Below, one piece after another: positions 1 through 64,000 of a stretch of 64,000 nucleotides of DNA (position 1 is the first letter of the stretch; the number at the start of each line of letters is the position of its first letter). The translations under genes and the position numbers were made by a program. Origin of the DNA: an uncultured bacterium (GTDB lineage Bacteria > Lernaellota > Lernaellaia > JACKCT01); NCBI GenBank assembly GCA_964591275.1, contig CAZQAE010000012.1, forward strand, positions 4,860 to 68,859, read 5' to 3'. A model generated the notes under the pieces. That model was given only the letters and a program-made list of their open reading frames with translations. It had not been told where the DNA came from and did no database searches.

Positions 1-11
1 AAAGGACGGGG

Positions 12-302
12 ATGCAAAAATTCCACGCAAAAGGCCAACTCAGTAATTCAGGCAAGCACATTACTCTTTCGAGGCCGAAATTGACCGGAAACGTATTGTC
101 ATATTTCTCACTAATCAAAGGATTATTAGGTGATTGTCACCAATTTTTAAAGCGAGTCAACATTTCATATAATTACACCCTGAAGCAGGCTACAAGTGAG
201 GATGATTCTCCTTGGGGTAATTGCCCAACAGTTTCGTGGAGCGAGCACTGTAATCCAGATGTTTACCCAGATGGATTCATTGATGTGAGAGATAACACTT
301 GA
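12..302 (+). CDS. hypothetical small protein (low-GC region at window edge)
   Basis: 96 aa ORF that ends 10 nt before the next gene; no recognisable motif; local GC is lower than the rest of the window. Confidence 0.25.
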   Translation: MQKFHAKGQLSNSGKHITLSRPKLTGNVLSYFSLIKGLLGDCHQFLKRVNISYNYTLKQATSEDDSPWGNCPTVSWSEHCNPDVYPDGFIDVRDNT

Positions 303-312
303 GAGGTGTAGA

Positions 313-798
313 ATGATCAGAAAAAATACCCCTTGCATGCTCGTTATTATTTTAATTATTTTCTTGTGCCTATCGTGCTTTCACAAGATTGCTGATGACG
401 ACGACAATGATGACAGCAGCGACAGTTCACAGGATGATGATGCGAGTAGTAATCCTGATAACGATGATGACGAAAGCGATGATGATTTTACCAACTGCCA
501 CGATTATTATTCTTGTGGCTGTAATGATTATGACGATGGATGCGTAAAATATGGTTTTGATCCATGCTATGATATGGGTTGTGATACATACGAATCGTCT
601 ATGGTCGGTGTTTATAGCTGCTCTTCACCTAATCAATTTGTAGAGAATGCGAAAGCGTTTTTGATTTCAAAAGGTATTGAGCCTTGTGGTGAGCTGGCAG
701 TTAGAGCTTGCGGGTATGACCCTGAGCAGCTTTATACTGCTTGTGCGCCGTCCTATGGTTGTATAAGAGCTTGGGACATATGCGAATACTTTGATTAA
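313..798 (+). CDS. secreted Cys-rich acidic lipoprotein-like protein
   Basis: Hydrophobic signal peptide with a lipobox-like LSC, then a long Asp-rich tract (ADDDDNDDSSDSSQDDD...DDDESDDD) and a Cys-rich C-terminal half. Confidence 0.5.
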   Translation: MIRKNTPCMLVIILIIFLCLSCFHKIADDDDNDDSSDSSQDDDASSNPDNDDDESDDDFTNCHDYYSCGCNDYDDGCVKYGFDPCYDMGCDTYESSMVGVYSCSSPNQFVENAKAFLISKGIEPCGELAVRACGYDPEQLYTACAPSYGCIRAWDICEYFD

Positions 799-1122
799 AA
801 GAATTCATGACAGCGGAACTGTTGAAAAAGTTCTATTTCCATCGAGCCCTGTTTTGCTCCATTAAGCATATCGAAATTCCCATCCCGTATTGAAAACCAT
901 CAAAATTCTCCCACGGACCTACGCGAAAAGATCTATCGAACCGGCAACTCAATTTCCTTAACCTTTTAGGAAAATTCCTCTTCAATCAAAGCAATCCACA
1001 CTTAACAACGCTATCGTCATCGTCGTGGTAACCTAAGAAAAGTTTTGTAAATTTGAAAAGACCCCTGATCTGGTGATGATTGGATTTTGTAAATCAACAT
1101 CAGGCTTTGAGCGAATCCAACA

Positions 1123-2454
1123 TCACAGCAGATTCGCCGCCAGTTCCGCCAGTCCCGAGCGTTCACCTTTATAGAGCGAAACGTGTCCGGAGATTTCCTG
1201 CCCTTTGAGTTTCTCCACAACGTAGGACAGGCCATTGGAGGATGAATCCAGGTAGGGATTGTCGATCTGGTAGGGATCGCCCGTCAAAACGACCTTTGTT
1301 CCTTCGCCGGTGCGCGTGATAACGGTCTTGACCTCGTGCGGCGTGAGGTTCTGCGCCTCGTCGATGATAAGGAACTGGTGGGGGATCGAGCGCCCTCGAA
1401 TGAAAGTCAGGGCTTCCATTTGGATGACTTCCTTATTTTCCAGGTCGGTGAGCCTCGTATACTGGGCCGCCTTGTCGTTGGGGTTGCTGAGCAAAAATTC
1501 CAGGTTGTCATAGATGGGCTGCATCCAGGGCCTAAGCTTCTCATCGATGCTGCCGGGCAAAAAACCCACGTCCCGGCCCATGGGAACAATGGGACGCGAG
1601 ATGAGAATGCGCTGATAAACTTCGTCTTTCACGACCTTTTCCAAAGCCGCGGCCAGGGCCAGAAGCGTCTTGCCCGTTCCCGCTTTTCCCACCAGAGTCA
1701 CCAGTTTCAGGTCATCATCGAGGAGAATATCCAGCGCGAAGCGTTGCTCCCGATTGCGCGGCTTTAGGGAGAACACTGAGCCTTTAAGTTTCTTGACGAC
1801 CTGCACGGATTTCCCATTTTTCAACCGGCAAAGGGCCGTGTGGTTCGGATTGCCCTCGTCGATCAGCGTGAGAAACTGATTGGGATACAGGGTTTCCTCC
1901 GAGCTTTCGATTTCCACGGTCCCTTCGGCGTAGAGTTCGTCGATAAGTTCTCCGGGCACTTCAAATTCTGAAGCGCCGCTGTACAACTCCTCAATATCGA
2001 CCTTAGCGTTTTCAAAATCCTCGGCTTCCAGGTCCAGGGCGTCGGCCTTGATGCGCAGGTTCGTGTCTTGCGTGACAAGGATTGTGCGGGCGCCTGGATT
2101 TTCCTTCTGGATGCGCAAAGCAACGCCCAGAATGCGATTGTCATTATTATTGTTGAAAAGTATGCCGCCCAGCGTTCCGCTGTCCTCCCAGTCCAAAACG
2201 ATGCGAAGTGAACCGCCGCCGGGAAGATCAACGCCCTTGTTCAGTTTTCCGCCCTTTCGCAGATCATCGAGGATACGGCTGACCGCGCGAGCGTTTCGCC
2301 CGATCTCGGACAATTCTTTTTTGAAACGATCAATTTCCTCGATCACGATGATCGGGAGGATTATCTGGTTGTCCTCGAAAAGGAAAATTGCTTTTGGATT
2401 GTGCAAAAGGACGTTGGTATCCAGGACAAAAAACTTTGGCCGGCCTTTGGGCAT
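1123..2454 (-). CDS. PhoH2-type ATPase (N-terminal PIN domain + PhoH ATPase)
   Basis: N-terminus FFVLDTNVLLHNP is PIN-like; Walker A GKAGTGKTLLALAAAL followed by PhoH-like ATPase body. The probable start is the internal ATG (MPKGRPKFFVLDTNV) preceded by GAGGG. Confidence 0.8.
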   Translation of the reverse strand: MPKGRPKFFVLDTNVLLHNPKAIFLFEDNQIILPIIVIEEIDRFKKELSEIGRNARAVSRILDDLRKGGKLNKGVDLPGGGSLRIVLDWEDSGTLGGILFNNNNDNRILGVALRIQKENPGARTILVTQDTNLRIKADALDLEAEDFENAKVDIEELYSGASEFEVPGELIDELYAEGTVEIESSEETLYPNQFLTLIDEGNPNHTALCRLKNGKSVQVVKKLKGSVFSLKPRNREQRFALDILLDDDLKLVTLVGKAGTGKTLLALAAALEKVVKDEVYQRILISRPIVPMGRDVGFLPGSIDEKLRPWMQPIYDNLEFLLSNPNDKAAQYTRLTDLENKEVIQMEALTFIRGRSIPHQFLIIDEAQNLTPHEVKTVITRTGEGTKVVLTGDPYQIDNPYLDSSSNGLSYVVEKLKGQEISGHVSLYKGERSGLAELAANLL

Positions 2455-2728
2455 TGGAAATCCCTCGTGGGAAAAAGAAAATGTGGAATGGAGTGTTTTC
2501 TGATTGGCGATGGCAGGCGGAATCGTTGGTTCAAGATAATCCTTGAAATGCGTGTAAATGGCGCTCAATGCTTAAGAGCGTCTGTTCTCCTGCTTTCATT
2601 TTTATACAAGAGTACAACGGGGATCAAGGAAAAATTTTCCATGTTCGTCAAAACATCCGACTGGTCTTATAGGTTTTCAAGGGTTTTAGGGACTGGACTC
2701 CAAGCATAAAATGATCGCGCCCGCGATT

Positions 2729-3304
2729 TCACTTCAGCGGATGATCCACCAGTTCGGTGGTAGCCTCGCGAAGGCCGATGGCGAGCGCGCGTCTGTTTAG
2801 TTCCAGGAAGCTCTTCGGGACGCGTTTCATCACCGCTTGCTCCAGGGACATGCGGGACACGACTTCGGTGATTCCCGCCAGGGCGCCGAGGGCCACCATA
2901 TTGGCCACGACGATTTTGCCCAGTTCATCGCGCGCGATCTGCGTGAAGGGGATGTTAAAGCGTTGATATCGCCCTTCGGGCACATCACCCACGAAGGTGC
3001 TGTCGGTGATGAGAATGCCGCCTTTTTTCAGGTCGGGAGCGAATGTTATCGCGGCTTTCTGGCTCATGGCCAGCAGGATGTCAGGCTCCTCCACCTTGGG
3101 ATAATCAATGTCGTCATCGGAGATTATCACTTCGCACTTCACCGCGCCGCCGCGGGCTTCGGGTCCGTAGGTCTGTGTTTGAATGGCGTTTTTGTCATCG
3201 AAGACTATGGCGGCCTCAGCCAGAATTATGCCCACCAGAATTACGCCCTGGCCGCCGGTGCCCGAGAGCCGAATGCCGATTTCGTTGTTGTTGTGAACCG
3301 TCAT
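2729..3304 (-). CDS. 2-oxoacid:ferredoxin oxidoreductase, gamma subunit
   Basis: IRLSGTGGQGVILVGIILAEAA is the typical Por/Vor/Kor gamma N-terminus; 4 bp overlap with the beta gene. Confidence 0.8.
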   Translation of the reverse strand: MTVHNNNEIGIRLSGTGGQGVILVGIILAEAAIVFDDKNAIQTQTYGPEARGGAVKCEVIISDDDIDYPKVEEPDILLAMSQKAAITFAPDLKKGGILITDSTFVGDVPEGRYQRFNIPFTQIARDELGKIVVANMVALGALAGITEVVSRMSLEQAVMKRVPKSFLELNRRALAIGLREATTELVDHPLK

Positions 3305-4125
3305 TTATTAAGTTCCTTCATGGCTCGTTCCTTGATCAACTGGAGTTCATCCACGAACTCGGGCCGGGACTCCTCGTGAAAAACCCCAATGGGGATGACG
3401 TCTTTCTTCTCGTCGTCGCTGAGTTTTTTGTATTGTTCGTATTTTACGCATTTTTTCTTATAAACATCCAGCATATCCACTGGGCTCTTGAAGGAATTTT
3501 TGCGGCCATATGCCGTCCAGCAGTCGCCGGCTACGTCCACCACGGAAAAGCCCTTGTGCGTGAAGGCCTGTGTGAAGATTTTGTCCATCTGCATCACGTG
3601 ATAGGCGGTGGTGCGCGCAACAAATGTAGCGCCGGCGGCCACGCCCACCGCCACGGGGTCAAGCTCGTTTTCCACGTTGCCGTAGGGTCCCGTGGAGGTA
3701 AAGCTCCCGAAGGGCGTCGTCGGCGAGGTCTGCCCGCCGGTCATGCCGTAAGTTTTGTTGTTGAAGATGATCAGGTTGATGTCGATGTTGCGCCTGCAGG
3801 CATGGAGGAAGTGATTGCCGCCGATGGCCAGAGCGTCGCCGTCGCCGGATACGATGATGACTTTCAAATAGGGTTTGATGACCTTGACGCCCAGCGCGAA
3901 GGCCAGGGCGCGACCATGCGTGGTGTGGAGCGTGTTCGCATCCACGTAGCCGGGCAGGCGGCTGGCGCAGCCGATACCGGACACAATGACCAGATCGTCT
4001 TTTTCCCAGCCCATTTTGTGCACGGCGCGCAAAATTCCCTTGGCGATAATGCCGTGGGAGCATCCAGGGCACCAGATATGGGGAAGTCGATTTTCGCGCA
4101 GATAATAGTTGTAATCGAAAGCCAT
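3301..4125 (-). CDS. 2-oxoacid:ferredoxin oxidoreductase, beta (TPP-binding) subunit
   Basis: N-terminal WCPGCSHGII Cys motif plus a TPP-binding GDG...N region (VSGDGDALAIGGNH). Confidence 0.85.
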   Translation of the reverse strand: MAFDYNYYLRENRLPHIWCPGCSHGIIAKGILRAVHKMGWEKDDLVIVSGIGCASRLPGYVDANTLHTTHGRALAFALGVKVIKPYLKVIIVSGDGDALAIGGNHFLHACRRNIDINLIIFNNKTYGMTGGQTSPTTPFGSFTSTGPYGNVENELDPVAVGVAAGATFVARTTAYHVMQMDKIFTQAFTHKGFSVVDVAGDCWTAYGRKNSFKSPVDMLDVYKKKCVKYEQYKKLSDDEKKDVIPIGVFHEESRPEFVDELQLIKERAMKELNK

Positions 4126-4128
4126 GAT

Positions 4129-5421
4129 TTAAAGGTCCTTCACAATTTTTGTGATCTGCCTGGGTGTGATCAATTCGGAATCGACTCGGTTAAGGCGGAT
4201 GACTCTGCAGCGGTCGCCGGCGGAGCGTTCCACTTGCAGCACCGCTTGCCCCATATTGAGTTCGGGGACGATGATCGTCTTAACCTGTTCGGACAATGCT
4301 CTGATCGCCCGCGTGGGAAAGGGCCACATGGTTTTGAGGCGAAACATGCCTATTTTCCGCCCGGAGTCTCGCAGGCGGTTAACGGCGGCCTTGGCGCTGC
4401 GCGCGGTTATTCCGTAAGCGACGATGGCGATCTCGGCGTCGTCGAGGAAATACTGCTCCCATTTGACGATCACGTTGAAAGCGCGGTTGATCTTTCTGTG
4501 CAGTCGGACGAGTTCATGTTCAATGACGGGTGGATCGCCGGTGGGAAAGCCGGTTTCGTCGTGAGCCAGGCCGGTGACGTGATAGCGATAACCCTCGCCG
4601 AAGTTGGGCATGATGGGAATGTCCGAGCGGGGAGTCTGGTAGGCCGAGTATTCGCCCGTGTGCCGTCTCGGGCGGCGTCGGCCCTGCACGTTGACCGTCG
4701 CGGGCTTTGGCAGAAACAGTCGCTCGCGCATGTGGGCGATGGCTTCATCGGCCAGCAGGATAACGGGCGTGCGGAATCGCTCGGCGATTCGGAAGGCGGC
4801 AATGGTCTCCCAAAACATCTCCTCTACGCTGTCGGGGGTTAATACCACGATGGGATGATCGCCGTGCGTTCCCCATCTGGCCTGCATGACGTCGCCCTGG
4901 GATGCTTTTGTCGGCACTCCCGTGGAAGGTCCGCCGCGCATCACATTGACGATGACGCACGGGATTTCGGCGATGCAGGCGTAGCCGATGTTTTCCTGCT
5001 TTAAGGAAAAACCGGGGCCGCTGGTGGCCGTCATAACCTTTGCTCCGGCGAGGGATGCGCCGAGGATGGCGCCCATGGATGCGATCTCGTCTTCCATCTG
5101 TATAAAGTAACCTCCCAACTGCGGAAGGCGCCGGGCCAGATGCTCGGCGATCTCAGAGGAGGGCGTAATGGGGTATCCGGCGAAAAATCGGCATCCGGCA
5201 TAGAGCGCCGCTTCTGCCACAGCCTCGTTGCCGCTCATCAGCCGCAGTCCTGATTTGAACGCCGCCTTGGGAAAGGTCGGATTGACGATTGTGGCGACTT
5301 TTTCGTCGGCAAGCTTTTCCTGCTGATTATTGCTGTTTTCATTGCCGTTGCCGTTTCCATTGCCGTTTCCATTGCCGTTTCCATTGCCGTTGAGTTTGCC
5401 GTTGCCATTGTGGTTCTTCAT
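4129..5421 (-). CDS. 2-oxoacid:ferredoxin oxidoreductase, alpha subunit, with N-terminal (NG)n repeat extension
   Basis: MSGNEAVAEAALYAGCRFFAGYPITPSSEI matches the alpha-subunit N-terminal domain. The real start is the ATG at 5421, which overlaps the delta stop as ATGA. Residues 5-30 are NGNGNGNGNGNGNGN. Confidence 0.85.
   Translation of the reverse strand: MKNHNGNGKLNGNGNGNGNGNGNGNGNENSNNQQEKLADEKVATIVNPTFPKAAFKSGLRLMSGNEAVAEAALYAGCRFFAGYPITPSSEIAEHLARRLPQLGGYFIQMEDEIASMGAILGASLAGAKVMTATSGPGFSLKQENIGYACIAEIPCVIVNVMRGGPSTGVPTKASQGDVMQARWGTHGDHPIVVLTPDSVEEMFWETIAAFRIAERFRTPVILLADEAIAHMRERLFLPKPATVNVQGRRRPRRHTGEYSAYQTPRSDIPIMPNFGEGYRYHVTGLAHDETGFPTGDPPVIEHELVRLHRKINRAFNVIVKWEQYFLDDAEIAIVAYGITARSAKAAVNRLRDSGRKIGMFRLKTMWPFPTRAIRALSEQVKTIIVPELNMGQAVLQVERSAGDRCRVIRLNRVDSELITPRQITKIVKDL
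5341..5410. repeat. 12 bp tandem repeat (ATTGCCGTTTCC x about 5.5) encoding the (NG)n tract
   Basis: attgccgttgcc gtttccattgcc gtttccattgcc gtttccattgcc ... read directly in sequence; the unit is a multiple of 3, so it stays in frame. Confidence 0.8.
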
Positions 5422-5702
5422 TCTTCGATCTCCCCTATCCAAATCGCGAAATCCGGGCAAAGCAATTCGCACAACGCGCAGCCTGTGCAGCTTTCGGCAT
5501 CGACTACCACAACCTTGCTTTTTTCCAGGGCGAGGCAGTTTTTCGGGCAGGCATGAACGCAGATGTTGCAACCTTTGCAAAACTCCACGCGGATATGAAT
5601 CTCGGGCGGCAACTTGGCTTTCTTCGGCTTCGAATCGCCCGAATCGGGATTGCCGGCGGGTTTGCCGGCCGCCGCTTTTTTCACTGCTTGTTCTTCACTC
5701 AT
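5418..5702 (-). CDS. 2-oxoacid:ferredoxin oxidoreductase, delta subunit (2x[4Fe-4S] ferredoxin)
   Basis: Two CxxCxxCxxxCP motifs: CKGCNICVHACP and CTGCALCELLCP. Confidence 0.8.
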   Translation of the reverse strand: MSEEQAVKKAAAGKPAGNPDSGDSKPKKAKLPPEIHIRVEFCKGCNICVHACPKNCLALEKSKVVVVDAESCTGCALCELLCPDFAIWIGEIEE

Positions 5703-6024
5703 GTAATGGGTCCTTGTGAAATGGAAAACAAATGAAAAATCGAAGCGCCTTTACTTCATAATGTGTTTCGGAATTGGCGAAATTTGTTGGGGAACGGAAA
5801 CATTCTCGCGAACACGAGCGTCGCTCACGTAATCCGGTCAACGGCTTGTGGGAAGCAATCATGCTTTTTGCCGCCGGTAGCATTTGTTGGTGGCCCGATA
5901 CTCCGACCCCTTCGCGCACGAATTATAGGCCCTGTTTTTGAATTGGCAACCCGGATAAAACCGGTACAAAAAATAAAAGCGGGTCATATTGTCGCAACCT
6001 CTAAAAATACTATTGGCATTTCAA

Positions 6025-8442
6025 TTAATTATCTGAATCAAAAATCATTTCCACGACCGTGGCGCCGTCGCCGCCTTCGCCTCGCTCACCGGGCCGAAAG
6101 GATATTTCCCAAGGTGTTTCGGCGAGCTGTTTGCGCACTTCCTTTTTCAAAACGCCCGTGCCGTGGCCGTGGATGATGAAAACCTTTTCCCAGCGTTTGC
6201 GAAAGCTCATGTCGAGAAAGTCGCGAACCTGGTCCAAAGCGTCGTCGGCTCGTTGGCCGCGCAGGTCAAGGCTTCTGGCCGACAAACCAGTGGATTCGGT
6301 CGCCTCGTGGCTTTCTTGAAATTCGATTTTTGCCACGAATTTTTTTGCCGGTCTATCGCGCCGCACAAAGACATCCGCGCTGTCCATGGTCACGCGCATG
6401 CCTCCGACGATGACAATCACCTGCCCCTTGTCATTGGGGCCTGTCTCCAGCGCGGCATCGCTTTTCATGGAGCTTATGTATACGGAGGCGCCCTTTTTCA
6501 TCCGCGACCAGTCGCGAATCGGGGCGAGGGGAGGCCCGGTTTTTTTCTTTTCCGGCTCGGGCGTCGTACTTTTTACCTCTTCGACCACCCTGGCAATTGC
6601 CTCCCTGGTCACAATGGATTTCTTTTTGGACGGTCTTAATTTGACGGAGGCCACCGCCGTTTGGATTTCCTGGCGCGCCGCGTGATATTCGGCCTGAACC
6701 TTGACCATTTCCTTTTGCGCCACGCGTTCCTTGCGCCGCTCCAGATCGCGAACGATGTCCCGCTGTTTTTCCACCAGAGCCTGCGCTTCTCGTTTGGCCT
6801 CCTGCGCTTCACGCAGGCGAGCCGAAAGTTCCTGGTGCGTTTGATCGAGGCGATCCATCACTTCGTCAAGCTCTGAGCCAACGCCCTCGTAAAGCTCACG
6901 CGCCCGCTCAATAATTGACGAATCCAGTCCCATGCGCATTGCCACGTCAAAGGCTCCCGAACGCCCCGCAATGCCGATGCGTAGGCGATACGTTGGAAGC
7001 ATCTTCTCGCGGTCGAACTCCATGGAGGCATTCAAAAATCCCTGCCGGTTTGCCGCCATAGCCGCCAGTTCGGAAAAATGCGTGGTGACCAGAGTCCGCG
7101 CTTTCATGGCGGACATGCGTTCCAGAAATGCCGTGGAAAGAGCGATGCCCTGCCTGGGGTCGGTGCCTGAGCCGATTTCGTCCAGCAGGACCAGGCAACG
7201 CCCGTCGAGGTTTTCCATGATTCGCTTCAGAGCCGCGATGCGCGCCGCGAAGCTGGAAAGCCCCAGCTCAATGGACTGCGCGTCGCCGATCTCGGCGAAT
7301 ATACGATGGAAAAAAGCGACGACGGAATCCGGTCCGACCGGCGGGTGAAGTCCTGCCCGCGCCATGAGCGCGCAAAGTCCCACCGATTTGAGCAGGACCG
7401 TCTTGCCGCCGGCGTTCGGACCGGTGATCAAAAGGCACGACACCTCTGGATCGATCTGCACCGTATTGGGAATCACATCAATATCCTGCTGCGCCAACAA
7501 GGGATGGCGCAGGTCTTTGAGCAGCATTGCGCCGGTCTCATTGATTTCGGGTTCATGCGCGCCCAGGAAATCCGCGTAGCGGGCTCTGGCCAGCGCCAAG
7601 TCCACTTCCACCAGGGCCGCCACCGTGCGGCGCAACGCCGGACCGATCTTCGTGACGCGCAGGGAAAAGCCGGCGAGGATGCGATGGATCTCACGATCGA
7701 TTTCCAGTTCCGTGGCACGCAGTACGTTGTTGAGCTGCGTGATCTCCTTGGGCTCAATGTATAGCGACTGGCTGGTGGCGGAGATGTCATGAACGATGCC
7801 GTCCACCTTGCTCTGCTTTTCGATGCGAACCAGGAGAACGTAACGACCATTACGCATCGTGAAAAAATCGTCTTGCAGATACTCGGCCAGTTCCGGCTTG
7901 CCGGTCATGGTTTTCATGGTTTCGTAAATGCGACTGTGCGCCTTCTTATAGCGCCGACGCAATTCGGCCAGCTTGGGTGAAGCCGAATCGTTGACGGCGC
8001 CGTCCGGGTCGATGGCGGATTTGATCGACCTTTCCAGGCCTTCGTCTTCGTGCATACGCGCGGTGGGCTGCGCCAGAACGGGATAATCTTCCCATCGCGA
8101 CATCAAAATCAATCTGGTTTTGCGGGAAGCCGTGAGCACAGCCGCCACGCGCAGCAGTTCTTCAGGCGACAGGACGGCCTGCATCGCGGCGCGCGCAAGC
8201 TCGGCTTTCAAATCAACGACATCCAAAAGCGCCGGTTCGTCGCCCTCGATGATTAAGCGGCGTGCTTCGGAAGTTTGTTGTAAAGCCTTGCGCGCGGCAT
8301 CGGCGCTTTCGTGAAAGGCAAGTTTACGGGCCGCTTCGATTCCCACTTCGCTGGACGCAAATTCGGACAGCTTTTCCAGCACCTTCGACCATTCCAGCTT
8401 CGAAGCTGCCACATCCAGTATTTGTGTCTCTTGATTCATCAT
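6025..8442 (-). CDS. mutS2: endonuclease MutS2 (MutS domains + C-terminal Smr)
   Basis: Walker A ITGPNAGGKTVLLKSVGL with a MutS domain V; C-terminal Smr domain (KVFIIHGHGTGVLKKEVRK); 805 aa. Confidence 0.9.
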   Translation of the reverse strand: MMNQETQILDVAASKLEWSKVLEKLSEFASSEVGIEAARKLAFHESADAARKALQQTSEARRLIIEGDEPALLDVVDLKAELARAAMQAVLSPEELLRVAAVLTASRKTRLILMSRWEDYPVLAQPTARMHEDEGLERSIKSAIDPDGAVNDSASPKLAELRRRYKKAHSRIYETMKTMTGKPELAEYLQDDFFTMRNGRYVLLVRIEKQSKVDGIVHDISATSQSLYIEPKEITQLNNVLRATELEIDREIHRILAGFSLRVTKIGPALRRTVAALVEVDLALARARYADFLGAHEPEINETGAMLLKDLRHPLLAQQDIDVIPNTVQIDPEVSCLLITGPNAGGKTVLLKSVGLCALMARAGLHPPVGPDSVVAFFHRIFAEIGDAQSIELGLSSFAARIAALKRIMENLDGRCLVLLDEIGSGTDPRQGIALSTAFLERMSAMKARTLVTTHFSELAAMAANRQGFLNASMEFDREKMLPTYRLRIGIAGRSGAFDVAMRMGLDSSIIERARELYEGVGSELDEVMDRLDQTHQELSARLREAQEAKREAQALVEKQRDIVRDLERRKERVAQKEMVKVQAEYHAARQEIQTAVASVKLRPSKKKSIVTREAIARVVEEVKSTTPEPEKKKTGPPLAPIRDWSRMKKGASVYISSMKSDAALETGPNDKGQVIVIVGGMRVTMDSADVFVRRDRPAKKFVAKIEFQESHEATESTGLSARSLDLRGQRADDALDQVRDFLDMSFRKRWEKVFIIHGHGTGVLKKEVRKQLAETPWEISFRPGERGEGGDGATVVEMIFDSDN

Positions 8443-8595
8443 TTTTCACTCCATCGGCGGGCAAGAATATTCCCCGCGCGACGATTGTCAAGAGCTGTTT
8501 TTCACAAAATATTCAGAGGCTTGGATGACAGGGGAACTGACCGGCTCCCAATGCTTGTCCACCAGCGATTGTGCTTTTAGCAAAATCACACCGCT

Positions 8596-8935
8596 CCGAG
8601 ATATTTGGGGTCGTCCAGTCCCAAAAACTGCCTGCCTAAGAATGTAGGAGCGGTTTCCAAACGCAATTGTGGCACAGTCGTCCTCGGCTATGAATGTAGG
8701 AGAGGCATTCCTGCCTCGACCAAACAGTCATGACAAGAATGTCGTTCCCGCAACGCCCCCCCCCCAACTGGTCTGCGTGCGTGCGTAAACTGATGAAGAA
8801 TGCCAAAAAAATGGCGACACAATATTTGGGGACGTCCATTAGTTTGGTTATTTGCTGAGCGAAAGTTTTTGGGTTTTGCCGATGGAGTTTCATAAGCGGA
8901 CAATTAGTGGAATTGAATGTCCCCAAATATCTCGG
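8596..8935. repeat. MITE-like composite repeat region bounded by 15 bp perfect inverted repeats (CCGAGATATTTGGGG)
   Basis: ccgagatatttgggg at 8596-8610 and its reverse complement at 8921-8935; an internal direct copy aatatttggggacgtcc at 8821-8837. The region also carries a copy of the palindromic family-1 element (8692-8750). It is non-coding, between the GT2 stop and the mutS2 start. Confidence 0.45.
8692..8750. repeat. palindromic dispersed repeat family 1, copy A (GAATGTAGGAGnG...GACAAGAATGTCGTTCC)
   Basis: gaatgtaggagaggcattcctgcctcgacc + aaaca + gtcatgacaagaatgtcgttcc; a truncated left arm also lies at 8639-8664. Confidence 0.55.
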
Positions 8936-9016
8936 CGTTTTAAAAACCCGTGACAGCGGGGTTGCCTGAAAAAGCATCGCAGTTATCAATTCCACGCCGC
9001 AAGCAGGTCTATCACA

Positions 9017-10018
9017 TCACCAGCAAATCAGAATATCTTTTCCTTCGCAGAATCCAAGGCTCTGAGCCGTATCTCGTATTTCCTCCCGGGCGCCGCGTGA
9101 GCCGACGTAGGCGAGCATGAGCCAGGGGGCGGGGCGGGGGATTTGCTCCGGGCGGATGACCGGGCGGCCATGGATTATTTTACCGATTTTGCGTGGATCG
9201 ATGTCCACGTAACACACAATGTCGATGCCCTCCGTCACAAGATGCTCGGCGCGCTTGCGCGTGGTGCGTCCAGCGCCCCAGACGCACACTTCCTTTTTAT
9301 CCGCCAGCGGCCCCCGCGCCAGGTGATGCGCTTTGCACCTCGCAAAAGCGTCGGCGTCGTATCGCGGATCGACGCGGGACAGCCGCTTTGGCAAATCCCG
9401 CCATCCGAGCAGAATCTCCGGGACCTTGGCAAAACGTACGCCGGCGCGGTGCATGCTCAAAATCAGATCGTAATCCTCGGGCCAGCCCATCTCGCGGTAG
9501 CCTCCGGCCTTTTCGTAAACCTCGCGCCGCATCATCCACGTTGGATGCGCCAGCGGGCATTCCGCCCAAATGTCGCGGGCAATATCTTCCGGCTCAGTCA
9601 GCGTGTTTTGCCACTGGATATAATGCGCCCATCCCCCGGCGAAGCTTTTTTTGTCCAGCGGGCCGACCTGGCAGGACGCCAGACCGATTTCCGGCCTTTG
9701 CGTTAAAAGCGCCAGTTGTGTTTTCAGGCGATGCGGCGGGCAGGCGTCGTCGGCGTCCATGCGCGCGATGATCTCGCCGCGCGCCGTTTCGATTCCCGCC
9801 CGTAGCGTCGCGACAATGCCCCCATGCTCTCGGCGCACGGCGCGCACGCGCGCGTCTCGCTTCGCGTATGCATCGATAATGCTCCACGATCCGTCAGAGC
9901 TTCCGTCATCCACCGCGATGATCTCGAAATCGACATCTATCTGCGTGATGAGGTCGTCCAGTGCGCGGTGAAGCGTGGACTCGGCGTTGAATACAGGCAG
10001 GATGACGGAGATCAGCAT
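9017..10018 (-). CDS. family 2 glycosyltransferase with C-terminal extension
   Basis: VILPVFNAE...IIAVDDGSSDGS is a GT2 DXD-type N-terminus; ends 3 nt before the upstream cytidylyltransferase gene. Confidence 0.75.
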   Translation of the reverse strand: MLISVILPVFNAESTLHRALDDLITQIDVDFEIIAVDDGSSDGSWSIIDAYAKRDARVRAVRREHGGIVATLRAGIETARGEIIARMDADDACPPHRLKTQLALLTQRPEIGLASCQVGPLDKKSFAGGWAHYIQWQNTLTEPEDIARDIWAECPLAHPTWMMRREVYEKAGGYREMGWPEDYDLILSMHRAGVRFAKVPEILLGWRDLPKRLSRVDPRYDADAFARCKAHHLARGPLADKKEVCVWGAGRTTRKRAEHLVTEGIDIVCYVDIDPRKIGKIIHGRPVIRPEQIPRPAPWLMLAYVGSRGAREEIRDTAQSLGFCEGKDILICW

Positions 10019-10021
10019 CGT

Positions 10022-11113
10022 TTATTCGTCGCGTGCTTTCAGGAGCTTTTCCGGACTGTCGTTTTGCATGGCGACTCTCCATCCCAACTTTTGCATGGCG
10101 ACTCGCAACTTCTGATCCTTTTCATTTTTGAACAGAACGAGATTTGCCTTCCAGGATTTCAGGATGCGGTCTATTTCTTTGGCGGGGTTATTGCTCTTGA
10201 GAAGCCTGGCGCGATAACCTATCGCACGCAGTCCTCTCATTTCATCCGCCGGCAGATCGCCGATGAAACCGATTCCGCAATGCCAGTTTTCGTTGAGAAC
10301 GCGGGCGAGATGGGTGGCGTCGCCGGTCTTTTCGCCGGACGCGATGTAAAAAATCACATGAAAGTTTTTCGCCGCGGTGTCCTTTTGTTTCACATGCGCG
10401 TTGATTTTTTTTACTTCTGGACGTTCGCGGAGAAATTCGACCAGTTCATGCGTGGTGAATACTTCGCCGGGTTTATATAGGCCCTCATACACAGCCCGCG
10501 CAAAACGCAGATCGGCCTGATTGTCCACGGAGAGCCGAAATTCGCCGCGCACGCTTTCTGTCGGCTTCGGATGAACAAGCTTAAATTCATGGGCATGATT
10601 GCGGATGTATCGCGTGACGTGTTCCCGGTCCGGCCCCTCGTCGCCAAGCTGCCGCGATTTTTGCAAGGCTTTAAGCGTAACGGCTTCCATACCCTCATAG
10701 GCTGCGGGCGTCGCCGGGTCAGGCTCCGCGTAATCGCCATTATCTTTCAGCATTTCTTTTACGAGTCGGTCGATCATGCCCGGATCGATAAATGGAGAGT
10801 CGCCGCAGATGCGGACAATGACATCGAGATGGAATTCGTCCGCCGCGCCAAGAAAGCGGCTTTGCACATCGTCTTCGCTTCCCGCGAAGGATTGAACGTC
10901 CTCGCCCTGGGCATACGCAAGAATTTCTCGGTCGATCTGACGCGTTGACGTGGCGATGATGATTTCATCCAGGATTTCGCAGCGGCGCAATCTGTCGATA
11001 ATATGCCAAAGGACCGGCTTGCCCGCGATGCCTGCAAAGACTTTGCGCGGAAAGCGTGAAGAGCCGTTTCTGGCTTGCACAATGGCTCCGGCTCGTATGG
11101 GGGTTTTCGACAT
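10022..11113 (-). CDS. acylneuraminate/CMP-sugar cytidylyltransferase family protein with C-terminal extension
   Basis: AIVQARNGSSRFPRKVFAGIAGKPVLWHIIDRL is the CMP-NeuAc/CMP-KDO/SpsF-type cytidylyltransferase signature. Operonic with the GT2 gene. Confidence 0.65.
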   Translation of the reverse strand: MSKTPIRAGAIVQARNGSSRFPRKVFAGIAGKPVLWHIIDRLRRCEILDEIIIATSTRQIDREILAYAQGEDVQSFAGSEDDVQSRFLGAADEFHLDVIVRICGDSPFIDPGMIDRLVKEMLKDNGDYAEPDPATPAAYEGMEAVTLKALQKSRQLGDEGPDREHVTRYIRNHAHEFKLVHPKPTESVRGEFRLSVDNQADLRFARAVYEGLYKPGEVFTTHELVEFLRERPEVKKINAHVKQKDTAAKNFHVIFYIASGEKTGDATHLARVLNENWHCGIGFIGDLPADEMRGLRAIGYRARLLKSNNPAKEIDRILKSWKANLVLFKNEKDQKLRVAMQKLGWRVAMQNDSPEKLLKARDE

Positions 11114-11509
11114 AAAGCAATCCCGTGTAATGATCCCTTAGCGCATTATATACGCCATGATACGCTTTTATAAAAACCTTTCAGCGATGACGACGGAGAG
11201 GATAGCCGGCCTGATAGCGCTAAAGTTGCCTGAAAATCAAAGCTTTTTTATGCGAATCATCATTCGCACCGCATTGGTCAGAGCGTAAACGGATTCGCGT
11301 GAAATGGCCAATCATCGGGAAATTTCAGCATTTAATGTTGCAAATTCACGAATTAGGCGTTGGCACGGAATCTGCTTTTAACCATGACGGACTATTTCGG
11401 GTCTTTAGACTGTTGCGGTCGAATGACCTAACTTGTTATTTCGCTAAAGGCGTCATAAACTGCTGCGATTTTTCAACCTGGGAAAATCTCAGAGCGCTTC
11501 GAGGAACCC

Positions 11510-12367
11510 ATGTTCTTTTTGGACGTCGTAAAAAAATATCTTTGGATGATCAAGCTGGTTTTTGTCGCCGTTTTCGCCATTGAACTGGCCTTGCTGGTCA
11601 ACACGAGAATCGAGGCGAAAGTCGGCGCGGCGCCGATCATCGACTTGAGCGAGGTGACCCTGAGCGTGGCCGGCGGCTATATTTCGATCTCTGAATATGA
11701 GCAAATCCTGAAAAAGAACATTTTTAACTCGGCATACGTCTATAAGCCACGGGTTGCGAGCGGTATGAATCTGAAGGTGAACGAAGATTACGATCTTATC
11801 GGTACCGTGGCCTGGCGACAGCCATATTCCCTCGCGATAATCCAGGCAAAGCGAGCCAACAAGGTCGACGTCTATCGCGTTGGCGACCTAATTCAGGATG
11901 AGGCCGAAGTGACGCTCATTGAGCCTCGGCGCGTTACTTTATTGCGTGGCAGTAAGATCGAGATTCTGGAAATGCCCTATGAACGCATCGAGCTTGCCTC
12001 GCGGTCCAATCTTGAGGCTGGCGAAGGCGGCATCGCCAAGTCGGGCGACGACCATTTTGTCGTGGATAAAAGCGTCATCGATACGGCTTTTTCCAATTGG
12101 GGTCAGATGATGCGGGGAGCACGCATCATGCCTCATTTCGACAAGGGGAAAATCACCGGATTCAAGGTCTCCCGGATCAGGGCGGACAGCCTGTATAAGA
12201 AAATCGGTCTTGTAAATGGCGACATTCTTCACAGAATCAATGGACTGGAATTTAAAGGGCCCGAAGACGCCTTTAAAATGATGTCTGAACTCAAGGAATC
12301 AAAAAACGTTTCACTGGACATTTCCCGAAAAAGCGCCAGGAAAACATTGACCTATTCGATTCGATAA
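11510..12367 (+). CDS. gspC: type II secretion system protein GspC-like (N-terminal TM + C-terminal PDZ)
   Basis: N-terminal TM helix and a C-terminal PDZ-like segment (GFKVSRIRADSLYKKIGLVNGDILHRINGLEF); sits immediately upstream of the secretin. Confidence 0.55.
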   Translation: MFFLDVVKKYLWMIKLVFVAVFAIELALLVNTRIEAKVGAAPIIDLSEVTLSVAGGYISISEYEQILKKNIFNSAYVYKPRVASGMNLKVNEDYDLIGTVAWRQPYSLAIIQAKRANKVDVYRVGDLIQDEAEVTLIEPRRVTLLRGSKIEILEMPYERIELASRSNLEAGEGGIAKSGDDHFVVDKSVIDTAFSNWGQMMRGARIMPHFDKGKITGFKVSRIRADSLYKKIGLVNGDILHRINGLEFKGPEDAFKMMSELKESKNVSLDISRKSARKTLTYSIR

Positions 12368-12398
12368 GGGAAACACGATCCAAACGGGATATTTCGAT

Positions 12399-14933
12399 AT
12401 GAAAACAAGACAAAAAACAGGGAATCCTATGACGATAATGGCTTTCGGTTTAAAAAGGCGATCTTTCATTTTCGGATTGGTCCTTTTGATGATGCTCTCG
12501 ATGACGGTGTTTGCGGCGCAGGCCCAGGAAGAACCGACCAAGAGCGAAGATGAGGAAACCGCGACCGAAGAAGAAGGCGAACCGGACAAAACGGACAATT
12601 CCGACGAGGACGACGATACCGAAGAGGACGATGACACCGAGGAGGAAGAAGAAAAAACCGGAGAGGACAAAAAGGCCAAGCGTACTTTTCCGAGCCTCAA
12701 TGACAACGAACGCAACGTGTCCATCGATTTCACGGATACGGACATCAAGCAGATTGTGAAGATTATGTCGGAAATGACCGGCGAGAACTTCATGGTCGAT
12801 AAGGGCGTTTCCGGAACTGTCACGATCATCAGTCCCACGAAAGTCACGTCCCGGGAAGCCTATGACATTTTCATGTCCATATTGGCCGTTAACGGTTTTA
12901 CCACCGTCAAAGTTGGAAAGATCACAAAAATCATCCCGATCAAAGACGCGCAGTCATCGCCGGTCAAAACAAGAATGTCAGGATTGCCCAGGAGCAGCGA
13001 CGAATTCATCACTCAATTGGTGCCTTTGCAGCATATCGACGCCAATGACGCCATCACGGCCTTTAGAAGCTTCGTTTCGCCCAACGGCAACATGTTCGCC
13101 TACGGACCGTCGAACATGGTCATCATCCTCGATTCTTCCGTCAACGTGAAACGGCTCATGAGAATCCTGATGCAACTCGACGTGTCCGGCGGCAAGCAGG
13201 AGGTCGTGGTCATTCCCCTGGAGTACGCCTCGGCGGAGCAATTGGCTGACGTCATCCTGGAACTTTTCGAAGCGACTTCCTCGAAAACACCAGCGCGAAG
13301 GACCATTCAAAGCCGCCTGCGAGCACGTAGCAAACGTGGAGCCACCAGAAAAACCGCTCTCGGCAGCACATCCGTTCCGGCGAAAGACGACACCAAGATT
13401 CTGGCTGACACACGCACCAACAGCCTGATCGTCAAGGCCGGAAAAGTCGGTCTGACTCAGATAATGAATCTCATCAGAAAATTGGATCAACCTTTGCCCG
13501 GCGGCGAAGGGAAAATCCATGTTGTATTTTTAGAGAACGCGGAATCCGAAGAACTGGCGCAGACACTGGCTGATCTTGCCGGTAGCGGAGGAGGCACGGG
13601 CGCCGCCAGGGGTCTTAGCAAATCCCGCAGCAACACCAAAAACATGGCGCGCAACAGGACTCAGGGACTGCGTGGACAGCAGCAGCAGGGAAATCAGCGA
13701 CTGGGACAAACGACGGGGCGCTTTCTGGCCGACTTCGATGGCGCGGTTCGCATCACGGCGGAGCCTGCCACCAACTCCCTGGTCATCATCGCCAGCAACC
13801 GGGATTTCAAGATTTTAAAGGAAGTTATCGACAAGCTCGATATTCCGCGACGACAGGTCTTTGTTGAGGCGCTGATTATGGAAATCAGCATGGACCGCGG
13901 CTTGGACGTGGGATTCGAGTTCCGTTCGACCAATGATATGAGTGAAGACGGCGTCCAGGTTATCGGCGGCACCAATTACGGCGGCATTCAACAGGCCGCC
14001 GCCAATCCGATGGGCATCTCGGGATTCGCCATCGGCGCCGCCGACGGCACCATTACCTTTGCCGGTGAGACCTTTCCCAACATCGGCGCTCTGTTTCGCG
14101 CCATGGCCACAGATCAGGACGTGAACATTCTGTCCACGCCGCACATATTGACCCTGGACAACGAGGAAGCGGAAATCGTGGTCGCCGACAACGTTCCCTT
14201 CGTGACCGGGCAGATTTTTTCGACGAATAACACGAATCCGACCACGACCATCGAGCGCAAAGACGTGGGCATCACGCTGCGCCTGACGCCGCAGATTAAC
14301 GAAAGCGACTTCGTAAAGCTGATGATCTATCAGGAAGTCAGCCAGGTGACCGACAGTCCCGAGGGTCTTTCGGCGGCCTCGGTGGGCGTGACGACGGCCA
14401 AACGCACCGCCGACACGGTGGTGGTGGTCAAGGATCGACAGACGGTGATCATCGGTGGATTGCTCAAAGACTCCAGCCAGATTGTTGAATCGAAAATCCC
14501 GATCCTGGGCGACATACCTCTGCTGGGATACCTGTTCAAAAGCAGCAAGTCCAAGGTGAGCAAAACGAACCTTCTGATCTTCCTGACGCCGTACATCATC
14601 AAAGACTCGGCGGATATTGAGGAAGTGACGCGCATGACCAACAAGCGGATGGAAGATTTCCGCGAGCGACATCAAATTCCCCAAACCTTCGACCGTTTCA
14701 ACGATCTGGATCCCGACCGGATAACGCCCAAGGAAGGCGTGTTCAAGGCCCCGATGGGAGAGTCCATCGAGACCGATCCGAGGCTGCGCCGCCAGTTGGA
14801 GGGAACGGAAGAAGAGAGCTTTGATGAAAACCAAAGCTCAACGGAAGACGACGAGGAGGATCAGGGCGCACGGGATGAGACATCCACCGGTTCGGAACCG
14901 GACGATCTTCAACCTCTCGAAGAGGGTCAATAG
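12399..14933 (+). CDS. gspD: type II secretion system secretin GspD with acidic N- and C-terminal low-complexity extensions
   Basis: Secretin N domains and the C-terminal secretin core (NVNILSTPHILTLDNEEAEIVVADNVPFVTGQ, LLIFLTPYIIKD); acidic tract EEPTKSEDEETATEEEGEPDKTDNSDEDDDTEEDDDTEEEEEK after the signal peptide. Confidence 0.85.
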   Translation: MKTRQKTGNPMTIMAFGLKRRSFIFGLVLLMMLSMTVFAAQAQEEPTKSEDEETATEEEGEPDKTDNSDEDDDTEEDDDTEEEEEKTGEDKKAKRTFPSLNDNERNVSIDFTDTDIKQIVKIMSEMTGENFMVDKGVSGTVTIISPTKVTSREAYDIFMSILAVNGFTTVKVGKITKIIPIKDAQSSPVKTRMSGLPRSSDEFITQLVPLQHIDANDAITAFRSFVSPNGNMFAYGPSNMVIILDSSVNVKRLMRILMQLDVSGGKQEVVVIPLEYASAEQLADVILELFEATSSKTPARRTIQSRLRARSKRGATRKTALGSTSVPAKDDTKILADTRTNSLIVKAGKVGLTQIMNLIRKLDQPLPGGEGKIHVVFLENAESEELAQTLADLAGSGGGTGAARGLSKSRSNTKNMARNRTQGLRGQQQQGNQRLGQTTGRFLADFDGAVRITAEPATNSLVIIASNRDFKILKEVIDKLDIPRRQVFVEALIMEISMDRGLDVGFEFRSTNDMSEDGVQVIGGTNYGGIQQAAANPMGISGFAIGAADGTITFAGETFPNIGALFRAMATDQDVNILSTPHILTLDNEEAEIVVADNVPFVTGQIFSTNNTNPTTTIERKDVGITLRLTPQINESDFVKLMIYQEVSQVTDSPEGLSAASVGVTTAKRTADTVVVVKDRQTVIIGGLLKDSSQIVESKIPILGDIPLLGYLFKSSKSKVSKTNLLIFLTPYIIKDSADIEEVTRMTNKRMEDFRERHQIPQTFDRFNDLDPDRITPKEGVFKAPMGESIETDPRLRRQLEGTEEESFDENQSSTEDDEEDQGARDETSTGSEPDDLQPLEEGQ

Positions 14934-14976
14934 CGATCGGTTTCGACATCTCCCAACCAGGATTAGTGTAAGGATC

Positions 14977-16674
14977 ATGGCGAAGCGAATTGGTGAAATA
15001 CTTGTTGAAAACGGCGTAATTGACGCGGAGACGCTGGACAAGGCGCTGGAAGCGCAGGAGCAAAAGGGCGGACTTCTGGGCGAGACTCTCATTCGGATGA
15101 AGGCCGTTTCCGAATTGGATTGTCTAAAAGCCCTGGCCGGGCAGTTTCATCTTCCGCTGATAGAGCAAATCGATCCGGAAAAGGTCGATGGCAGTCTTCT
15201 GGCGCGGATTCCGATCAATTACGCGAAAAAGAACCTGGTTTTGCCTCTTCATGTCGAAGACGAAAAGATCCTTGTGGCCTGCACCAATCCCCTGGCCTAT
15301 ACGGTTCTCGACGACCTGAGAGTATTTTTGGGCGGGGAGATTCAGCCCATTCTGTCCACGGTGGGCATGATCTTCGACGCGATCAACATCGCATACGACA
15401 AGGCCAAGGAAACCACTGACGAGATGCTCGACCATCTGGAGGATGAGAGCGCCGCGCCCACCTTCGACCTGGACGAGATCACCGATATCATCGACGCTAC
15501 CGACGAAGATGCGCCCATCATCCGCCTCATCAATCACCTGATGTACAAGGCGGTCAAGGATCGCGCCTCCGATATTCACATCGAGGTTTTTGAAAACGAC
15601 GTCATCGTTCGCTTTCGCATCGACGGCGTGCTTTACGAAGTTATGAAGCCGCCGAAGCGCTTCCACAATTCTATTGCCACGCGCGTGAAAATCATGGCGA
15701 AATTGAATATCGCTGAAAAACGTATCCCGCAGGACGGGCGTATCCGCATCAAAATAGCCGGCAAGGACATCGACATTCGAACCAGCATCATCCCAACGGC
15801 TTGGGGAGAGCGCGTCGTTATGCGCCTGCTGGATAAATCGCAGGTGAGCCTTGACCTGGAAGGATTGGGGCTGGGCGGTGAAAAACTTCATAAGGTTGAA
15901 GCGCTTATTCAAAATCCTTACGGCATTCTCCTGGTGACCGGTCCGACCGGTTCCGGGAAAACCACGACTCTCTATGCCTCGCTGGTTCGTCTCAACAAGC
16001 CGGATGTCAACATTCTGACCGTCGAGGACCCGATAGAATATCAGATTTCCGGCATCGGCCAGATGCAGGTTAATCCGAAGATCAAACTCACTTTCGCCTC
16101 GGGCTTGCGTTCTTTTTTGCGGCAGGATCCCGACATCATTCTCGTCGGCGAAATCCGCGATCTGGAAACTGCGGAAATCGCGATCCAGGCGTCCTTAACC
16201 GGCCATCTGGTCTTCTCGACCCTCCACACAAATGACTCGGCCAGCGCTTTTACGCGTCTGGTCGATATGGGCATGGAGCCTTTCCTGGTGTCCAGTTCGC
16301 TGATCGGCGTTATTGCGCAAAGGCTGGTGCGTGTCCTGTGCCCGCAGTGCAAAGCGGTCTATTCGCCGACCGAAGAAGAGTTGGCAAAAATCGATCTTAA
16401 GCCGGAGGATGTCAAAACTCCCATTTACAAGTCCGTCGGCTGCTCAAACTGCATGGACACCGGATATTCGGATCGAACCGCTATCTACGAAATCCTCACG
16501 ATGGATGAGGACATCCAGCAACTGATTCTTTCCAACGCAGACGCCAACGCTATCAAACGAAAAGCTATCGACAACGGTATGACGACCTTGCGGATGGATG
16601 GAGCAGACAAGGTGCTGCGCGGCGAAACAAGCATCCAGGAAATTCTGCGTGTCACATCGGCGGATGTGCAATGA
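14977..16674 (+). CDS. gspE: type II secretion ATPase GspE
   Basis: Walker A LVTGPTGSGKTTTL, Asp/His boxes and the C-terminal CxxC...CxxC zinc motif (CPQCK...CSNCMDTG); start ATG at 14977 preceded by TAAGGA. Confidence 0.9.
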   Translation: MAKRIGEILVENGVIDAETLDKALEAQEQKGGLLGETLIRMKAVSELDCLKALAGQFHLPLIEQIDPEKVDGSLLARIPINYAKKNLVLPLHVEDEKILVACTNPLAYTVLDDLRVFLGGEIQPILSTVGMIFDAINIAYDKAKETTDEMLDHLEDESAAPTFDLDEITDIIDATDEDAPIIRLINHLMYKAVKDRASDIHIEVFENDVIVRFRIDGVLYEVMKPPKRFHNSIATRVKIMAKLNIAEKRIPQDGRIRIKIAGKDIDIRTSIIPTAWGERVVMRLLDKSQVSLDLEGLGLGGEKLHKVEALIQNPYGILLVTGPTGSGKTTTLYASLVRLNKPDVNILTVEDPIEYQISGIGQMQVNPKIKLTFASGLRSFLRQDPDIILVGEIRDLETAEIAIQASLTGHLVFSTLHTNDSASAFTRLVDMGMEPFLVSSSLIGVIAQRLVRVLCPQCKAVYSPTEEELAKIDLKPEDVKTPIYKSVGCSNCMDTGYSDRTAIYEILTMDEDIQQLILSNADANAIKRKAIDNGMTTLRMDGADKVLRGETSIQEILRVTSADVQ

Positions 16675-16715
16675 GCAGTGAACAATGAGCAATGAACAAT
16701 TAGCAATGAACAGTG
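16669..16715. repeat. 14 bp tandem repeat (CAATGAGCAATGAA x about 3.3) starting at the gspE stop codon
   Basis: caatgagcagtgaa caatgagcaatgaa caattagcaatgaa cagtg. Confidence 0.7.
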
Positions 16716-16797
16716 TAGGAGCGACATTCTTGTCGCGATCCCGGCGTAGGGGGCAGGTCCCCCGTGCCTGCCCGTGTAGGAGCGATATAACTCGCGG
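16713..16797. repeat. palindromic dispersed repeat family 1, copy B (two left-arm copies flanking a G5-N5-C5 hairpin)
   Basis: gtgtaggagcgacattcttgtcgcga ... gggggcaggtccccc ... gtgtaggagcgatataactcgcg; lies in the gspE-gspF intergenic region. Confidence 0.5.
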
Positions 16798-16813
16798 AAA
16801 ATAAGCGAAACCA

Positions 16814-18046
16814 ATGCCCGTTTATCAATACAAAGCCATGAACGCCCAGGGAAAATCGATCTCGGGCCTTATCGACGCGGACAATGAAAACACCGCCAAG
16901 GCGAAACTCCGTCAGGAAAAAAAATTCCCCACCTCCATCGAAGAGGTTGAGGAAGGCAAGGTCACGCGGGGCAAGGGCCTGTCCATGGAGATCGACCTGC
17001 GTGTCTTGCTGGGACGCATCAAAACGCAGGATCTGGCCATAGCTTTGCGCCAGTTCTCCACATTGATCGGCGCGAGTATTCCCATGGACAACGCCTTGAT
17101 GGCCCTTTCCAAGCAGGTCGAAAATCCACTTCTTATGAAGATATTCACGCAGGTGCGTGAGAAGGTGACTCAAGGGACTTCTCTGGCCAACGCCTTGAAG
17201 GATTTTCCGAAAACTTTCACGCCTCTTATGGTGAACATGATCAACGCCGGCGAGCAATCCGGCACCCTGGATCAGGTTTTGGGGCGCATTGCCGACTTCT
17301 CCGAGGACACGCTCGACCGTCAGCAAAGAATCAAATCCGCCATCATGTATCCGATTTTCATGCTCTTTATCGGCTCGGGCATTATGGCCTATCTCGTCGC
17401 CTTCGTGATCCCCAAAATATCCCAGATTTTTGAGGGAATGCACAAAACTCTGCCGCCGATGACCCTGCTGCTGCTGGGCACCGCCGACTTCATCAAAAAT
17501 TACTGGTGGTTTGCGATAATCCTCGGAATCGCGGGGTACTGGCTTTTTTCCCGCTGGCGCAAAACACCCAAAGGGCGCAAGAAATTCGACCGCTTCACTC
17601 TTTGGCTGCCGGTGTTCGGGCCGCTGATCCGGAAAATTGCCGTGAGCCGTTTCACACGCACTTTGGGAACCCTGCTGAGCAGCGGCGTGCCGATCATCGA
17701 GTCGATGAACATTGTCAAAAACGTCGTTTCCAATGTCATCATCGAAGAGGCGATTGACGGCGCCAAGGACAATATCCGCGAAGGGCAGTCAGTCTCCCGT
17801 CCCCTGGAGGCTTCCGGCGTATTTCCTCCCATGGTGATTCACATGATTATGGTGGGTGAACAGACCGGAGAGCTGGAGGATATGCTCTTTCGCGTGGCGG
17901 ACGCCTATGACCGGGAAGTCGCCTCGGCCATTACGGGTATGATGGCCCTGCTGGAGCCGGTGATGATTCTCGTCATGGCCGGCGCCGTCGGATTTGCCGT
18001 CATTTCGATTCTGATGCCGATCATGGACATGACGACGGGAATGTGA
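16814..18046 (+). CDS. gspF: type II secretion inner-membrane platform protein GspF
   Basis: MPVYQYKAMNAQGKSISG is the GspF/PilC N-terminus; two repeated T2SSF domains with 3 TM segments. Confidence 0.9.
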   Translation: MPVYQYKAMNAQGKSISGLIDADNENTAKAKLRQEKKFPTSIEEVEEGKVTRGKGLSMEIDLRVLLGRIKTQDLAIALRQFSTLIGASIPMDNALMALSKQVENPLLMKIFTQVREKVTQGTSLANALKDFPKTFTPLMVNMINAGEQSGTLDQVLGRIADFSEDTLDRQQRIKSAIMYPIFMLFIGSGIMAYLVAFVIPKISQIFEGMHKTLPPMTLLLLGTADFIKNYWWFAIILGIAGYWLFSRWRKTPKGRKKFDRFTLWLPVFGPLIRKIAVSRFTRTLGTLLSSGVPIIESMNIVKNVVSNVIIEEAIDGAKDNIREGQSVSRPLEASGVFPPMVIHMIMVGEQTGELEDMLFRVADAYDREVASAITGMMALLEPVMILVMAGAVGFAVISILMPIMDMTTGM

Positions 18047-18217
18047 TGTCCGATTTGAGTGAATGGATGCATCTGGATGTTGATCGCTTTGGTGAAAGCC
18101 GCTTTCGCGAAGGAACCGTTTAAGATGGCATCGGGATTGCAAAGTATATTCCGACAGACTCCTGGGGATATGAAAACCTGAGTCGAATATGGATTATTGC
18201 GCGTAAGGAGGTTCGCG

Positions 18218-18655
18218 ATGACGTTTTTGAAGCTGAGAAGGCCTTTACCCACCGGACGCCGTATGGTTTCGGGCGGTTTTACATTGCTGGAAATCATGGT
18301 GGTGGTCATCATCATCGGAACCATCGCCGGACTGGTCGGCGTCAAGGTTCTCGATAGATTGGAACAGGCCCGGATGGAGGCGTCCATGGCGCAAATGTCT
18401 TCGATAAAAAGCGCACTCGACCTTTTCAAAATGGACAACGGATTTTATCCGACGACCGACATCGGTCTGATGGCGCTCGTAGCGCCCAGACCCGACGCGA
18501 TGGGAGCGGGAGTTTCCGGTTATCTGAACAGCGATATGGTGCCTGTCGACCCCTGGAACCGACCCTATGGCTATGTTTCCGATGGTTATGCCTTTACAGT
18601 CTGGTCCAACGGACCCGACGGCGTGCCGCAATCGCAGGATGACATCACGGGCTGA
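18218..18655 (+). CDS. gspG: major pseudopilin GspG
   Basis: Prepilin motif G|FTLLEIMVVVIIIGTIAG; AAGGAGG RBS 8 nt upstream of the ATG at 18218. The alternative ATG at 18263 would give the canonical short leader MVSGG|F. Confidence 0.85.
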   Translation: MTFLKLRRPLPTGRRMVSGGFTLLEIMVVVIIIGTIAGLVGVKVLDRLEQARMEASMAQMSSIKSALDLFKMDNGFYPTTDIGLMALVAPRPDAMGAGVSGYLNSDMVPVDPWNRPYGYVSDGYAFTVWSNGPDGVPQSQDDITG

Positions 18656-18698
18656 GCTTCCGGTGGCATCATGCCAATCCAATGCGGAAGGTGGATGA

Positions 18699-19373
18699 TT
18701 GAAATCGCGATGGATACAGCATGTCGCCAGGGGATTACGCTGCGGTGATTTCAAGTCGCGGGCGCGCGCCGTGACGATTTGCATCAGCGCAAAATCCCTT
18801 CCCCGAAACGCCGCCAAAGGATTCACGTTACTGGAAATCCTCGCTGTGATGCTCATTATCGCCATTGTCATGTCCATCGCCATACCCCGATTCGGAGACG
18901 TTTTTCAGACCAATGTCAAAGGAGCGATGCGGAAATTCACTGGAATGGTGAAATTTTGTTTCCATGAGTCGGTCATTAAGCAGACTCATTTGAGGCTGAT
19001 GATTGATCCGGTCAAAGGAGAATACTGGCCGACCTTATTGGCGACATCCGGCAGCGTTGGCCAATTCGTGAGTTTAACCGGCAGCGATGTCATTTCAAAA
19101 AAAGGCAAGCTTCCTAACGGCATTCGCTTCATTGACGTGGTGACGCCTCATAACATCTTTAAAATCGACAAGGACGAGGCCTTTATCGCCTTTTATCCGA
19201 CCGGTTTCGTGGAAAGGTCAGTGATTCATCTCGGCGACGACGCCGGTCGATTTTACACCCTCGTCACGCAGCCTCTCACAGGGGATATGGAGGTTCTGGA
19301 CGGTTACGTGGACATTGCCGACACCAATCAATTCGAGGGACCGTTCTCGCTGTCGCAAAGCGGAAACCAATGA
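18699..19373 (+). CDS. gspH: minor pseudopilin GspH-like
   Basis: KG|FTLLEILAVMLIIAIVMSIAIP prepilin motif; the ORF begins with TTG; an internal GTG at 18761 would give a 17 aa leader; the true start is unresolved. Confidence 0.6.
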   Translation: MKSRWIQHVARGLRCGDFKSRARAVTICISAKSLPRNAAKGFTLLEILAVMLIIAIVMSIAIPRFGDVFQTNVKGAMRKFTGMVKFCFHESVIKQTHLRLMIDPVKGEYWPTLLATSGSVGQFVSLTGSDVISKKGKLPNGIRFIDVVTPHNIFKIDKDEAFIAFYPTGFVERSVIHLGDDAGRFYTLVTQPLTGDMEVLDGYVDIADTNQFEGPFSLSQSGNQ

Positions 19374-19939
19374 TGCAACGTGGACAAAATCCCGAGATCA
19401 AACAGGCAAGGAACCGGATTATTTTCGGCGCTTTCACTCCGCGCGAAGGCCGCAAGGGCTTTTCGCTTTTGGAAGTCATGGTCGCGATGGCTATTTTGGC
19501 GACGGTTCTGGTGGTGCTCCTTCAAAATCACGGAATGTCCATACGGGTGAGCCTTCGCGCCAGGCAGGCTTCCGTCGCCGCGAATCTTGCGCGGGACCTG
19601 ATGACGGAGATCGAACTGGAAGGTTTTCCCATGGTGGGCTCGGAAACGGGGAACTTCATGGACCGCTACCCAGGTCTGTATCCGGGATATACCTGGGAGC
19701 GCGAGGTGAACGAAAGCGTCTTCGCTGACTATATCCGCGAGGTAACGGTCCGCGTGAACTATCCCGTGGATCGCAGCACGGCAGGGATAGAACTTCTCAA
19801 CCTCATCGGCGCCAAGGACATCGAGGAACAGGAGATGGCCGGCCTTGGCGGCGGCGAGCTGTCCGGGAAAAGTCCCGGCGAACAGGCTCTCATGAGCAGC
19901 ATGGGGCGCATGAGCGAAGGCGGTGGAGATAAGAAATGA
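19370..19939 (+). CDS. gspI: minor pseudopilin GspI
   Basis: KG|FSLLEVMVAMAILATVLVVL followed by the typical GspI N-terminal segment; ATGA overlap with gspH; leader of about 29 aa. Confidence 0.7.
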   Translation: MMQRGQNPEIKQARNRIIFGAFTPREGRKGFSLLEVMVAMAILATVLVVLLQNHGMSIRVSLRARQASVAANLARDLMTEIELEGFPMVGSETGNFMDRYPGLYPGYTWEREVNESVFADYIREVTVRVNYPVDRSTAGIELLNLIGAKDIEEQEMAGLGGGELSGKSPGEQALMSSMGRMSEGGGDKK

Positions 19940-20754
19940 CAAAGCGATCCGGTTTCACTCTCCTGGAAGTGCTCGTGGCCACTGCGGTGACCGCCATGAT
20001 CCTGAGCATCGTCTATTCGAGCTTCGCGCGGACGGTGGAGAGCAAGGAATACGTGGAACTGGGCAATGAGGCCTATCACCGGGCCAGATGGGCTTTAGAC
20101 AAAATCGCCACGGATCTGGCTTCGGCCTACGTTCATCGTTCCAACAACAGCAATTCCATTTTTTATGCCGTGTCCCATGACATCAGCGGCATGCCGATGG
20201 ACGAAATGCACTTCACCAGTTTCGCGCATGTTAGCCACAATCCGCTGCTGGTTTCGTCGGACCAATGCGAGGTCGGATACAAAATCGCCTGGATTTCCGA
20301 ATTGGAACGTTTTCAGTTGTGGCGGCGCGAAGATCCCACAGTGGATGTTGACAACATGCAGGGCGGCGAGGAGTTCATGATTGTGGATGACCTGGCCGCC
20401 TTCAACGTGCGCTTTTGGGATGGCTTCAGTTGGCGGGACAATTGGGATTCCAGGCCCTTCGATATGGTTATGAGCGAAGACGGATCCGAGCAGCAGATGG
20501 AATTTGAGCAGACCGATGAAATGCTCAAGGCTTCGCCCGCAGCCGTGGAAGTCTCCATCGCAGTCAACGGACCCGATGGACGCCCAATCATTTTTACGTC
20601 CAAAGTGAAGATAGAGATGTCCACCATCAACCTCAAAGCGCTGGACGAAGAAGAGGATGAAGAAGGATCTTCCGGCAGCGGAAGCAGCAGCACGGATAAT
20701 GAAAAAAAGAATCCCTTCGCCAGCCCGACCGGGGGCTACGTCGGCGCGGGGTGA
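19936..20754 (+). CDS. gspJ: minor pseudopilin GspJ
   Basis: MTKRSG|FTLLEVLVATAV with a canonical 6 aa leader; ATGA overlap with gspI. Confidence 0.7.
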   Translation: MTKRSGFTLLEVLVATAVTAMILSIVYSSFARTVESKEYVELGNEAYHRARWALDKIATDLASAYVHRSNNSNSIFYAVSHDISGMPMDEMHFTSFAHVSHNPLLVSSDQCEVGYKIAWISELERFQLWRREDPTVDVDNMQGGEEFMIVDDLAAFNVRFWDGFSWRDNWDSRPFDMVMSEDGSEQQMEFEQTDEMLKASPAAVEVSIAVNGPDGRPIIFTSKVKIEMSTINLKALDEEEDEEGSSGSGSSSTDNEKKNPFASPTGGYVGAG

Positions 20755-20796
20755 CAGTGAACTGTCGTCAACGAAGATTGGTTTGGTTAACGGATA

Positions 20797-21891
20797 ATGT
20801 TTAAGGCCATCGGAAATTTTGCGACGGCCAATACTCCGCGGCGAGGAGTGGCCCTTCTAATCGTGCTGATGGTCACCACCATTCTCACGGTCGTCGTGCT
20901 GGATTTCGCGCAATCCACGCGTGTCAATTTCTACATCGCCTCCAACATTCATAACGGCATGAAAGCCTATTATATGGCGAAAAGCGGCATCCAGGTCGCC
21001 GAGGGTTCGCTGCTCAGGGATATGCAAAAGACCAAAGACGACCACTTGGACGAGGACTGGAACAATCCGCTTTTCAGCTTCATCCCCTTGTCGGATACCG
21101 AAACGATCTCCGTCAACATTACCGATGAGTCCGGCAAGTTCAACGTCAATCGCATGGTGAGCGGCACGGGAAATGTCAAGCAAACGGAAGTCGACATTTT
21201 CAGAAAACTGCTGGAACTGCTGGAACTCGACCCGGCGACAGCGGATGCCGTGGCCGATTGGTTGGATATCAACGAGGACGCCTTCAACGGCGCCGGCACG
21301 GAGGATCAGTTTTACGGCTATTCGGTTTCGCCGGGAGGAGCTTATCAGTCTAAAAACGGCCGATTGTCCAGCCTGGCGGAATTGAAACTCATCAAGGGGA
21401 TCAATAGCGACGTTTTCAAAAAACTCTCTGAAGTCTGCACGATATATACGGACGCCAAGCTGAACATCAATACGATCAATGACACGGTTTTAAGCGCCAT
21501 CATTTTGTCCATTGACGAAAAAGCCGACGCGCAAAAAACCATTTCGGCTATCACGGCCTATCGCGATACGCCCGAGCAGCACTTTGAAAAAAGGTCTTTG
21601 CGCGGACAGTTGATGGAGGCCGGCGTCGATCCGCGAATGGCCGCGCGCCTGCGTCGAAAGCTCGGCACATCCAGCAGATATTTTAGCGTTGATGTTACAG
21701 CCAACGTCGGGCCGACGGTGAAATCGGTTCGCGGCGTCGTGAAAAGAAGCAAGAAAAAGGTCAGCCTGGTTTACTTCAGACCCGGAGAACTTTTAAATCC
21801 GCCCAAGGCGCCCGATGACCTGGGGGCGATGGCCGATATGTTGGGCGCCGCGCAGGGCGCCGGCATCAACATTGGCGATTTCATGCAGTGA
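20797..21891 (+). CDS. gspK: minor pseudopilin GspK
   Basis: N-terminal TM segment (RGVALLIVLMVTTILTVVVLDFA) with a GspK-like body; position immediately after gspJ. Confidence 0.75.
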   Translation: MFKAIGNFATANTPRRGVALLIVLMVTTILTVVVLDFAQSTRVNFYIASNIHNGMKAYYMAKSGIQVAEGSLLRDMQKTKDDHLDEDWNNPLFSFIPLSDTETISVNITDESGKFNVNRMVSGTGNVKQTEVDIFRKLLELLELDPATADAVADWLDINEDAFNGAGTEDQFYGYSVSPGGAYQSKNGRLSSLAELKLIKGINSDVFKKLSEVCTIYTDAKLNINTINDTVLSAIILSIDEKADAQKTISAITAYRDTPEQHFEKRSLRGQLMEAGVDPRMAARLRRKLGTSSRYFSVDVTANVGPTVKSVRGVVKRSKKKVSLVYFRPGELLNPPKAPDDLGAMADMLGAAQGAGINIGDFMQ

Positions 21892-23783
21892 CGCACATAC
21901 CGCGAAAAACCATCGCCTACCTGATCGTCGCCGCTCTTGCGCCCGCATGGCTGGCTGTCTATTCGCTCATCCAGTTGGACGAAAAGCTCACCTGGCAGTG
22001 GATGATCGACGCGGCGGCATTTTGCGCGTTGTATATGACTGTTTTTGTCATGGCCCCGAAAAAGAAGTGGCTTCGTATTACTTTCGCGCTGATTGTGGCT
22101 GGCTGGTTCGTGTTTTTCCACGTGGGAAATGTCGCGTATTACAAGTTCTACGATACCTGGGCGCACATCCATATTTTCGACCAATGGAAAGATTCCTTCG
22201 CTCTGGGGAAATCGGTTTCTGAACTTCTTGGCCTGTGGGATTGGCTTTTCGGCGTTCTCGCCCCTCTTTTGATAGCCATCGCATCTTCGCTGATCAACGT
22301 CGATCCAAAAAGAAAAATACTGGCGCCCGTTTTCCTGATCAGTGCTTTCGCCCTGGTTATTGTTCATTACATAAGCGTCGGATCGCCTGTCGGCACGAAA
22401 CACCAGGAACCGATGATGTATTTTATCAGGGCGCCGATTGATGCGCGCGTTGACGCTTACAGGAAAAGGAAAGGAATCGAGCGCGTCGCCGCCAACCTGG
22501 ACCGCTACTACCCCATCGACCACGCAATTTATCAGCGAAGTCAAAATGCCAACCCGCCATTCGCCTCGGAGCCGGTTTCCGGCACGCAGGCTCCAAAAGA
22601 CTCCGTCAACATCGTCATCATCATGATGGAGTCGGTTGTCGCCTCGGCATCCGGGGCCTGGGGCGCAAGTCCTTCCTATACGCCGAATTTGGACGCATTG
22701 GCCGCGAACGGACTCATGGCGAAAAACTTTTACGCCAACGGGAGCCAGACCGTGCGCGGGGAACTGGCGAGTCTGTGTTCCTATTATCCGAACCTGTCCG
22801 GCGGACCAATTTATTCAAGGTATCATAAAACAGAGATGATCTGTCTGCCGGAAATCCTTGGCTCCTTTGGCTATCAGACCATGTGGATATCGTCTTATAA
22901 AAAAACCTATAACAAAAAAAGCCGCTTTCTTCGCCGACATGGCGTCGATGAAATTTACGACATCAAGGACATGCCGCCCGGCTATCAAAAAATCGGATGG
23001 GGCCCTGCCGATGAGAATCTGTTCGAGTCAGCGGCGACGCGCCTGGATGCGGCAACTGAGCCTTTTTTCGCCGAGATCATGACCCTCTCGAACCATCATC
23101 CTTTCCATTGGGATTATCCCAGCAACGCAACCGCGCCGCGCGGCGGGCATTCAGAGCCGTATGAAAACTTCATGCGCGGGATTTTTTATACGGACTACGC
23201 AATAGGCAAATTCTTTGAAAGCGTGCGTGATAGTGAGTGGTTTGCCCGAACCATTTTCGTGATCGTAGGCGACCACGGCATATGGCTCTTCCCGGAGGAT
23301 TCCGCAAAAGGTCCCGTCGAAAAACAGGAAGCCTATTTTCGCGTCCCGATGGTTATCTATGCGCCGGATTTGCTCGAAGCGCAGGTTTTTGAGCAGGTTG
23401 CATCGCAAGTGGATATTGCTCCGACGGTCATGGATATTATCGGTGCCAGGGCGCCAAACACATTTGTCGGGCAAAGCCTTCTTGCGCCTTCCGGCACCCC
23501 TCCTTTCGCCGTCATGCTGCATGACAGGCAATGGAACATCAGGCGCGGCAACGAGTATTGTTATGATGTCGGCGAGCAATGTTTTTACGAACACATTCCG
23601 CGCTGTCCGAAGGGATACAAAAAGGACCTGGGCCAGCCCGTTTCGTGTTTTCATTTTGAAGATGATTTATTGAGCCATTCCGAAAAGTGGCGGCAAAAGC
23701 CGCTAATAAAAAAGAATTTAGGGCTTATGTCTTTTGCCGAGGATTTGACAGCCTATCATCACAGGCTGTTGCTACGGAAGTAG
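21888..23783 (+). CDS. LTA-synthase/phosphoglycerol-transferase (sulfatase-superfamily) membrane protein
   Basis: Five N-terminal TM helices, then an alkaline-phosphatase-superfamily domain (IMMESVVAS...GSQTVRGE, SNHHPF, VGDHG). No CxPxR sulfatase motif, so LtaS/MdoB/EptA-like. The GTG start overlaps the gspK stop as GTGA. Confidence 0.7.
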   Translation: MTHIPRKTIAYLIVAALAPAWLAVYSLIQLDEKLTWQWMIDAAAFCALYMTVFVMAPKKKWLRITFALIVAGWFVFFHVGNVAYYKFYDTWAHIHIFDQWKDSFALGKSVSELLGLWDWLFGVLAPLLIAIASSLINVDPKRKILAPVFLISAFALVIVHYISVGSPVGTKHQEPMMYFIRAPIDARVDAYRKRKGIERVAANLDRYYPIDHAIYQRSQNANPPFASEPVSGTQAPKDSVNIVIIMMESVVASASGAWGASPSYTPNLDALAANGLMAKNFYANGSQTVRGELASLCSYYPNLSGGPIYSRYHKTEMICLPEILGSFGYQTMWISSYKKTYNKKSRFLRRHGVDEIYDIKDMPPGYQKIGWGPADENLFESAATRLDAATEPFFAEIMTLSNHHPFHWDYPSNATAPRGGHSEPYENFMRGIFYTDYAIGKFFESVRDSEWFARTIFVIVGDHGIWLFPEDSAKGPVEKQEAYFRVPMVIYAPDLLEAQVFEQVASQVDIAPTVMDIIGARAPNTFVGQSLLAPSGTPPFAVMLHDRQWNIRRGNEYCYDVGEQCFYEHIPRCPKGYKKDLGQPVSCFHFEDDLLSHSEKWRQKPLIKKNLGLMSFAEDLTAYHHRLLLRK

Positions 23784-23788
23784 GAGGC

Positions 23789-23813
23789 ATGAAGTGTGAA
23801 GTATGAGGTCTGA
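23789..23813 (+). repeat. 3'-end motif family 2, copy 1 (ATGAAGTGTGAAGTATGAGGTCTGA), sense to the upstream gene
   Basis: Lies 5 nt after the TAG stop of the sulfatase-family gene; heptamer-like units ATGAAGT/GTGAAGT/ATGAGGT. Confidence 0.6.
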
Positions 23814-23914
23814 ATTTTTGGAGGCGCTATCTGTTCGTCCGCTCAATGAGATAGCGAATGAAAACAAGCAAGTTGCTCCAATTGTTGTTTTACGACGCTT
23901 TTTCGCATCATCAT

Positions 23915-23939
23915 TCACACCTCATACTTCATACTTCAT
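23915..23939 (-). repeat. 3'-end motif family 2, copy 2 (ATGAAGTATGAAGTATGAGGTGTGA on the minus strand)
   Basis: Overlaps the last three codons and the stop of the minus-strand lipoprotein gene; inverted relative to copy 1, which lies about 100 bp away. Confidence 0.6.
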
Positions 23940-25131
23940 CCGCCGTATCATCATCCACATCATCGTCCATGGTGTCGTCGTCTGCGGTATCGTCATCTCC
24001 GCCTTCGGGAAACTGCGTACCCGTTCGCCATGAGGAAACGCCATAGAGTGCGGCATCTTCAAGCTCAAAGTCACTGTCGTAGCAGGTTGGGTTCAGCGTC
24101 CAGCCGCCCGTGTCGCGAAGCATGAACGTGGATTGTTCCTTCTTTCCGTCGTAACCGACGGCCCAGCCGATGTTGGGATCGATGAAATCAAAGTCGTGGA
24201 TCATCCAATCGGCGCTTTTTTCTCCGGGGAGGGAAACGGGCGACCATAGAGCATTTTCATAGAGGTACATGACGGAATACGAGCAGTCGCCCAGGACGAA
24301 ATTCCGGTCCCCGATTTTTGTTGTTCGTTTAATATTTTCCGCCGGGCAGCCGGAGGCGGGGAATTCGAAAGGAGTAAAAGCGGATTCTTCATTTTGATAC
24401 CAAAGAAAACCGGTTCTATTCAAACCATCGATTTTCGAACCACCGACCATAATGCGACTGGAATAGCTCAGGCCCAGGGAAGAAAAATCGAGGAAATTGG
24501 CCGGATCGTAATCATAGAGATGCACCGGGCCGTCTTGGCCGCCTTGAATAAAATAGAGGAATGCGCGTTTTCCACTTTCCTGCAACAGGGCCATTACGCC
24601 GTTGTCGGCCAGCAGCATGATGTCCTTGATCACGATGTTGCCGTTGAACATGTCGTCCAGGTCCGTCAGATCCCACGCGCCGTCGGGCGTGCGACGCAAA
24701 AGAACGCCTCCCGATTCGGCGAGGACGTTCGCCATGGCCCAGGCGCCCTTGTCCGGGGTGGCGATGATGCGGCGGATTTCGTTGCCGGAGTGCATGATTC
24801 CCGGGTCTTCTTCGCTCCACTCGCCGTTTTCGTAAAGATAGGCCTTATCCGTTCCGGAGGCCCAGCCGAAATCGGCTGTCAGAAAATCCACGGCGAACCA
24901 GGGAAGTTCATCTTCGGGCGCCGTCTCGTCTTTGGCCCAAAGCCCCCCGGAATAACGGTAAACGGCTTCGCCGACGGCAATGGCTTCAATGTCCTTGATG
25001 CAGGTGACGGGAGTGGCATTGTCCTCAGCCTCTTTTTTTTCTTCGCCATCCTTTGCGGTGCAGGCGTTCAGCATCAGGCCGAAAATCAAAATCACGACAA
25101 TAGGCAATACGTTGAAATATGTATTTCTCAT
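23929..25131 (-). CDS. secreted lipoprotein with beta-propeller-like body and C-terminal poly-Asp tail
   Basis: Signal peptide + lipobox (LMLNAC); C-terminus GGDDDTADDDTMDDDVDDDTADEV. Confidence 0.5.
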   Translation of the reverse strand: MRNTYFNVLPIVVILIFGLMLNACTAKDGEEKKEAEDNATPVTCIKDIEAIAVGEAVYRYSGGLWAKDETAPEDELPWFAVDFLTADFGWASGTDKAYLYENGEWSEEDPGIMHSGNEIRRIIATPDKGAWAMANVLAESGGVLLRRTPDGAWDLTDLDDMFNGNIVIKDIMLLADNGVMALLQESGKRAFLYFIQGGQDGPVHLYDYDPANFLDFSSLGLSYSSRIMVGGSKIDGLNRTGFLWYQNEESAFTPFEFPASGCPAENIKRTTKIGDRNFVLGDCSYSVMYLYENALWSPVSLPGEKSADWMIHDFDFIDPNIGWAVGYDGKKEQSTFMLRDTGGWTLNPTCYDSDFELEDAALYGVSSWRTGTQFPEGGDDDTADDDTMDDDVDDDTADEV

Positions 25132-25737
25132 TATCCATTCCCCCGATGGTTCGGTTTGGGGATTATAAGTCGTCCCATGCTTCGCTATTGTCGCTTAAAA
25201 TTTGTAAATTTGAAAGATATGCGGAGCGTAATAAAATTCCGCGGTTGATTTGTCGCAAGGTTTAATGCCTTCAACCTCTCCCTTGATAGGCTGCCTATCC
25301 GTATCGCCATTCCGTCAGGAACGAAGTTTTTAGTGGAGGAATCCCTCAAATCATTTCGATGACGCCCGGACAAAGTGATTCCTTTGTCAGTCAGGTCAAG
25401 TGCCTCATCGCTTCGTTTCCGGGGCCTTGTCGCTTCACTCGAGTCTCGCAATGGGCAGCGGGAATCCTCGAAGGTTCCTCATAAAAACGCTCCACCGAAA
25501 ATTCCTTGATTTTAAGTGCCGACATGTTACGCTTCTCCATGGCGCAACCTACTGTTTTGGGATTCAATATGGCGGCGGCTACAACCGCCGGTAAAACTCT
25601 ATTAGGGGGCGCGCCATCTATACTTATTCTAACGGACTCCATTTCGCTTCGCTTCGGTTGGAACGACAATAATTGTGTCATTTTTAAATTTTTAAATACG
25701 GGAAATTGGAAATCCTGTTTTCAAAGGAGAAAACGAA

Positions 25738-26190
25738 ATGATCGATGAAAATCTCGCCTTCGCTATTCCCATGCTGGAACAAGGCGTGGACATCCTGCAA
25801 AAGATGGGCATGAAGGTGGTCGGCCTGGAGAAAAACAAAGCCAGAATCAAGATGCCCTTTGAGCCGAATCGCAATCACATCGGCAGCGCCTACGGGGGAT
25901 CGCTTTTTTGTCTGGCCGAGTTTTCCGGGGGCGTAATCTTCGCAGCCTCATTCGACTTCGCAAAGTATTTTCCCCTCGTCAAAGAATTTTCTATTCGTTA
26001 TCGCCGTCCGGCAACCACGGATATGTATCTCGATGTCGCGCTATCGCCCGAGGAGGTTGAGCGCATTAGCCGGGAGGCGGATGAAAAGGGCAAGGCCGAT
26101 TATTCTCTGGACCTCGAACTCAAAGACGAAAGTGGGCAGGTCTGCTGCATCGCGCGTGGGACATGGCAGCTAAGGAAGATTCCGACCTAA
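25738..26190 (+). CDS. hotdog-fold thioesterase-like protein (PaaI/YiiD-C family)
   Basis: 150 aa; GSAYGGSLFCLAEFSGGV is typical of the 4HBT/YiiD C-terminal hotdog domain. Confidence 0.5.
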   Translation: MIDENLAFAIPMLEQGVDILQKMGMKVVGLEKNKARIKMPFEPNRNHIGSAYGGSLFCLAEFSGGVIFAASFDFAKYFPLVKEFSIRYRRPATTDMYLDVALSPEEVERISREADEKGKADYSLDLELKDESGQVCCIARGTWQLRKIPT

Positions 26191-26221
26191 GGGACGCGAT
26201 TTCAACGATGCGGGAATTTTT

Positions 26222-26611
26222 ATGAAACCACTTCGGATTTTATTCGCTGATATTGGCGATGATCATGCGGGACGTGAGTCAAAGAACCTGGCCAAAATCC
26301 TGCGCGACGCCGGCTTTGAGGTGATTCCGCTCGGATTCGGGTTTAGCGCAGGCGAGATTGCTTTGGCCGCACGCCAGGAGGATGTGGATGGTCTTTGCCT
26401 GTGGCGAGGGGGCGATATCGAAAAACTGAAAAGTTATTTGAATCAAAGCGATGTCGAGCTTCTCGAATCCATACCGGTTTTTCTGTGCGGAATGAGTGCG
26501 CAAGACCTCACGCCGGTGAAATGGCATGGATCAGTCCCTATCATCTTCAAGAAAGATGAATCGCTATCGACAATCGCCGAACGAATAAGCCATGAATTAA
26601 AAAAACGATAG
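26222..26611 (+). CDS. small cobalamin-binding-domain-like (Rossmann) protein
   Basis: ILFADIGDDHAGRESKNLAKILRDAGFEVIPLG resembles a B12-binding domain, but the DxHxxG register is off by one, so this is a tentative call. Confidence 0.35.
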   Translation: MKPLRILFADIGDDHAGRESKNLAKILRDAGFEVIPLGFGFSAGEIALAARQEDVDGLCLWRGGDIEKLKSYLNQSDVELLESIPVFLCGMSAQDLTPVKWHGSVPIIFKKDESLSTIAERISHELKKR

Positions 26612-26630
26612 CTTCCAAGCTTTTCCGTCC

Positions 26631-28022
26631 TCACCCTTTTTCTTTGCCTTGCCAAATCAACATTGACTTCGCTTCAGGGGTATAGTCGCCGTCGCCTTGG
26701 TGCACGATCAGCGGCGGCAGATGCGTGGTTTTACTCCGCGATCCCACAATCCCGCTTACGAGTAGACACTTGGCTTCGACCTTTTCCTTGGGCAGGACGC
26801 GGCGAATTTTACAGGCGCCGATTTTAGCTTCGCGCAGCAGGGTCGTTAACTCCTCTTGCCTGGACGCCAAGTGGATCAGATAAATCTTTCCGCCTTCGCG
26901 CACAAGATATTTCATTCCGCCAATTAACTCGCCAAGCGTCAGTCCCACCTCGTGACGGCTGGCGGCTCGCGTTTCATCGGGACTGATATGCCCTGTCCCC
27001 ACGGGGAAATATGGTGGATTGCTGACGGCGATATCGAAGCTTCCCTTTGCGAAAACATTGCCTGCGCGGCGCACATTTTCGTAAACAATGCTGGCGCGAT
27101 CTTCGAGTGAGTTGGCCAATAATGAGCGCCTCGACATTTCCGCCAGATCCCGCTGATATTCGATTCCGGTGACATCGTGCGCGCCCTGGCCCGCGAGGAT
27201 GAGGGGGATGACGCCGCTGCCGCTGCCCAGGTCGATGATTCGGTCGCCCAGATCAAATTCTACGAAGGCCGCCAGAAGCAAAGGGTCGATGGAGTAACGG
27301 AAACCCGTGAGCTTTTGAATGATACGCAAAGGACCGTGCATGAGATCCTGCAAATTTTCATCGTGGCCGACGGTGATTTCAACCAGAGGACGCCCGAGAA
27401 CTTCTTCTATCTTTTCCGGTGGAACATCGCCTGATCTGAGTAGCAGCGGAGGATCGGTAGAAATATCAATGACCGTGCTGCCTCGCGAAGGCGCCAGCGG
27501 TCCGGCGTCGAATAATACCAAGTCCGGTTCATTGCAAAAGTAATTCGCAACATCATCGGCGCAAAACGATGCGGGCATCCGCGCGGGATTGGCGCTTGTG
27601 GCGACCAACGGAACGCCGGCCATTTCCACCAAACGCCGAGAAGTTTTTGCGCCGGGAACACGAACGCCGATCGTTGGTCCCCAGCCTGTCGCTTCGCCGA
27701 TAAAATCACTGCGAGCGCGCCCAACGAGAGTTAAAGGACCAGGCCACAGCCGTTTTGCCAATGGCTCAAAGAACGCTGGCGGCGGGTCAAAGGCGGCGCG
27801 GGCCATACGTGCATCGGCCACCAGGCAGGGCATAGCCTTTTTTGATTCGCGGCTTTTCAGTTTGTTGATGCGGGCCAGAGCCTTGGGCCTGTCCAATCGG
27901 GCAAGAAGGCCGTAGAGAGTTTCTGTCGGGAAAATAATGATCCGTCCCTGGTCGAGGAGCTGGGCCGCGTGTGTCAGGGCCTTGCCGCCGGGCGTATCGG
28001 GATCAATCTTGATTCTATCCAT
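26631..28022 (-). CDS. fusion protein: L-threonylcarbamoyladenylate synthase (TsaC/YrdC domain) + NPPY class I methyltransferase (COG4123/TrmN6-like)
   Basis: N-terminal half IIIFPTETLYGLLARLD...KSRESKKAMPCLVA = YrdC fold. C-terminal half FRYSIDPLLLAAFVEFDLGDRIIDLGSGSGVIPLILAG...FDIAVSNPPYF = SAM MTase with an NPPY motif. Confidence 0.7.
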   Translation of the reverse strand: MDRIKIDPDTPGGKALTHAAQLLDQGRIIIFPTETLYGLLARLDRPKALARINKLKSRESKKAMPCLVADARMARAAFDPPPAFFEPLAKRLWPGPLTLVGRARSDFIGEATGWGPTIGVRVPGAKTSRRLVEMAGVPLVATSANPARMPASFCADDVANYFCNEPDLVLFDAGPLAPSRGSTVIDISTDPPLLLRSGDVPPEKIEEVLGRPLVEITVGHDENLQDLMHGPLRIIQKLTGFRYSIDPLLLAAFVEFDLGDRIIDLGSGSGVIPLILAGQGAHDVTGIEYQRDLAEMSRRSLLANSLEDRASIVYENVRRAGNVFAKGSFDIAVSNPPYFPVGTGHISPDETRAASRHEVGLTLGELIGGMKYLVREGGKIYLIHLASRQEELTTLLREAKIGACKIRRVLPKEKVEAKCLLVSGIVGSRSKTTHLPPLIVHQGDGDYTPEAKSMLIWQGKEKG

Positions 28023-28091
28023 AATTTCAAGTCAGCCATCGGGTAAAAGCAGCCGCTCAAAGGTTGATGGAAAAGTCAGAGGGAAAGCGAT

Positions 28092-28598
28092 CTATTTTTC
28101 CCCCTTGATCGCCTTTTGCAGCTTCACGTTCTTTTTCCTGACGCCTTCCCGCATCGATTTTTTATGATCGTCAAGAATTTTCGCCACGGTCGGATCACCG
28201 ACGGCGAGAATCTGCGCCGCCAGCACCGCAGCGTTTACAGCGCCGAAATCTCCCACCGCCACTGTTGCAACCGGCACGCCGGGAGGCATTTGCACTGTGG
28301 CGAGCAGGGCATCGAATCCTGCCAGGGGCGTTGCTGCCATAGGGACGCCGATGACGGGCAGGGTGGTGTGCGCCGCGGCGGCGCCGGCCAGATGCGCCGC
28401 ACCACCGGCAGCGGCAATGATCACGCCGAATCCCTTCGCCTTCGCCTTTTTGACGAAATTAGCCGTCGCGTCCGCGCAGCGATGCGCGGATAAAACACTG
28501 ACTTCGTATGGCAGGCCGAATTTTTTGAGTTGATCCGCGCATTTTGACATGACAGGCCAATCGGAATCCGACCCCATGATGACCGCTACTTTTTTCAT
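28092..28598 (-). CDS. purE: N5-carboxyaminoimidazole ribonucleotide mutase PurE
   Basis: [17 protein letters not shown]...[10 protein letters not shown] signature; probable start at the internal ATG (MKKVAV). Confidence 0.85.
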
Positions 28599-28637
28599 TG
28601 TGTCTCCATTATTCGCTTGGCGTGCCATTTGGCCACA

Positions 28638-29909
28638 CTATAAGTGTTTTTTCGCTTTTGCGCCGATGTCCGTGCGGCAATGCGCTCCTTTAAAGCCGAT
28701 TTTGCCCACGGCGGCGTACGCGTTGGCAATGGCCTCAGGGATCCCTGCGCCCAGGGCCGTTACGCCCAGAACGCGCCCCCCGCTTGTGACTACGTTGTCG
28801 CCGTCGAGTTTCGTGCCCGCATGAAAAACTTCCGCGTTTGGACCGAAATCCGAATCGAGACCCGTGATGACTTTGCCTTTCTCGTAAGCGCCGGGATAAC
28901 CGCCCGATGCCATTACCACGCACACCGAAGGCTCTTGCAGCCATTCGACGCTGTGCTCGTGCAAAGTCCCATCGGCGCACGCCATGAGCAGCGGTACGAT
29001 ATCCGACTTCATGCGAAAAAGAAGCGGCTGCGTTTCGGGGTCGCCGAAGCGCGCGTTGAACTCAAGAACTTTGACCGCGCCGTTTTCGATCATGAGACCG
29101 GCGTAGAGAACGCCCTGGTAGGGGGCGCCCTGATCGGCCATCCCCGCCACGATCGGCTTCATGATGCCGGTCATGATGTCGTCGAAAAGGGCCGGCGTGA
29201 CGACAGGCGCGGGTGAGTATGCGCCCATGCCGCCCGTATTGAGCCCTTTGTCGCCGTCGAACACGCGTTTGTGATCCTGGCACGTCGCCAGGGGCATGAC
29301 GGTTTTGCCGTCGCTAAAAGCCAGGAAGCTGGCTTCCTCGCCATGTAGAAATTCTTCCACGAGGACACTATCGCCCGCGTCGCCGAAATCGCGATCCAGC
29401 ATGATGCTTTTTAGGCCCGCTTTCGCCTCGTCGAGATTTTCACAAATGAGAACGCCTTTGCCCGCGGCCAGTCCATCGGCTTTCAGAACGACCGGAAAGC
29501 CGAAACGGTTCAGTGAGGCCAAAGCTTTTTCGTATTCCGTGAAACTTTCGGATTGGCCGGTGGGGACTCCGTATTTTTGGCAAATCTGCTTCGTGAACGA
29601 CTTGCTGCCTTCAAGCTGCGCAGCCGCTTTTTTTGGTCCGAAAGCCTTAAGGCCTCGCTCAAAAAGCAGATCGGCCAACCCGTTCACCAAGGGTCCCTCG
29701 GGACCGATGACGGTCAGATCAATCGAATTATCCCGGGCAAAATCGGCCAGCGCCATGATGTCGCCCGCGCCTATGTCGATGTTTTCAGCGACCTGGGCCG
29801 TTCCCGCGTTGCCCGGCGCGCAGAATATCTTTTCGACCAGCGGGGATCGGGCGATTTTCCAACACAGCGTATGTTCACGACCGCCGGAACCGACGACGAG
29901 TATTTTCAT
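28638..29909 (-). CDS. purD: phosphoribosylamine--glycine ligase PurD
   Basis: MKILVVGSGGREHTLCWKIARSP and an ATP-grasp body; start at the internal ATG. Confidence 0.9.
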   Translation of the reverse strand: MKILVVGSGGREHTLCWKIARSPLVEKIFCAPGNAGTAQVAENIDIGAGDIMALADFARDNSIDLTVIGPEGPLVNGLADLLFERGLKAFGPKKAAAQLEGSKSFTKQICQKYGVPTGQSESFTEYEKALASLNRFGFPVVLKADGLAAGKGVLICENLDEAKAGLKSIMLDRDFGDAGDSVLVEEFLHGEEASFLAFSDGKTVMPLATCQDHKRVFDGDKGLNTGGMGAYSPAPVVTPALFDDIMTGIMKPIVAGMADQGAPYQGVLYAGLMIENGAVKVLEFNARFGDPETQPLLFRMKSDIVPLLMACADGTLHEHSVEWLQEPSVCVVMASGGYPGAYEKGKVITGLDSDFGPNAEVFHAGTKLDGDNVVTSGGRVLGVTALGAGIPEAIANAYAAVGKIGFKGAHCRTDIGAKAKKHL

Positions 29910-29944
29910 TTTGGACCTCGGAAAAGATGTGCGTTGCGTATCAT

Positions 29945-30922
29945 TCAATACGGTGATTCGATGTGGTTTTCTCTAAAGAATTCTTTAAGCTTTTTCAAGA
30001 CTCTGGTTTCTATTTGCCGAACGCGCTCGCGCGTAATGCCGTATCTATCGCCGATATCCTGCAGGGTTTGCGGCGGATCGCCGAGCATCCTGTTTTGATA
30101 AATATCCAGTTCCTTGCCTGATAACGTGTCTTTGAAATTGAGCATCGCCTTGCGGTATATCGCATCGAGTTGTTCGCCGACCAGGGCCTCATCCTGTAGA
30201 ACTTCGGTCGAAGGCGTCATGTCGCCCATCGTTGTCGTGGAATCCGCTGTCAAGGGCGATTCAAGACTCAACTCATTGCGCGACAGGCGTTTGTCCATCT
30301 CAATGACATCTTTTTCGCTGACCTCAAGCCGCTCGGCCAACAATTTCGTCGTAGGCGAGAAACCTTGCGCTTCGAGCCGCTCCTTTTCCTTCTTCAGATT
30401 GAAAAAGAGCTTGCGTTGTGCCTGGGTTGTGCCGATTTTGACCATCCGCCAGTTGTTGAGAATGTACCGATAAATATATGCCTTGATCCACCACGCGGCG
30501 TAACTGGAAAGTTTGACGCCCTTGAAGGGGTCGAATTTTGAGACCGCTATCATCAATCCGATGTTCCCCTCCTGAATCAGGTCCATCAGGTTGATAAAAG
30601 CCCTCTGGTAATCCATGGCGATTTTGACGACCAGCCGCAGATTGCTGGTGATGAGTTTCGCCGCCGCATCCTGGTCATTGTTTTCGTGAAGTTTAACGGC
30701 GAGGTCATATTCCTCATCTCTGGTCAACAGAGAATAGCGACCGACGCCTGACAAATAGGCTGAGAGGCTGCTGACGTGGACAAGGGATTCGCTGGATTTG
30801 GAATCCGAAGGATCATCGAAAAGTTTCCCGCTTGATTTTGCCGTACCAGATGGACTCTCGTCTTCTTTGTCGAGGACTTCAGGATCAATCGCATCATCTT
30901 TTTTTCTCTGTTTTCTCACCAT
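29945..30922 (-). CDS. rpoH: RNA polymerase sigma-32 (heat-shock) factor RpoH with extended acidic/Ser-rich N-terminus
   Basis: RpoH box QRKLFFNLKKEKERL; regions 2-4 of sigma-70 (DLIQEGNIGLM, the C-terminal HTH TLQDIGDRYGITRERVRQIE); about 40 extra N-terminal residues. Confidence 0.8.
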   Translation of the reverse strand: MVRKQRKKDDAIDPEVLDKEDESPSGTAKSSGKLFDDPSDSKSSESLVHVSSLSAYLSGVGRYSLLTRDEEYDLAVKLHENNDQDAAAKLITSNLRLVVKIAMDYQRAFINLMDLIQEGNIGLMIAVSKFDPFKGVKLSSYAAWWIKAYIYRYILNNWRMVKIGTTQAQRKLFFNLKKEKERLEAQGFSPTTKLLAERLEVSEKDVIEMDKRLSRNELSLESPLTADSTTTMGDMTPSTEVLQDEALVGEQLDAIYRKAMLNFKDTLSGKELDIYQNRMLGDPPQTLQDIGDRYGITRERVRQIETRVLKKLKEFFRENHIESPY

Positions 30923-31078
30923 GTCCTCTTAAACCATGAAAAGCTTTTTGAATCAAATCCTTTTGATGTTTATGGGAATAATTGAGCATTTTTCATTTGA
31001 AAAGGAAAATTCGGTTCTTATTACCTAAAATTTCGTTGTATAATGGCTTGTTGGGGCCATGAACGGAGTTAATTTATA

Positions 31079-32482
31079 ATGCTGAAGCACTGTAGTAAAG
31101 TTTTGGTTTTCCTGGTGATTTTCTCTTTCCTGTCATGCGTTGGCCCGGATTCCGACGACGATGACGCGGCTGACGATGACACACAAGCAGATGACGATGA
31201 CGCGGACGACGATTCCGACGACGACGTTGATGATGACGTTAATGATGACGCGGACGACGACGTTAATGACGACGTTAATGATGACGCGGACGACGATGCG
31301 GACGACGACGTTAATGACGACGTGGACGATGACATTGACGATGATGCTGACGACGACATTGTCCTTCCACATCCTCCAGGGCGTTACGTTGCATTTGTCA
31401 CCGACGCCACGGAAAACGCCATCGAAACTCTTATGAATTTTCGGACGCAGCAGGGCTACAGTGTTGAAATCGTCAATGTTGATGACCTGATGGCGCAAAC
31501 GCCCGGCGCTCCCGTCGAGGAATTGGCCAGGGATTATTTGATGGATACCTACGAGACTTCCCGCGAAGTTTCTAAACCCTACTGCCTGATCGTCGCCGGT
31601 TACAACACAATGCCGATGCCGGTCCTGGATACGGATCCGATGAATCCGAATACTTACTCAACGGCCACCGATGCCTATTACGCGGATATCGATGTCGATT
31701 GGGATTTCGACGGCGACGGCGTGATCGGCGAGTGGGACGAGGACGTCTTCTCTCTCGATGCCGAATATTTGATTGGCCGCATTCCCAGCGACGATCCCGA
31801 ATTGGTGGGCGATTATTGCGACAAGGTTGTTGATTTTGAATCGGACGGTGAATCGGCCTATAAGTGGGAAACCTTGCTTCTGGCTGGCTATATCGCCATC
31901 GACGGCGATTCGGCGATCATTTTGAATATGATCCGCAACAACACTCTCATGCCAGGCGGTTATGGCGTGCATCGCATGTACGAAGAAGGCGGCCCGTTTC
32001 CAGGCGAGGAAATTCTAAACACAGACAATCTTCTGGAGCAATGGGGAAACAATCCTTACGGACTGGTGATATGGGCCAGTCACGGATCGACGCATGGGGC
32101 ATTTTTTATCGACAGCGACGATGCGCCGTTATTCGGCGCGGGCGAAACTTCCATGGTAATGTCTTCGGCATGCAACCAAAGCAATCCGGACGCTGATGAC
32201 AACATCGGCGCTTCGATGGTTTTGCATGGACCGGGAGCAGCTTTCGTCGGTTCATCGGAGATCACGCATCCCGGAGAGTTGGGAGAAGGCTCCCTGATTT
32301 TCATGGTCATGACGGACTACTACATGAACCTAAACGACACGCTGGGCCACGCCCTGTATCATTCCATGGATGTCTATATCGAGAACTTTTTTATGCTGCC
32401 CTATGATCGCGGATTGTTCCTGCGCAATTATTACGGCTTCCACATCCTCGGCGATCCAGCGCAGACCTATTGGCCGAGATGA
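31079..32482 (+). CDS. secreted gingipain-like (C25 family) cysteine peptidase with N-terminal poly-Asp linker
   Basis: Lipoprotein signal (FLSC) then DSDDDDAADDD...(DDDV/DDDA)n; the catalytic-dyad context SHGSTHGAF ... MVMSSACNQS resembles the C25 GHGSETAW ... FDVACVNG. Confidence 0.5.
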   Translation: MLKHCSKVLVFLVIFSFLSCVGPDSDDDDAADDDTQADDDDADDDSDDDVDDDVNDDADDDVNDDVNDDADDDADDDVNDDVDDDIDDDADDDIVLPHPPGRYVAFVTDATENAIETLMNFRTQQGYSVEIVNVDDLMAQTPGAPVEELARDYLMDTYETSREVSKPYCLIVAGYNTMPMPVLDTDPMNPNTYSTATDAYYADIDVDWDFDGDGVIGEWDEDVFSLDAEYLIGRIPSDDPELVGDYCDKVVDFESDGESAYKWETLLLAGYIAIDGDSAIILNMIRNNTLMPGGYGVHRMYEEGGPFPGEEILNTDNLLEQWGNNPYGLVIWASHGSTHGAFFIDSDDAPLFGAGETSMVMSSACNQSNPDADDNIGASMVLHGPGAAFVGSSEITHPGELGEGSLIFMVMTDYYMNLNDTLGHALYHSMDVYIENFFMLPYDRGLFLRNYYGFHILGDPAQTYWPR

Positions 32483-32543
32483 GGACGGCTGACTCAAATG
32501 CGGAATGGCGAATGCGGAAAGAACACAATATTCCTCAATAAAG

Positions 32544-32574
32544 TCATACCTCATACTTCAAACTTCATAACTCA
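32544..32574 (-). repeat. 3'-end motif family 2, copy 3 (ATGAAGTTTGAAGTATGAGGTATGA on the minus strand)
   Basis: Starts 5 nt after the TGA stop of the minus-strand FGE-fold gene, sense to that gene. Confidence 0.6.
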
Positions 32575-33450
32575 TTGCGCGGCGCGGACGCAGCGAAATC
32601 CGACAAGGTCAATGGCCACGTTATCCTGTATCCAGAACCGGTCCGAGGCCCGCATGAAGGATGCGATGCCCGAGACGGCGCCGCCGCGAAGGATATGCCC
32701 TGTACCCTCGGAAGGTCCTGAAGGATCCTGTCCGGGGCTTTGCGCGTAGTACTGCGCGTCGTAGGAGTCGTTGACCCACTCGCGGATATTTCCGAGCATG
32801 TCGTAGAGGCCGAAATCGTTTGGCTCCTTTTGACCCACTGGCTGGGGTGTGTTTTGCGAATTGTCCTTATACCATGCGATGTCATTGAGGCAGTCATTGT
32901 CGTCGCCGCAATAGTATTTCGTTGTTGAATTCGCCCTGGCTGCGTATTCCCATTCCGCTTCCGTGGGAAGGCGACCGTCCATCGCCTGGCAAAATAGTTT
33001 GGCGTATAGCCAAACGACGTTTTCCACCGGACAATCCGAGCATTCGCCATACTGACTGGGATTTTCACCCATCACTTCAAAGAACTGACTCTGCGTGATT
33101 TCCGACGCCGTCATTTCCATAGGGGATATTGTTACAGTGTGAACCGGGCTTTCGTCTTCCGCGCAGATCGTGTCGCCGGCGGAACACCCCATCTCGAAAG
33201 CGCCGCCCGCTATTGGCATCCACTGAAGCTCCGTCGTGCCGTATCCGAAATCGTCGTCATCATCATCATCGTCGTCATCTCCATCGTCTTCCTCATCGTC
33301 ATCGTCGCCGGAGCAGGCCGACATCAAAAACAATGAACACGCAACGATCAAAGTTGCGGCCAGGGTGAATTTTTTAAAAAGGCGGATCATGGCATACCTC
33401 GCGAAAGTGTTATTGGCCGGATGCTCCGGCGAAAAATAAGGGCAATCCAT
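32572..33450 (-). CDS. FGE-sulfatase-fold (SUMF1-like) lipoprotein with poly-Asp linker, lacking catalytic Cys
   Basis: Signal + lipobox (LMSACSGDDDDEEDDGDDDDDDDDDDF); GRLPTEAEWEYAARA and a C-terminal GFRCVR; no Cys in the region homologous to the FGE active site. Confidence 0.6.
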   Translation of the reverse strand: MDCPYFSPEHPANNTFARYAMIRLFKKFTLAATLIVACSLFLMSACSGDDDDEEDDGDDDDDDDDDDFGYGTTELQWMPIAGGAFEMGCSAGDTICAEDESPVHTVTISPMEMTASEITQSQFFEVMGENPSQYGECSDCPVENVVWLYAKLFCQAMDGRLPTEAEWEYAARANSTTKYYCGDDNDCLNDIAWYKDNSQNTPQPVGQKEPNDFGLYDMLGNIREWVNDSYDAQYYAQSPGQDPSGPSEGTGHILRGGAVSGIASFMRASDRFWIQDNVAIDLVGFRCVRAAQ

Positions 33451-33677
33451 CGCTCATTAATAGGCGCATTGAGCAATATTAAAAACCGCCAAGGCCCTTT
33501 GCTAATCGCACCTGCGCTATATTTCAAGCATTTCTTGAAAAGAAATTCAATCGCTTGGTTTTGTTGGTTTATTGACAAGTGGATGTCATTGCCCGAAAAA
33601 TGCACGAAAAGACGTTGCGAGAATCTGCGTCAATGCGTAGGGGCGTAAATTGACTTGTCTTTGAAAAGGAGCGGAAA

Positions 33678-34886
33678 ATGTTTTGTTTTCGATATGGTCT
33701 ATATTTTCTAATTGTGGCTCTTTCTGTTTTCGTCGGCCTTGCGTCGGTCGCCTGCACGAGTGCTTCCGGCGGCGACGATGATGACGATGATGGCCAAGAC
33801 CCCCAAGATGACGACGCTGACGATGACGGAGATGATTGCATCAACTGTTCGGGCACAGCCGAATGCACAGAGGCTCTGGGAGCAGGGTGGGTCTGCATCA
33901 ATGATTGCTGCGTCGATTATGGCGCGGACGACGATTTGAACGACGATGTCGATGATGACGCCGACGACGATGTCGATGACGATGTCGACGACGACGTGGA
34001 TGACGATGTCGATGATGATGTCGATGATGACGCCGATGACGATATCACAGAAGGCTTCGTGGAAATCCAATCCGGTGGGTTTTCTATGGGCAGCCCCTGG
34101 GATGAGGGAGGAAGGGACAGCGATGAAGATGATTATGATGTCACGCTGACGCGGTCCTTTGAAATCATGGCCAAGGAAGTTGCACAGGTTCGTTTTGAGG
34201 ATCTTATGGGATTCAATCCGAGCACCTTTGGCGATTGCGGTGATTTCTGCCCGATCGAAACAGTGAGTTGGTACGACGCGCTGGCCTACGCCAACAAACT
34301 GTCCGCGGAATACGGCAAGCTGTCGTGCTATATCCTTTCCGATATCCGATGTTTTAACGGCTTTTACGACACGGCGCCTTTCTATTGTCGGGATCACGGA
34401 GGCATTTACGAAGCGACAGTCGCCCTCAATAGCGTTGATTCCGTGTATGAGTGCGCGGGCTATCGCCTTCCCACGGAAGCTGAGTGGGAATACGCGGCCA
34501 GAGCCGGTTCAGAAACGGCGTTTTACAGCGGCGACATCACCCGGTTTTTTTGCACGCCCATGGACCCTGTTTTAAGCGAAATCGGGTGGTATTGTGGCAA
34601 TGCGGACGAGCCGAATCCCATCGGCGGGAAAATCCCCAACGACTGGTGGATCTATGATGCCAGCGGCAATGTATACGAATGGGTTTGGGATTTGTACGAC
34701 ACGTACCCCGCCGACCATGAGACAGACCCGGAAGTGTCGGAAGGTGCGTTTCTCGAAAATCGCGCTAGTCGCGGCGGCAGTTGGCGGCAGACGTCTTCAA
34801 AATGTCGTAGCGCCAATCGTGCTTCTCGCGCTCCCAATGAAAGAGCTGACGATCTCGGTTTCAGGCTGGTTAGGACCCTGGATTGA
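33678..34886 (+). CDS. FGE-sulfatase-fold (SUMF1-like) lipoprotein with poly-Asp tracts and Cys-rich module
   Basis: Lipobox VACTSASGGDDDDDDG...; GYRLPTEAEWEYAARAGS; C-terminal GGSW...LGFRLVR; only one of the two FGE catalytic cysteines is present (SSKC). Confidence 0.65.
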   Translation: MFCFRYGLYFLIVALSVFVGLASVACTSASGGDDDDDDGQDPQDDDADDDGDDCINCSGTAECTEALGAGWVCINDCCVDYGADDDLNDDVDDDADDDVDDDVDDDVDDDVDDDVDDDADDDITEGFVEIQSGGFSMGSPWDEGGRDSDEDDYDVTLTRSFEIMAKEVAQVRFEDLMGFNPSTFGDCGDFCPIETVSWYDALAYANKLSAEYGKLSCYILSDIRCFNGFYDTAPFYCRDHGGIYEATVALNSVDSVYECAGYRLPTEAEWEYAARAGSETAFYSGDITRFFCTPMDPVLSEIGWYCGNADEPNPIGGKIPNDWWIYDASGNVYEWVWDLYDTYPADHETDPEVSEGAFLENRASRGGSWRQTSSKCRSANRASRAPNERADDLGFRLVRTLD

Positions 34887-34938
34887 TTTTCCGTTTTTCA
34901 TTAACCCATCGGACCGCGCTTGAACGCGAAGGAGAATA

Positions 34939-35949
34939 ATGTCTTCGATAGGAGTCATCGGAGCTGGCGCATGGGGTACGGCGGTGGCTGTGCATCTTTG
35001 CCGGATGGGGCATGACGTTTTCCTCTGGGCATACGAGGCCGAGCTTGTCAGGACCATGATCGAGGATAGGGAAAATGTCTCTTTTCTGCCGGGCGCATCT
35101 TTGCCCGAGGGACTCAAGCCGACGACGGATATGGCCGAGGCGTGCAACGCGGACATCGTGGTGATTGCCTGCCCGTCGCGTTTTTTCCGCGATATCATTA
35201 TGGAAGCGGCGGATTATATTTCCGATGATGCAATCGTTGTCTCGCTGACCAAGGGGATCGAAGACAACTCACTGCTGTTGCTGTCGGAGGTTTACGCGCA
35301 GGTCCGGTCTCGGGAAGCCTTAGACCGCTTCGTGGTTTTGTCAGGTCCCAGCTTTGCCAAAGAGGTTGTGGAAAGTTATCCCACGGATGTCGTTGTGGCT
35401 TGCGAATCAGACGATATCGCCCGCAAAGTTCAGCAGGAGTTTCACGCGCCTTTCTTTCGTGTTTATTCCAGCGATGATTTGGTCGGCGTGCAATTGGGCG
35501 GCGCCGTAAAAAACGTTATCGCCGTAGCCGCCGGCGGCTGCGATGGACTGGGGTTAGGCTTAAACGCCCGTGCGGCCTTGATTACGCGAGGTCTGGCGGA
35601 GATTGCGCGGTTAGGCATTGCGATGAAAGCCAATCCACTGACTTTTCTCGGCCTGGCGGGAATGGGAGACCTCATCCTGACCTGCACCGGCGATCTGTCC
35701 CGAAACCGCACGCTGGGCTGGCGCGTGGCCAAGGGTGAATCTCCCAAAGAAGTTATTGAAAGCACCAGCGCCGTAGCCGAAGGTTATTATTCGACCAGGG
35801 CAACGTATCGCCTTGCCGAGAAACTGGGCGTGGACATGCCCATTACCGGCTTGGTGTACTCTGTACTCTATGAAGACAAAAGCATACAGGACGCCATCAG
35901 GTCGCTGATGACCCGGGAGTTCAAGGATGAACTGCGTGGCATCTCCTAA
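34939..35949 (+). CDS. gpsA: NAD(P)H-dependent glycerol-3-phosphate dehydrogenase
   Basis: MSSIGVIGAGAWGTAVAVHL Rossmann N-terminus and a GpsA body (LSGPSFAKEV, KNVIAVAAGGCDGLGLGLNA). Confidence 0.9.
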   Translation: MSSIGVIGAGAWGTAVAVHLCRMGHDVFLWAYEAELVRTMIEDRENVSFLPGASLPEGLKPTTDMAEACNADIVVIACPSRFFRDIIMEAADYISDDAIVVSLTKGIEDNSLLLLSEVYAQVRSREALDRFVVLSGPSFAKEVVESYPTDVVVACESDDIARKVQQEFHAPFFRVYSSDDLVGVQLGGAVKNVIAVAAGGCDGLGLGLNARAALITRGLAEIARLGIAMKANPLTFLGLAGMGDLILTCTGDLSRNRTLGWRVAKGESPKEVIESTSAVAEGYYSTRATYRLAEKLGVDMPITGLVYSVLYEDKSIQDAIRSLMTREFKDELRGIS

Positions 35950-35966
35950 GACTGACTGGGTGAGGG

Positions 35967-37016
35967 CTATTTCTTTGGCGGCGTATAGGGCCCCAACTTC
36001 TTTTTCGAGTTTTCAATCCACATTGTGTTCACGATTCCCATGTCCACCGGTTTTTTAATATAGCCATGATCTTGAAACCATTGGGCATCGGCTGTTAAAC
36101 TGTCTATATTCATGGAGCCATCCGGCGATAGGCCAGTGGGCACTGTTTTCTGATAAAGAACCGGATCTTTCACCTTGGTCCACTTGATTAGAATCTTGAC
36201 GATCTCATCGAAGTCCTTTCCGTAAAAGAAAGCGTCATTATAATCACGCAATCCCCGCAGGTAGGCGTTCATCCATTTTTGGGCCAGTTCAGGTTTATTG
36301 TTCGCAAAATTTTCCGAGTAGAAGATTGTTGCCGACTGCTGATCGGGATACACCTCGTCGTCGCCGGCGATGCGGATTGCCGCGCCCATCTGAACGGCGC
36401 GGGCCACGTGCGGTTCGATCTCCACCGCCGCGTCCAGGCTGCCGTTATCCAGCGCGGGGACGAAGGCGGAATAGGGCATGGTCTTGATGTTGATATCGGA
36501 AAGTTCAAGGCCGAAGCGCCTGGCCCACCTCTCGGTGACGATCTCCTGGGAAACGCCCTTGCCGGTGAGGGCCATATTGAAGCCCTTTTTGATTTTGAAT
36601 TTGGAAACGTCGCCATCTGGCACGTTCTTCTTTGCGGCGATCAGGGCAAGATAGCCGCAATTTTTGCTGACCGTTCCTTTGTCGGCGACGATCTGAATTT
36701 TATGGCCGTCGTTGTACGCGTTGTAGAGTCCGGCGTTGATGTTGCCGCCGCCCACGTCAAGATCGCCCTTGATAAGGGATGGCAGCATCGCCACGCCTGA
36801 TTTGGCAAAGGTCGTGGTGTCGGCTTGAATGCCTTCTTCGGCGAAGTATCCCCGCTCCATGGCGATGAAGATTCCAGAACTGGAAAGGACCGGAGAAGAA
36901 CCGATCATCACCTTTTCCAGCTTCTGTCCCGGAGCATGACCCACGGAAAACACAGTGATGGAAACGACGCAGAAAATGAGAATGAACAAAAATTTCACAT
37001 TAGGCGTTGTTTGCAT
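35967..37016 (-). CDS. ABC-transporter substrate-binding protein, NMT1/SsuA/TauA family (orphan)
   Basis: Signal peptide then an NMT1-like body; the ORF has an upstream TTG but the ATG at 37016 (MQTTPNVKFLFIL...) is more likely; no permease or ATPase adjacent. Confidence 0.65.
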   Translation of the reverse strand: MQTTPNVKFLFILIFCVVSITVFSVGHAPGQKLEKVMIGSSPVLSSSGIFIAMERGYFAEEGIQADTTTFAKSGVAMLPSLIKGDLDVGGGNINAGLYNAYNDGHKIQIVADKGTVSKNCGYLALIAAKKNVPDGDVSKFKIKKGFNMALTGKGVSQEIVTERWARRFGLELSDINIKTMPYSAFVPALDNGSLDAAVEIEPHVARAVQMGAAIRIAGDDEVYPDQQSATIFYSENFANNKPELAQKWMNAYLRGLRDYNDAFFYGKDFDEIVKILIKWTKVKDPVLYQKTVPTGLSPDGSMNIDSLTADAQWFQDHGYIKKPVDMGIVNTMWIENSKKKLGPYTPPKK

Positions 37017-37251
37017 GATAACTCCATTGGGATTTTGAGATTCAACGTTCAACCACTAGTGAGATAATTTATGCAATTATTGCTTGTTACGTCAAGTCCT
37101 AAAATTGTTTAACGACCAAAAAAGGATTTGGCGCATTCCCATAGGCCTGGCCGATTAGAGCTGATTGGCATCGAAATCTCATTCATTGCATTTGTCGGCG
37201 TTTCTTTTAAGACTGCAAGTGCGTGGTGCAACTATTACCGGCTATTATTGT

Positions 37252-38337
37252 ATGAATCTTCGGCAACGATTGATATTGATTCGAACAAAGATGTTTTTTG
37301 CGTCTGTCGCCGTTGCGGTCCTTTTTATTTTTGCTGAGGGCATCGTCCGTATGAGCGGCTGGGGTGTGCTTCTGGAAGAGGAGCTTTTCAGCGATGTTTA
37401 CAACGCGGCATATGAAATGCTTCCTAATGTCGCAAATCCCTGGAGCGCCATACAGGAGAATTTGAACAACGAAGGTTTCAGGGGGCGTCAAATCCCCGTT
37501 AAGAGAACGCCGGGTGTGATGCGGATCATCAGCGTGGGTGACTCGACAACTTTTGGCATCGGCGTTGAAGCCTACGAGACATACTCTCATATTCTGGAAC
37601 AGTCTTTAAATCGTCGGGGATTGCGCGCCGAGATTTTCAACGCCGGCATTCCCGGCACGAATCTATGGCAGCAGTTGCTGCTCTTTGAAAGAGAACTGCT
37701 GAAGTACAAACCGGACCTTGTGATTCTCTACAGCGGTCCGAATATGAGACTCGATCTTTTCCATGTCCGTCGCGCTATTGAAAGCGGTACCTGGGGCTTG
37801 AAGGCCAGGGGAATTTTGTCGCACATGCATCTCTATCGCGTCATGAGGCGCTATTTGAAGCCTCCGAGGTTTGAAGAACTTTATAGCCAGTATCCCTTGC
37901 CGAATCAGAAAGGACCTAAACTGATGGTTCCAACAAGGTGGATTATTGAGGATGCAAAAAGAGATCTGGCGAGATTCCGGCAGTTGTGCGTGGACAATGA
38001 AATAATGTTGATAGCCGGTGGCATCATTCCGCGGGATATTTTCAAAGAGGCCCGTGAAGAAGGTATTCGCTCGGGTGATCCGAATTGGAAATCATTTTTT
38101 ATCAAAAGAAACGTTGGCGGAGATTTGGCGCTTCTGATTTCCAAGATGGGCATCCTGCAATACCGGCCTGAAGATGAATTTCTGGATGCGTCATATAGCA
38201 AGGAGCTTTTCGTCGATGAAGTGCATTTTTCGTCGGAAGGTCATTTGCTGATGGCGAAGATATTGGTGCAAACAATTTGTGAGCGTAATCTATTGCCGAT
38301 TCCGTGTTCGGATCCGCAAGAAGGTGAGGGCGGATGA
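37252..38337 (+). CDS. SGNH/GDSL-family hydrolase, membrane-anchored (paralog 1)
   Basis: N-terminal TM; GDSL block IISVGDSTTFGIGV; C-terminal DxxH-type region (VDEVHFSSEGH). Confidence 0.6.
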   Translation: MNLRQRLILIRTKMFFASVAVAVLFIFAEGIVRMSGWGVLLEEELFSDVYNAAYEMLPNVANPWSAIQENLNNEGFRGRQIPVKRTPGVMRIISVGDSTTFGIGVEAYETYSHILEQSLNRRGLRAEIFNAGIPGTNLWQQLLLFERELLKYKPDLVILYSGPNMRLDLFHVRRAIESGTWGLKARGILSHMHLYRVMRRYLKPPRFEELYSQYPLPNQKGPKLMVPTRWIIEDAKRDLARFRQLCVDNEIMLIAGGIIPRDIFKEAREEGIRSGDPNWKSFFIKRNVGGDLALLISKMGILQYRPEDEFLDASYSKELFVDEVHFSSEGHLLMAKILVQTICERNLLPIPCSDPQEGEGG

Positions 38338-39386
38338 GAGCTTCTCGCGTAAAATCCATCATCTTTGCGATGGCGACGGTTTTCCTCATTTGGGGATTCG
38401 CCAATCTCATCGTCGCGGCCTTGCATTGGGACAATCTGGGCGAGCAAAAATTTTATTCGGATGTCTATTCCATCCTCAACGAGGTTTTGCCGGGGGCCGA
38501 GATTCCATTCGCCAATGCCGGCAGCGAAATCGAGCGGGTCAACAGTCTCGGTTATCGGGGACCTGATTCGACTTGGGCGAAGCCCAAAGGCGTCAGGCGG
38601 GTTGTATCCGTGGGTGATTCATCGACATTCGGAGTCTTCGTTTCCTACGACGACACATATACCGGACTCGTGGCGAAAAAGTTGTCGAAGTTTAAGTCCT
38701 GGGAAACGATCAACACAGCGATTCCCGGAACGAACATCCTCCAGCACAGGCTTCAATTCTATTATAAAATACATCGTTTGCAGCCGGACATCGTGATGGT
38801 TTACGTCGTCCCCAACGTGCGCAACGATCTGGACGCCTTTCGTGAGTTCCATGATCAGTGGGGCCAGTGGCGGGTGGGAAAATCGACGGCTTTTCAACAG
38901 TTCATGCGCTCCTGGCCCCTTTACCGCCTGATGCGCAATGCTCTCAAAGGTCCGAAGGCGGCCGGGATCAAAAACCAGGTTGAGCTTATTTACACGCAGC
39001 AGCGCACGATGTCCGAGAGTCGGCGCTTTCTCGAGGGTTTTGCAAAGGACCTTTCGGCCTTAAGAAAAGACATTGTCAAAGGTGGAGCCATTCCCGTGTG
39101 GATATGGCATATCAATCGCGCCAGCGTAGCGCAGCACGCGGCCAGGCATACGCCGCCTGAGTCGATAGCCTTTAATCCCATGGCGGGGGCGCCTGAGGAT
39201 TATTACGTTGTTTTGTTGAATTTCACCCTGCAATTCGGTGATGTCCTCGTCAATCCTTATCCGGGGGCCGTCGCGAAAGCGCAAGAGGGCGCGAAGATAT
39301 TTGTCGATGAGGTTCACCCGACGGCCCTGGGGCACAAGATCATTGCCGAAGCCGTCTGGGATGAAATGAAGGCGCTTGTTAAATGA
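38334..39386 (+). CDS. SGNH/GDSL-family hydrolase, membrane-anchored (paralog 2)
   Basis: N-terminal TM; VVSVGDSSTFGVFV; C-terminal VDEVHPTALGH; ATGA overlap with paralog 1. Confidence 0.6.
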   Translation: MRASRVKSIIFAMATVFLIWGFANLIVAALHWDNLGEQKFYSDVYSILNEVLPGAEIPFANAGSEIERVNSLGYRGPDSTWAKPKGVRRVVSVGDSSTFGVFVSYDDTYTGLVAKKLSKFKSWETINTAIPGTNILQHRLQFYYKIHRLQPDIVMVYVVPNVRNDLDAFREFHDQWGQWRVGKSTAFQQFMRSWPLYRLMRNALKGPKAAGIKNQVELIYTQQRTMSESRRFLEGFAKDLSALRKDIVKGGAIPVWIWHINRASVAQHAARHTPPESIAFNPMAGAPEDYYVVLLNFTLQFGDVLVNPYPGAVAKAQEGAKIFVDEVHPTALGHKIIAEAVWDEMKALVK

Positions 39387-39404
39387 TGCTTTTCGCTTTA
39401 GCGA

Positions 39405-41006
39405 TTACAGATTGTATTTTTTAATCTTCTCGTAAAGCGTGGAGGGGGCGATCCCAAGGCGGCGGGCGGCGTTTTCGCGTGTTTTTTCCTCATGCAGAGC
39501 CAGCCGGATGGCTTGGGCCTCAATGTCTTTCAAAGTCCCGGAGTTTTTGTGAGATGACTCGGGCCAGAAAAAATCGCTGTCGCCAATAGGACCTTCGGCA
39601 GGGTTCATGACAAGCGTCCGGACGACTGCCGACTTGAGCTCGCGGACATTTCCGGGCCACCTGTATCCGTTTAGCGCTTCAATGGCCGATGATGTCAGTC
39701 CCGGATTCTTCATGCCCAACTTTTCGGACTCGGCGGCAAGAAAGTGCCGCGCCAGCAGCTCAATGTCTCGACCGCGCATTCGCAGCGGCGGCAGGTGAAT
39801 CGGGATCATCCGAAGGCGATAGAGGAGGTCGTCGCGAAAGGCGTTTTTTGCTGCCAACTCTTCAAGATTTTTATTGGAGGCGGCGACGATTCTAACATCG
39901 CACTGGATTTCGCGCTCGGAGCCGACAGGGCGAATTCTGTGATCGTCCAGAACGCGCAGCAGTCGCGCCTGCATGTCCGGGGGAAGTTCGCTGATTTCGT
40001 CAAGGAAGAGCGTTCCTTCAGCCGCCAGCAAAAACAGACCTCGTCGCTCCCGACCGGCGCCGGTAAACGCCCCCTTTTCATGTCCGAACAACTCGCTCTC
40101 AAATAGATCCTTCGGGATGGCGCTGCAGTTGAGGGCGATGAAAGGTCCCGCTGATCTTTTTGACAGGGCGTGAATTCCACGGGCGACAACTTCTTTGCCC
40201 GTGCCTGTTTCCCCTTCGATCAGCACCGTCACGTCCGTGGGCGCGACGCGTCCGATCAAGGCCGTCATCAACCTGACAGCCTCGCAATCTCCCACCAGTC
40301 CGGGCAGAGCCAGCTTCGGCTCATCGATGATTTCCTCGCTTTTTTCGGATTGCAGAACGATGTCCGTTTCGCCGAGTCGGATGGTTTGCCCATCGGCCAC
40401 ATCGGAGATTGTCAGCTTTTGGCCGCTTATGAAAACGCCGTTTCGACTGCCGAGGTCCTCCACGGTAACTTGCCCCTGCACGGCGATTAGGGCCATATGG
40501 CGACCTGAAACATAGACGTCATTGAGGACGATGTCGCAGGAGGAATCCTTGCCGAAAACGCTTCTCCCTTCAGGCAGGGAAAGGAGTTTTTCCGGTCCAC
40601 CCTGAGGTGATTTGATAATCAGGGTGACAGACCGCGTGACCAGAGTGCGGCTGCCTGAGTCGTAATGCAGTTTTTTTGTGGGTCCTCTGGTGCGCCTTTT
40701 GAATGCCACGGGCGTCAGTTCGTAGGGTCCAAGCCTGTCATTATCTCCTACGCCGATAGTCCTGGTCTTGACCTTCGTGCGATTTGTTGCGTTGCTGAAA
40801 ACGGTTATTTCCACTCCATCTTCATGGCTTACCAGGCGCCAAAGAGTTCCTTTTTCGACTCCGGGCAAACAGATATCAGCCTCGTCGCCGGCTCCGACGA
40901 TGAGGCCGGAGGGCGGCAGGCTGATGGAAACGATGTTTTTCCCCTGTTCTTTTATTTCAACCCTATTTGCCATTGTAATGTAATCGTTCCCCAGCGAGTG
41001 AACCAA
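39405..41006 (-). CDS. sigma-54-dependent transcriptional activator with N-terminal FHA domain(s) and C-terminal Fis-type HTH
   Basis: FHA-like segments ([26 protein letters not shown]...[13 protein letters not shown]); AAA+ sigma54-interaction domain ([36 protein letters not shown]); C-terminal HTH ([20 protein letters not shown]). Confidence 0.85.
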
Positions 41007-41253
41007 TATTTCATCATTTTCTTTTCACCTTTGTTTGTCAAAGGTTTGCTTTCCACGCCGCCGGATTCTTTGCCTCACGCCGCGAAGCACGAGCACGGCA
41101 ATGCTGGTGTATTTTTATCCAGGCCATCGAGACGCCAACTGCCGGAGAATGCTTTTTTTGGCAATGCGACTACTCTTTCCCAAAAGGGATGAAAGTAAAC
41201 AACATTAGCAACAAAACCAACAATTATTTTTGAAAAAATACCTAAGAAACTAC

Positions 41254-41282
41254 TTGAATAAATATTTGTATCTTGCTAGAAT
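41254..41282 (+). promoter_or_regulatory. sigma70-like promoter (TTGAAT-N17-TAGAAT) for lipoprotein gene 41330
   Basis: ttgaat at 41254-59, a 17 nt spacer, tagaat at 41277-82; about 45 nt upstream of the start; a small hairpin aaagggcgaccccctttga lies in the 5'UTR. Confidence 0.45.
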
Positions 41283-41329
41283 GCAGGTGTTTTATCGTTC
41301 AAGAGACAAAAAAGGGCGACCCCCTTTGA

Positions 41330-41863
41330 TTGGAGGCTTCTATGAAATCGCGCATGGTCAGTTTACTTCTGGCGGCATTGTTGTCGATTTTCACTGTTTG
41401 CGTCGTTGCATCCTGCAACAGCAGCGGCGACGACGATGATGATGACGGCGTCAGTTACGGAGAGGACATTCACGGCACTTATACCGCGCAGATGACATAC
41501 GATGTGGATACCTGCTCGGTCGGCAACGAAGACAATGATCCCGTGGAATGGATTATCGAAATTGAGCAAAGCGACGATCTGTCGGTGGCCTGGGTCAGAT
41601 ACCAGGAAGTTGGCTCCGGCGATATGCAGGAATTGTTCAAAGGCACTGTATATGGAAACGTCGTCATCAAGGCCGGCATCGACACGCGAGGCGTTGGCGC
41701 CGACTGCGCGAAGATCAACGTTGAGGATTTGCAGATCCGCGTTGATGTTGAGAATAAATCCGTTTACGGGAATATCTCCAAAGACATCTTCTATCAGGGC
41801 GCCGGCTGCGACTCGTCAACAATCGATTGTTTCTACGAGCAGAGTTTTTCGACGGGTGAGTGA
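41330..41863 (+). CDS. small secreted lipoprotein with poly-Asp tract after the lipobox
   Basis: MKSRMVSLLLAALLSIFTVCVVASCNSSGDDDDDDG...; 177 aa. Confidence 0.5.
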   Translation: MEASMKSRMVSLLLAALLSIFTVCVVASCNSSGDDDDDDGVSYGEDIHGTYTAQMTYDVDTCSVGNEDNDPVEWIIEIEQSDDLSVAWVRYQEVGSGDMQELFKGTVYGNVVIKAGIDTRGVGADCAKINVEDLQIRVDVENKSVYGNISKDIFYQGAGCDSSTIDCFYEQSFSTGE

Positions 41864-41894
41864 GCGGTCGTCAGGGGATTTGAAAAGGTTTCTC

Positions 41895-41924
41895 TTGACA
41901 CGCTTTGCGCGTGTCGCGTTTAAT
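41895..41924 (+). promoter_or_regulatory. putative sigma70-like promoter (TTGACA-N18-TTTAAT) with embedded 7 bp hairpin
   Basis: ttgaca at 41895-900, gacacgc/gcgtgtc palindrome in the spacer, tttaat at 41919-24; 75 nt upstream of gene 41999. Confidence 0.3.
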
Positions 41925-41998
41925 TGCCGCGGTGATAACCAGCGCAAGGATTTAGATAGTTCCAAACAATCCTTCTATCCAAAAGAGGAAATCGGAAT

Positions 41999-42436
41999 AT
42001 GCCGTGGCTCAAATTTCTGACCTGGGTGTTTTGCCTTTCATTCATTGCCGGCTCTTTTGTATTGACCGCGTGCGGGGGCGCTGAAGACGACGGGGAAGAC
42101 GAGGATGACGAATCCGACGACGATACCGAGCCGGAGGAGGCGACATCGCAGGAGTGTGTCGATGCCATGACCCGACTTTTCGGCGAGGACGGATGTGCGA
42201 ATCCCGGTGAATATCCGTATTACAGCGATGAAAATATTCAAGGTTCCTGCGATCAGGATTTCGGGGTTGCCGCGCAGTCCGAATGTCATAAAGCGGCTTA
42301 TGCGAATTTTGTCGCGTGCATGGAGCAAATAGATTGCGCCGATGCGCATGACAGCTACCAGGTTTGGACGGATTGTGGAATCGACTTCGGCGACGCCATC
42401 AATATCTGCGATTGCCCGCCGGACGGCATTTGCTAG
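41999..42436 (+). CDS. small secreted Cys-rich lipoprotein with acidic tract
   Basis: Lipobox VLTACGGAEDDGEDEDDESDDDTEPEE then 10 Cys in about 100 aa. Confidence 0.5.
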   Translation: MPWLKFLTWVFCLSFIAGSFVLTACGGAEDDGEDEDDESDDDTEPEEATSQECVDAMTRLFGEDGCANPGEYPYYSDENIQGSCDQDFGVAAQSECHKAAYANFVACMEQIDCADAHDSYQVWTDCGIDFGDAINICDCPPDGIC

Positions 42437-42590
42437 ATTCCATCGAAATTCCATTTATCCCCAAAGAAGTTATCGCTTTTTATGCCTCTGAATAGTTGGC
42501 ATCGGGCTTGACACCTCTTTTTCCCGAGTGATACAGTCCGCCCGCTTTTTGTCATCGAGTTCTAACATTTTTGCTTCGGTGGAGCGGCCA

Positions 42591-43415
42591 ATGAGGCGCA
42601 TTGCGGTTATATCAGCGGTTACTTTGCTCGCTTTGATTCCTTTGGCGGCCAATGCCGATCTTTATCCGGTTCTCGGAGCCTCTGTGGAGTATTTCTGGCC
42701 TTCCGAGACAGAGATGTACGGCTCGCGCATGGCGTCGAACTCATGGGGCGAAGACATCAAAGGCATCAGTTATTCACACGGGACCGACCGGAACCAGTTC
42801 TTCACACCGAGCCGGTTTGATCGAGTTTTCAGTCCGGGGCTGACGCAGAGCGTCGCCTGGGATTTCGGGCTGTCCGTGGAACTGGCCGAAAGGTGGCTGT
42901 GGCTGATATGGGCGCCCAACCGTGATGTGGACATCGTATATAGCCGGACAATGGTTCCAATAACGATCACCCCAAGTTGGACCTTTAATAAAGGAGGCAA
43001 CTTCAGGCCGATTATCGGCGCCGGTATTGGATATTGTTACGTCAACACGAACATCGCCGGTCAGGACCTTTACGACCAGCGCAGAAATGACAACTACAAT
43101 CGAGAGGGCAGCCCTGAACCCGGCGATTCGGGCGACGCGAATGTTCCTGAACAAAGATTGTTTCTGAGAGGGTCTCGGGAGTTTTCTCGTGAAGCCTGGG
43201 TTCCTGAGGCGCACGCGATGGCGGGCTTGGAACTGGGAATCAATGACCAGTTATCCGTGACCGGGCAGGTGCGCTGGTCCGCAATGATGATGGAAACCAT
43301 AGACATCGTTCGCGTCAGCGAGGGCAGTTCCGACAACTGGCGTTGGGAAGAGCAGAAAATAAAAGGAAATGCCGGAGGTTTCCACGGGACTATCGGAATC
43401 ACTTACGCTTTTTAA
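42591..43415 (+). CDS. outer-membrane beta-barrel protein (OmpA-N/OmpW-like size)
   Basis: Signal peptide ending ANA|DL; alternating amphipathic strands; C-terminal ...GTIGITYAF aromatic terminus; start ATG at 42591 preceded by GGAG. Confidence 0.5.
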   Translation: MRRIAVISAVTLLALIPLAANADLYPVLGASVEYFWPSETEMYGSRMASNSWGEDIKGISYSHGTDRNQFFTPSRFDRVFSPGLTQSVAWDFGLSVELAERWLWLIWAPNRDVDIVYSRTMVPITITPSWTFNKGGNFRPIIGAGIGYCYVNTNIAGQDLYDQRRNDNYNREGSPEPGDSGDANVPEQRLFLRGSREFSREAWVPEAHAMAGLELGINDQLSVTGQVRWSAMMMETIDIVRVSEGSSDNWRWEEQKIKGNAGGFHGTIGITYAF

Positions 43416-43503
43416 CCGGGTTGTGAAATCGACTGATTTTCTATATGAAGAACATTGCCTTGGAAACGATGATAAACACCGTGAGGCCTTTTGGAGGAAG
43501 TGA

Positions 43504-45144
43504 ATGAGGATATTTTTCCTTTCAGTGATGATGCTGGTTATTTTGTCTTTATTTTCGCCGGTTGCCATGGCCGCCGATGAAACTCAGGAAGAGGGCGGCG
43601 TGGCCTTCGATCTGTCGGGATATTACCGCGTTCGTTACGACAACACATTCAATTTGGGTTGGCGTTTCAACGAGGAATACGAAGACGGAGATGATAACGA
43701 GAACAGCGATTGGTGGTCCTACTTCGATCAAAGGGCCTTGCTGCTTCCCGTTATCCGCGTCAACGAGAACATCGTACTCAAAGCGCAGGTGGACGCCTTG
43801 CGCAATGTCATGTTTGGACAAAACACCCAGGCCACCGTTCCCATGGCGGTTGTCGAGCGCAATCCGGCCGATACAGAGAAAATTGAAACCGTCGAATTTG
43901 ATGCTGAGAAACTGGACAGAGGAAATGTCTTTTCTCAAAGCGCTTCGGCCAATCAGAGCATTGAAGGCGACGGAGCGGCTCGCGGAGAAGTCGATCCGAT
44001 CCAACTGACGCGATTGTGGGCGGAAGTCATGCTGCCTATCGGCTTCGTGCGCTTCGGTCGCATGAGTTCCAATTTCGGCATGGGGATTTTTTCCAATTCC
44101 GGCCTGCCGAAAAAGACCGCCTTCGGATACGAAGGGCTCGACAGCAATTACGGCGACACTTACGACCGCCTCATGTTTGGAACGCGAGTCGGTAAACACT
44201 ACATTCCGGTTGTGATTTACGACCGCGTGGTGGAAGGCGATTTCAAGACCGGCGACAAAGATGTTCACCAGTACGTCTTCGCGCAGTACCTTCGGGATAT
44301 CGAGTTCGGCGACCGCAATGCGTTCAACGGCGGGCTATATCTGATGCACCGCACGCAGCAGTCCACTAACGCGCGCATCTTCGCCTACGACCTGTGGTTG
44401 AAGATGGAGGTCGGCGGTTTCACTATCGAGAATGAAGTGGTCGCCCTGCAGGGTTCCTTCAACCAGATTCCAACCAGCACCATTGATGATCTGATAGAAT
44501 CCGGATTGCCCACGGGCGAAGGCGGCGGGAAAATCGAAGTTGACGCCTACATTGATGCATTCCGCGCGAATTACAAAATGAAAAAATGGGGCGCCGGCGT
44601 TGAGTACGGTTTCTCCAGTCCATCGGATCCTGATCCCGAGCGCGAGTTCGACGCGGACGCCGCGGCCGCCATTGCCGTCGCCGCGACGCAAAAAGACGCC
44701 GACGAAGACGGCAGCGAAGCTTCCATAGAATTTATCAACGCCGTGGTGGAAAACCAGGCGGCATTCGGCAAGAAAGTGTACAGTTTCTACTTTGACTCGG
44801 ATTATGACGTCGATCTGATTATTTGGGAAACCCTCATGGGCGGTCGCGTGGAAAACGGCATGTACGGAAAAGTCTCCGGCTACCTTCAGCCTATTGAGGA
44901 ATTGCGGATTCAATTTGATGTGATCAACAGCTATATCAATGAGTCCCATAAGGGCATGGACGGAAAGGACGCCTCCCACGACCTGGGTTGGGAAGTCGAT
45001 GTCGATGTTTCCAGTCTCGCTTACGGGCACTTCTTCACAGGCGTCCAGTTCGGCTACGCATTTTTGGGCGATTATTTTTCCGACATGTACGACGGTTCGG
45101 AGAACATCTTTACCATGCAGATGCGAACAGGAATCACCTTTTAA
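43504..45144 (+). CDS. large outer-membrane beta-barrel / porin-like protein
   Basis: Signal peptide ...PVAMA|AD; 546 aa rich in G/Y/F with alternating patterns; C-terminus MQMRTGITF. Confidence 0.5.
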   Translation: MRIFFLSVMMLVILSLFSPVAMAADETQEEGGVAFDLSGYYRVRYDNTFNLGWRFNEEYEDGDDNENSDWWSYFDQRALLLPVIRVNENIVLKAQVDALRNVMFGQNTQATVPMAVVERNPADTEKIETVEFDAEKLDRGNVFSQSASANQSIEGDGAARGEVDPIQLTRLWAEVMLPIGFVRFGRMSSNFGMGIFSNSGLPKKTAFGYEGLDSNYGDTYDRLMFGTRVGKHYIPVVIYDRVVEGDFKTGDKDVHQYVFAQYLRDIEFGDRNAFNGGLYLMHRTQQSTNARIFAYDLWLKMEVGGFTIENEVVALQGSFNQIPTSTIDDLIESGLPTGEGGGKIEVDAYIDAFRANYKMKKWGAGVEYGFSSPSDPDPEREFDADAAAAIAVAATQKDADEDGSEASIEFINAVVENQAAFGKKVYSFYFDSDYDVDLIIWETLMGGRVENGMYGKVSGYLQPIEELRIQFDVINSYINESHKGMDGKDASHDLGWEVDVDVSSLAYGHFFTGVQFGYAFLGDYFSDMYDGSENIFTMQMRTGITF

Positions 45145-45171
45145 AAACAGCCAAAGATGCTGGCTGTTTTC
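45145..45171 (+). terminator. rho-independent terminator after the porin-like gene
   Basis: acagcca-aagatgc-tggctgt stem-loop followed by TTTT. Confidence 0.6.
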
Positions 45172-45284
45172 AGGGTCAAGGGCTTAGGGTTTGGGGTTAT
45201 GAAGGGGTGAGCAAAAAAGGTTGGATAAGCGATAATTTGGGTAACTTGCTTGTCGGGATAATCGGTGCTGTATGCGATGCTTTC

Positions 45285-46214
45285 CTACTCTTCCAAGAAA
45301 TAATCCGAATCAATTTTTTTAATCTCGAAAGTGTTTTCCAAGGTGACGCCCAAGCTAAAATCGATCATTAGTTGAGCAAATTGATCGCCGTCAATTAGAA
45401 TGATCTTGTTTTCAATATCTTTAGCATAGTCTAATGCCTTCTGGGAAAACCTGGATGTGGTGATGAAGACGCCCTTACGCGATCGCTTGCCCTGTAATGC
45501 ACCGGCAAACTTCTGAATTTCCGGGCGGCTAACCGTGTGGTCCTTGTCCCACCTTTTTGCCTGAATGTAGATGATGTCCAATCCGAGGCGGTCTTGCTTG
45601 ATAACGCCGTCGATTCCTTCATCACTGACTTTGCCGATGGCTTGCCCTGCGTCTTTTATCGTGCCGCCGTATCCCATTTTCACAAGCAGTTCAACAACGA
45701 CATTTTCAAAAAATGTTGGCGAACTGGAAAGAACTTGGTCAAGAATTTCATCGGCCAAGGTTTTCCGAATATCCTGGTAGGATTCTCCAATCTGCTCAAT
45801 AGGAGTTTTTTCCGCATCGTTATCAACACTCGCGATATTTTCCGTTACGCCCCCTCCTTTTGCTCCTGGTTTTTTCGAACGGAATTTTTGGAACGAGGGG
45901 AAACGCATGAGATATTTTATGTTAATGCGTTCCGGGTTTTCTTTTACAACCTGAAGGCCCTGTTCTGTGATTAAAAAAACTCCTCGCCTGATGTTTTCAA
46001 CAAGCTTTGCTCTACTCAAATAGGCTTTTGTCCAAGCAACACGATTGGAGAAGGTGGACATCTTTCCGCTTGGAAGTTTTTCACTCAGTTCGTCTTTGGT
46101 GAGGTTGAAATGTTCGGCTAAAAGTTGCCGTGTTTCGGGCATTGTGTATTCCCGTCCATCGACTATCGTTTTCAAAAAGGGCATCATAATTGATTGAAAA
46201 TCGGGAATCGCCAT
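45285..46214 (-). CDS. mrr: Mrr-family restriction endonuclease (N-terminal winged helix + Mrr catalytic domain)
   Basis: MAIPDFQSIMMPFLKTIVDGREYTMPETRQLLAEHFNLTKDE is the Mrr_N domain; the C-terminal Mrr_cat domain carries the catalytic IYIQAKRW-type motif; low local GC. Confidence 0.75.
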   Translation of the reverse strand: MAIPDFQSIMMPFLKTIVDGREYTMPETRQLLAEHFNLTKDELSEKLPSGKMSTFSNRVAWTKAYLSRAKLVENIRRGVFLITEQGLQVVKENPERINIKYLMRFPSFQKFRSKKPGAKGGGVTENIASVDNDAEKTPIEQIGESYQDIRKTLADEILDQVLSSSPTFFENVVVELLVKMGYGGTIKDAGQAIGKVSDEGIDGVIKQDRLGLDIIYIQAKRWDKDHTVSRPEIQKFAGALQGKRSRKGVFITTSRFSQKALDYAKDIENKIILIDGDQFAQLMIDFSLGVTLENTFEIKKIDSDYFLEE

Positions 46215-46635
46215 CTGTTTCTCCTGCAAATTATTTGTAAAAAACCAAGGGATAATATCTACCACAAGGAACAGGAACAAGTCTATTAGCCATGGACCCT
46301 TGAGCGTGCAAATAAAATAAGTGCTAATTCACGCATGCCTCCTCAAAGCCCGCAGGGCGGTACAATAATAGCCGGCAGCGTTAGCTGCCGGGACGCCTTG
46401 TCACTCTCAAATTACACGAACTCCGAAGGAGTGTCACATCCATTTTAGACGATGCCTCGATCTTGGGAAAATGTTTGCTGAAAAACAGTTGAATTAGACT
46501 CCATACCCTAAACCCTGACCCCTAGCCCCTTTGCCCGGATGTTTGCATCCTGACTTTTCTTTTCAATAAAATGGACCTTTTACGCATTCGTGTGTATGTT
46601 TTCTTTCGTCAAAGGGTATTGCAAGCCCTGAAAAG

Positions 46636-48030
46636 TTGATGAAGGAGCGGCGAATGAGATTCGGCAATTTCCATAACATTTTTGTCGTAGCGCTTATGGC
46701 GGCGACGTTATTTTTCGCGGCGGGCGCGGGTAATCCAGCCCTTGCCGAAGACCAGGCAGGCTCTGGCGCAAAAATGGAAAAAGTGGATGAGTCGGATAAT
46801 TCGCCTCTGCTTGTCGGCGCCGCGCGCATTGACATCACGCCGAGCAAGTCTGTCATCATGGGCGGCTACGGCGTATGTGCTTTTTCCAAGGCGCTTTGCC
46901 GCTGGTCCAAAGGCGTACACGATCCGATCTATGCAACAGCCATATATTTTGAAAAGCGCGATGAAGCTTTTGTTCTGATCGAGGCTGATCTCGTCGGGCT
47001 CGTGCAGACAGACATCATAAAAATCCAGAGCCTTGTTTCAGAGCGGACGCACCTGCTGCCGACCAGGGTGATCGTTGCTGCGACGCACACGCATTCCAGC
47101 CCCGATACCGTCGGCCTGTGGGGTTCCATCCTTCCGCCCGACTCGGGAAGGGATGAAGGCTATATCGAAATGATCATTGCCAAAGCTGCCGTTGTCGCCG
47201 CGCAAGCCAAGGGATCGGCTCGGCCCGCGCGGCTGTTTTACGCTGTCGGTGAGCAGGCTGACCTGCACCGCAATACCTACGACGATAAGACCAGCAATTT
47301 TTATATCGACCACACGATCACGGTGCTCAAGGCGGCTGATAAAAATGGCCGCGTCATCGCCACCTTGACGAACTGGGGCTGCCATCCAACGACTGAAGGA
47401 ATGAAAACGCGCCTCATTTCATCGGATTGGGTGGGAGCTTTTTATAAGGATATGGCTGCGCACGAGTCCGGCGTGCACATGTTCGTCAACGGCTCCATCG
47501 GCGCCGCCATCCAGCCCAATGACAATTGGAAACGCAAAAATCTCGAAGGCGATGGAGAAAATTTCCGATGGGCGGGTCTCCTGGGGACGACCCTGTCGGC
47601 GCAGGTGCGCGAAATGATGAAGGAAATGGAAGAAGCTCGTTTCGATCACATGACCGTTCAATACACCGAAGCATCCATTCCCATGATGAACGGTATTTAT
47701 CGCTTCGGGAGCAACCTTGGGCTTTTGAATCTGCCGGTGCCGAAAGTGGGCGAGCCTCTGAATTTCAGGATTGCGTCGATGACGATGGGGCCATTGCGTT
47801 TTGGAACGATGCCCGGAGAAATTTCACCGCAGATTGGCGATGGCATTAGAAAACGAATGGGCGGCAAGGCGCAAATCCTCATCGGCCTGGGGCAGGACTG
47901 GTTCGGGTATGTCCTCGACCGGGAGCAGTATGAAAATGAATTGTATTCCTATGAGAAAATGCTGAGCCCCGGTCCCGACTTCGCCGAAGCGATCTATGGC
48001 GTTTACGACGAAATGACTTTTCCAAAATAG
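46636..48030 (+). CDS. secreted neutral/alkaline ceramidase-like hydrolase
   Basis: Signal peptide; GAARIDITP...IMGGYG and ATHTHSSPDT resemble the neutral ceramidase N-domain motifs; shorter than characterised ceramidases. Confidence 0.45.
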   Translation: MMKERRMRFGNFHNIFVVALMAATLFFAAGAGNPALAEDQAGSGAKMEKVDESDNSPLLVGAARIDITPSKSVIMGGYGVCAFSKALCRWSKGVHDPIYATAIYFEKRDEAFVLIEADLVGLVQTDIIKIQSLVSERTHLLPTRVIVAATHTHSSPDTVGLWGSILPPDSGRDEGYIEMIIAKAAVVAAQAKGSARPARLFYAVGEQADLHRNTYDDKTSNFYIDHTITVLKAADKNGRVIATLTNWGCHPTTEGMKTRLISSDWVGAFYKDMAAHESGVHMFVNGSIGAAIQPNDNWKRKNLEGDGENFRWAGLLGTTLSAQVREMMKEMEEARFDHMTVQYTEASIPMMNGIYRFGSNLGLLNLPVPKVGEPLNFRIASMTMGPLRFGTMPGEISPQIGDGIRKRMGGKAQILIGLGQDWFGYVLDREQYENELYSYEKMLSPGPDFAEAIYGVYDEMTFPK

Positions 48031-48113
48031 AATCACATCGCGAATAGAAGTGACGCAGGCAATGCGACGCACGCAGCGGTCAGTGATGATTGTGGGAGCG
48101 GTTTTGTTCTCGT

Positions 48114-48188
48114 GAATGTAGGAGCGACATTCCTGTCGCGACCTTGGCTGCGATGTCGATCAGTCACGACAAGAATGTCGTTCCTACA
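48114..48188. repeat. palindromic dispersed repeat family 1, copy C (complete hairpin, 26 bp arms)
   Basis: gaatgtaggagcgacattcctgtcgcgacc ... gtcacgacaagaatgtcgttcctaca; lies between the convergent ceramidase-like and panD genes. Confidence 0.6.
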
Positions 48189-48197
48189 GAAAATTCC

Positions 48198-48581
48198 CTA
48201 AATGGAAGCCAGGCGAGCCATCTCGGGGTTTTCGTCTTTGATCCTGTTTTTGTCATCGACGAAAATGAGCTTCGGCTCGTGCTTTTTCGCTTCGGCGTCT
48301 TCCATCTCGAACCAGGACCCGATGATGATCATGTCGCCGACGGAAACCAGGCGGGCAGCCGCGCCGTTCACGCAGATACAGCCCGAACCCCTTTTCTCAG
48401 GAAGGGCGTAGGTTTCAAATCGTTGGCCGTTTGTAATGTCCCACACAGCCACTTTTTCAAAGGTCAGGATATCCGCCGCCTCCAAAAGGGTTCTGTCTAT
48501 GGCGATGGAGCCTTCGTAATTGAGATCGGCTCGCGTGACGGTGGCGCGGTGAATCTTGCTGTTTAGCATCGTGCGCTTCAT
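48198..48581 (-). CDS. panD: aspartate 1-decarboxylase PanD
   Basis: [29 protein letters not shown] ... the pyruvoyl-forming G-S site; start either at this ATG or 15 nt upstream. Confidence 0.85.
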
Positions 48582-48643
48582 TTTATTAACCTCCATATCG
48601 GCTCAGCACCGGCGCGGGGCCGGTTGCCTGCACCCACGGAATA

Positions 48644-49507
48644 TTAGCGGGGTTTTTTGTGCCCCAAAAGAACAGTGTTGTCAATAAGCCGCGCAACACT
48701 AAATTTCATTGCCATGGCCAAAAGCGAAGGTCCGGCAATATTTTTCTCGATGAGCTTCAAATCGGGGATCGACCTGATCTCAACGTAATCGAGTTTTGCC
48801 AGTGAAGCCTTTTGCAACTCTTTTTTCACTCCATCGAGGATCACGCCCACGCTTCTTATATCTCTTTCGACCATTTCACGGGCATCCTTGAGCGATTTCG
48901 ACAAGTGGACGGCTTGCCGTCTCTCCTCCGTGGTAAGATAAACATTGCGGCTGCTCATGGCCAGGCCATCAGGCTCGCGAAAAGTTTCCTCCGGCACAAC
49001 CTCAAGGTCCATGTTCATGTCCTGAACCATGCGGTCCACCACAAGGTATTGCTGATAGTCCTTGGCCCCGAAGACGGCATAATGCGGTTTGACGATGTTG
49101 AAAAGCTTCGCGCACACCGTCGCCACGCCCTTGAAGTGGATCGGGCGGTCGATCCCGCACATCACCTTTTGAAGGTGCGTGACTTGCACCTCTGTCTGAA
49201 AACCGTCCGGGTACATGGATTTTGCGTCGGGATAATAAATAATATCCGTTCCCCGCTCCTTTGCCAGGCGCTCATCACGCTCGAAATCACGGGGGTAGCA
49301 CTCCAGGTCCTCGCCGGCGGCAAACTGCGTGGGATTGACGAAAATCGACAGGACGATCACATCCGACAATTTCCGCGCTCTGTCGAGAAGCGCCATGTGT
49401 CCCGCATGCAAATATCCCATCGTGGGAACGAATCCGATGCTTTTTCCCGCGGCTCGGATTCGATCCGCTTCGCGCTTCATTTCCTGGGGAGTTTTTATAA
49501 TTTTCAT
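48644..49507 (-). CDS. panC: pantoate--beta-alanine ligase PanC
   Basis: VPTMGYLHAGHMALL HIGH-type motif and a PanC body. Confidence 0.9.
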   Translation of the reverse strand: MKIIKTPQEMKREADRIRAAGKSIGFVPTMGYLHAGHMALLDRARKLSDVIVLSIFVNPTQFAAGEDLECYPRDFERDERLAKERGTDIIYYPDAKSMYPDGFQTEVQVTHLQKVMCGIDRPIHFKGVATVCAKLFNIVKPHYAVFGAKDYQQYLVVDRMVQDMNMDLEVVPEETFREPDGLAMSSRNVYLTTEERRQAVHLSKSLKDAREMVERDIRSVGVILDGVKKELQKASLAKLDYVEIRSIPDLKLIEKNIAGPSLLAMAMKFSVARLIDNTVLLGHKKPR

Positions 49508-49666
49508 GTGAGTCCTCACCTCGAAAAAGAGCTAATTTTTGTCATTTCGACCGGAACGACAAGGTTTGAACTTCTCTTTTAGGTTTCAAATGACAACCAA
49601 ATTCAAAGGCGAAAAATTCTTTGAAATGTTTCCGCTCATTTTGAATCAAACTTATTTCCTAATGGG

Positions 49667-50311
49667 CTAGCTGTTTGAGCCAAGGGGAATGAAATGCTTG
49701 GTGCCGCGCTCGTGCGTTTCGATTTCGTGCAGCAGCGCGTCGAAGTCTTCGGCGCTGTTGACGAAGTCAAAATCCGATGTGTTCACCACGAGCAGGGGCG
49801 TTTCATCATAGGCGAAGAAAAACTTGCTGTAGGCATTGGTCAAGGCCGCGAGATATTCCGGCGACAGGCGTTTTTCGTAAGGGATATTGCGCGTGCGGAT
49901 GCGTTTCAAAAGAACCTTGGGATGGGCCACGAGGAATACAACCAAGTCCGGCTTGGCGATTTCAGGTTCGAGGATGCGAAAAACGCGTTGGTACAACGCC
50001 AGTTCGTGCTCTGTCAGGTTGAGGGCCGCGAATATTTTATCTTTGGCAAACAGATAATCGCTGATGGTATAGCGCTTGAACAGATCCTGCTGCAGCAGAT
50101 CTTTTTGCTGCTGGTATCGGGAAAGCAAAAAGAAAAGCTGCGTCTGAAAGGCGTATTTTCGCGAGTCCTTGTAAAAACCTTCGAGAAATGGATTTTCAGC
50201 GGCCTGCTCCAGGACAAGACGCGCGCCGAGTCTTTCGCCGAGCATCTTGGAAAGGCTCGTTTTCCCGACGCCGATGGGACCTTCCGCAACGATGTATCTC
50301 GGTTTTGCCAT
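49667..50311 (-). CDS. deoxynucleoside kinase (dAK/dGK/dCK family)
   Basis: P-loop IVAEGPIGVGKTSLSKML; ERS/DRY-type region; 214 aa. Confidence 0.75.
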   Translation of the reverse strand: MAKPRYIVAEGPIGVGKTSLSKMLGERLGARLVLEQAAENPFLEGFYKDSRKYAFQTQLFFLLSRYQQQKDLLQQDLFKRYTISDYLFAKDKIFAALNLTEHELALYQRVFRILEPEIAKPDLVVFLVAHPKVLLKRIRTRNIPYEKRLSPEYLAALTNAYSKFFFAYDETPLLVVNTSDFDFVNSAEDFDALLHEIETHERGTKHFIPLGSNS

Positions 50312-50539
50312 TCGCTTTTTCGACCTTGCGGGATTGTCGTATTCGTCCTGTTTTTCATCAATAACATGATCATGCTAGCCAATCTTGAAAGGTCGGGCAA
50401 GGTGGCGTGATGTTGAAAACGCTATTTAGGAAAAAAAAGCCGCGAGCGTCATTTTGGCCGACTTGCTTTCCACGTCGCGACAGTTAAGCTGATTTCGGTA
50501 CTGAATATGCGCCGCAAAACAAAGGATGCTGGGCAGCCA

Positions 50540-51325
50540 ATGAAACGACTATTATTTTTTGCGTTGTTCATTTTGACATTTAACGCGGCGCAGGCATTCG
50601 CTGAGGCCGCATCCCGGGAAATTCTGGTTCCGGAAAGTCCGGTCATTGAGATTGTTGTCGCCGGGGACGTTGTGGTTTCACCGGGGGACAGCGGAAAAAT
50701 CACGATTTCCGGATCGCTCACGAGCCGCGCGAATAACAAAACGGCAACCAAAGACCCTATCAAGCTCAAAGCGACAGAGGCGGGAGCGAAAATCGAGACG
50801 GATCATTTTTCGCAAAAGAAATTCGTCGCTAACACGCGGATTCTCATTCCGGCGGACGCCGCATTGCTCATCAAGATCGCCGGCGGAACTCTGAAGCTGG
50901 AAAAGATTGAGGGCGACCTAAAAATTCGGCAGAGGGGCGGAACGGTCACAATCAACAGGCATCGAGGCGATATCAAAGTCGAAATGTCGAAAGGCAAACT
51001 GGATATTTCCGAATATCTGGGCGAGGGCCGCAGCGTGGTTGTCGAGGGGAAAAAGGGAGATGTGTCGGCGTCCATCGGAGCGGTGGAGGTTGGTCCGGGC
51101 CGCATCGAAATGAAAAAGGGCAATATCCGCTTTCAAATAGATCACGGCACGAAAGTCGCTGTTCACGCGCGCATCACCAAGCGGGGCGTGGTCAAATCCG
51201 ACGAAGCCGTTACACGCACCGATCCGGCAACCGCCTACTTCACCGCCAACGACGGAAGCAGTTTATGGGAACTTAGCTGTAGAGAAGGCACGATCAATTT
51301 AGTCGTTCCAAGCCATAAAAAATAG
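50540..51325 (+). CDS. secreted beta-helix repeat protein (DUF4097/putative adhesin-like)
   Basis: Signal peptide; repeated G-x-V/I-x-V short beta-strand repeats (GDIKVEMSKGKLDISE, GDVSASIGAVEVG). Confidence 0.35.
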   Translation: MKRLLFFALFILTFNAAQAFAEAASREILVPESPVIEIVVAGDVVVSPGDSGKITISGSLTSRANNKTATKDPIKLKATEAGAKIETDHFSQKKFVANTRILIPADAALLIKIAGGTLKLEKIEGDLKIRQRGGTVTINRHRGDIKVEMSKGKLDISEYLGEGRSVVVEGKKGDVSASIGAVEVGPGRIEMKKGNIRFQIDHGTKVAVHARITKRGVVKSDEAVTRTDPATAYFTANDGSSLWELSCREGTINLVVPSHKK

Positions 51326-51377
51326 ACCCTTCACACTACGCGTTAATTTCTGCTATTATCCGGTGCCCGATAGCCAC

Positions 51378-51450
51378 AGGCGGGTAGCTCAGTTGGTAGA
51401 GCAACGGCCTTACACGCCGTGGGTCGCAGGTTCGAGCCCTGTTCCGCCTA
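51378..51450 (+). tRNA. tRNA-Val (anticodon TAC)
   Basis: Cloverleaf read by hand: acceptor AGGCGGG/TCCGCCT, D arm GCTC-AGTTGGTA-GAGC, anticodon arm ACGGC-CTTACAC-GCCGT, T arm GCAGG-TTCGAGC-CCTGT; the 5' A-T first pair is unusual. Confidence 0.75.
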
Positions 51451-51494
51451 TAGTCGTTTCACCTCTCAAGATGAAAGAAACCGCAAATCGGCTC

Positions 51495-52193
51495 ATGCGC
51501 ATCGAAGTTTTCACAAGCGGCATCCTGAAAACCAACAGCTACGTCGTCGGCGCCGATACCAGCCGAGAGGTTATCGTTATCGATCCGGCGGGGAAAACGC
51601 GCCCCATCATTGAATACATCAACCGCGAAAAGCTCGAAGTCAGCGCCATCGTCAACACGCATGGCCATTGGGATCACATCAGCGGCAATAGCGCGCTCAA
51701 GGCGGCGACGGGCGCTCCGGTGTGCGTGCATGAGATGGACGGCACGAAGCTGGGCGGCATAAGTCCCTGGGCGCTACTGTTTAGAGGACGTCCGCGCTGG
51801 TCTCCGCCCGCCGATCGCGTGCTCGTGGAAGGAGATGACGTTGCGGCCGGAAATTATCGATTCGAAGTTATCCATACGCCGGGGCATTCGCCGGGGAGCA
51901 TCTGTCTAAAATATAAAAAATTCCTTTTCACCGGCGATACTCTTTTTGCCGGGGGCGTCGGTAGAACCAAAAACGGTCGCGAGGGGTGGAAAGTGATTTC
52001 CGAAAGCATTCAGAAAAAACTGTTCATCCTGTCCGACGACATTGCCTGTTATCCCGGTCACGGCCCCAGGACGACCATCGAAAGAGAGCGCAAAGGCAAT
52101 ATCTTTGTTCGCTTCAGTCAGGAACAGATTGAACAGTGGCTCTTGCAGGCGCCCAGGAGACCAAAGCGCGAAGTTGAAAAGGAAGGCGAATGA
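51495..52193 (+). CDS. MBL-fold metallo-hydrolase (glyoxalase II-like)
   Basis: HGHWDHISG (HxHxDH), HTPGHSPGS and GDTLFAGGVGRT motifs; about 232 aa. Confidence 0.75.
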   Translation: MRIEVFTSGILKTNSYVVGADTSREVIVIDPAGKTRPIIEYINREKLEVSAIVNTHGHWDHISGNSALKAATGAPVCVHEMDGTKLGGISPWALLFRGRPRWSPPADRVLVEGDDVAAGNYRFEVIHTPGHSPGSICLKYKKFLFTGDTLFAGGVGRTKNGREGWKVISESIQKKLFILSDDIACYPGHGPRTTIERERKGNIFVRFSQEQIEQWLLQAPRRPKREVEKEGE

Positions 52194-52230
52194 AAATCTA
52201 CAATTTTACGTTCGCAATCGGAGCCGGAGT

Positions 52231-54066
52231 TTGATCGACAAAAAGCCGAATAACAAGCCGCAGGTGGTGCGCCCCCGCTCCTTTACCACGCTTGTGCTGA
52301 TGGTATGCGCTGCGCTGGCTGTCATTTACTACGTCTCACAACGCACCGGAGATCCCAACGCCAGGATGCTTCGCGACGTTTTTGGTCTTATTGACGAGTT
52401 TTATCTTGTCGCAACGGATCGTGAAGCCTTGATGACCGATGCATTTACGGGCATGGCGAAAACCCTCATTCCGAAGCCGGAGACAAAAACCCCATCCGCC
52501 GATGACGACACTATGGATGACGATGATTCAGCCGGAGCAGGCGATGATGATTCGGCCACTGCGGATGGCGACGCAAAGGCCGGGGATTCGGTCAGCAACG
52601 GCGGTGAGAAAGCGCTGTCCGACGAGCCGGAAAAGCAATACGACGAAGTTTCTCTATTGAACATGATGAAGGAAATGAAAAGCCAGCAGGAATCGCTGGA
52701 AAACGCGGCTGATCTGCCGCCGAGTCCTCTGACCGTCGTTGCGAAAGACGGAGAAATTACGCTGACGATAAATGACCAATCCATGACCATTGCCGTGGTC
52801 GACGACCGAAACCAAGCCGTCGATGCCTACATGCGCGGTTATCGTTTCGTCATGCGAAACATAGAGGGCGACGCAGGCGACAAACTCTTTTATAAATCGC
52901 TGGAATACATGACCAGGAAGCTGGACCCGCACTCGGGATTTCTGCCGCCCGTGCAGTATGACAACATCCAGGCGGAAACGCAGGGACATTTCGGCGGCGT
53001 GGGCATTGAGGTCGGCATTCGCGGCGACATGCTGACGGTCGTCGCGCCCATTGAAGGAACGCCGGCGTTTAGGGCGAAGCTTGCGCCCATGGATCGCATC
53101 GTGGCCGTGGAAGGCAAAACGACAATCGGTATGTCCCTGTACGAAGCGGTCAACTTGATTCGCGGCGAAATCGGCACCCCGGTGGTCCTGACGATCCGCA
53201 GGGTCGGCATCGACGATTTCGATGTGAAACTCATTCGTAGCGACATACCGGTCAATACGATAAAAGCGATTTGGCAAGATGGAAACGTTGCATGGGTGCG
53301 AATATTTTCATTCAATCAATCGACAGCCGATGATCTTAAAAGCTCCCTGAAATCCTTCGAGTCGGAGCACGGCGACATCCGGGGTCTGATTCTGGATCTG
53401 CGATTCAATCCGGGAGGTCTTCTCGATCAGGCCGTCGCGGTGTCGGACATGTTCCTGGAATCGGGCATGATTGTAAATACGCTCGGGCGCGGTCGCCTCC
53501 GGGAAAGCGAAAGTTTCGCCGCATCACCGGGGACGCGTGGCGGCGTTCCCATTATCGTGCTGGTCAATAACGGGTCCGCCAGCGCCTCGGAGATCGTTGC
53601 CGGTGCTCTGCAGGATCATGAGAGGGCACTGGTTGTTGGAACGCGGACCTTCGGCAAGGGAAGCGTGCAAAGCATCTTCCGACTGCCCGACAACGCCGGT
53701 CTGCGCCTGACGACGGCTCTTTACTATACTCCCAGCGGTCGCTCTATTCAGGCCTCGGGTATTACTCCCGACGTTCACATTCGTTTTCCCGAACTTGAAG
53801 AGCAACTCGCCGCCCTGCACTCGGAGTCAGCATTCAAAGGACAGATCAAAAGCAATATGACCGTCCAGGAAGTTCCTGATGTGGAAATTGACGGGAAAGT
53901 TCTTCACGAATTTTATCAGAAGACAGGAAAAATTGTGGAAGATGAATTTCAGCCGGAAAAAAACGACTGGCTATTGGTCTTCGCCGTGGAAATCCTTCAG
54001 GGAAAGGATATTTCCGTTCCGGGAATGACAGCGCACGCCGACAGCATCCTAAAGACTCTGAAATAG
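52231..54066 (+). CDS. carboxy-terminal processing (S41, Prc/CtpA-type) peptidase with PDZ domain and acidic insert
   Basis: PDZ (GIEVGIRGDMLTVVAPIEGTPAFRAKLAPMDRIV); S41 core (LILDLRFNPGG, the catalytic Ser GSASASEIVAGALQD, K in TFGKGSVQ); Asp-rich insert DDDTMDDDDSAGAGDDDSATADGD; probable TTG start at 52231 after GGAG. Confidence 0.75.
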   Translation: MIDKKPNNKPQVVRPRSFTTLVLMVCAALAVIYYVSQRTGDPNARMLRDVFGLIDEFYLVATDREALMTDAFTGMAKTLIPKPETKTPSADDDTMDDDDSAGAGDDDSATADGDAKAGDSVSNGGEKALSDEPEKQYDEVSLLNMMKEMKSQQESLENAADLPPSPLTVVAKDGEITLTINDQSMTIAVVDDRNQAVDAYMRGYRFVMRNIEGDAGDKLFYKSLEYMTRKLDPHSGFLPPVQYDNIQAETQGHFGGVGIEVGIRGDMLTVVAPIEGTPAFRAKLAPMDRIVAVEGKTTIGMSLYEAVNLIRGEIGTPVVLTIRRVGIDDFDVKLIRSDIPVNTIKAIWQDGNVAWVRIFSFNQSTADDLKSSLKSFESEHGDIRGLILDLRFNPGGLLDQAVAVSDMFLESGMIVNTLGRGRLRESESFAASPGTRGGVPIIVLVNNGSASASEIVAGALQDHERALVVGTRTFGKGSVQSIFRLPDNAGLRLTTALYYTPSGRSIQASGITPDVHIRFPELEEQLAALHSESAFKGQIKSNMTVQEVPDVEIDGKVLHEFYQKTGKIVEDEFQPEKNDWLLVFAVEILQGKDISVPGMTAHADSILKTLK

Positions 54067-54364
54067 ATTAAATTAGGGTGGCTGATAAAAATTGAATAAG
54101 GCACCGCGAAAATTGGCGACCGTACGAATTTAAAGATTTGATTTTTTACTCAAAATTGCCTGCTCATTGTCGTATCTTCAGCAAAAGCATCAGATGGGAC
54201 TGGACATTCGCGGCAACGAAACCGAGCCGCGAACGGAAAATCGCCGTTAGGCGATGAGTGAGCGGGTGGTTGTTTTTTCCCCCTTACCAAAGCTCATGGC
54301 GTGTGCCATAATCCGCACTGGATGATAAGGATCACCCTCGTGCGACGGTGAATTAAATAATTAT

Positions 54365-55663
54365 ATGGAGCGTCAAATGGAAAAAGAAAAATCTCTTCGC
54401 TATCACTCTGAAGGACGACCGGGCAAAATCGAAGTCATTCCGACCAAGCCATGCGTCACGCAGGAAGACCTCTCGCTAGCCTACACGCCGGGCGTTGCGA
54501 TCCCCTGCCTGGAAATAGAAAAAAATCCCCAGGATGCCTATAAGTACACGAACCGCGGAAATCTGGTTGCTGTTATTACAGACGGCACGGCGGTTCTGGG
54601 ACTGGGCAACATTGGCGCGTTGGCCTCAAAGCCGGTCATGGAAGGCAAGGGCGTTCTGTTCAAGCGCTTCGCCGATGTGGATGTTTTCGACATCGAGATG
54701 AACTCGGGTGATTCGGACAAGTTCATTGAGGCCGTGAAGTTGATGGAGCCGACATTCGGCGGCATCAACCTGGAGGACATCAAGGCCCCGCAGTGTTTTT
54801 ACATTGAGGAACGTCTCAAAAAAGAAATGGGCATCGCTGTCTTTCACGATGACCAACATGGAACGGCGATCATCACCGGAGCGGCGCTGATGAACGCGAT
54901 GGAAGTTACAGGGAAAAAGATTGGCGATATCAAAATGGTCGTCAACGGTGCCGGCGCCGCCGGCATCGCCTGCGTGAAACTCTATTGCCGACTCGGCATC
55001 AACAAAGACAACATCATCATGTGCGACTCCAAGGGCGTGATCTACAAAGGACGCGCCGAAGGCATGAACCCCTACAAAGAGGAGTTCGCCGTCGACACGA
55101 AGGCGCGGACCCTTGCCGAGGCCATGAACGGCGCCGATTTGTTTCTCGGGCTTTCCGTCGCCGGAGCCTTGAAACCGGAGATGCTCAAAAGTATGGCCGA
55201 TCGTCCCATCGTTTTTTCTCTGGCCAATCCAATGCCGGAAATCATGCCCGAGGAGGCAAAGGCTGCGCGCCCCGACGTGTTGATAGCCACCGGTCGAAGC
55301 GATTATCCGAACCAGGTCAACAACGTGCTCGGTTTCCCCTTCATCTTCCGTGGAGCTTTGGATGTCAGAGCCAGCGACATCAACGAGGAAATGAAAATGG
55401 CGGCCTCCGAGCAGATTGCGAAGCTGGCGCGCGAAAAAGAGATTCCCGATTCCGTGAAACGCGCCTATCAAAACCGCGATTTCACTTTCGGTCCCCAATA
55501 TCTCATCCCGACGCCCTTTGATCCCCGAGTGGTTCTCTGGGTCGCTCCGGCGGTGGCGCAGGCCGCCGTGGATACCGGCGTGGCCCGCGTGGATTCCTTT
55601 GACAAGGAAAAATATCTGGATGAACTCAAAGCCCGGATGGAACGCGTTACGCTAAAATCCTGA
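54365..55663 (+). CDS. NAD(P)-dependent malic enzyme (short form, no PTA domain)
   Basis: [30 protein letters not shown] and a Rossmann GAGAAGIA; 432 aa. Confidence 0.85.
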
Positions 55664-56075
55664 GCTTCGAAACATCGCAGTGGGTCATTCAAGGAACCGC
55701 TAATGGACTCTAATGAACGCGAGTTGCTCTAAAAGAAGCGGTCCTTGGGGTGGTTGACTGTGCCATGGACGTTTTGAATCATCAATTTCAAGCGAGCCAA
55801 GCTGGAATGGAAACGAATTGTATTGAAAAACAAAAACCGTAAATAAGTTTAACTTTTAAGCGTCTCTTCGCGTTTATTAGCGGTTGAAAGAAATGGGAAA
55901 TGCTTTTCACAAATAGTGCAATTTTTCTCATTGCGCAGCCGCTTGTGAGCAAAATTATGCGGCAAAAAACTTCTGGATTCATTTGTGGCTACCGTTTATA
56001 CTGGCCGGGTGACAATTGGATTTCGGATTGAAACGCGCAAAGTATTTTGCGCCCAAATCACTTGCGGGAGGTTTT

Positions 56076-56873
56076 ATGTTTAGCAGATCCCACACCCTGT
56101 TCATCTTGTTGATTATAGTGAGCGCATTCGTCCTGGGCGGCTGCGATGTCTTCGAAGACGTGCAAGACTCCGTCACGGATTCGATTAACGATTCCGCCAG
56201 GCAAAGGCAAAATTTCGAATTGCGCATGGACCCCTTGCCTGTCGGCGTGCCGGAAGAATTTCTCGCGTATATCCCGGAGGACGTTCGCGCCGAGTACGAA
56301 GCATTACTCGCCGAATACAGGGAAAATGGCGAACCGGCGGATATCGACACGCTGCTGGAGATGTTTGACGATTATATCCAGATGGCCGCCGATGAATTCG
56401 GCCAGGAGTACGTGGATATGATCATCGGAGCGCTGCATGGGAAGTTCTGCCTTCCAATAGCGCAGAGCATCGACGATTATATGGTCGACGAATCCTGGTG
56501 GTCGGATGCCAAGAGCCATCTTGAGGAAGTCGAGATTTCCGAGATGAATTATAAGGTGAAAAGCAACGCTTCCACAGCGCACATTCATTTCAACTTCTAC
56601 CTGACTGACTCCGCGGACTGGGAGCAGATCACCGCCGCCGAAATTTTTGGCGTCACCGACTGGATTTCCGCAGGCGAGAATGTGGATTGGACTCCTCTTA
56701 TTGTGGAGGCCGACGCTTATGCGCGTATGGAAAATCTGATGCTCCATCCCTCCACGGATTTTTCAGTTTGCGTGACGATTCCTGAGATTGAAGAGGGTGC
56801 CGCGGACCTCCTGATGATAAGCCAGGAAGTACAGATTGAGCTCAGCGGAATCGTTACATTTGTGCCTCTTTAG
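56076..56873 (+). CDS. hypothetical lipoprotein
   Basis: MFSRSHTLFILLIIVSAFVLGGC lipobox; GGGAGG RBS; acidic body with no recognisable domain. Confidence 0.4.
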   Translation: MFSRSHTLFILLIIVSAFVLGGCDVFEDVQDSVTDSINDSARQRQNFELRMDPLPVGVPEEFLAYIPEDVRAEYEALLAEYRENGEPADIDTLLEMFDDYIQMAADEFGQEYVDMIIGALHGKFCLPIAQSIDDYMVDESWWSDAKSHLEEVEISEMNYKVKSNASTAHIHFNFYLTDSADWEQITAAEIFGVTDWISAGENVDWTPLIVEADAYARMENLMLHPSTDFSVCVTIPEIEEGAADLLMISQEVQIELSGIVTFVPL

Positions 56874-56924
56874 ATATTGAGCCAATGAAATTCACCGCGC
56901 GTTGCGATGCGCGGTTGCAAAACC

Positions 56925-56961
56925 AAAAAGCCTCGTCGGCAACACCGGCGAGGCTTTTTTT
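56925..56961. terminator. bidirectional rho-independent terminator between convergent genes
   Basis: gcctcgtcgg-caacac-ccggcgaggc stem with an A-run upstream and T7 downstream. Confidence 0.7.
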
Positions 56962-57003
56962 ACGTTTCCCATTGGAGATGTTTTTTTAAGAGGGCGCTAA
57001 AAA

Positions 57004-57642
57004 TCAATCAATTAATTGGCCATCGAAGCGCCAGAATTTCGCGTCGCGCATGCTCAATCCCAGGAGTTGCGTGCCGAAAGGTCCCAGTCGGACCACGCTG
57101 AGAGAGGCGTTGGCGACGTCGAAGAGAAAGAAGTGCTTTGAAAGGTTCATGTCCAAAAGTAGGCATAAGGCGGTGCGAATGACTCCGCCGTGGCAGACGC
57201 ACAGGATGTGCTGACCTTCGTGTTCCGCAATGATCTTATCGAAAACAACCCCGCGCACGCGCTGCGCCATTTCCGCCAGGCTCTCGCCGCCTCCGGGTCG
57301 CGTGTGCAAAGGGTCTTTCCGGAATTTCTTGAACATATCGGGCTGGCTTTTTACCAAATCCCGATAGTCCTTGTCCTCCCAGTCGCCGTAGTCCTGCTCA
57401 CGCAGATCGTCAAGGCGCTTGGCTGTTGGTTTTCGCCCTTCGCAGATGATGTTGCAGGTGTCGTATGCCCGCGACAGCGTGCTCGTGTATGCGGCGTCGA
57501 AATGCACATCCCTTGTTATCTTTGCCAGGCTCCGGGCTTGTTCGATGCCAAGCTCGGTTAAGGGACTTTCCGACTGCCCGCCGATGATGGAATCCCGATT
57601 GTGAATGGATTGCCCATGCCGGACGAAAAATATGTGTGTCAT
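57004..57642 (-). CDS. histidine phosphatase family protein (phosphoglycerate mutase-like)
   Basis: IFFVRHGQSIHN (the RHG motif) and ...VCHGGVIR; 212 aa. Confidence 0.75.
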   Translation of the reverse strand: MTHIFFVRHGQSIHNRDSIIGGQSESPLTELGIEQARSLAKITRDVHFDAAYTSTLSRAYDTCNIICEGRKPTAKRLDDLREQDYGDWEDKDYRDLVKSQPDMFKKFRKDPLHTRPGGGESLAEMAQRVRGVVFDKIIAEHEGQHILCVCHGGVIRTALCLLLDMNLSKHFFLFDVANASLSVVRLGPFGTQLLGLSMRDAKFWRFDGQLID

Positions 57643-57825
57643 TTCCTGAGTTTTCAAAAAACAGTCCTTTCATAAGCGATAAATAAACCTGGCGAAGGCG
57701 CGGCTTCCACGCGCTAGTTCAAAAGCATTTTAATATTTCCCGCAGAGTCGGTCAAATTCTTCACCATGGCATGCAGTCTGCCATGAATTTAACACCCTGA
57801 AGCGGTCCGATCACAAATAATTCTC

Positions 57826-57882
57826 TTGACAATTCCTGCCTTAGAGTTATGATAATTACAAGAGATGTATTTATAGATACAT
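57826..57882 (+). promoter_or_regulatory. consensus sigma70 promoter (TTGACA ... TGATAAT) plus 18 bp near-palindromic operator upstream of the XRE-ImmA gene
   Basis: ttgaca at 57826-31; gttatgataat at 57846-56; palindrome atgtatttatagatacat at 57865-82 lying between the -10 element and the RBS. Confidence 0.5.
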
Positions 57883-57909
57883 GAAGCCGAAAGAATAAAG
57901 GGAACTGCC

Positions 57910-59073
57910 ATGGGTAAGGAAGTCATTGCGCCAAATATCCGAAGGATTCGGTCGTTTAAGGGATTGACTCAGTCTAAAGTTGCCGAGGATGCCAGAATCA
58001 GTATTTCAGCATATCGAAAGATCGAAATCGGAAAGTCAGTCCCAAGAGCGGACACTCTTCAGGCTATTGCAGGCTCCCTGGGTGTAAATATCCAAAAACT
58101 TGTCGCCCCAATTCTAACTCTATCGGAAGTTCGGTTCCGTGCCCTGAAGAAGATGACTGCTCGTGAGCAAATTCTCGTCGATGTGGCGGCATGGCTCCAA
58201 AACTATAAGGAATTGGAGGCTCTGCTAGGTAGTGAAGAACTGTATAAGCTGGCAGGAGTAGTTGCTGATCTCCAACAAAATGGCCAGCTTTCGGATGATT
58301 CCTTTGAAGCGGCTATTCAGGTTGCCGGTAAGGCGAGAGAAGTTCTTAACGTGCACCCGGGCGAGGTTATTAGGGACATCTGCGGTTTGCTTGAGTCGGC
58401 AGGAATCAAAGTGCTTCCATATGATTTCACCAGCGACTCCTTTTTCGGTCTCTCTGTGGGTATTGGAGATGGCGGTCCCGCCATCGTTGTAAACATTAAC
58501 CGGCGTATGCCTGTTGAGCGATGGATATTCAGCGCCTTTCACGAGTTGGGGCACCTGCTTCTACATATGGACGCGTTCGACGTTAATAAAAGGGTGGAGG
58601 ATGACGCACAAGAAAAAGAGGCAAATCTGTTTGCCAGCTATTTCCTAATGCCTGATAACCTTTTTAAAAGCGAGTGGAAAAACGCCTATGGCCTCGGCCT
58701 AGTTCGAAGGGTTCTGAAAGTCAAACGTATTTTTAAGGTTAGCTATGGAACTGTACTACACCGCCTTATTGAGCATGGTGCAGACAAGTCCATCTGGGCG
58801 AAGTACCACTGGCAATTTAAGCAGATAACCGGTCGATCATTGGGAGGGAAAGTTGAGCCGCTTCCCATTGAGCCAAAAGAATTTGCCGAGGTCCGAAGTG
58901 CAGACGAAGCGGCCAACTTGTTGCCGGAAGATTTTATTCCCGATCGGCTGTACCGGCTCGTCCGTATTGCCGTTAATAAAGAAGTGATTTCTCTGAGCCG
59001 CGCTGCCGAGATTCTAAGGCTGGATCTCTCCGAAATGCGCGAGTTATCAAAATCCTGGGTTGATTGTGAATGA
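57910..59073 (+). CDS. XRE-family HTH + ImmA/IrrE (COG2856) zinc-metallopeptidase domain protein with C-terminal extension
   Basis: N-terminal HTH (LTQSKVAEDARISISAYRKIEIGKSVP); HExxH in FSAFHELGHLLLH; the gene is lower in GC than its surroundings. Confidence 0.8.
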   Translation: MGKEVIAPNIRRIRSFKGLTQSKVAEDARISISAYRKIEIGKSVPRADTLQAIAGSLGVNIQKLVAPILTLSEVRFRALKKMTAREQILVDVAAWLQNYKELEALLGSEELYKLAGVVADLQQNGQLSDDSFEAAIQVAGKAREVLNVHPGEVIRDICGLLESAGIKVLPYDFTSDSFFGLSVGIGDGGPAIVVNINRRMPVERWIFSAFHELGHLLLHMDAFDVNKRVEDDAQEKEANLFASYFLMPDNLFKSEWKNAYGLGLVRRVLKVKRIFKVSYGTVLHRLIEHGADKSIWAKYHWQFKQITGRSLGGKVEPLPIEPKEFAEVRSADEAANLLPEDFIPDRLYRLVRIAVNKEVISLSRAAEILRLDLSEMRELSKSWVDCE

Positions 59074-59584
59074 GATGCCAAAAAAATATTTGATCCTTGA
59101 TGCTAATGTCCTGATCGATTATTTCAAAAGCGATCCTTCGGTCCTCAAGCTTGTGTCCTCACACCTCGGTGAGTTGTTCGTTGCTTTGCCGGTTTTGGAA
59201 GAAGTCAAAGAGGCTGACCAGTCTCTTCTGGAGAGTTTTGGACTGGTGGTGGTCGAACCGGAGGTTGATGCTCTACTTGAGGCGGGAATGAAAAAGGGTT
59301 CTCTTTCCTTCCAGGATCGCATCTGCATTTTACTGGCAAAAGAAAACGGATGGAGTTGCGTTTCAAATGACAAACCACTGCGGCGGGAATGTGAAGCTGA
59401 AGGCATTCCCGTAATGTGGGGCTTGGAGATGATGGTATTGTTGGTAGCGGCAGGCAAGCTCGACCGAAATGCTGCCTTAGAAGTGGCCAACAAAATTCAC
59501 CAAGCAAATCCCAAATACATTGGAAAGGGGGTAGTCGAAGATTTCAAGATGAAAATTGGGTTCGAGAAAAAATGCAAAAAGTAA
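59060..59584 (+). CDS. PIN-like domain protein (DUF4411-type partner of ImmA/IrrE proteins)
   Basis: YLILDANVLIDYF is a PIN-like N-terminal acidic motif, with further conserved D/E positions; overlaps the upstream gene by 14 nt. Confidence 0.5.
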   Translation: MIVNEMPKKYLILDANVLIDYFKSDPSVLKLVSSHLGELFVALPVLEEVKEADQSLLESFGLVVVEPEVDALLEAGMKKGSLSFQDRICILLAKENGWSCVSNDKPLRRECEAEGIPVMWGLEMMVLLVAAGKLDRNAALEVANKIHQANPKYIGKGVVEDFKMKIGFEKKCKK

Positions 59585-59751
59585 AGCCGTGGCGTCAACC
59601 ACGGCTTCGGGTGAAACCACCCAGCCCGTCCTTGCAGGAGCAAGAGACTGACTATTCTGTAACAACACTGCAAGTTTAGTCCTGTTTTTTCCTCATCGTC
59701 AAGGGAAATAGGGTGGATTAACAGTTTGGCTCACGAAAAAGGAGACCATTC

Positions 59752-59880
59752 ATGGCTAAAGGTCCATCAAAAAAACAGGCATCGAAGGCAGGTCGTGTTC
59801 TCGCCAAGAATTCGTCTAGCAAGCCGAAGAAAAGCAAAGCTGGATCGATTCTCTCGCAAGTACGGCGCAAAGAGCGGTAA
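59752..59880 (+). CDS. small basic protein (42 aa), unannotated sORF
   Basis: ATG preceded by AAAGGAGAC; MAKGPSKKQASKAGRVLAKNSSSKPKKSKAGSILSQVRRKER (pI >11); below the 60 aa cutoff of the ORF track. Confidence 0.35.
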   Translation: MAKGPSKKQASKAGRVLAKNSSSKPKKSKAGSILSQVRRKER

Positions 59881-59914
59881 AAAGTCCTCCAGCAACTTGA
59901 AAAGGAGGCGAACA

Positions 59915-60127
59915 ATGATTCGTCAAAGAGTTTCATCATCGAATGTGGCGAATGTAGGCTACGATTCTCAATCACTTACTCTTGAAGTCGGATTCCACTT
60001 TGGAGGCGTCTATCAATATTACCGTGTTCCGATTAGCGAATACCGTAGACTGGTGGGGGCAGCATCTATTGGATCCTATTTGCACAACCACATCAAGGGT
60101 GTCTATTCCTATCGGCGCGTAGCGTAG
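59915..60127 (+). CDS. KTSC domain protein
   Basis: VSSSNVANVGYDSQSLTLEVGFHFGGVYQYYRVPISEYRRLVGAASIGSYLHNHIKGVYSYRR matches the about 60 aa KTSC fold consensus; AAGGAGG RBS. Confidence 0.75.
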   Translation: MIRQRVSSSNVANVGYDSQSLTLEVGFHFGGVYQYYRVPISEYRRLVGAASIGSYLHNHIKGVYSYRRVA

Positions 60128-60141
60128 TCCATTAATGCAGG

Positions 60142-60179
60142 AAACAGGCGGTGGGCATTTATCTGCCGTCTGTTTTTTT
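60142..60179 (+). terminator. rho-independent terminator after the KTSC gene
   Basis: aaacaggcgg-(loop)-ccgtctgttt followed by TTTTTTT. Confidence 0.6.
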
Positions 60180-60382
60180 CACTGGCAACGGCCAGTTATG
60201 GTTGTCTGAAATGCGTTTTATACTCCGAAAGAACCTTATCCCGGATTGAAATGAATGACCCAATAAGAATTTCGACACAACGAATTCCTCAATTATGGAA
60301 AAATGAAGGGGTAATTTAGACAAAATAGGATCCAATTGCAGATTTTTGGTGGAGAACTTCGATAGATGATAATCGTTTTCGC

Positions 60383-62134
60383 CTATCGAATCAGTCCGAA
60401 GAGGAAGGGATCGGTGCTTTGCGGGGCGGTAAATTCCAATATGGCTTCGGCCCAGTCGTTTTTCCCGTTGATGAGCCTGATCCATCCGGCATCGTCGCTG
60501 CTCGATCCATAATGAATCACCTGCATTTCAGGAATGTTGTCCTCGTCGAAATCCCAGAGGCTTCCGCGAAACGCGGCGCCGGCAATGAAATCGGTGTCGA
60601 AAGCGATGGAGGGCCCCAGATCATCGAACACGGCAATGCGATGATGATAATATAGGTCAGCGAGCTCTAGGTAGTGCGTGGATATGGTCGCCAGTTCCGC
60701 CATGTCGTCGCCGTCGAAATCCCGAAGCACGGCGCTAAGGCGCAAATGTTTATTATCTCCATCCCCGGCCAGGCCGTCGAAGGTCGCCGCCGGTCCTTGC
60801 TTCGGATCGGCATACAGTTCAATGGACGCCGGACCGCCCTCCTCGTAGTTTTCCTGACTGACGCCGAAAACCGGTTCCATGCTACCGAAGCTTGCCGCGC
60901 CGATCAGCCCGTCAGGCCGGGTCTGGCCGATCAGATCAATCCTGTCGCCTGTGGCCTCGAAGCGCGTCGCCATCACGTAACCCTCGCCGGATAGATAAAT
61001 GTCGATAAAAGAAAAATCGTCATCGCCCGGGGGATTGGCCATGACAACCAGATCGGACTGTTCGTCATTGTCCAGGTCGTAACGAAAGCTCACCTGCGCG
61101 GAAGTCTCGGCCGGATAAACGAAAGTCCGCTTGGGGGCGCCGAAATTGTCCATGATGAGATAAACGACGGTTTGCGCTTCCTGCTCAAGGGCCAGAGCGA
61201 TTTCCGGATCGCCGTCCCGGTCGGCGTCCGCCGTCGCCGCGGAAAAGGCCCCTGCGCGCCTGAGAGTATAAGGGCCGATTCCGCTAACGGTTTCGCCGTC
61301 CAGGTTCACTGCGTTAAAGCTCACATCGGGCGCGTCGCCCGCGCGATCGTAAACCGCCGTCAAAAACTCCTGGCCCTTGAGGCCGGAAAAGTCTCCCGGT
61401 CCGATCCAGGCCGAACGAACCGGCAGCCCGAGCAGGTCGATAACTTTTCCCGGCGGCGCTGAAATATCCCATAGATCAACGTAGTCCGCGCTTCCGTCAA
61501 AGGCGTGCAATGCGCCGCCTTGATCCCCTGTGGGCCTGACGCGGACGATGAGTTCGGGGATTCCATCGCCGTTTATGTCGGCGTTGGGACCCAAAAAAGC
61601 CTGCGCGTCTTCGTAAGCGCCCAGGATTCTTGAGGACGCCAGGCTTTGCGCGTCGAGTAGAACAACTTCCGATTCGCTGTCGCCCGCCAGACTCATGCTG
61701 ATCCAGGAGACGACGATCTCTGCTTTTCCGTCTCCGGTGAAATCCTCAACCGATATCCAGGCGGTTCCTATTTCCCCAAGTTCTTTTATTTCGCCGACGC
61801 GCCGCACCTCGCCGGAAGGCGACGCGATCAATGAAATCTGCGCCCGGCTGCCCTCATCGGCTATCCATTGCGTCATGGCCAGGGCAAACTTCTCATCGCC
61901 GTCGTCCACTTTGGCCGGAACGAAAAGGAATTGATCCACCGCAACCTCGTCATCGTCGTTGTCGTCATCTGAATCGTCGTTTAGGTCGTCATCAATGGCG
62001 GTATCGTCGTCGGAGTCATCATCCTCGGCGTCGTCATTGGCCTTTGAATCATCATCGTCGCCGCAGTCGCATCCAGCCTGCGTGATGAGCATGAGTAAAA
62101 ATAAAGCGAGAAATATCGTAGTCCATTGGCGCAT
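60383..62134 (-). CDS. secreted lipoprotein with poly-Asp linker and FG-GAP/VCBS-like beta-propeller repeats
   Basis: LITQAGCDCGDDDDSKANDDAEDDDSDDD...; repeated DxDGDGxxE motifs (DFTGDGKAEI, DINGDGIPEL, DADRDGDPEI, DFDGDDMAEL). Confidence 0.55.
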   Translation of the reverse strand: MRQWTTIFLALFLLMLITQAGCDCGDDDDSKANDDAEDDDSDDDTAIDDDLNDDSDDDNDDDEVAVDQFLFVPAKVDDGDEKFALAMTQWIADEGSRAQISLIASPSGEVRRVGEIKELGEIGTAWISVEDFTGDGKAEIVVSWISMSLAGDSESEVVLLDAQSLASSRILGAYEDAQAFLGPNADINGDGIPELIVRVRPTGDQGGALHAFDGSADYVDLWDISAPPGKVIDLLGLPVRSAWIGPGDFSGLKGQEFLTAVYDRAGDAPDVSFNAVNLDGETVSGIGPYTLRRAGAFSAATADADRDGDPEIALALEQEAQTVVYLIMDNFGAPKRTFVYPAETSAQVSFRYDLDNDEQSDLVVMANPPGDDDFSFIDIYLSGEGYVMATRFEATGDRIDLIGQTRPDGLIGAASFGSMEPVFGVSQENYEEGGPASIELYADPKQGPAATFDGLAGDGDNKHLRLSAVLRDFDGDDMAELATISTHYLELADLYYHHRIAVFDDLGPSIAFDTDFIAGAAFRGSLWDFDEDNIPEMQVIHYGSSSDDAGWIRLINGKNDWAEAILEFTAPQSTDPFLFGLIR

Positions 62135-62231
62135 TTTTTCCTCCGCGTATTTGTCAGGCAGGGTCCAGGACCATAGGTTTAAATTTCAAATGTTTTTGAA
62201 AATCCATTTTTTATGCCCGTGAGATGGCCTG

Positions 62232-63839
62232 TCAGGAATCCAAGTCGCTTTTCAATTTTGGCTTAAACAGGTCAAGTGGCTTAAACGCTCCTCTAACCGA
62301 CTTGGTTGCGTCCTTTTCCACGAGGAAGACAACAGTTCTTTCATCGTCGTTCAATGTCATCAGCGTGTATCGATCCGATATGTCGTTTGTCGCCCGCAAA
62401 TCCTTGGTGACGCCGATGATTTCGTAGAATAACTCGCGGTTTTCAATGTCTTTTGGAAATGAGGCGACGTAATACATGGCAGGGTCGTCGCTTTTGGATA
62501 AACCGCTGTGATATTGCATGACCGGCGACGGAAGGTTGCTGACCGTTGTGCGCACGCCGGCGGTCAGTTTGCCGAGTTGCAGGCCAATGGCGCGATGCTC
62601 TTTCGATTGCTCCAGCCAGGATTGATAGGTCTGAAAATGGGTCGGGTAAAAGATCGGCCAGATCAGGCTCACTACAATAATGCCCAGGCTCGCGTATCGA
62701 GTCACATTCCGAGTCGCCGTGCCGCGCTCATGCAACCACTGCGCGATAAGCGGCCACTGGTCGGCCATCATCCAGGCAATCACCGGAATCGCCGGGATGT
62801 AGAGCCTGCCGTAAGGCGCGCCGTCGCCGCCCATGAGGGTTGCGAGAAGGACGAAGCCGAGCAGCCAGACGAGGCCGATAATGCTTCGGATTCGGATCGG
62901 GCTGTCTTTGAATGCGTGATATAGAGCAATAACGACAGTCGCCGTGGCAATGATGTTCGTTATCAGCCAAACCAAGGTGTAGCCTGCTCCGGGGCCGAAG
63001 CGACCGAAGGCATCGAAGGCACCATCGAACATCGCGCCGCCCATGGACAAGCGAAGCGCGGCGAAGGGCGCGAAGAGCAGAATTGCAGCCCCCGCGCCGA
63101 TGGCGGCGTCCTTAAGTTTTGTTTTCGGTTTGCCGAAAACGAGTGTCAGCACTAAGGCGCCCGCAACAAAGAAAACGGCTTCCGGGCGCGCCATCGCGGC
63201 CAGACCCAGGGCCAATCCGCTGCGCCATGACGGCGTTTCATATTCAAGGTGATCGACCAGCAGCAGGAAGCCCGCCGTCATGAATGCCGCGAAAAGAATG
63301 GTATCCATTCCTGAGTTGACGAAAATCCAAATGGCCGGATGCGCGGCGACAAGCCAAAATCCCGAGAAACGCTCGGCGATATCGGGAATGTCGTCTTCTT
63401 CGCGATAGGCTCGCTTTCCCAGGGCCAGCAAAATATAAAGAAAGGCGGCATAGTTGAAAATGCTCGTCAGAATCAGCGGGTTGGCGCTTGCGATCTTCTT
63501 TGCGACGCCGGCCAGAAGGGCGATAAAGAAATTGTTCGGACCCGGCCCGTCCGGTTCAACGACGAGACCGTCTCCGCTTGCAAAGGTCATCGCTGACTGA
63601 AAATTCGCATAACCGTCCGGCAAAGGAGCCATGCCGAATCGCACCGATCCAATGACAAAACACAGGAAGGCCATGGCGATGGCGTAAACCACGTAACGGG
63701 GGATGACCTCGGCGCTACGTGCCGTCAGCAGGAATCCCTGCTTGTCTCTTTTTGCGCCCAGCGTTTGTCGCTTGACGAGTTTGACCTTTTTTTTCCTTTT
63801 CGACATTTCGCTTCGTCTCCTCTCAGAAGTCCGGCGCAT
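62232..63839 (-). CDS. polytopic membrane protein, GT-C-type (ArnT/PMT-like) glycosyltransferase candidate
   Basis: Basic N-terminus, then at least 10 predicted TM helices with periplasmic loops and a C-terminal soluble domain; the family assignment is tentative. Confidence 0.4.
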   Translation of the reverse strand: MRRTSERRRSEMSKRKKKVKLVKRQTLGAKRDKQGFLLTARSAEVIPRYVVYAIAMAFLCFVIGSVRFGMAPLPDGYANFQSAMTFASGDGLVVEPDGPGPNNFFIALLAGVAKKIASANPLILTSIFNYAAFLYILLALGKRAYREEDDIPDIAERFSGFWLVAAHPAIWIFVNSGMDTILFAAFMTAGFLLLVDHLEYETPSWRSGLALGLAAMARPEAVFFVAGALVLTLVFGKPKTKLKDAAIGAGAAILLFAPFAALRLSMGGAMFDGAFDAFGRFGPGAGYTLVWLITNIIATATVVIALYHAFKDSPIRIRSIIGLVWLLGFVLLATLMGGDGAPYGRLYIPAIPVIAWMMADQWPLIAQWLHERGTATRNVTRYASLGIIVVSLIWPIFYPTHFQTYQSWLEQSKEHRAIGLQLGKLTAGVRTTVSNLPSPVMQYHSGLSKSDDPAMYYVASFPKDIENRELFYEIIGVTKDLRATNDISDRYTLMTLNDDERTVVFLVEKDATKSVRGAFKPLDLFKPKLKSDLDS

Positions 63840-63894
63840 GAAAACGCGGGATCAATTTTTCCTACCATGAAATAGTCATGAGTTGTAGCCCTGG

Positions 63895-63907
63895 CCCGAG
63901 ATATTTG
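63895..63907. repeat. solo copy of the TIR-like motif CCCGAGATATTTG
   Basis: Same 13-mer as the inverted repeats bounding 8596-8935. Confidence 0.4.
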
Positions 63908-64000
63908 AAATTTGCGAGACATAATGGTCTGGGTCCAGGCTAAGGTTGTCTTTGATAACAGGCACAAAGGGCCTGCCAATACAGACTGAAGCCCAGACCC

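Follow-up and report, generated by a model that had tools for sequence, protein, structure and literature searches.

The window analysed here, a 64,000-nucleotide stretch of DNA from an uncultured, poorly sampled diderm lineage, encodes seven proteins whose translations carry a signal peptide and a lipobox cysteine followed, 2-8 residues downstream, by a run of aspartates. The original prediction had named these seven ORFs, and the architecture is present in all of them. The first is a small Cys-rich lipoprotein that matches no Pfam family (313..798, + strand). Its lipobox (LCLS↓C-FHKIA-DDDD; the arrow marks the predicted cleavage before the lipobox Cys, here residue 22, nt 376-378) opens an acidic linker of 42 residues with 18 Asp (nt 379-504). 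The Peptidase_C25 lipoprotein (31079..32482, + strand; SFLS↓C-VGPDS-DDDD, Cys at nt 31136-31138) has a (DDDx)n linker of 73 residues, 47 of them Asp and none Lys or Arg (nt 31139-31357). The DNA of this linker consists of 12/36/48-nt tandem repeats, and the tract of the 90% identical orthologue P0001 is 16 residues shorter.

Two further proteins contain an FGE-sulfatase domain. One (32572..33390, - strand), 272 residues long in the gene call and probably starting at the Met at nt 33390, reads LMSA↓C-SG-DDDDEEDDGDDDDDDDDDD, with the Cys at nt 33313-33315 and poly-Asp at nt 33229-33312. The other (33678..34886, + strand; Cys at nt 33753-33755) bears two tracts: SVA↓C-TSASGG-DDDDDD leads into the proximal one (nt 33774-33842), followed by a 29-residue six-Cys module (nt 33837-33923) and a (DDDV)n stretch (nt 33924-34052), a layout matched by the L067 protein. 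A lipoprotein of unassigned fold (41342..41863 within ORF 41330, + strand; VAS↓C-NSSG-DDDDDD, Cys at nt 41414-41416) has the proximal motif alone, without distal tract. It is followed by a small Cys-rich lipoprotein (41999..42436, + strand; LTA↓C-GGAEDDGEDEDDESDDD, Cys at nt 42071-42073) whose linker mixes Asp and Glu (nt 42074-42154). The seventh is an FG-GAP lipoprotein (60383..62134, - strand; QAG↓C-DCG-DDDD, Cys at nt 62069-62071) in which CDCGDDDD and a (DDDx)n stretch form an acidic region of 45 residues with 25 Asp (nt 61934-62068). In its syntenic orthologue from L193, CDCGDDDD is retained and the distal tract is different.

An eighth lipoprotein (23929..25131, - strand) has, as had been claimed, its tract at the C-terminus, a DDDxDDD tail (nt 23932-23997; DDDTADDDTMDDDVDDDTADEV), and a Lys/Glu-rich stretch after the Cys; P0041 and P0045 share this layout. 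A tract-free lipoprotein (56076..56873 within ORF 56016, + strand; GG↓C-DVFEDVQDS) provides a contrast within the window. The acidic inserts predicted for two other exported proteins were also found. The GspD secretin (gene 12399-14933) has a Glu/Asp-rich insert directly behind its signal peptidase I site (residues 44-90, nt 12528..12668, + strand), and a membrane-anchored S41/PDZ protease (gene 52042-54066) a DDDxxDDDD insert (SADDDTMDDDDSAGAGDDD; residues 152-177, nt 52495..52572, + strand). Short acidic N-terminal extensions occur at the periplasmic ends of GspD and also of a TonB-dependent receptor, so acidity behind a signal peptide is not by itself a surface mark. GspD belongs to a type II secretion operon (11510..21891, + strand) coding for GspC, D, E, F and G, two further pseudopilins, J and K; GspL, GspM and GspN were not recognised in it.

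The cysteines lie in a lipobox context. A strict PROSITE PS51257-type core pattern is passed by 7/9 window lipoproteins, including 5/7 of those with an N-terminal tract, and the lipoboxes of 313 and 60383, with Cys and Gln respectively at -3, and of 23929, with Asn at -2, are near-canonical. The measured tract lengths (17-128 residues) agree roughly with the 15-80 proposed. With a tract defined as at least 8 Asp/Glu per 12 residues, all tracts from a six-frame scan of the window fall inside the exported proteins listed above. DDDD occurs within 15 residues of the Cys in 6/9 window lipoproteins, against 0.05 expected from shuffled mature sequences. N-terminal tracts are carried by seven of the nine lipoproteins and one of the 43 other proteins (Fisher p = 2e-6). 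In the flanks of a related assembly, counted with trigger genes excluded, the script gave 12/21 lipoproteins and 2/99 others (p = 2e-9), or 14/23 and 0/97 once two lipoproteins missed by the regular expression were corrected. No tract was present in 91 sampled proteins without signal peptide (27 from the window, 64 from these unbiased flanks). The architecture is therefore not merely compositional. It is also lineage-specific: 60 PurD loci of other lineages (~950 kb) contain just two tracts, both unrelated and Glu-rich, versus four within 11.7 kb of the close relative L055.

A consensus computed from 55 collected tract-bearing lipoproteins resolves the architecture into two parts. The first is a position-fixed C-(G/S/A/C)1-5-D4-6 motif, with Gly in 51% at +2, Asp in 49-69% at +4 to +7 and the first DDD at a median of +5. 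The second is a variable (DDDx)n stretch (median 68 residues, range 28-133) composed of 53% Asp and 0.7% Lys+Arg, with a median net charge of -39 (range -16 to -67). The proximal motif can occur alone, as in 41342, L137 and L077, and between orthologues it is kept exactly while the distal tract diverges. Within the tracts, as elsewhere, Asp codon usage is mixed, which indicates that they are not fresh slippage products. An AlphaFold2 model (mean pLDDT 39) was too poor overall to establish disorder specifically. Cys-x-Cys motifs adjoin many tracts. The (DDDx)n sequence also serves as inter-domain linker (33678, P0003/P0004 and P0017, arranged FGE-tract-FGE), as C-terminal tail (23929, L185 15913, L192 15613 and the S8 protease of L194) and, once, behind a signal peptidase I site (L069). 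Owing to this reuse, the description of the long tract as simply a 'hypertrophied' N-terminal export signal is not supported.

The lipoproteins fall into two classes. The tract decorates unrelated folds, as had been noted for the window, mostly hydrolases, binding or propeller modules and small Cys-rich proteins. The window examples are C25, FGE-sulfatase and FG-GAP; relatives add GH36, NosD/beta-helix, GDPD, heparinase II/III, alpha/beta-hydrolase, cupredoxin and amylase. The tract-free class, a small sample of about 15, comprises BamB-like PQQ_2, DsbA-like, ApbE, NMT1-type ABC binding, PIG-L, MORN and two TPR proteins. Of these, the BamB-like, DsbA-like, ApbE, ABC binding and TPR proteins are of periplasmic type, and some periplasmic-type lipoproteins without the module have other linkers. 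The globular parts of the tract-bearing proteins have a median pI of 4.18 and 1.9% Lys, compared with a pI of 5.55 and 6.5% Lys in tract-free lipoproteins and a pI of 7.79 in signal-less proteins. Exceptions are the FGE-sulfatase lipoprotein L184 417, with a Pro/Gly-rich linker in place of the tract, and the cupredoxins P0031 and P0043, which bear it although cupredoxins are usually periplasmic. A link between tract and localisation receives circumstantial support from the tract-free periplasmic types and the acidic, Lys-poor class.

Several known systems resemble parts of this module. The Bacteroidota lipoprotein export signal LES (consensus SDDDD in Bacteroides fragilis, SDDFE in Flavobacterium johnsoniae) is found on surface-exposed, mostly nutrient-acquiring lipoproteins and is missing from periplasm-facing ones (Lauber et al. 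2016, PMC5080379). It shares a short acidic run right behind Cys+1; the suggested likeness to a Bacteroidetes-type signal holds for the proximal C-G-D4-6 motif alone. The LES spans ~5 position-critical residues (+2 to +6), often with Lys or Gln first, whereas here small residues precede an Asp run beginning at +3 to +12 and a stalk of tens of residues comes after; moreover, the present organism is not shown to belong to the Bacteroidota and no shared or known export machinery connects the two. Surface lipoproteins of the T2SS/GspN pathway (Acinetobacter, Burkholderia, Shewanella, Klebsiella PulA) are Gly/Ser-, Asn/Asp- or Gly+Asp-rich at P2'-P8', a motif proposed to mediate Lol avoidance and hand-over to the T2SS (PMC12802150). 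Gly/Asp-rich residues behind the lipidated Cys and a T2SS are likewise encoded in the window, and this T2SS is a candidate route to the cell surface for the tract lipoproteins. The known motif, however, is at most 8 residues long, has no poly-Asp stalk and depends on GspN. [quoted passage not shown] Those linkers have no compositional signature, in contrast to the near-pure polyanion found here, and the tract follows cargo type and not simply the choice between outer and inner membrane, since the BamB-like protein does not have it.

The preferred explanation, given about an even chance of being correct, is that these are genuine signal peptidase II-type, outward-facing lipoproteins bearing a sorting motif and a polyanionic stalk. 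The proximal motif would be the sorting determinant, diverting the protein from the default periplasmic route and tagging it for an outward-facing compartment, with the window's T2SS as one possible path. The (DDDx)n polyanion, presumably disordered, would act as a charged stalk that spaces the domain from the anionic envelope and probably binds divalent cations as well. Its length may change as 12-nt repeat units slip, and other exported proteins of the lineage reuse it as inter-domain linker and as C-terminal tail. Such a near-pure Asp stalk behind a lipid anchor would be a kind of lipoprotein tether not described so far, and could also serve as a sorting code; many presumably outward-acting enzymes of the lineage carry it, and its periplasmic housekeeping lipoproteins do not.

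It is less probable, though a serious alternative, that poly-Asp has no sorting role and is the lineage's preferred low-complexity spacer for extracytoplasmic proteins, arising when repeats slip and persisting at any site that can accommodate a flexible spacer, like poly-Ser or Pro/Thr elsewhere. Its acidity would then mirror exported proteins that are in general acidic and poor in Lys, possibly as an adaptation to saline or cation-rich water. The acidic globular domains, the repeat structure and variable length of the tract, and its occurrence between domains, at C-termini and behind a signal peptidase I site all agree with a spacer. A precedent exists in Chi18B of Saccharophagus degradans, where a poly-Ser linker of ~110 residues, interpreted as positioning the enzyme at the outer surface, lies between lipobox and catalytic domain and again between domains (PMC3124978). 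That linker is neutral and without a fixed motif next to the Cys, and it does not mark one lipoprotein class across the proteome. A spacer alone also accounts poorly for the fixed position and conservation of the proximal motif despite distal drift, for periplasmic-type lipoproteins that lack the module and in some cases use other linkers, and for the mixed Asp codons.

That the Asp-rich residues instead cause Lol avoidance, holding the enzymes in the inner membrane while the long stalk spans the periplasm, seems improbable. Asp at +2 and 'GDD' motifs directly behind the Cys do set the destination membrane in E. coli and Pseudomonas as Lol-avoidance signals (PMC12802150), a relative encodes LolA-like and LolC/E-like proteins, and the BamB-like outer-membrane lipoprotein has no motif. 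Those signals, however, comprise 1-3 residues leading to inner-membrane retention, as opposed to the long tract here, and typical inner-membrane lipoproteins (ApbE, ABC binding protein, DsbA-like) lack the motif as well. In addition, the cargo (GH36, heparinase II/III, beta-helix lyase-like, C25 protease, FG-GAP) suits polymeric extracellular substrates, and its Lys-poor composition suggests a milieu unlike that of periplasmic lipoproteins. Eukaryotic poly-Asp proteins are known to bind Ca2+ and to control mineralisation. Polycarboxylates and CaCO3 are the stated subject of one report (PMC10761707). A primary role in cation or mineral binding, as a Ca2+/Mg2+/metal reservoir, a bridge to LPS or a mineral-surface attachment, would accord with the high net charge, the near absence of Lys and Arg and the adjoining Cys-x-Cys motifs, but is unlikely, as no binding geometry is conserved, tract length and sequence drift freely, and neither the fixed proximal motif nor the division into two lipoprotein classes would be explained.

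All seven open reading frames (ORFs) named in the original prediction encode the claimed architecture: their translations have a basic n-region, a hydrophobic core and a lipobox-type Cys followed 2-8 residues later by an Asp run. From the Cys onwards they read C-FHKIA-DDDD at 313 (+); C-VGPDS-DDDD at 31079 (+), continued by a 73-residue stretch with 47 Asp and zero Lys/Arg; C-SG-DDDDEEDDGDDDDDDDDDD at 32572 (-); C-TSASGG-DDDDDD at 33678 (+), leading into a 29-residue six-Cys module and then (DDDV)n; C-NSSG-DDDDDD at 41330 (+); C-GGAEDDGEDEDDESDDD at 41999 (+); and C-DCG-DDDD at 60383 (-), where the acidic linker totals 45 residues. The C-terminal tract of the lipoprotein at 23929 (-) and the acidic inserts in GspD (aa 44-90) and the S41 protease (aa 152-177) were also found as described, the inserts being shorter than the lipoprotein tracts. 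A ninth window lipoprotein, at 56016 (+), carries no tract. The window lipoproteins fit the signal-peptide pattern of Lgt/LspA substrates, in which a basic n-region and then a hydrophobic h-region run into the lipobox [LVI][ASTVI][GAS]-C. The lipobox context of the Cys holds, with a strict PROSITE PS51257-type core in seven of the nine window lipoproteins and in five of the seven with N-terminal tracts. The lipoboxes at 313 (Cys at -3), 60383 (Gln at -3) and 23929 (Asn at -2) are near-canonical, and position -1 is Gly, Ala or Ser throughout the window set. Pfam scans found no Lgt, LspA or Lnt gene within the 64-kb window.

The folds borne by the tracts are unrelated, as had been proposed, and include by Pfam Peptidase_C25, two FGE-sulfatase domains and FG-GAP. 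Their domains start directly behind the tracts (C25 at aa 107, FGE at aa 76 and aa 125), and four of the acidic-tract exported proteins of the window have no Pfam family match. A haloarchaeal DUF7537-type lipoprotein (PF24381) was rejected for 60383, the match scoring 19.9 bits against a cut-off of 31.7 and covering only the signal peptide and acidic N-terminus. Small Cys-rich modules such as CINCSGTAECTEALGAGWVCINDCCVDYG lie between two poly-Asp tracts at window positions 33837-33923 and in relatives, i.e. loci from related assemblies or metagenomes (L067 9907-10869; L077) and proteins recovered by protein searches (P0003, P0004). Many tract-bearing proteins, those at 313 and 41999 among them, consist of little beyond disulfide-rich acidic domains with no family assignment.

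Tracts are restricted to exported proteins. In a six-frame scan of the window, all acidic tracts (at least eight Asp/Glu in 12 residues) fall within the exported proteins. Pfam annotation covered essentially all window genes, and about 25 clearly cytoplasmic proteins have zero tracts, for instance PhoH/PIN, the pyruvate:ferredoxin oxidoreductase subunits, MutS2, PurD/PurE, Sua5, a sigma-70 factor, GpsA, a sigma-54 activator, Mrr, PanC and malic enzyme. Of the lipoproteins, 7/9 have an N-terminal tract, versus 1/43 of the other proteins (Fisher p = 2e-6), and DDDD at most 15 residues after the Cys was observed in six of the nine lipoproteins versus 0.05 expected from shuffles of the mature sequences. 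The wider sample comprised the 20-kb neighbourhoods of eleven hits from a related assembly, counted over the first nine loci (L184-L192) with the trigger gene of each locus left out. In these the N-terminal module is present in 14 of 23 lipoproteins (nine lack it) and in none of 97 other proteins, counts that include two regex misses corrected by eye (uncorrected Fisher p = 2e-9), and a tract of any kind in none of 64 proteins lacking a signal peptide. Signal-peptide classes were assigned by our own regex and hydropathy rules and checked by eye, rather than by SignalP/LipoP, and the proteome-wide claim draws on about 300 kb sampled across the window and related loci. Poly-Asp equally common in cytoplasmic proteins, which had been named as the finding that would speak against the prediction, was seen neither in the window nor in the wider sample. 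The poly-Asp-coding repeats also open long spurious antisense or out-of-frame ORFs of poly-Val/Ser/Ile type (window 31133-31498 (-), 33708-34397 (-), 60159-60485 (-) and similar). Naive ORF callers could take these for genes, and low-complexity masking conceals the module.

The architecture is specific to one lineage, as originally suggested. When the window PurD was compared with species-representative genomes, the nearest was that of L055, an unclassified 'bacterium' metagenome-assembled genome (MAG), at 84% identity, and all others were at most 59% identical. The L055 locus (11.7 kb) has four poly-Asp tracts in exported proteins, versus two unrelated acidic tracts in 60 loci of other lineages (about 950 kb), both Glu-rich and neither beside a lipobox. 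Some tract carriers are labelled 'Deltaproteobacteria bacterium' or 'bacterium' by NCBI. A protein search with the C25 lipoprotein gave 22 hits, all with signal peptide, lipobox Cys, (G)DDDD and (DDDx)n, on C25, GDPD, LTD, FGE-sulfatase, heparinase II/III, DUF1565 or unassigned domains; several sit on Mb-size contigs of one long-read assembly. A second protein search, run with a single long-tract query, returned 28 small proteins at E <= 1 and extended the set to cupredoxins, an alpha-amylase and numerous small Cys-rich proteins. A profile of Cys-anchored N-termini, 60 columns long, gave one hit at E <= 1e-3, its length being insufficient against 5.8 billion database sequences, and neither the N- nor the C-terminal module is covered by an NCBIfam model. 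A degenerate metagenome DNA scan for (DDD[AV])3DDD recovered the full lipobox architecture in about 15 of 119 loci, and sample Ga0307990 supplies 13 of 80 loci among the matches listed. Matches also lie in unrelated, partly eukaryote-like or non-coding contexts, so that the repeat alone is not diagnostic and only lipobox, G-D5 and tract together are. Exact-protein matches come from metagenome sources only (Logan SRR8862235, ENA ERZ27316679, JGI). An assembly artefact was ruled out by the presence of the same protein in independent assemblies.

The anatomy of the module was derived from 55 non-redundant tract-bearing lipoproteins anchored on the Cys. Gly occupies 51% of +2 positions and Asp 49-69% of positions +4 to +7, the first DDD lying at a median of +5 (range +3 to +30), in the form G-(D/G/C)-(D/G)-D-D-D. 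The proximal run usually gives way to a short Ser/Gly/Thr/Pro spacer, beyond which comes the period-4 (DDDx)n, its x residues ranking Ala > Val > Ile > Ser > Leu > Thr. Taken in full, the acidic linker measures 68 aa at the median (range 28-133), with a median net charge of -39 (range -16 to -67), 53% Asp and 0.7% Lys+Arg. In the DNA, imperfect tandem repeats of 12/36/48 nt underlie the tracts. Asp codon bias was discarded as a feature, GAC and GAT being mixed (55% GAC in tracts versus 51-52% elsewhere). The distal part is resized between orthologues, possibly by slippage: P0001, 90% identical to 31079, has a tract 16 residues shorter, and the syntenic orthologue of 60383 in the related locus L193 keeps an identical C-D-C-G-D-D-D-D with a distal tract differing in sequence and length. 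The two parts also occur separately. The proximal motif is found without a long tract in 41342, L137 174 and L077. The (DDDx)n repeat is found between two FGE domains (P0017), on both sides of Cys-rich modules (33678, P0003/P0004), as a C-terminal tail (23929, P0041, P0045 and several signal-peptidase-I-secreted proteins) and, in one case, behind a signal peptidase I site (L069). In its behaviour (DDDx)n is linker-like: its length and placement vary, and it fills precisely the stretch from the anchor to the first Pfam domain. In an AlphaFold2 model of the C25 protein, residues 21-98 are predicted as coil with pLDDT 30-40 and flanks at 56-80, the model being too poor overall (mean 39; six-sequence alignment) to demonstrate disorder of the tract.

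A 24-nt element, CCTTCGACAAGCTCAGGGCAGGCT, is embedded in some of these linkers and reads PSTSSGQA in frame, while another frame would give FDKLRAG. Six paralogous linkers, spread over at least two assemblies, have it without a single change (L055 ~10288 and ~10876; L184 20215; L185 11749; L188 20275; L189 10090), with variants in L066, L081, L145, L179 and L192. With up to 3 mismatches, 11 of 11 occurrences in 1.94 Mb stand in the same frame within acidic tracts, ten shortly after the N-terminal Cys and one in a C-terminal tail; none is in the window. That the nucleotide sequence itself is conserved points to a repeat element or to gene conversion more than to selection on the peptide.

Disordered or low-complexity lipoprotein linkers are known from other bacteria. 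In E. coli, long disordered linkers separate outer- from inner-membrane lipoproteins and are needed for trafficking, their length and not their sequence being what counts (bioRxiv 10.1101/2021.01.05.425367). Saccharophagus has poly-Ser linkers of roughly 110 residues in the same two positions (PMC3124978), from the lipobox to the first folded domain and between domains, and biased segments occupy both positions here. The poly-Asp tract may likewise be a pure compositional linker, a possible but doubtful reading, with the resizing of the distal repeat for it and the identical proximal motif of the 60383 orthologues against it. Under the preferred assignment, the position-fixed C-(G/S/A/C)-D4-6 would be a routing-type element, of the sort that settles where lipoproteins go in all systems studied, and the long (DDDx)n a linker between anchor and first Pfam domain, which its extreme charge would keep extended and repelled by the anionic envelope. 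If this stalk is what counts, the lineage offers a natural experiment in which a -40-charge polyelectrolyte serves as membrane tether, with possible uses in surface display and cation capture.

A mirror image of the N-terminal motif is found at the other end of proteins from related loci. In about 15 cases, signal-peptidase-I-secreted proteins without a lipobox end in (DDDx)n...D5-7-(G/S/A)G-C-(G/C)-(G/C)-COOH (e.g. ...DDDDDDGGCGC*, ...GGSCCGC* and ...EDGCGCLT*), with the tail variants CCG, CCGC, ACGC and GCGCLT, mirroring the N-terminal C-G-C-G-D5. The carriers are L192 15613-16722, L193 3341-5056, L193 1-1412, L194 4918-8226, L185 15913-17472 and L188 20247-21008, with further ones in L069, L108, L122, L142, L147, L162, L163 and L173. 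No D5-7-G-G-C-G-C-type tag occurs at a C-terminus in the window, and neither Pfam nor NCBIfam has a model matching the roughly 15 tails. Taken with the N-terminal module, the tail means that exported proteins can have the tract beside a terminal Cys motif at the N- as well as the C-terminus, and it could be an undescribed anchoring or sorting tag. A bolder proposal, which we hold only tentatively, is that the poly-Asp tract is the stalk of a dedicated, lineage-specific, two-ended cell-surface display system, with lipobox-C-(G-C)-G-D5-(DDDx)n at the N-terminus and (DDDx)n-D5-G-G-C-G-C-COOH at the C-terminus, read or modified by its own machinery. Such a system would further require that the lineage can translate 20-60 consecutive-type acidic residues near the N-terminus. 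E. coli ribosomes undergo intrinsic destabilisation on poly-acidic runs, and the E. coli proteome has no 20-Asp-type runs (PMC11162784). The tract lineage nevertheless has poly-acidic runs within the first 100 residues of dozens of its proteins, which makes the tracts of interest for translation too.

The lipoproteins fall into two classes. Those with a tract include GH36 melibiase, NosD/beta-helix, FGE-sulfatase, C25, GDPD, alpha/beta-hydrolase, CocE/NonD, FG-GAP, heparinase II/III and similar proteins. Those without are a BamB-like PQQ_2 propeller adjoining a YfgM-like TPR_21 gene, a DsbA-like thioredoxin, ApbE, an NMT1-type ABC binding protein adjoining its own permease, PIG-L, MORN and two TPR proteins. 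Judged from these annotations, the split tracks function, the tract-less set, which is a small sample, having classical periplasm-facing roles. Exceptions are one FGE lipoprotein with a Pro/Gly linker in place of the tract and tract-bearing cupredoxins, and short acidic N-termini also occur at the periplasmic ends of GspD and a TonB-dependent receptor. Composition backs the split even with the tract excluded. The globular parts of tract-bearing lipoproteins have a median pI of 4.18 and 1.9% Lys, compared with 5.55 and 6.5% for tract-less lipoproteins and 7.79 and 6.4% for proteins without a signal peptide, and between tract-bearing globular parts and signal-less proteins there is no overlap, the former always being the more acidic (Mann-Whitney U = 0). 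Hence the module labels a physico-chemically separate protein class. This composition suggests an exoproteome adapted to another ionic milieu, or shielded from Lys/Arg-specific proteases such as the C25 enzymes themselves. To our knowledge, lipoprotein sorting rules are largely unknown outside Proteobacteria, Bacteroidota and spirochaetes. Here one lineage tags one functional class with a recognisable module and leaves periplasmic housekeeping lipoproteins untagged, a split that provides a testable hypothesis of a third kind of surface-sorting code.

Parts of the module resemble known export signals. The Bacteroidota signal K-(D/E)2, Q-A-(D/E)2 or S-D-D-D-D is position-critical at +2 to +6 and takes the form SDDDD in B. 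fragilis (PMC5080379). The present consensus resembles SDDDD, but its register is looser and Lys/Gln are absent. The module could not be assigned to the Bacteroidota system, given this register and the organism, whose PurD is 84% identical to that of an unclassified MAG and 43-45% to those of Flavobacteriaceae and Bacteroidales loci that have no such tracts. Gly/Asp motifs at P2'-P8' mark T2SS/GspN-dependent surface lipoproteins, and Asp+2 and GDD are Lol-avoidance signals (PMC12802150). The Gly/Ser-, Asn/Asp- or Gly+Asp-rich P2'-P8' pattern is matched here and a T2SS is present too. Its operon (window 11510-21891) encodes GspC, D, E, F, G, J, K and two pseudopilins by Pfam, and this T2SS (GspC-K) is a candidate route for the tract-bearing lipoproteins since the window encodes it. 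Nor could the module be assigned to the GspN pathway, GspN not being found among the window ORFs, which have no T2SSN, L or M Pfam match. In a related assembly (L184 15220-18474), a LolA-like gene (TP_0789-like) adjoins two MacB_PCD/FtsX permease genes, pointing to a Lol-type lipoprotein pathway that probably exists in the lineage. Inner-membrane retention, as with the Lol-avoidance signals, is an improbable role for the module. By analogy, the module would combine in its working an acidic post-Cys sorting motif, a disordered lipoprotein tether and a homopolymeric linker, on lipoproteins that would face outwards. The architecture was not found described in literature searched for lipoprotein linkers of poly-Asp or aspartate-rich type, for acidic linkers behind haloarchaeal lipoboxes and for the literal motif strings. 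The (DDDx)n would bind divalent cations, and cation or mineral binding as the primary function is unlikely.

Several other features lie near these genes. A gene for an LtaS-like membrane sulfatase (window 21888-23783) stands directly behind the T2SS operon. The GspE-GspF spacer (window 16664-16810) contains 7/14-nt tandem repeats (CAATGAG/CAATGAA) and a direct repeat GTGTAGGAGCGA around a GGGGGCAGGTCCCCC hairpin, with the look of a REP-type intergenic element. A tandem repeat of 6/12 nt at 5342-5410 codes for (Gly-Asn)n when read in frame with the long ORF upstream of the POR alpha subunit; because Pfam POR_N begins at residue 123, it probably lies outside the real protein, in a 5' extension or spacer. 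The contig of locus L188, which also has poly-Asp lipoproteins, encodes at 6054-9391 a GatE-like protein (GatB_N, 636 aa) and GatD (GatD_N/asparaginase), an archaeal-type Glu-tRNA(Gln) amidotransferase set unusual for a bacterium. Finally, a Mrr-type restriction endonuclease gene (window 45285-46280) and an HTH/IrrE-type M78 peptidase gene that runs at its end into the start of a PIN-domain gene (57910-59584) look like defence or toxin-antitoxin-type cargo amid housekeeping genes.

Follow-up and report, generated by a model that had tools for sequence, protein, structure and literature searches.

GTAG-tagged hairpin repeats in intergenic regions of an uncultured bacterium: probable REP elements of the GTAG-1 type

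Three intergenic regions of a 64-kb stretch of DNA from an uncultured bacterium (hereafter the window) contain clusters of similar palindromic sequences, which raises the question of what kind of element they are. Repetitive extragenic palindromes (REPs) are short, GTAG-tagged DNA hairpins that are copied round bacterial chromosomes by a domesticated REP-associated tyrosine transposase (RAYT), and they form a well-known class. Their palindromes span 20-50 nt, and a genome typically has more than 100 of them. The sequence-only reading of the window had proposed a REP-type family, possibly non-autonomous and mobile. The anatomy of the unit, its linkage to RAYT genes and the filled and empty sites in relatives, described below, all bore out this assignment.

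The family was present at all three loci, in the gene context originally given (a GT2 neighbor, the gspE-gspF region, and the convergent ceramidase-like and panD genes). The 26-mer TGTAGGAGCGACATTCCTGTCGCGAC matched with at most three mismatches at 16714-16739(+), 48117-48142(+), and 48163-48188(-), while the number of matches expected by chance was 0.00 (100 shuffles). A covariance model, the seed of which included the window units themselves, was run with filters off and returned units starting at 8641+, 8693+, 8724-, 16712+, 16773+, 48115+, and 48160- (E values from 2e-10 to 3e-4) and a weak extra unit at 48089+; it found none elsewhere in the 64 kb. The repeat of ~25 nt, TGTAG-GA-GCGACA-TTCY-TGTCGC-GAY, is thus represented by eight units, seven solid and one degenerate, in three intergenic regions. 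Every window unit is intergenic and, in that sense, extragenic; in other genomes, half of the units (93 of 186) fell within ORFs by a crude definition, compared with 90.5% of the bases. Approximately 82 kb of the source genome held four loci with nine units including the weak one, the fourth locus lying ~1 kb beyond the left end of the window, on an overlapping contig of 100% identity. No Rfam 15 family matched at the repeats, the only window match at or above the gathering score being a tRNA (51378-51450).

In each unit, an unpaired GTAG and a GA dinucleotide precede a perfect 6-bp stem with a 4-nt loop, which is followed by a GA(T/C) tail. The 5' tetranucleotide is GTAG in six of the eight window units, GTGG in the degenerate unit C0, and a decayed GCGG in unit A2, and the GTAG/GTGG columns were at least 90% conserved across 46 units. 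The 26-mers fold singly into the 6-bp hairpin with energies of -6.0 to -6.6 kcal/mol (z -3.0 to -4.2). In the 46 distinct units, two-sided changes were seen in five of the six stem pairs and 93% of the cells were paired; this covariation was reached by 0-1 of 500 shuffles, and every slid register was worse. Units A1 (GAGGCA/TGCCTC) and C2 (ACGACA/TGTCGT) are such compensated stem variants. Because compensatory changes affect five of the six stem pairs, it is the small hairpin, and not a long one, that is supported. The segments previously described as 26-bp arms of one long hairpin are elementary units, each with GTAG and a 6-bp hairpin of its own.

Locus C is situated between the convergent ceramidase-like gene (46636-48030, +) and panD (48198-48596, -). 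It contains unit C1 of the left type (48117..48142, +; TGTAG-GA-GCGACA-TTCC-TGTCGC-GAC; 43.9 bits) and unit C2 of the right type (48163..48188, -; TGTAG-GA-ACGACA-TTCT-TGTCGT-GAC; 43.2 bits), the latter with a compensated G-C to A-T change in its stem. Together with the variable 20-nt spacer between them (48143..48162), they constitute a complete inverted doublet of 72 nt (48117..48188) with the GTAG termini outside, i.e. an HH dimer or REPIN. The doublet folds as one long hairpin (-21.2 kcal/mol as single-stranded DNA, z=-5.05, 0 of 200 shuffles), and among the three loci such a hairpin is confined to this one. The complete hairpin originally reported for this copy was thus recovered as a long fold, but with a spacer of 20 nt instead of 19. 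Next to the doublet lies a degenerate REP-like unit, C0 (48091..48116, +; TGTGG-GA-GCGGTTTTGTTCTCG), which is weak (9.7 bits, E=1.4). Its placement parallels that of unit A0 at locus A and of the unit at L124:17656 in a 94%-identical relative (L124).

Locus A is located between GT2 (9017-10018, -) and mutS2 (6025-8442, -). Unit A0 (8643..8668, +; TGTAG-GA-GCGGTTT-CC-AAACGC) belongs to a second stem class and scored 25 bits (E=5.8e-5) with model R1; what had been regarded as an extra truncated left arm is in fact a complete variant unit, the stem of which differs (GCGGTTT/AAACGC). A GCGGTT...AACCGC unit resembling A0 heads the cluster in L124 (L124:17656). Unit A1 (8695..8720, +; TGTAG-GA-GAGGCA-TTCC-TGCCTC-GAC; 38.7 bits) forms its own hairpin of -6.0 kcal/mol, and its stem differs from GCGACA/TGTCGC by two compensatory pair changes. 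Unit A2 (8727..8752, -; 31.2 bits) is its decaying inverted partner, of the right-arm subtype (ACGACA-TTCT-TGTCAT), in which GTAG has become GCGG and one stem pair is mismatched; it shows three mismatches to C2 and nine to A1. The two units make up an inverted doublet of 58 nt with GTAG outside and a 6-nt spacer, and they fold separately. The compensated stem of A1 destroys the pairing between the arms at this locus but keeps each small hairpin. The sequence-only reading had given this copy the same arms as locus C and a 5-nt loop; with the right arm at 8727-8752 and a spacer of 6 nt, nine of the 26 positions differ between the arms, which therefore can neither be called the same nor fold into a single long hairpin. 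The cluster is part of a window-specific segment of 444 bp (8532..8975), which also holds three copies of a second repeat, GATATTTGGGGNCGTCCA, and in place of which the 94%-identical relative has 2187 bp with a GGDEF gene. The best named relatives of the window MutS2 were from 'Deltaproteobacteria bacterium' MAGs (51%) and Ca. Lernaella (43%).

Locus B lies between gspE (14821-16674) and gspF (16814-18046), where the whole intergenic insert measures 139 nt (16675..16813, +). A tandem array of ~6.6 copies of the heptamer ATGARCA (16664..16712, +) is found directly 5' of unit B1 (16714..16739, +; TGTAG-GA-GCGACA-TTCT-TGTCGC-GAT; 43.5 bits), which has the consensus sequence. B1 is followed by a GTAG-tagged hairpin of a different class (16746..16773, +; GTAG-G-GGGCAGG-tcccccgtg-CCTGCCC) and by the variant unit B2 (16775..16800, +; TGTAG-GA-GCGA-tataac-TCGC-GG; 22.3 bits, E=3e-4), which is direct to B1. 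The middle hairpin, the G5/C5 hairpin of the sequence-only reading, is not above chance when taken alone (20 generic GTAG/GTGG hairpins vs ~14 expected). Placing this copy in the gspE-gspF region was correct, but its middle had not been recognized as itself a GTAG-tagged hairpin. With its GTAG-tagged hairpins arranged as a direct array, locus B is not a REPIN.

The gspE-gspF junction is ~122-124 nt long and contains REPs in L124, and it is only 3 nt (CAATAATCAATG) in a ~76%-identical genome (L125). The window and L124 are ~5% apart at this locus (6 substitutions in ~122 nt), similar to the genome-wide divergence, and the heptamer array is 14 nt (two heptamers) longer in the window. Since the divergence is close to the genomic background, the units here may be neutral relics rather than active elements. 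Decay is also seen in several units of the window (A2, B2, and C0). We found no clear target-site duplication in the filled/empty comparison of gspE-gspF, only an ambiguous CAATG or ATG at both ends, which belongs to the stop/start context and to the heptamer array. The REP insertion is of interest as it would have separated two genes of a type II secretion operon that were once translationally coupled. The 3-nt junction of L125 may, on the other hand, reflect a deletion in the outgroup rather than an empty site.

Elsewhere, L124 carries REP clusters at two sites that are empty in the window and is without the cluster of locus A. Filled versus empty orthologous sites in these relatives indicate that REPs have been gained and lost, and such sites between 94%- and 76%-identical genomes should be useful for dating REP turnover. 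A heterodimer of a left-type and a right-type unit was found at locus C, at locus A (decayed), and at the non-orthologous L124:17702-17778, and the spacers differ among C, A, and L124:17728-17748. These three copies, too few as they are, are suggestive of the doublet rather than the single REP as the replicating unit.

Outside the source genome, the repeat was present in more than 108 stretches from at least 25 other genomes, with at least 67 units in 27 stretches of Geomesophilobacter. The doublets of other genomes had GTAG outside in 22 cases and inside in one; their spacers ranged from -6 (overlapping units) to 157 nt, and doublets within 120 nt were mostly heterodimers. In Geomesophilobacter sediminis, units with the consensus sequence of the window flank both sides of a RAYT gene (L020:240-725), the product of which scored 143 bits against NF047646 REP_Tyr_transpos (NCBIfam; cutoff 80) and matched Pfam Y1_Tnp. 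Its sole match among solved structures was the distant PDB 4ER8 TnpA-REP (E ~1e-3). Such an arrangement is known as a REPtron. Stem variants of the unit flank three relatives of this RAYT (P0002, P0003, and P0012 loci; 54-57% identity), and the P0002 and P0003 orthologues have CSD/LOG neighbors as in Geomesophilobacter. Furthermore, units of the form GT[AG]G-GA-stem-loop-stem-GA[TAC] were present at ~65 of 80 metagenomic RAYT loci; stem and loop are otherwise highly variable at related RAYT loci. Since there was no RAYT gene in the 64-kb window or in ~18 kb of flanking DNA from the same strain, RAYT dependence in the source genome is inferred. No non-RAYT transposase was linked to the units, the only flanked gene found being the Y1/HUH RAYT.

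Taken together, the window repeats are very probably REP elements of the GTAG-1 / group-3 type that are moved by a RAYT. The unpaired dinucleotide, the short perfect palindrome, and the conserved 3-bp motif that follows the stem are all present. At loci C and A, two units of different subtype stand in inverted orientation with GTAG at the outer ends and so form REPIN or BIME-like doublets. By analogy with the biochemistry of TnpA-REP from E. coli, Stenotrophomonas, and Marinomonas, the unit would fold on transiently single-stranded DNA, after which a single-copy chromosomal RAYT would recognize the hairpin and GTAG, cut next to them via its catalytic tyrosine, and rejoin the strands. Units or doublets would in this way be copied to other extragenic sites without target-site duplication. 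If the elements influence transcription or the stability of mRNA, for instance by uncoupling gspE from gspF, this would be a by-product and not the reason for their existence.

It could be argued that the units are instead host-selected regulatory RNA or DNA hairpins (terminators, attenuators, or stabilizers of mRNA 3' ends) which are repeated because they share a function. The units follow ORFs and separate genes that are convergent or co-directional, as reported for REPs generally (PMC3733652); locus C has a stable long hairpin between convergent genes; and the insert at locus B parts two formerly coupled genes and could modulate gspF expression. We nevertheless regard this explanation as unlikely. 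A hairpin followed by a T-run occurs at none of the three loci, which speaks against the terminator function that had been suggested earlier: intrinsic terminator sites were absent from loci A and B, and the lone site near C (48265-48280) is inside panD, away from the repeat. The lack of an Rfam match points in the same direction. The units have no consistent orientation to transcription, being antisense at A and sense at B, their clusters are not conserved at orthologous sites of 94%-identical genomes, and the shared insert at locus B diverges at about the background rate. In addition, the repeat is found beside unrelated genes in many phyla and flanks RAYT genes.

A classical MITE, i.e. a deletion derivative of a DDE-type IS with 26-bp terminal inverted repeats bound in trans and with target-site duplications, would explain why locus C resembles two 26-bp inverted repeats round a short core. 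This alternative from the sequence-only reading is highly improbable, since single units and direct arrays that lack a partner exist (locus B, L112:8685), each arm is an autonomous hairpin the internal covariation of which breaks the complementarity between the arms, and the spacers of different copies are unrelated. Moreover, gspE-gspF gave no unambiguous target duplication, and a Y1/HUH RAYT, not a DDE transposase, is the sole gene found flanked by units. Finally, the restriction to three loci in 64 kb could reflect local duplication or chance similarity within this stretch of chromosome, and the sequence-only reading would have seen a local duplication had there been only three copies. This possibility is negligible: no chance matches were expected, the fourth locus is just outside the window, the 94%-identical relative has further non-orthologous copies, the other genomes mentioned above hold many more, and the sequences next to different copies are unrelated. 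Thus, the three puzzling hairpin clusters of the window are best explained as REP/REPIN elements.

The exact 24-mer GTAGGARCGACATTCYTGTCGYGA occurs, often in many copies, in genomes labeled as at least six phyla. The hosts are Geobacterales and other Desulfuromonadia, Verrucomicrobiota, three classes of Armatimonadota, Acidobacteriota, and Poribacteria, as well as MAGs labeled Bacillota or Chloroflexota and the Lernaellota-like or 'deltaproteobacterial' source lineage, with a GC content from 38% to 68%. It is conceivable, and we propose it tentatively, that horizontal transfer has carried one particular REP/REPIN lineage, along with its RAYT, across distant phyla. The grounds for this reading are the identical 24-mer core and the two-subtype heterodimer that are held in common while stem and loop otherwise vary. 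Alternatively, the shared 24-mer may reflect very ancient conservation under the constraint of RAYT recognition, which fits the finding that RAYTs flanked by the stem type in question are only ~48-57% identical to each other. Single-copy cases could be due to mis-binning of MAGs. If true, horizontal spread would challenge the view of REPIN-RAYT systems as purely vertical, 'endosymbiont-like' replicators that diversify within lineages; ancient conservation would imply an unusually strong constraint on loop and stem sequence by the RAYT clade concerned.

No instance of this exact repeat came up in the literature that could be searched, but it has close counterparts. The GTAG REP classes of the P. 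fluorescens complex include PF18 (GTAGGAGCGAGCyyGCTCGCGA) and PF8 (GTGGGAGCGAGCTTGCTCGCGAT) (Nunvar et al. 2013, PMC3686654), GTAG-1 REPs are described from Pseudomonas and relatives by Di Nocera et al. (2013, PMC3733652), and 'group 3' REPs are short perfect palindromes (Corneloup et al. 2021, PMC8266576). The present units share with the GTAG-1 REPs of Pseudomonas the GTAG/GTGG, the unpaired GA, a perfect stem of 6-7 bp that usually starts with GCG, a short loop, and then a GA(T/A/C) tail, and also the extragenic location, the inverted dimers, and the flanking of RAYT genes. The head GTAGGAGCGA and the tail TCGCGA are literally identical in the window unit and PF18, whereas the inner stem-loop is GCGACA-TTCY-TGTCGC here and GCGAGC-TT-GCTCGC in PF18. 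Unlike the Pseudomonas REPs, those of the window belong to an uncultured lineage far from Gammaproteobacteria, and their 24-mer spans many phyla; the well-characterized RAYT-linked REPs of GTAG-1 type would thus be extended to this lineage.

The GTAG tag and the HUH/Y1 enzyme are common to the y and z REPs/BIMEs of E. coli and its TnpA-REP (PMC3479197, PMC8266576), and so are alternating heterodimers of two subtypes, here left GCGACA-TTCC and right ACGACA-TTCT; in other phyla, GCGACA is combined with GCGGCA. However, the E. coli (group 2) REPs are longer and need their bulged, imperfect stem to be active, while the present stems are short and perfect, and the linked RAYT is only distantly related to TnpA-REP (E ~1e-3). 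REPINs are REP doublets that form hairpins (Bertels & Rainey 2011) and rely on a single-copy, vertically inherited RAYT (bioRxiv 10.1101/2021.07.10.451892). A similar dependence would apply here, in keeping with the CSD/LOG neighbors retained by the P0002 and P0003 RAYTs. As in REPINs, two inverted REPs with conserved REP parts and a variable spacer lie extragenically (bioRxiv 10.1101/2021.07.10.451892), and the GTAG-outside architecture matches the HH dimers and REPINs described previously (PMC3733652; bioRxiv 10.1101/2021.07.10.451892). The doublets here are, however, 72 and 58 nt long, compared with ~100 bp for a typical REPIN; only locus C is able to fold as one hairpin, and locus B is a direct array. 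In addition, the identical REP in different phyla is unlike what strictly vertical inheritance would predict.

Direct reading of the sequence showed the motif TGTAGGAGCGACATTCYTGTCGCGAY at all three intergenic loci, and a mismatch-tolerant search of the window placed 26-mer matches at 16714-16739 (+), 48117-48142 (+) and 48163-48188 (-); none would be expected by chance, as 100 dinucleotide-preserving shuffles gave no match. A repeat finder assigned 8691-8721, 16710-16740 and 48113-48143 to one family. A covariance model, seeded with 40 distinct units from other genomes and six diverged units of the window, was scanned over the entire window with filters off. The results showed seven solid units (8641+, 8693+, 8724-, 16712+, 16773+, 48115+ and 48160-) and one weak unit (48089+), beyond which the window held no further REP units above noise. 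The shuffles, the repeat finder and the covariance model thus agree that the REP-type family recognized at three intergenic loci in the sequence-only reading is real, and its assignment to the REP class was correct. The gene context described there was confirmed by Pfam: locus A is flanked by the minus-strand genes GT2 and mutS2, locus B by gspE and gspF, and a ceramidase-like gene and panD are convergent at locus C. Two details of the hairpins had to be revised. The spacer of the locus C copy is 20 nt and not 19 nt long, and at locus A, where the same arms around a 5-nt loop had been described, the right arm lies at 8727-8752, the spacer is 6 nt, and the arms differ at 9 of 26 positions. A generic search for GTAG/GTGG-tagged perfect hairpins was uninformative (20 in the window vs approximately 14 in Markov simulations); only the specific REP family stands out.

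Each 26-mer folds alone into a 6-bp stem with a 4-nt loop (GCGACA-TTCY-TGTCGC). GTAG, which is unpaired, and the dinucleotide GA precede the stem, and GA(T/C) follows it. The single-unit fold energies range from -6.0 to -6.6 kcal/mol, with z from -3.0 to -4.2. The 'arm', rather than the long hairpin, is the elementary unit. Compensatory changes in the stems of units A1 at locus A (GAGGCA/TGCCTC) and C2 at locus C (ACGACA/TGTCGT) keep the small hairpin intact. When 46 distinct units, gathered by similarity to a consensus, were aligned, five of the six stem pairs had changed on both sides and 93% of the cells in the stem alignment were paired; the observed covariation values were reached by only 0-1 of 500 shuffles, and every slid register was worse.

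Fold prediction recovered the long hairpin of the sequence-only reading at one locus. At locus C, the two units can also fold together as one long hairpin (-21.2 kcal/mol, z=-5.05). Because of its compensatory changes, A1 can no longer pair with its inverted partner, and locus A folds as separate small hairpins. Locus B is without inverted structure: between two direct units lies a further GTAG-tagged hairpin, of a different stem class (GTAG-G-GGGCAGG...CCTGCCC). A three-part layout is common to loci A and C and to a cluster at L124:17652-17778 in a relative of approximately 94% identity: first a variant unit whose stem is of the GCGGTT type, next a 'left-type' unit (GCGACA-TTCC), and, after a variable spacer, an inverted 'right-type' unit (ACGACA-TTCT). 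Unit A2 differs from C2 by three mismatches and from its own neighbour A1 by nine. Among the matches listed from other genomes, inverted pairs had GTAG outside in 22 cases vs inside in one, and those no more than 120 nt apart were mostly heterodimers of two stem or loop subtypes.

Contigs of close relatives were reached through the window proteins. Same-strain contigs, namely L112 and L113 (overlaps 100% identical) and L111 (a piece of an 89-kb ENA contig, 99.9%), extended the sequence by approximately 10 kb on the left side of the window and 8 kb on the right. The first relative (L123/L124, JGI 3300083231) shows about 94% nucleotide identity and the second (L122/L125, ENA ERZ21869602) about 76%. 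From the gspE stop to the gspF start there are 3 nt in L125 (CAATAATCAATG), 124 nt in L124 and 139 nt in the window, the extra DNA being a heptamer array and REP units. The array is two heptamers longer in the window than in L124; indels aside, 6 of approximately 122 positions of the insert differ between the two, which is roughly the genomic background. At locus A, L123 has 2187 bp encoding a GGDEF protein in place of the segment 8532-8975 with its REP cluster. A three-unit REP cluster lies between convergent genes in L124; at the same site, the window has a heptamer palindrome of 156 nt that is unrelated, and in L125 the two genes are just 6 nt apart. L124 also has a REP and a heptamer array within a 562-nt insert (12559-13120) between two T2SS pseudopilin genes, which overlap in the window (ATGA, 19370-19373). 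These differences between filled and empty sites among the window, L123/L124 and L125 indicate that REP clusters turn over within the time in which sequences diverge by a few percent. The copies in the window are not the only ones of the source strain, a possibility that had been raised earlier: a fourth REP locus lies at L112:8685-8715, approximately 1 kb beyond the left edge of the window.

Some further observations were made in these comparisons. The downstream pseudopilin gene is called longer at the N-terminus in L124 (244 aa vs 189 aa in the window). The covariance model also gave a weak match in L123 (7887-7923), within the part of the GGDEF gene that codes for the C-terminus, which we attributed to chance. 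Intergenic tandem arrays of heptanucleotides (ATGARCA, GAAGTAT/GAGGTAT and GAATGCG) occur in this lineage, at 16664-16712, at 32544-32575 and, as an inverted pair, at 23777-23814 and 23914-23939 of the window, as well as at L112:8646-8685 and L124:12712-12775; we take them to be reminiscent of the cyanobacterial STRR heptamers. Three arrays directly adjoin a REP unit, and the inverted GAAGTAT arrays (23777-23939) occupy the same intergenic site as a REP cluster of the 94% relative. No heptamer arrays were found beside REPs outside the window lineage in the first 110 retrieved loci, all genomes of other phyla included. A second repeat, GATATTTGGGGNCGTCCA, has three copies, all in the 444-bp segment that replaces the GGDEF gene of the 94% relative. 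Two of them (8596-8642 and 8889-8935) form a 47-nt inverted repeat, 74% complementary, which brackets the locus A REPs, and the third is internal (8821-8838). Apart from L111, the same strain's copy of the region, no retrieved locus had further copies, and the repeat could represent what is left of another small element, or else the scar of a deletion. Long GAC/GAT-rich tandem repeats (periods 12, 36 and 48) are present within ORFs of both strands (31129-31407, 33760-34070, 33240-33320, 12573-12665, 42073-42155 and 61940-62066); several proteins would thereby contain highly acidic tracts of low complexity, rich in Asp.

When 185,579 species-representative genomes were scanned with GTAGGARCGACATTCYTGTCGYGA, at least 108 stretches matched; by our own arithmetic, approximately 0.03 matches would be expected by chance in 596 Gb. 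Hosts were assigned from the record title and NCBI taxonomy. The isolate Geomesophilobacter sediminis has at least 67 units in 27 retrieved stretches. Among the matches listed, the 24-mer core was further present in Desulfuromusa and Geopsychrobacter MAGs, at least six Verrucomicrobiota MAGs, three classes of Armatimonadota, Acidobacteriota and Poribacteria, and as single or double matches in MAGs labelled Bacillota and Anaerolineae; host GC varied from 38% to 68% with the REP core unchanged. In these matches, 50% of the units lay inside crude ORFs, compared with 90.5% of bases, showing that the units avoid ORFs. A tRNA gene at 51378-51450, the only Rfam match in the window (67.9 bits), accounts for a short match (89%) to L068, a contig from Verrucomicrobiia. 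The source organism belongs to an uncultured lineage, and its best named MutS2 relatives are from 'Deltaproteobacteria bacterium' MAGs (51%) and Candidatus Lernaella (43%). In a Ca. Hebobacteria (Armatimonadota) MAG, the clusters of this same REP are much tighter than those of the window, forming dense direct arrays (L064:3459-3538, L063:2686-2873 and L002:3572-3727) in which successive units start 28 nt apart or, alternately, 45 and 74 nt apart. They are often at contig ends, and such arrays probably break assembly.

The unit flanks both sides of a Geomesophilobacter gene for a protein of 161 aa (L020:240-725, minus strand). The score of this gene with NCBIfam NF047646 'REP-associated tyrosine transposase' (RAYT; cutoff 80) is 143 bits; it also matches Pfam Y1_Tnp, has E. 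coli TnpA-REP (4ER8) as its only PDB sequence match, and is likewise named a REP-associated tyrosine transposase by NCBI. The REP-bearing flanks are L020:757-824 and L020:161-220; one side has a doublet in the rare GTAG-inside orientation (1 vs 22 elsewhere), and the other has a REP together with a second REP class, TGTGGGAGCCACATCCTTGCCGAGA. Another abundant class, TGTGGGAGCGCCATTCCTGGCGCGA, coexists in Geomesophilobacter with 15 copies in the retrieved stretches. Three RAYT relatives of 54-57% identity are flanked by the stem variants GCGGCA/TGCCGC and GCGACC/GGTCGC, and two of the three share the cold-shock and LOG-family neighbours of the Geomesophilobacter gene, which is the conserved-position, vertical pattern described for RAYTs. 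We retrieved eighty further metagenomic loci encoding the same RAYT clade. Units of the form GT[AG]G-GA-(6-7 bp stem)-(2-5 nt loop)-stem-GA[T/A/C] are present in approximately 65 of them; their stems are highly diverse and include Pseudomonas-like ones (GCGAGC-tt-GCTCGC and GCGGGC-tt-GCCCGC). Both the HUH motif (MPDHLHW) and that of the catalytic tyrosine (ARYLVMNPVRA) are retained in the protein alignment. Searches with an E. coli RayT sequence and with the Geomesophilobacter RAYT found no RAYT in the window; in the first 110 retrieved loci, they matched just L020 (full length) and L044 (a C-terminal fragment).

The possibility that the elements act as terminators, raised in the sequence-only reading, was examined together with other readings. 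There was no hairpin followed by a T-run at loci A, B or C, which rules out an intrinsic terminator, and the units are not a known RNA family, as no Rfam family matches them. Nor are they classical MITEs, as had also been suggested: no unambiguous target duplication was present at gspE-gspF, the one site with an empty allele available, and no DDE transposase linked to the units was found. A CRISPR-like reading is contradicted by the lack of regular repeat-spacer periodicity in the window and by the GTAG tag and RAYT linkage of the units.

The REP elements have a conserved hairpin, a GTAG tag, polymorphic sites and, in other genomes, linkage to a RAYT. By analogy with TnpA-REP biochemistry (PMC3479197, PMC8266576), a RAYT would bind the folded single-stranded unit and its GTAG, cleave nearby through a 5'-phosphotyrosine intermediate and rejoin the strands, and extragenic DNA could in this way acquire further REPs or doublets. 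Changes in expression, for instance an uncoupling of gspE and gspF, may arise as side effects. To us the most interesting residue is that the identical 24-mer, in the same kind of heterodimer, is found in genomes from many phyla, with 38-68% GC, among the matches listed, while RAYT loci of the same clade otherwise vary freely in stem. All RAYTs of the clade are approximately 45-60% identical in a star-like pattern, and RAYT similarity does not predict the REP stem type. The shared 24-mer may reflect horizontal spread, or else extreme constraint or ancient conservation. A viral vector is unlikely, since the 24-mer had just one match in 2.9 million viral contigs.

[quoted passage not shown] 2021, PMC8266576). 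In GTAG-1 elements, GTAG is followed by a dinucleotide that stays unpaired, and the tail of 3 bp is conserved; GTAG is on the outer side of HH dimers, and certain families occur in distant taxa (Di Nocera et al. 2013, PMC3733652). A REPIN consists of two inverted REPs with a variable spacer and needs a single-copy, vertically inherited RAYT (Bertels & Rainey). The exact stem-loop variant of the window unit was not found in the searchable literature. In structure, the window elements agree in every respect with a REP of the GTAG-1 or group-3 type. Among the Pseudomonas classes, PF18 (GTAGGAGCGAGCyyGCTCGCGA; Nunvar et al. 2013) has the head GTAGGAGCGA and the tail TCGCGA in common with the window unit.

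Follow-up and report, generated by a model that had tools for sequence, protein, structure and literature searches.

The gene cluster described here is probably a ‘delta/myxo’-type type II secretion system (T2SS) from a lineage with dispersed gsp genes, in one subclade of which a resident LtaS-family gene has become the last cistron, a reading to which we give a probability of roughly 60%. According to this model, the T2SS genes of the source lineage would not be held in one complete operon, and a housekeeping LtaS-family gene already present in the genome would have been recruited, in a single subclade, as a terminal and translationally coupled operon cistron. The arrangement is unusual; the evidence does not make the locus a new kind of machine. 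A functional link, for example modification of pseudopilins or cargo by the LtaS-family enzyme, is possible.

The type II secretion cluster

The window, that is, the whole 64-kb stretch of DNA that was analysed, comes from an uncultured lineage labelled Deltaproteobacteria by NCBI. Its plus strand, to which all coordinates below refer, encodes gspC-D-E-F-G-H-I-J-K in this order (11510–21891), and all ten open reading frames (ORFs; nine gsp genes and the LtaS-family gene) were confirmed. Genes were assigned with Pfam and NCBIfam profiles, and the NCBIfam equivalog cut-offs are exceeded by GspC, GspD, GspE, GspF, GspG and GspK. GspC (11510–12367, 285 amino acids) is of the ‘delta’ type (NF041515 GspC_delta, 184 bits, cut-off 150; Pfam T2SSC and PDZ_2), with an N-terminal transmembrane (TM) helix at residues 12–30 and a C-terminal PDZ domain. 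It is followed by the secretin GspD (12399–14933, 844 amino acids; TIGR02517, 553 bits, cut-off 351; Pfam Secretin, three copies of Secretin_N and GspD N0) and the ATPase GspE (14977–16674; TIGR02533, 714 bits, cut-off 630). The true start of gspE is the ATG at 14977, giving 565 amino acids, and not the ORF opening at 14821, as similarity to the L002 homologue starts at ORF residue 53 and TAAGGA precedes this ATG. GspE opens with a putative c-di-GMP-binding motif of the MshEN type (14977–15144; RIGEILVENGVIDAETLDKALEAQ, then a second, degenerate copy), which matches NF053729 (58.6 bits, cut-off 38) as well as Pfam MshEN. The inner-membrane platform protein GspF (16814–18046, 410 amino acids; TIGR02120, 455 bits, cut-off 424; two Pfam T2SSF domains) and the major pseudopilin GspG (18197–18655, GFTLLE prepilin motif; TIGR01710, 113 bits, cut-off 89; Pfam T2SSG) come next.

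The gspH, gspI and gspJ models are matched below cut-off by the three pseudopilins that follow, which have the N_methyl motif and stand in canonical order. The GspH-like protein (18699–19373, GFTLLE motif, true start probably 3' of the ORF opening) was placed by its position in the cluster (N_methyl, 29 bits; TIGR01708, 35.6 bits, below cut-off). The gspI-like gene (19370–19939, GFSLLE motif) overlaps gspH by ATGA, and its product matches TIGR01707 (34.7 bits, cut-off 44), XpsI (34.5 bits) and N_methyl. A second ATGA overlap joins it to gspJ (19936–20754, GFTLLE motif; Pfam T2SSJ, 28.5 bits, cut-off 28; N_methyl). The last minor pseudopilin, GspK (20797–21891, 364 amino acids), is recognized by NF037980 (195 bits, cut-off 130) and Pfam T2SSK_1st. 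Judged by these profile matches, gspCDEFGHIJK is a bona fide type II secretion cluster, which is probably functional, and the canonical gene order of a genuine T2SS that the sequence-only reading had recognized is borne out.

The gspK/LtaS-family junction

The gspK stop codon TGA (21889–21891) overlaps a GTG at 21888, and this GTGA junction (21888–21891) begins the gene for a predicted LtaS-family membrane phosphotransferase (21888–23783) of 631 amino acids, with five TM helices and an alkaline phosphatase (AP)-superfamily domain. The sequence and the ORF calls thus agree with what had been claimed earlier for this junction. The frame opens past an in-frame TGA (21816–21818), and no start codon precedes the GTG in it. 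Initiation at either of the two codons that come next, TTG (L29) and ATG (M39), would delete the first TM helix, a region that is conserved in the LtaS-like family and in which Y25 and D41 are invariant; because of this cost, the GTG is the only usable start. There is no evident Shine-Dalgarno sequence at the GTG or TTG start of the LtaS-family genes, which, together with the stop/start overlap, argues for co-transcription with the T2SS genes and for translation most likely by termination-reinitiation from gspK. Such reinitiation would keep the enzyme at a low level and make it dependent on T2SS expression. The earlier proposal that the overlap implies co-translation with the pseudopilins survives in a narrower form: coupling to gspK is most likely, and the claim does not extend to the pseudopilins generally.

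The LtaS-family enzyme

Five hydrophobic helices (residues 9–27, 38–56, 62–82, 120–138 and 144–162) are seen in the hydropathy profile and in an AF2 model (pLDDT 85.5), and are followed by the AP-superfamily domain (Pfam Sulfatase PF00884, 154 bits), which is predicted from this topology to face the periplasm; a precomputed match to LtaS_N is weak. The best PDB sequence matches are VP1736 (3lxq, 5e-36), LtaP (4uop), LtaS (2w8d) and GacH (5u9z, 7e-05), and the top Foldseek matches are 3lxq (E 4e-24, TMt 0.76), LtaP and LtaS (entries 3lxq, 4uop, 4uor and 2w5r). Residues E248, T288, H403, D462 and H463, which supply the Thr nucleophile, the Glu/Asp/His metal ligands and the substrate-binding His, are invariant across 23 homologues, with T288 aligning with the Thr of the LtaP SNT motif and GDHG with GDHH. 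The nucleophile position reads GSQT288VRGE, with Thr in place of the sulfatase CxPxR; no C/S-x-P-x-R occurs there, and the sole loose [CS]x[PA]xR match is a distant SAATR at residue 381. A formylglycine-dependent sulfatase was rejected on account of the Thr288 nucleophile and the missing CxPxR. These two features and the fold matches confirm the LtaS/MdoB-like, non-sulfatase identity suggested by the sequence-only reading. Similarity of the EptA/PptA type was not found, there being no named phosphoethanolamine transferase among 51 PDB sequence matches and no match to such a family in Pfam or NCBIfam. The equivalog models of characterised enzymes score far below their cut-offs for orthology (LtaS NF053595, 115 versus 970 bits; OpgB PRK12363, 80 versus 572 bits), and the Pfam family DUF3413 is not matched.

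We envisage five TM helices bearing an AP-fold domain that lies in the periplasm, depends on metal and uses a Thr nucleophile. The enzyme most likely moves the head group of a phospholipid (probably sn-glycerol-1-phosphate, taken from phosphatidylglycerol) to an envelope acceptor, leaving diacylglycerol behind. The acceptor would be a glycan, a lipid or a protein. The one hint of glycerophosphate chemistry is the fusion of a GlpQ-type glycerophosphodiesterase domain (PF03009) to three homologues (P0011, P0016 and P0024). The gene is of native composition (GC3 0.62, compared with 0.62–0.72 for the gsp genes), and the activity of the enzyme would pre-date its linkage to the T2SS and have no need of it.

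Conservation of the arrangement in relatives

The 4-bp overlap between gspK and the LtaS-like gene is found in four loci, namely the window, L030, L002 and L029 (GspK 69–100% identical), which form one clade in a neighbour-joining tree of GspK; its letters are GTGA in L002 and L030 and TTGA in L029. In a fifth locus, L036 (GspK 61%), the two genes are neighbours as well, with a spacer of 129 bp between them. An LtaS-like gene after gspK is therefore shared by four loci besides the window, whereas the link is absent in five relatives. Where GspK is 42–58% identical, the pseudopilin operon also stops at gspK and the T2SS genes are scattered: L024, L025, L027/L028 and L037 hold only gspG-K or gspF-K, the first three of these have convergent, unrelated genes 3' of gspK, and L037 has no LtaS match after gspK. 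The sequence of L026 ends 261 bp beyond gspK. LtaS orthologues (37–51% identical) occur elsewhere in unrelated housekeeping contexts, including L031–L035, and orthologues unlinked to T2SS genes are present in related as well as unrelated lineages. In the metagenome-assembled genome JAOSJX01 the orthologue and gspK share a contig, some 50 kb apart, and of 22 genome loci that contain LtaS homologues, just one (L002) has gsp genes adjoining the LtaS gene.

Judged by gene order, the gspK-LtaS linkage is restricted to one clade. The overlap outlasts GspK divergence to 69% identity, and the fifth locus keeps the two genes as neighbours without the overlap. This persistence exceeds what a purely accidental juxtaposition would need; to that extent it speaks against the favoured reading and would fit a functional link under selection.

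A dedicated role in secretion

One form of such a link would be a dedicated T2SS accessory, that is, a periplasmic phospho-form (glycerophosphate) transferase acting on pseudopilins, cargo or surface-anchored proteins, comparable with Neisseria PptA/PptB. The overlap with the last pseudopilin gene, kept in four loci and joined by the fifth adjacency, would fit this role, as would a catalytic domain predicted to lie on the periplasmic side, the home of pseudopilins and cargo. Precedents are the phosphoglycerol modification of pilin by PptB (PMC8445170; PMC10948894) and the finding that T2SS-dependent surface proteins gain glycerophosphoethanolamine before transit (preprint 10.1101/2023.06.07.544157). 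However, the LtaS orthologues noted above are linked to neither T2SS nor type IV pilus genes, sister lineages have orthologous gspG-K operons without the gene at that position, nothing in GspG sets the linked clade apart, and no paper in the literature library searched joins LtaS, type II secretion and pseudopilin. We therefore consider a dedicated accessory unlikely, and give a slightly slimmer chance to its fuller version, in which a T2SS-dedicated transferase, reinitiated from gspK, would add glycerol-phosphate or another head group to pseudopilins, cargo or surface-displayed proteins.

GspL, GspM and the prepilin peptidase

Among the 51 long ORFs scanned in the 64-kb window, no Pfam or NCBIfam match to GspL, GspM, GspN, GspO/PilD or PilM/N/O was found, so the absence of gspL, gspM and a prepilin peptidase reported earlier for the cluster holds across the whole window. 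GspG, GspH, GspI and GspJ have G-F-(T/S)-L-L-E prepilin-peptidase motifs, and since the window encodes no peptidase, this enzyme must certainly be encoded elsewhere in the genome. For platform partners of the GspL/M (or PilM/N/O) type, we assume that their genes, too, probably lie elsewhere. Among the genes called up to 10 kb away from gspK in L024, L025 and L027/L028, there was likewise no L/M-family Pfam match and no PilM/N/O candidate. As the operons of relatives end at gspK with neither L/M nor LtaS, the missing L/M genes are, on the evidence of gene order, a lineage-wide feature of gene linkage that is unrelated to the LtaS gene and not peculiar to the present locus. The sequence-only reading, which had suggested that the locus could be a non-canonical T2SS, was thus right that L/M are not linked and that the LtaS-like neighbour is real. 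The idea that this neighbour marks a special machine is weakened, in that L/M are also missing after gspK in LtaS-less relatives, relatives have their gsp genes dispersed and a peptidase gene has to exist outside the cluster, and LtaS orthologues are found unlinked to T2SS genes.

The same absences could mean that the T2SS of this lineage is truly minimal and lacks L/M, with GspE docked otherwise (e.g. on GspF/GspC, with MshEN sensing c-di-GMP) and the LtaS-like gene irrelevant. Consistent with this, the MshEN motif of GspE sits in the N-terminal region that canonically binds GspL (PMC10128026). Against it, the absence is seen in linked DNA only, in a lineage whose relatives have scattered gsp genes and with a peptidase that lies elsewhere; Pfam often misses divergent L/M, and specially built HMMs were needed for the L/M/N of Synergistetes; and GspL and GspM are integral parts of the assembly platform in characterised T2SSs (PMC10128026). 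We hold a truly L/M-less system to be improbable.

The remaining proposal, that the 5-TM LtaS-like protein takes over the structural role of GspL/M in partnering GspE and GspC at the inner membrane, is strongly disfavoured: the protein is predicted to reside in the inner membrane and its gene fills the slot after gspK, the normal place of gspL (canonical order gspC to gspO, PMC10128026), but it has neither a cytoplasmic actin-like nor a ferredoxin-like periplasmic domain, its entire length follows the LtaS/PbgA type of architecture and its catalytic site is intact, the gene is missing from relatives with orthologous T2SS genes, and orthologues occur in genomes without adjacent T2SS genes.

Implications

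Taken as a dispersed T2SS with a late-joining LtaS-family cistron, the locus has annotation value and leaves concepts unchanged, the present evidence pointing mainly to a well-behaved T2SS cluster that, in one clade, carries an additional last cistron. A functional linkage would bring to type II secretion the phospho-form modification of pilins known from the type IV pili of Neisseria, and would offer a way to the acceptors of the numerous LtaS-like enzymes in diderms. A dedicated transferase, if true, would be the first post-translational modification enzyme built into a T2SS, possibly one that also runs without GspL/M. Should the lineage truly be without GspL/M, it would offer a natural minimal T2SS, useful for the question of how GspE is docked.

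Comparison with known systems

The cluster shares with the canonical Gsp/Pul/Eps operons of Proteobacteria (gspC-O) the order C-D-E-F-G-H-I-J-K, and with it the secretin, the ATPase, the platform protein GspF, the major and four minor pseudopilins and the prepilin motifs. In contrast to these operons, it ends at gspK without linked gspL, gspM, gspN or gspO, has a ‘delta’-type GspC (NF041515) and a GspE that opens with an MshEN motif, and carries an LtaS-family gene in the position next to gspK.

For the enzyme, the best sequence and fold matches are LtaS, LtaP and the uncharacterised VP1736 of Vibrio parahaemolyticus (PDB 3lxq), with which it shares five N-terminal TM helices, an extracytoplasmic AP-superfamily domain, the Thr nucleophile and Glu/Asp/His metal ligands. 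It differs from them in identity (just 16–22% in fold alignments), in its LtaS equivalog score (115 bits versus 970), in an additional Cys-containing C-terminal region (residues ~555–631) and in its host, a diderm without known lipoteichoic acid. OpgB/MdoB (phosphoglycerol transferase I, acting on periplasmic glucan) and GacH are members of the same superfamily, with a presumed transfer of glycerol-phosphate from phosphatidylglycerol to a glycan of the diderm or streptococcal envelope, and are matched weakly (PRK12363, 80 bits; GacH 5u9z, 7e-05); unlike OpgB, the present protein lies far under the 572-bit equivalog cut-off, and the window showed no opgGH genes.

PptA and PptB of Neisseria are membrane-anchored AP-superfamily proteins. 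They decorate the type IV pilin PilE with phosphoethanolamine, phosphocholine or phosphoglycerol (PMC10948894, PMC8445170). The likeness is one of functional analogy: as pilin is a pseudopilin homologue, a pseudopilin-directed role would be conceivable, whereas the LtaS orthologues of relatives are not linked to pilin genes. Finally, PbgA/YejM (LapC) combines five TM helices with a periplasmic AP-fold domain and gives a full-length Foldseek match (6xlp/6v8q, E ~1e-16), although with low TM-scores (0.41–0.46), 12–14% identity and no DUF3413 match; in contrast to PbgA, the present protein retains the Thr nucleophile and the metal ligands typical of active transferases.

The secretion gene cluster

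Ten successive ORFs on the forward strand span window positions 11510-23783, and nine of the ten are T2SS genes by Pfam and NCBIfam matches. GspC (NF041515 'GspC_delta', 184 bits against a cut-off of 150), GspD (TIGR02517, 553 against 351), GspE (TIGR02533, 714 against 630), GspF (TIGR02120, 455 against 424), GspG (TIGR01710, 113 against 89) and GspK (NF037980, 195 against 130) all score above threshold, and three prepilin-type proteins with sub-threshold matches occupy the canonical positions of GspH, GspI and GspJ. The prepilin-peptidase motif G-F-(T/S)-L-L-E is found in each of GspG, H, I and J, and ATGA overlaps occur at the gspH/gspI and gspI/gspJ junctions. A promoter and terminator scan gave a signal no better than that of shuffled sequence. 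The gene identities assigned in the sequence-only reading, and the overlap at the end of gspK, stand; the start of gspE has to be moved to ATG 14977, past the gspD stop, because homology to the closest relative starts there and TAAGGA lies just upstream. The N-terminus of GspE (14977-15144, +) contains a tandem MshEN-type c-di-GMP-binding motif, RIGEILVENGVIDAETLDKALEAQ followed by LLGETLIRMKAVSELDCLKALAGQ (NF053729, 58.6 bits, cut-off 38), which suggests that this ATPase may be under c-di-GMP control. In canonical systems, the same N-terminal region is the one that binds GspL (PMC10128026).

The LtaS-family protein and its junction with gspK

The tenth gene (21888-23783, +) encodes a 631-aa protein with five hydrophobic helices within residues 9-162 and a C-terminal Pfam Sulfatase domain (154 bits), together with a weak LtaS_N match in the precomputed annotation. 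AlphaFold2 models it with confidence (mean pLDDT 85.5, pTM 0.81). The nearest solved structures by sequence are Vibrio parahaemolyticus VP1736 (3lxq, 5e-36), Listeria LtaP (4uop) and Bacillus subtilis LtaS (2w8d), with GacH as a weaker match and no phosphoethanolamine transferase among the PDB sequence matches. The Foldseek ranking agrees, with 3lxq first (E 4e-24, TMt 0.76), followed by LtaP and LtaS; PbgA/YejM is matched over the full length, although loosely. Residues E248, T288, H403, D462 and H463 do not vary across the family alignment, with T288 aligned to the Thr of the LtaP SNT motif and the GDHG metal ligands to GDHH. The five-helix anchor carries an LtaS-type catalytic centre that is intact. 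By architecture and catalytic residues the protein belongs to the LtaS-type membrane alkaline-phosphatase superfamily, and its earlier description as LtaS/MdoB-like rather than a formylglycine sulfatase is correct; the nucleophile position has no CxPxR motif. The equivalog scores are far below their cut-offs for both LtaS (115 bits against 970) and OpgB (80 against 572); neither LtaS, OpgB, EptA and PbgA nor any other characterised enzyme is an orthologue of the protein. Three homologues (P0011, P0016 and P0024) carry a fused GlpQ glycerophosphodiesterase domain (PF03009), which would be consistent with glycerophosphate chemistry. The enzyme probably moves the head group of a phospholipid onto an envelope acceptor in the periplasm; the likeliest group is glycerol-phosphate, with phosphatidylglycerol as the inferred donor.

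The gspK stop codon TGA (21889-21891) overlaps GTG 21888 of the LtaS-family gene, as had been proposed. An in-frame TGA (21816-21818) precedes the opening of the reading frame, in which GTG 21888 is the earliest start codon; initiation at either alternative further downstream, L29 (TTG) or M39 (ATG), would remove the first transmembrane helix, a conserved element of the family (Y25 and D41 do not vary among 23 homologues). No Shine-Dalgarno element is evident in the upstream sequence GGCGATTTCATGCA-GTG, so that initiation at GTG or TTG probably relies on ribosomes terminating at gspK. Translation of the enzyme is therefore probably coupled to gspK termination; its output would then follow that of the T2SS and be as low as is usual for a minor-pseudopilin gene in terminal position.

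Distribution and history of the linkage

Relatives were compared through the contexts of GspK homologues; identities are to the window's GspK (100%). A metagenome scan with the GspK alignment gave only five loci. The LtaS-family gene follows gspK with a GTGA overlap in the window and in loci L030 (85%) and L002 (80%), with a TTGA overlap in L029 (69%), and after a 129-bp spacer in L036 (61%). The four overlap-bearing loci group together as a single clade when GspK is placed in a neighbour-joining tree. The arrangement noted in the window recurs in these relatives but not in the remainder: gspK is followed by an unrelated convergent gene in L025 (58%) and L024 (56%), neither with LtaS or gspL/M; there is no downstream LtaS match in L037 (57%); and L027/L028/L039 and L038 (42-43%) have no LtaS and no gspL/M, with an unrelated convergent gene in L027/L028. 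In L026 (56%) the contig ends 261 bp past gspK, and none of that stretch is LtaS-like.

Scanning a genome collection with the family alignment yielded 22 loci with LtaS homologues, and gsp genes adjoin LtaS only in L002, the close relative; ~8 kb from a very distant match (L023, 25% over ~100 residues) there is a weak match to a GspE-family ATPase. Orthologues at 37-51% identity, from MAGs labelled Deltaproteobacteria and Electrothrix plus one metagenome contig, are flanked by tRNA synthetase genes or have acyltransferase, amino-acid or fatty-acid genes as neighbours. In MAG JAOSJX01, gspK (15426-16616 of the record) and an LtaS orthologue (~66.7-68.5 kb) share a contig ~50 kb apart; this orthologue (L011 10001-11850) is frameshifted and split over several reading frames, owing to either pseudogenization or assembly errors. 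Horizontal insertion of the LtaS-family gene was considered and rejected, since its GC and GC3 match those of neighbouring genes. In the simplest history, a resident envelope-enzyme gene would have been placed beside gspK in one subclade, with the junction later narrowed to a 4-bp overlap.

We favour, at a probability of roughly 60%, a housekeeping enzyme recruited into the operon, with L and M encoded elsewhere. It is considerably less probable that the protein is a dedicated T2SS modification enzyme. By analogy, such an enzyme could act on a pseudopilin or on T2SS cargo: in Neisseria, PptB adds phosphoglycerol to pilin (PMC8445170; PMC10948894), and glycerophosphoethanolamine is put on T2SS-dependent GlyGly-CTERM proteins ahead of transit (10.1101/2023.06.07.544157). 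However, the unlinked orthologues argue for a T2SS-independent function, no result favours a pseudopilin or cargo acceptor over a glycan or lipid, and a search of GspG for a candidate modification site or other feature specific to the linked clade found none.

GspL, GspM and the prepilin peptidase

The T2SS part list in the window is complete but for L, M and O. No GspL, GspM, GspN, GspO/PilD or PilM/N/O was matched among 51 long ORFs scanned across the 64-kb window (Pfam, with NCBIfam for ORFs without a match), confirming that gspL, gspM and gspO are missing at the cluster. The prepilin motifs in GspG-J require a peptidase; one or more essential components must therefore be encoded outside the cluster. 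The relatives without LtaS have an operon of gspG-K or gspF-K only, which places gspC, D and E elsewhere, and the 10 kb around gspK yielded no L/M-family Pfam match in L024, L025 or L027/L028. Since these relatives also have no L/M beside gspK and their gsp genes are split, both the absence and the dispersal are traits of the whole lineage, not specific to the LtaS gene. A T2SS that truly operates without L and M would account for the same absence, and we regard it as unlikely in a lineage that disperses its gsp genes. We attach very little weight to the LtaS-family protein as a structural stand-in for L/M, which are also absent beside gspK where it does not occur.

The ORF directly past the LtaS-family gene (23929-25131, -, 400 aa) is approximately the size of GspL, but is not GspL; it is a predicted lipoprotein with an acidic tail, kept in L002 at the same site (67% identity), convergent to the LtaS gene. 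Two further predicted lipoproteins (41330-41863, + and 41999-42436, +) likewise have extended poly-Asp/Glu stretches as linkers or tails; one example of such a stretch is a C-terminal DDDTADDDTMDDDVDDDTADEV. None of the three has a family match.

Other features of the window

Genes with FGE-sulfatase (SUMF1-like) domains lie a few kb from the pseudopilin operon in the window (32572-33450, - and 33678-34886, +) and in two relatives (L024 3009-3476; L027 12334-13728), although the neighbouring 'sulfatase' does not depend on formylglycine; where genomes are rich in the domain, such recurrence may be coincidental. LtaS-type enzymes use phosphatidylglycerol, which lends interest to genes of phosphatidylglycerol or glycerol-phosphate metabolism near gspG-K operons: PgpA fragments just upstream of gspG (L024 6708-7066), a CDP-alcohol phosphatidyltransferase (L027 15131-15757) and gpsA (window 34939-35949). 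The window also encodes a gingipain-like peptidase C25 (31079-32482, +), a TIGR04551-family protein (43504-45144, +; 131 bits, under the cut-off of 300) and an Mrr restriction endonuclease (45285-46280, -). An HTH and peptidase M78 (ImmA/IrrE-like) gene (57910-59584, +), overlapped by a 174-aa ORF, may form a mobile-element or toxin-antitoxin-like module; GC at 58-60 kb is 0.476, the lowest in the window's second half. PurD (28638-29948, -) has one 97%-identical JGI copy, with the next-best homologues at 60-67% identity and those with names mainly from 'Deltaproteobacteria bacterium' MAGs, which suggests as the source an uncultured lineage that has been poorly sampled.

Comparison with known systems

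In the literature searched we found no paper that places an LtaS-family gene within a T2SS operon or connects LtaS with T2SS pseudopilins, nor one linking PptB with LtaS. Judged by its family matches, six of them to equivalogs, the cluster is a T2SS of known kind, in which the defining L/M feature was not found in the DNA examined. The gspK-LtaS arrangement is modestly interesting: it gives no pointer to a new mechanism at present, and is a clade-restricted operon variant built of known parts.
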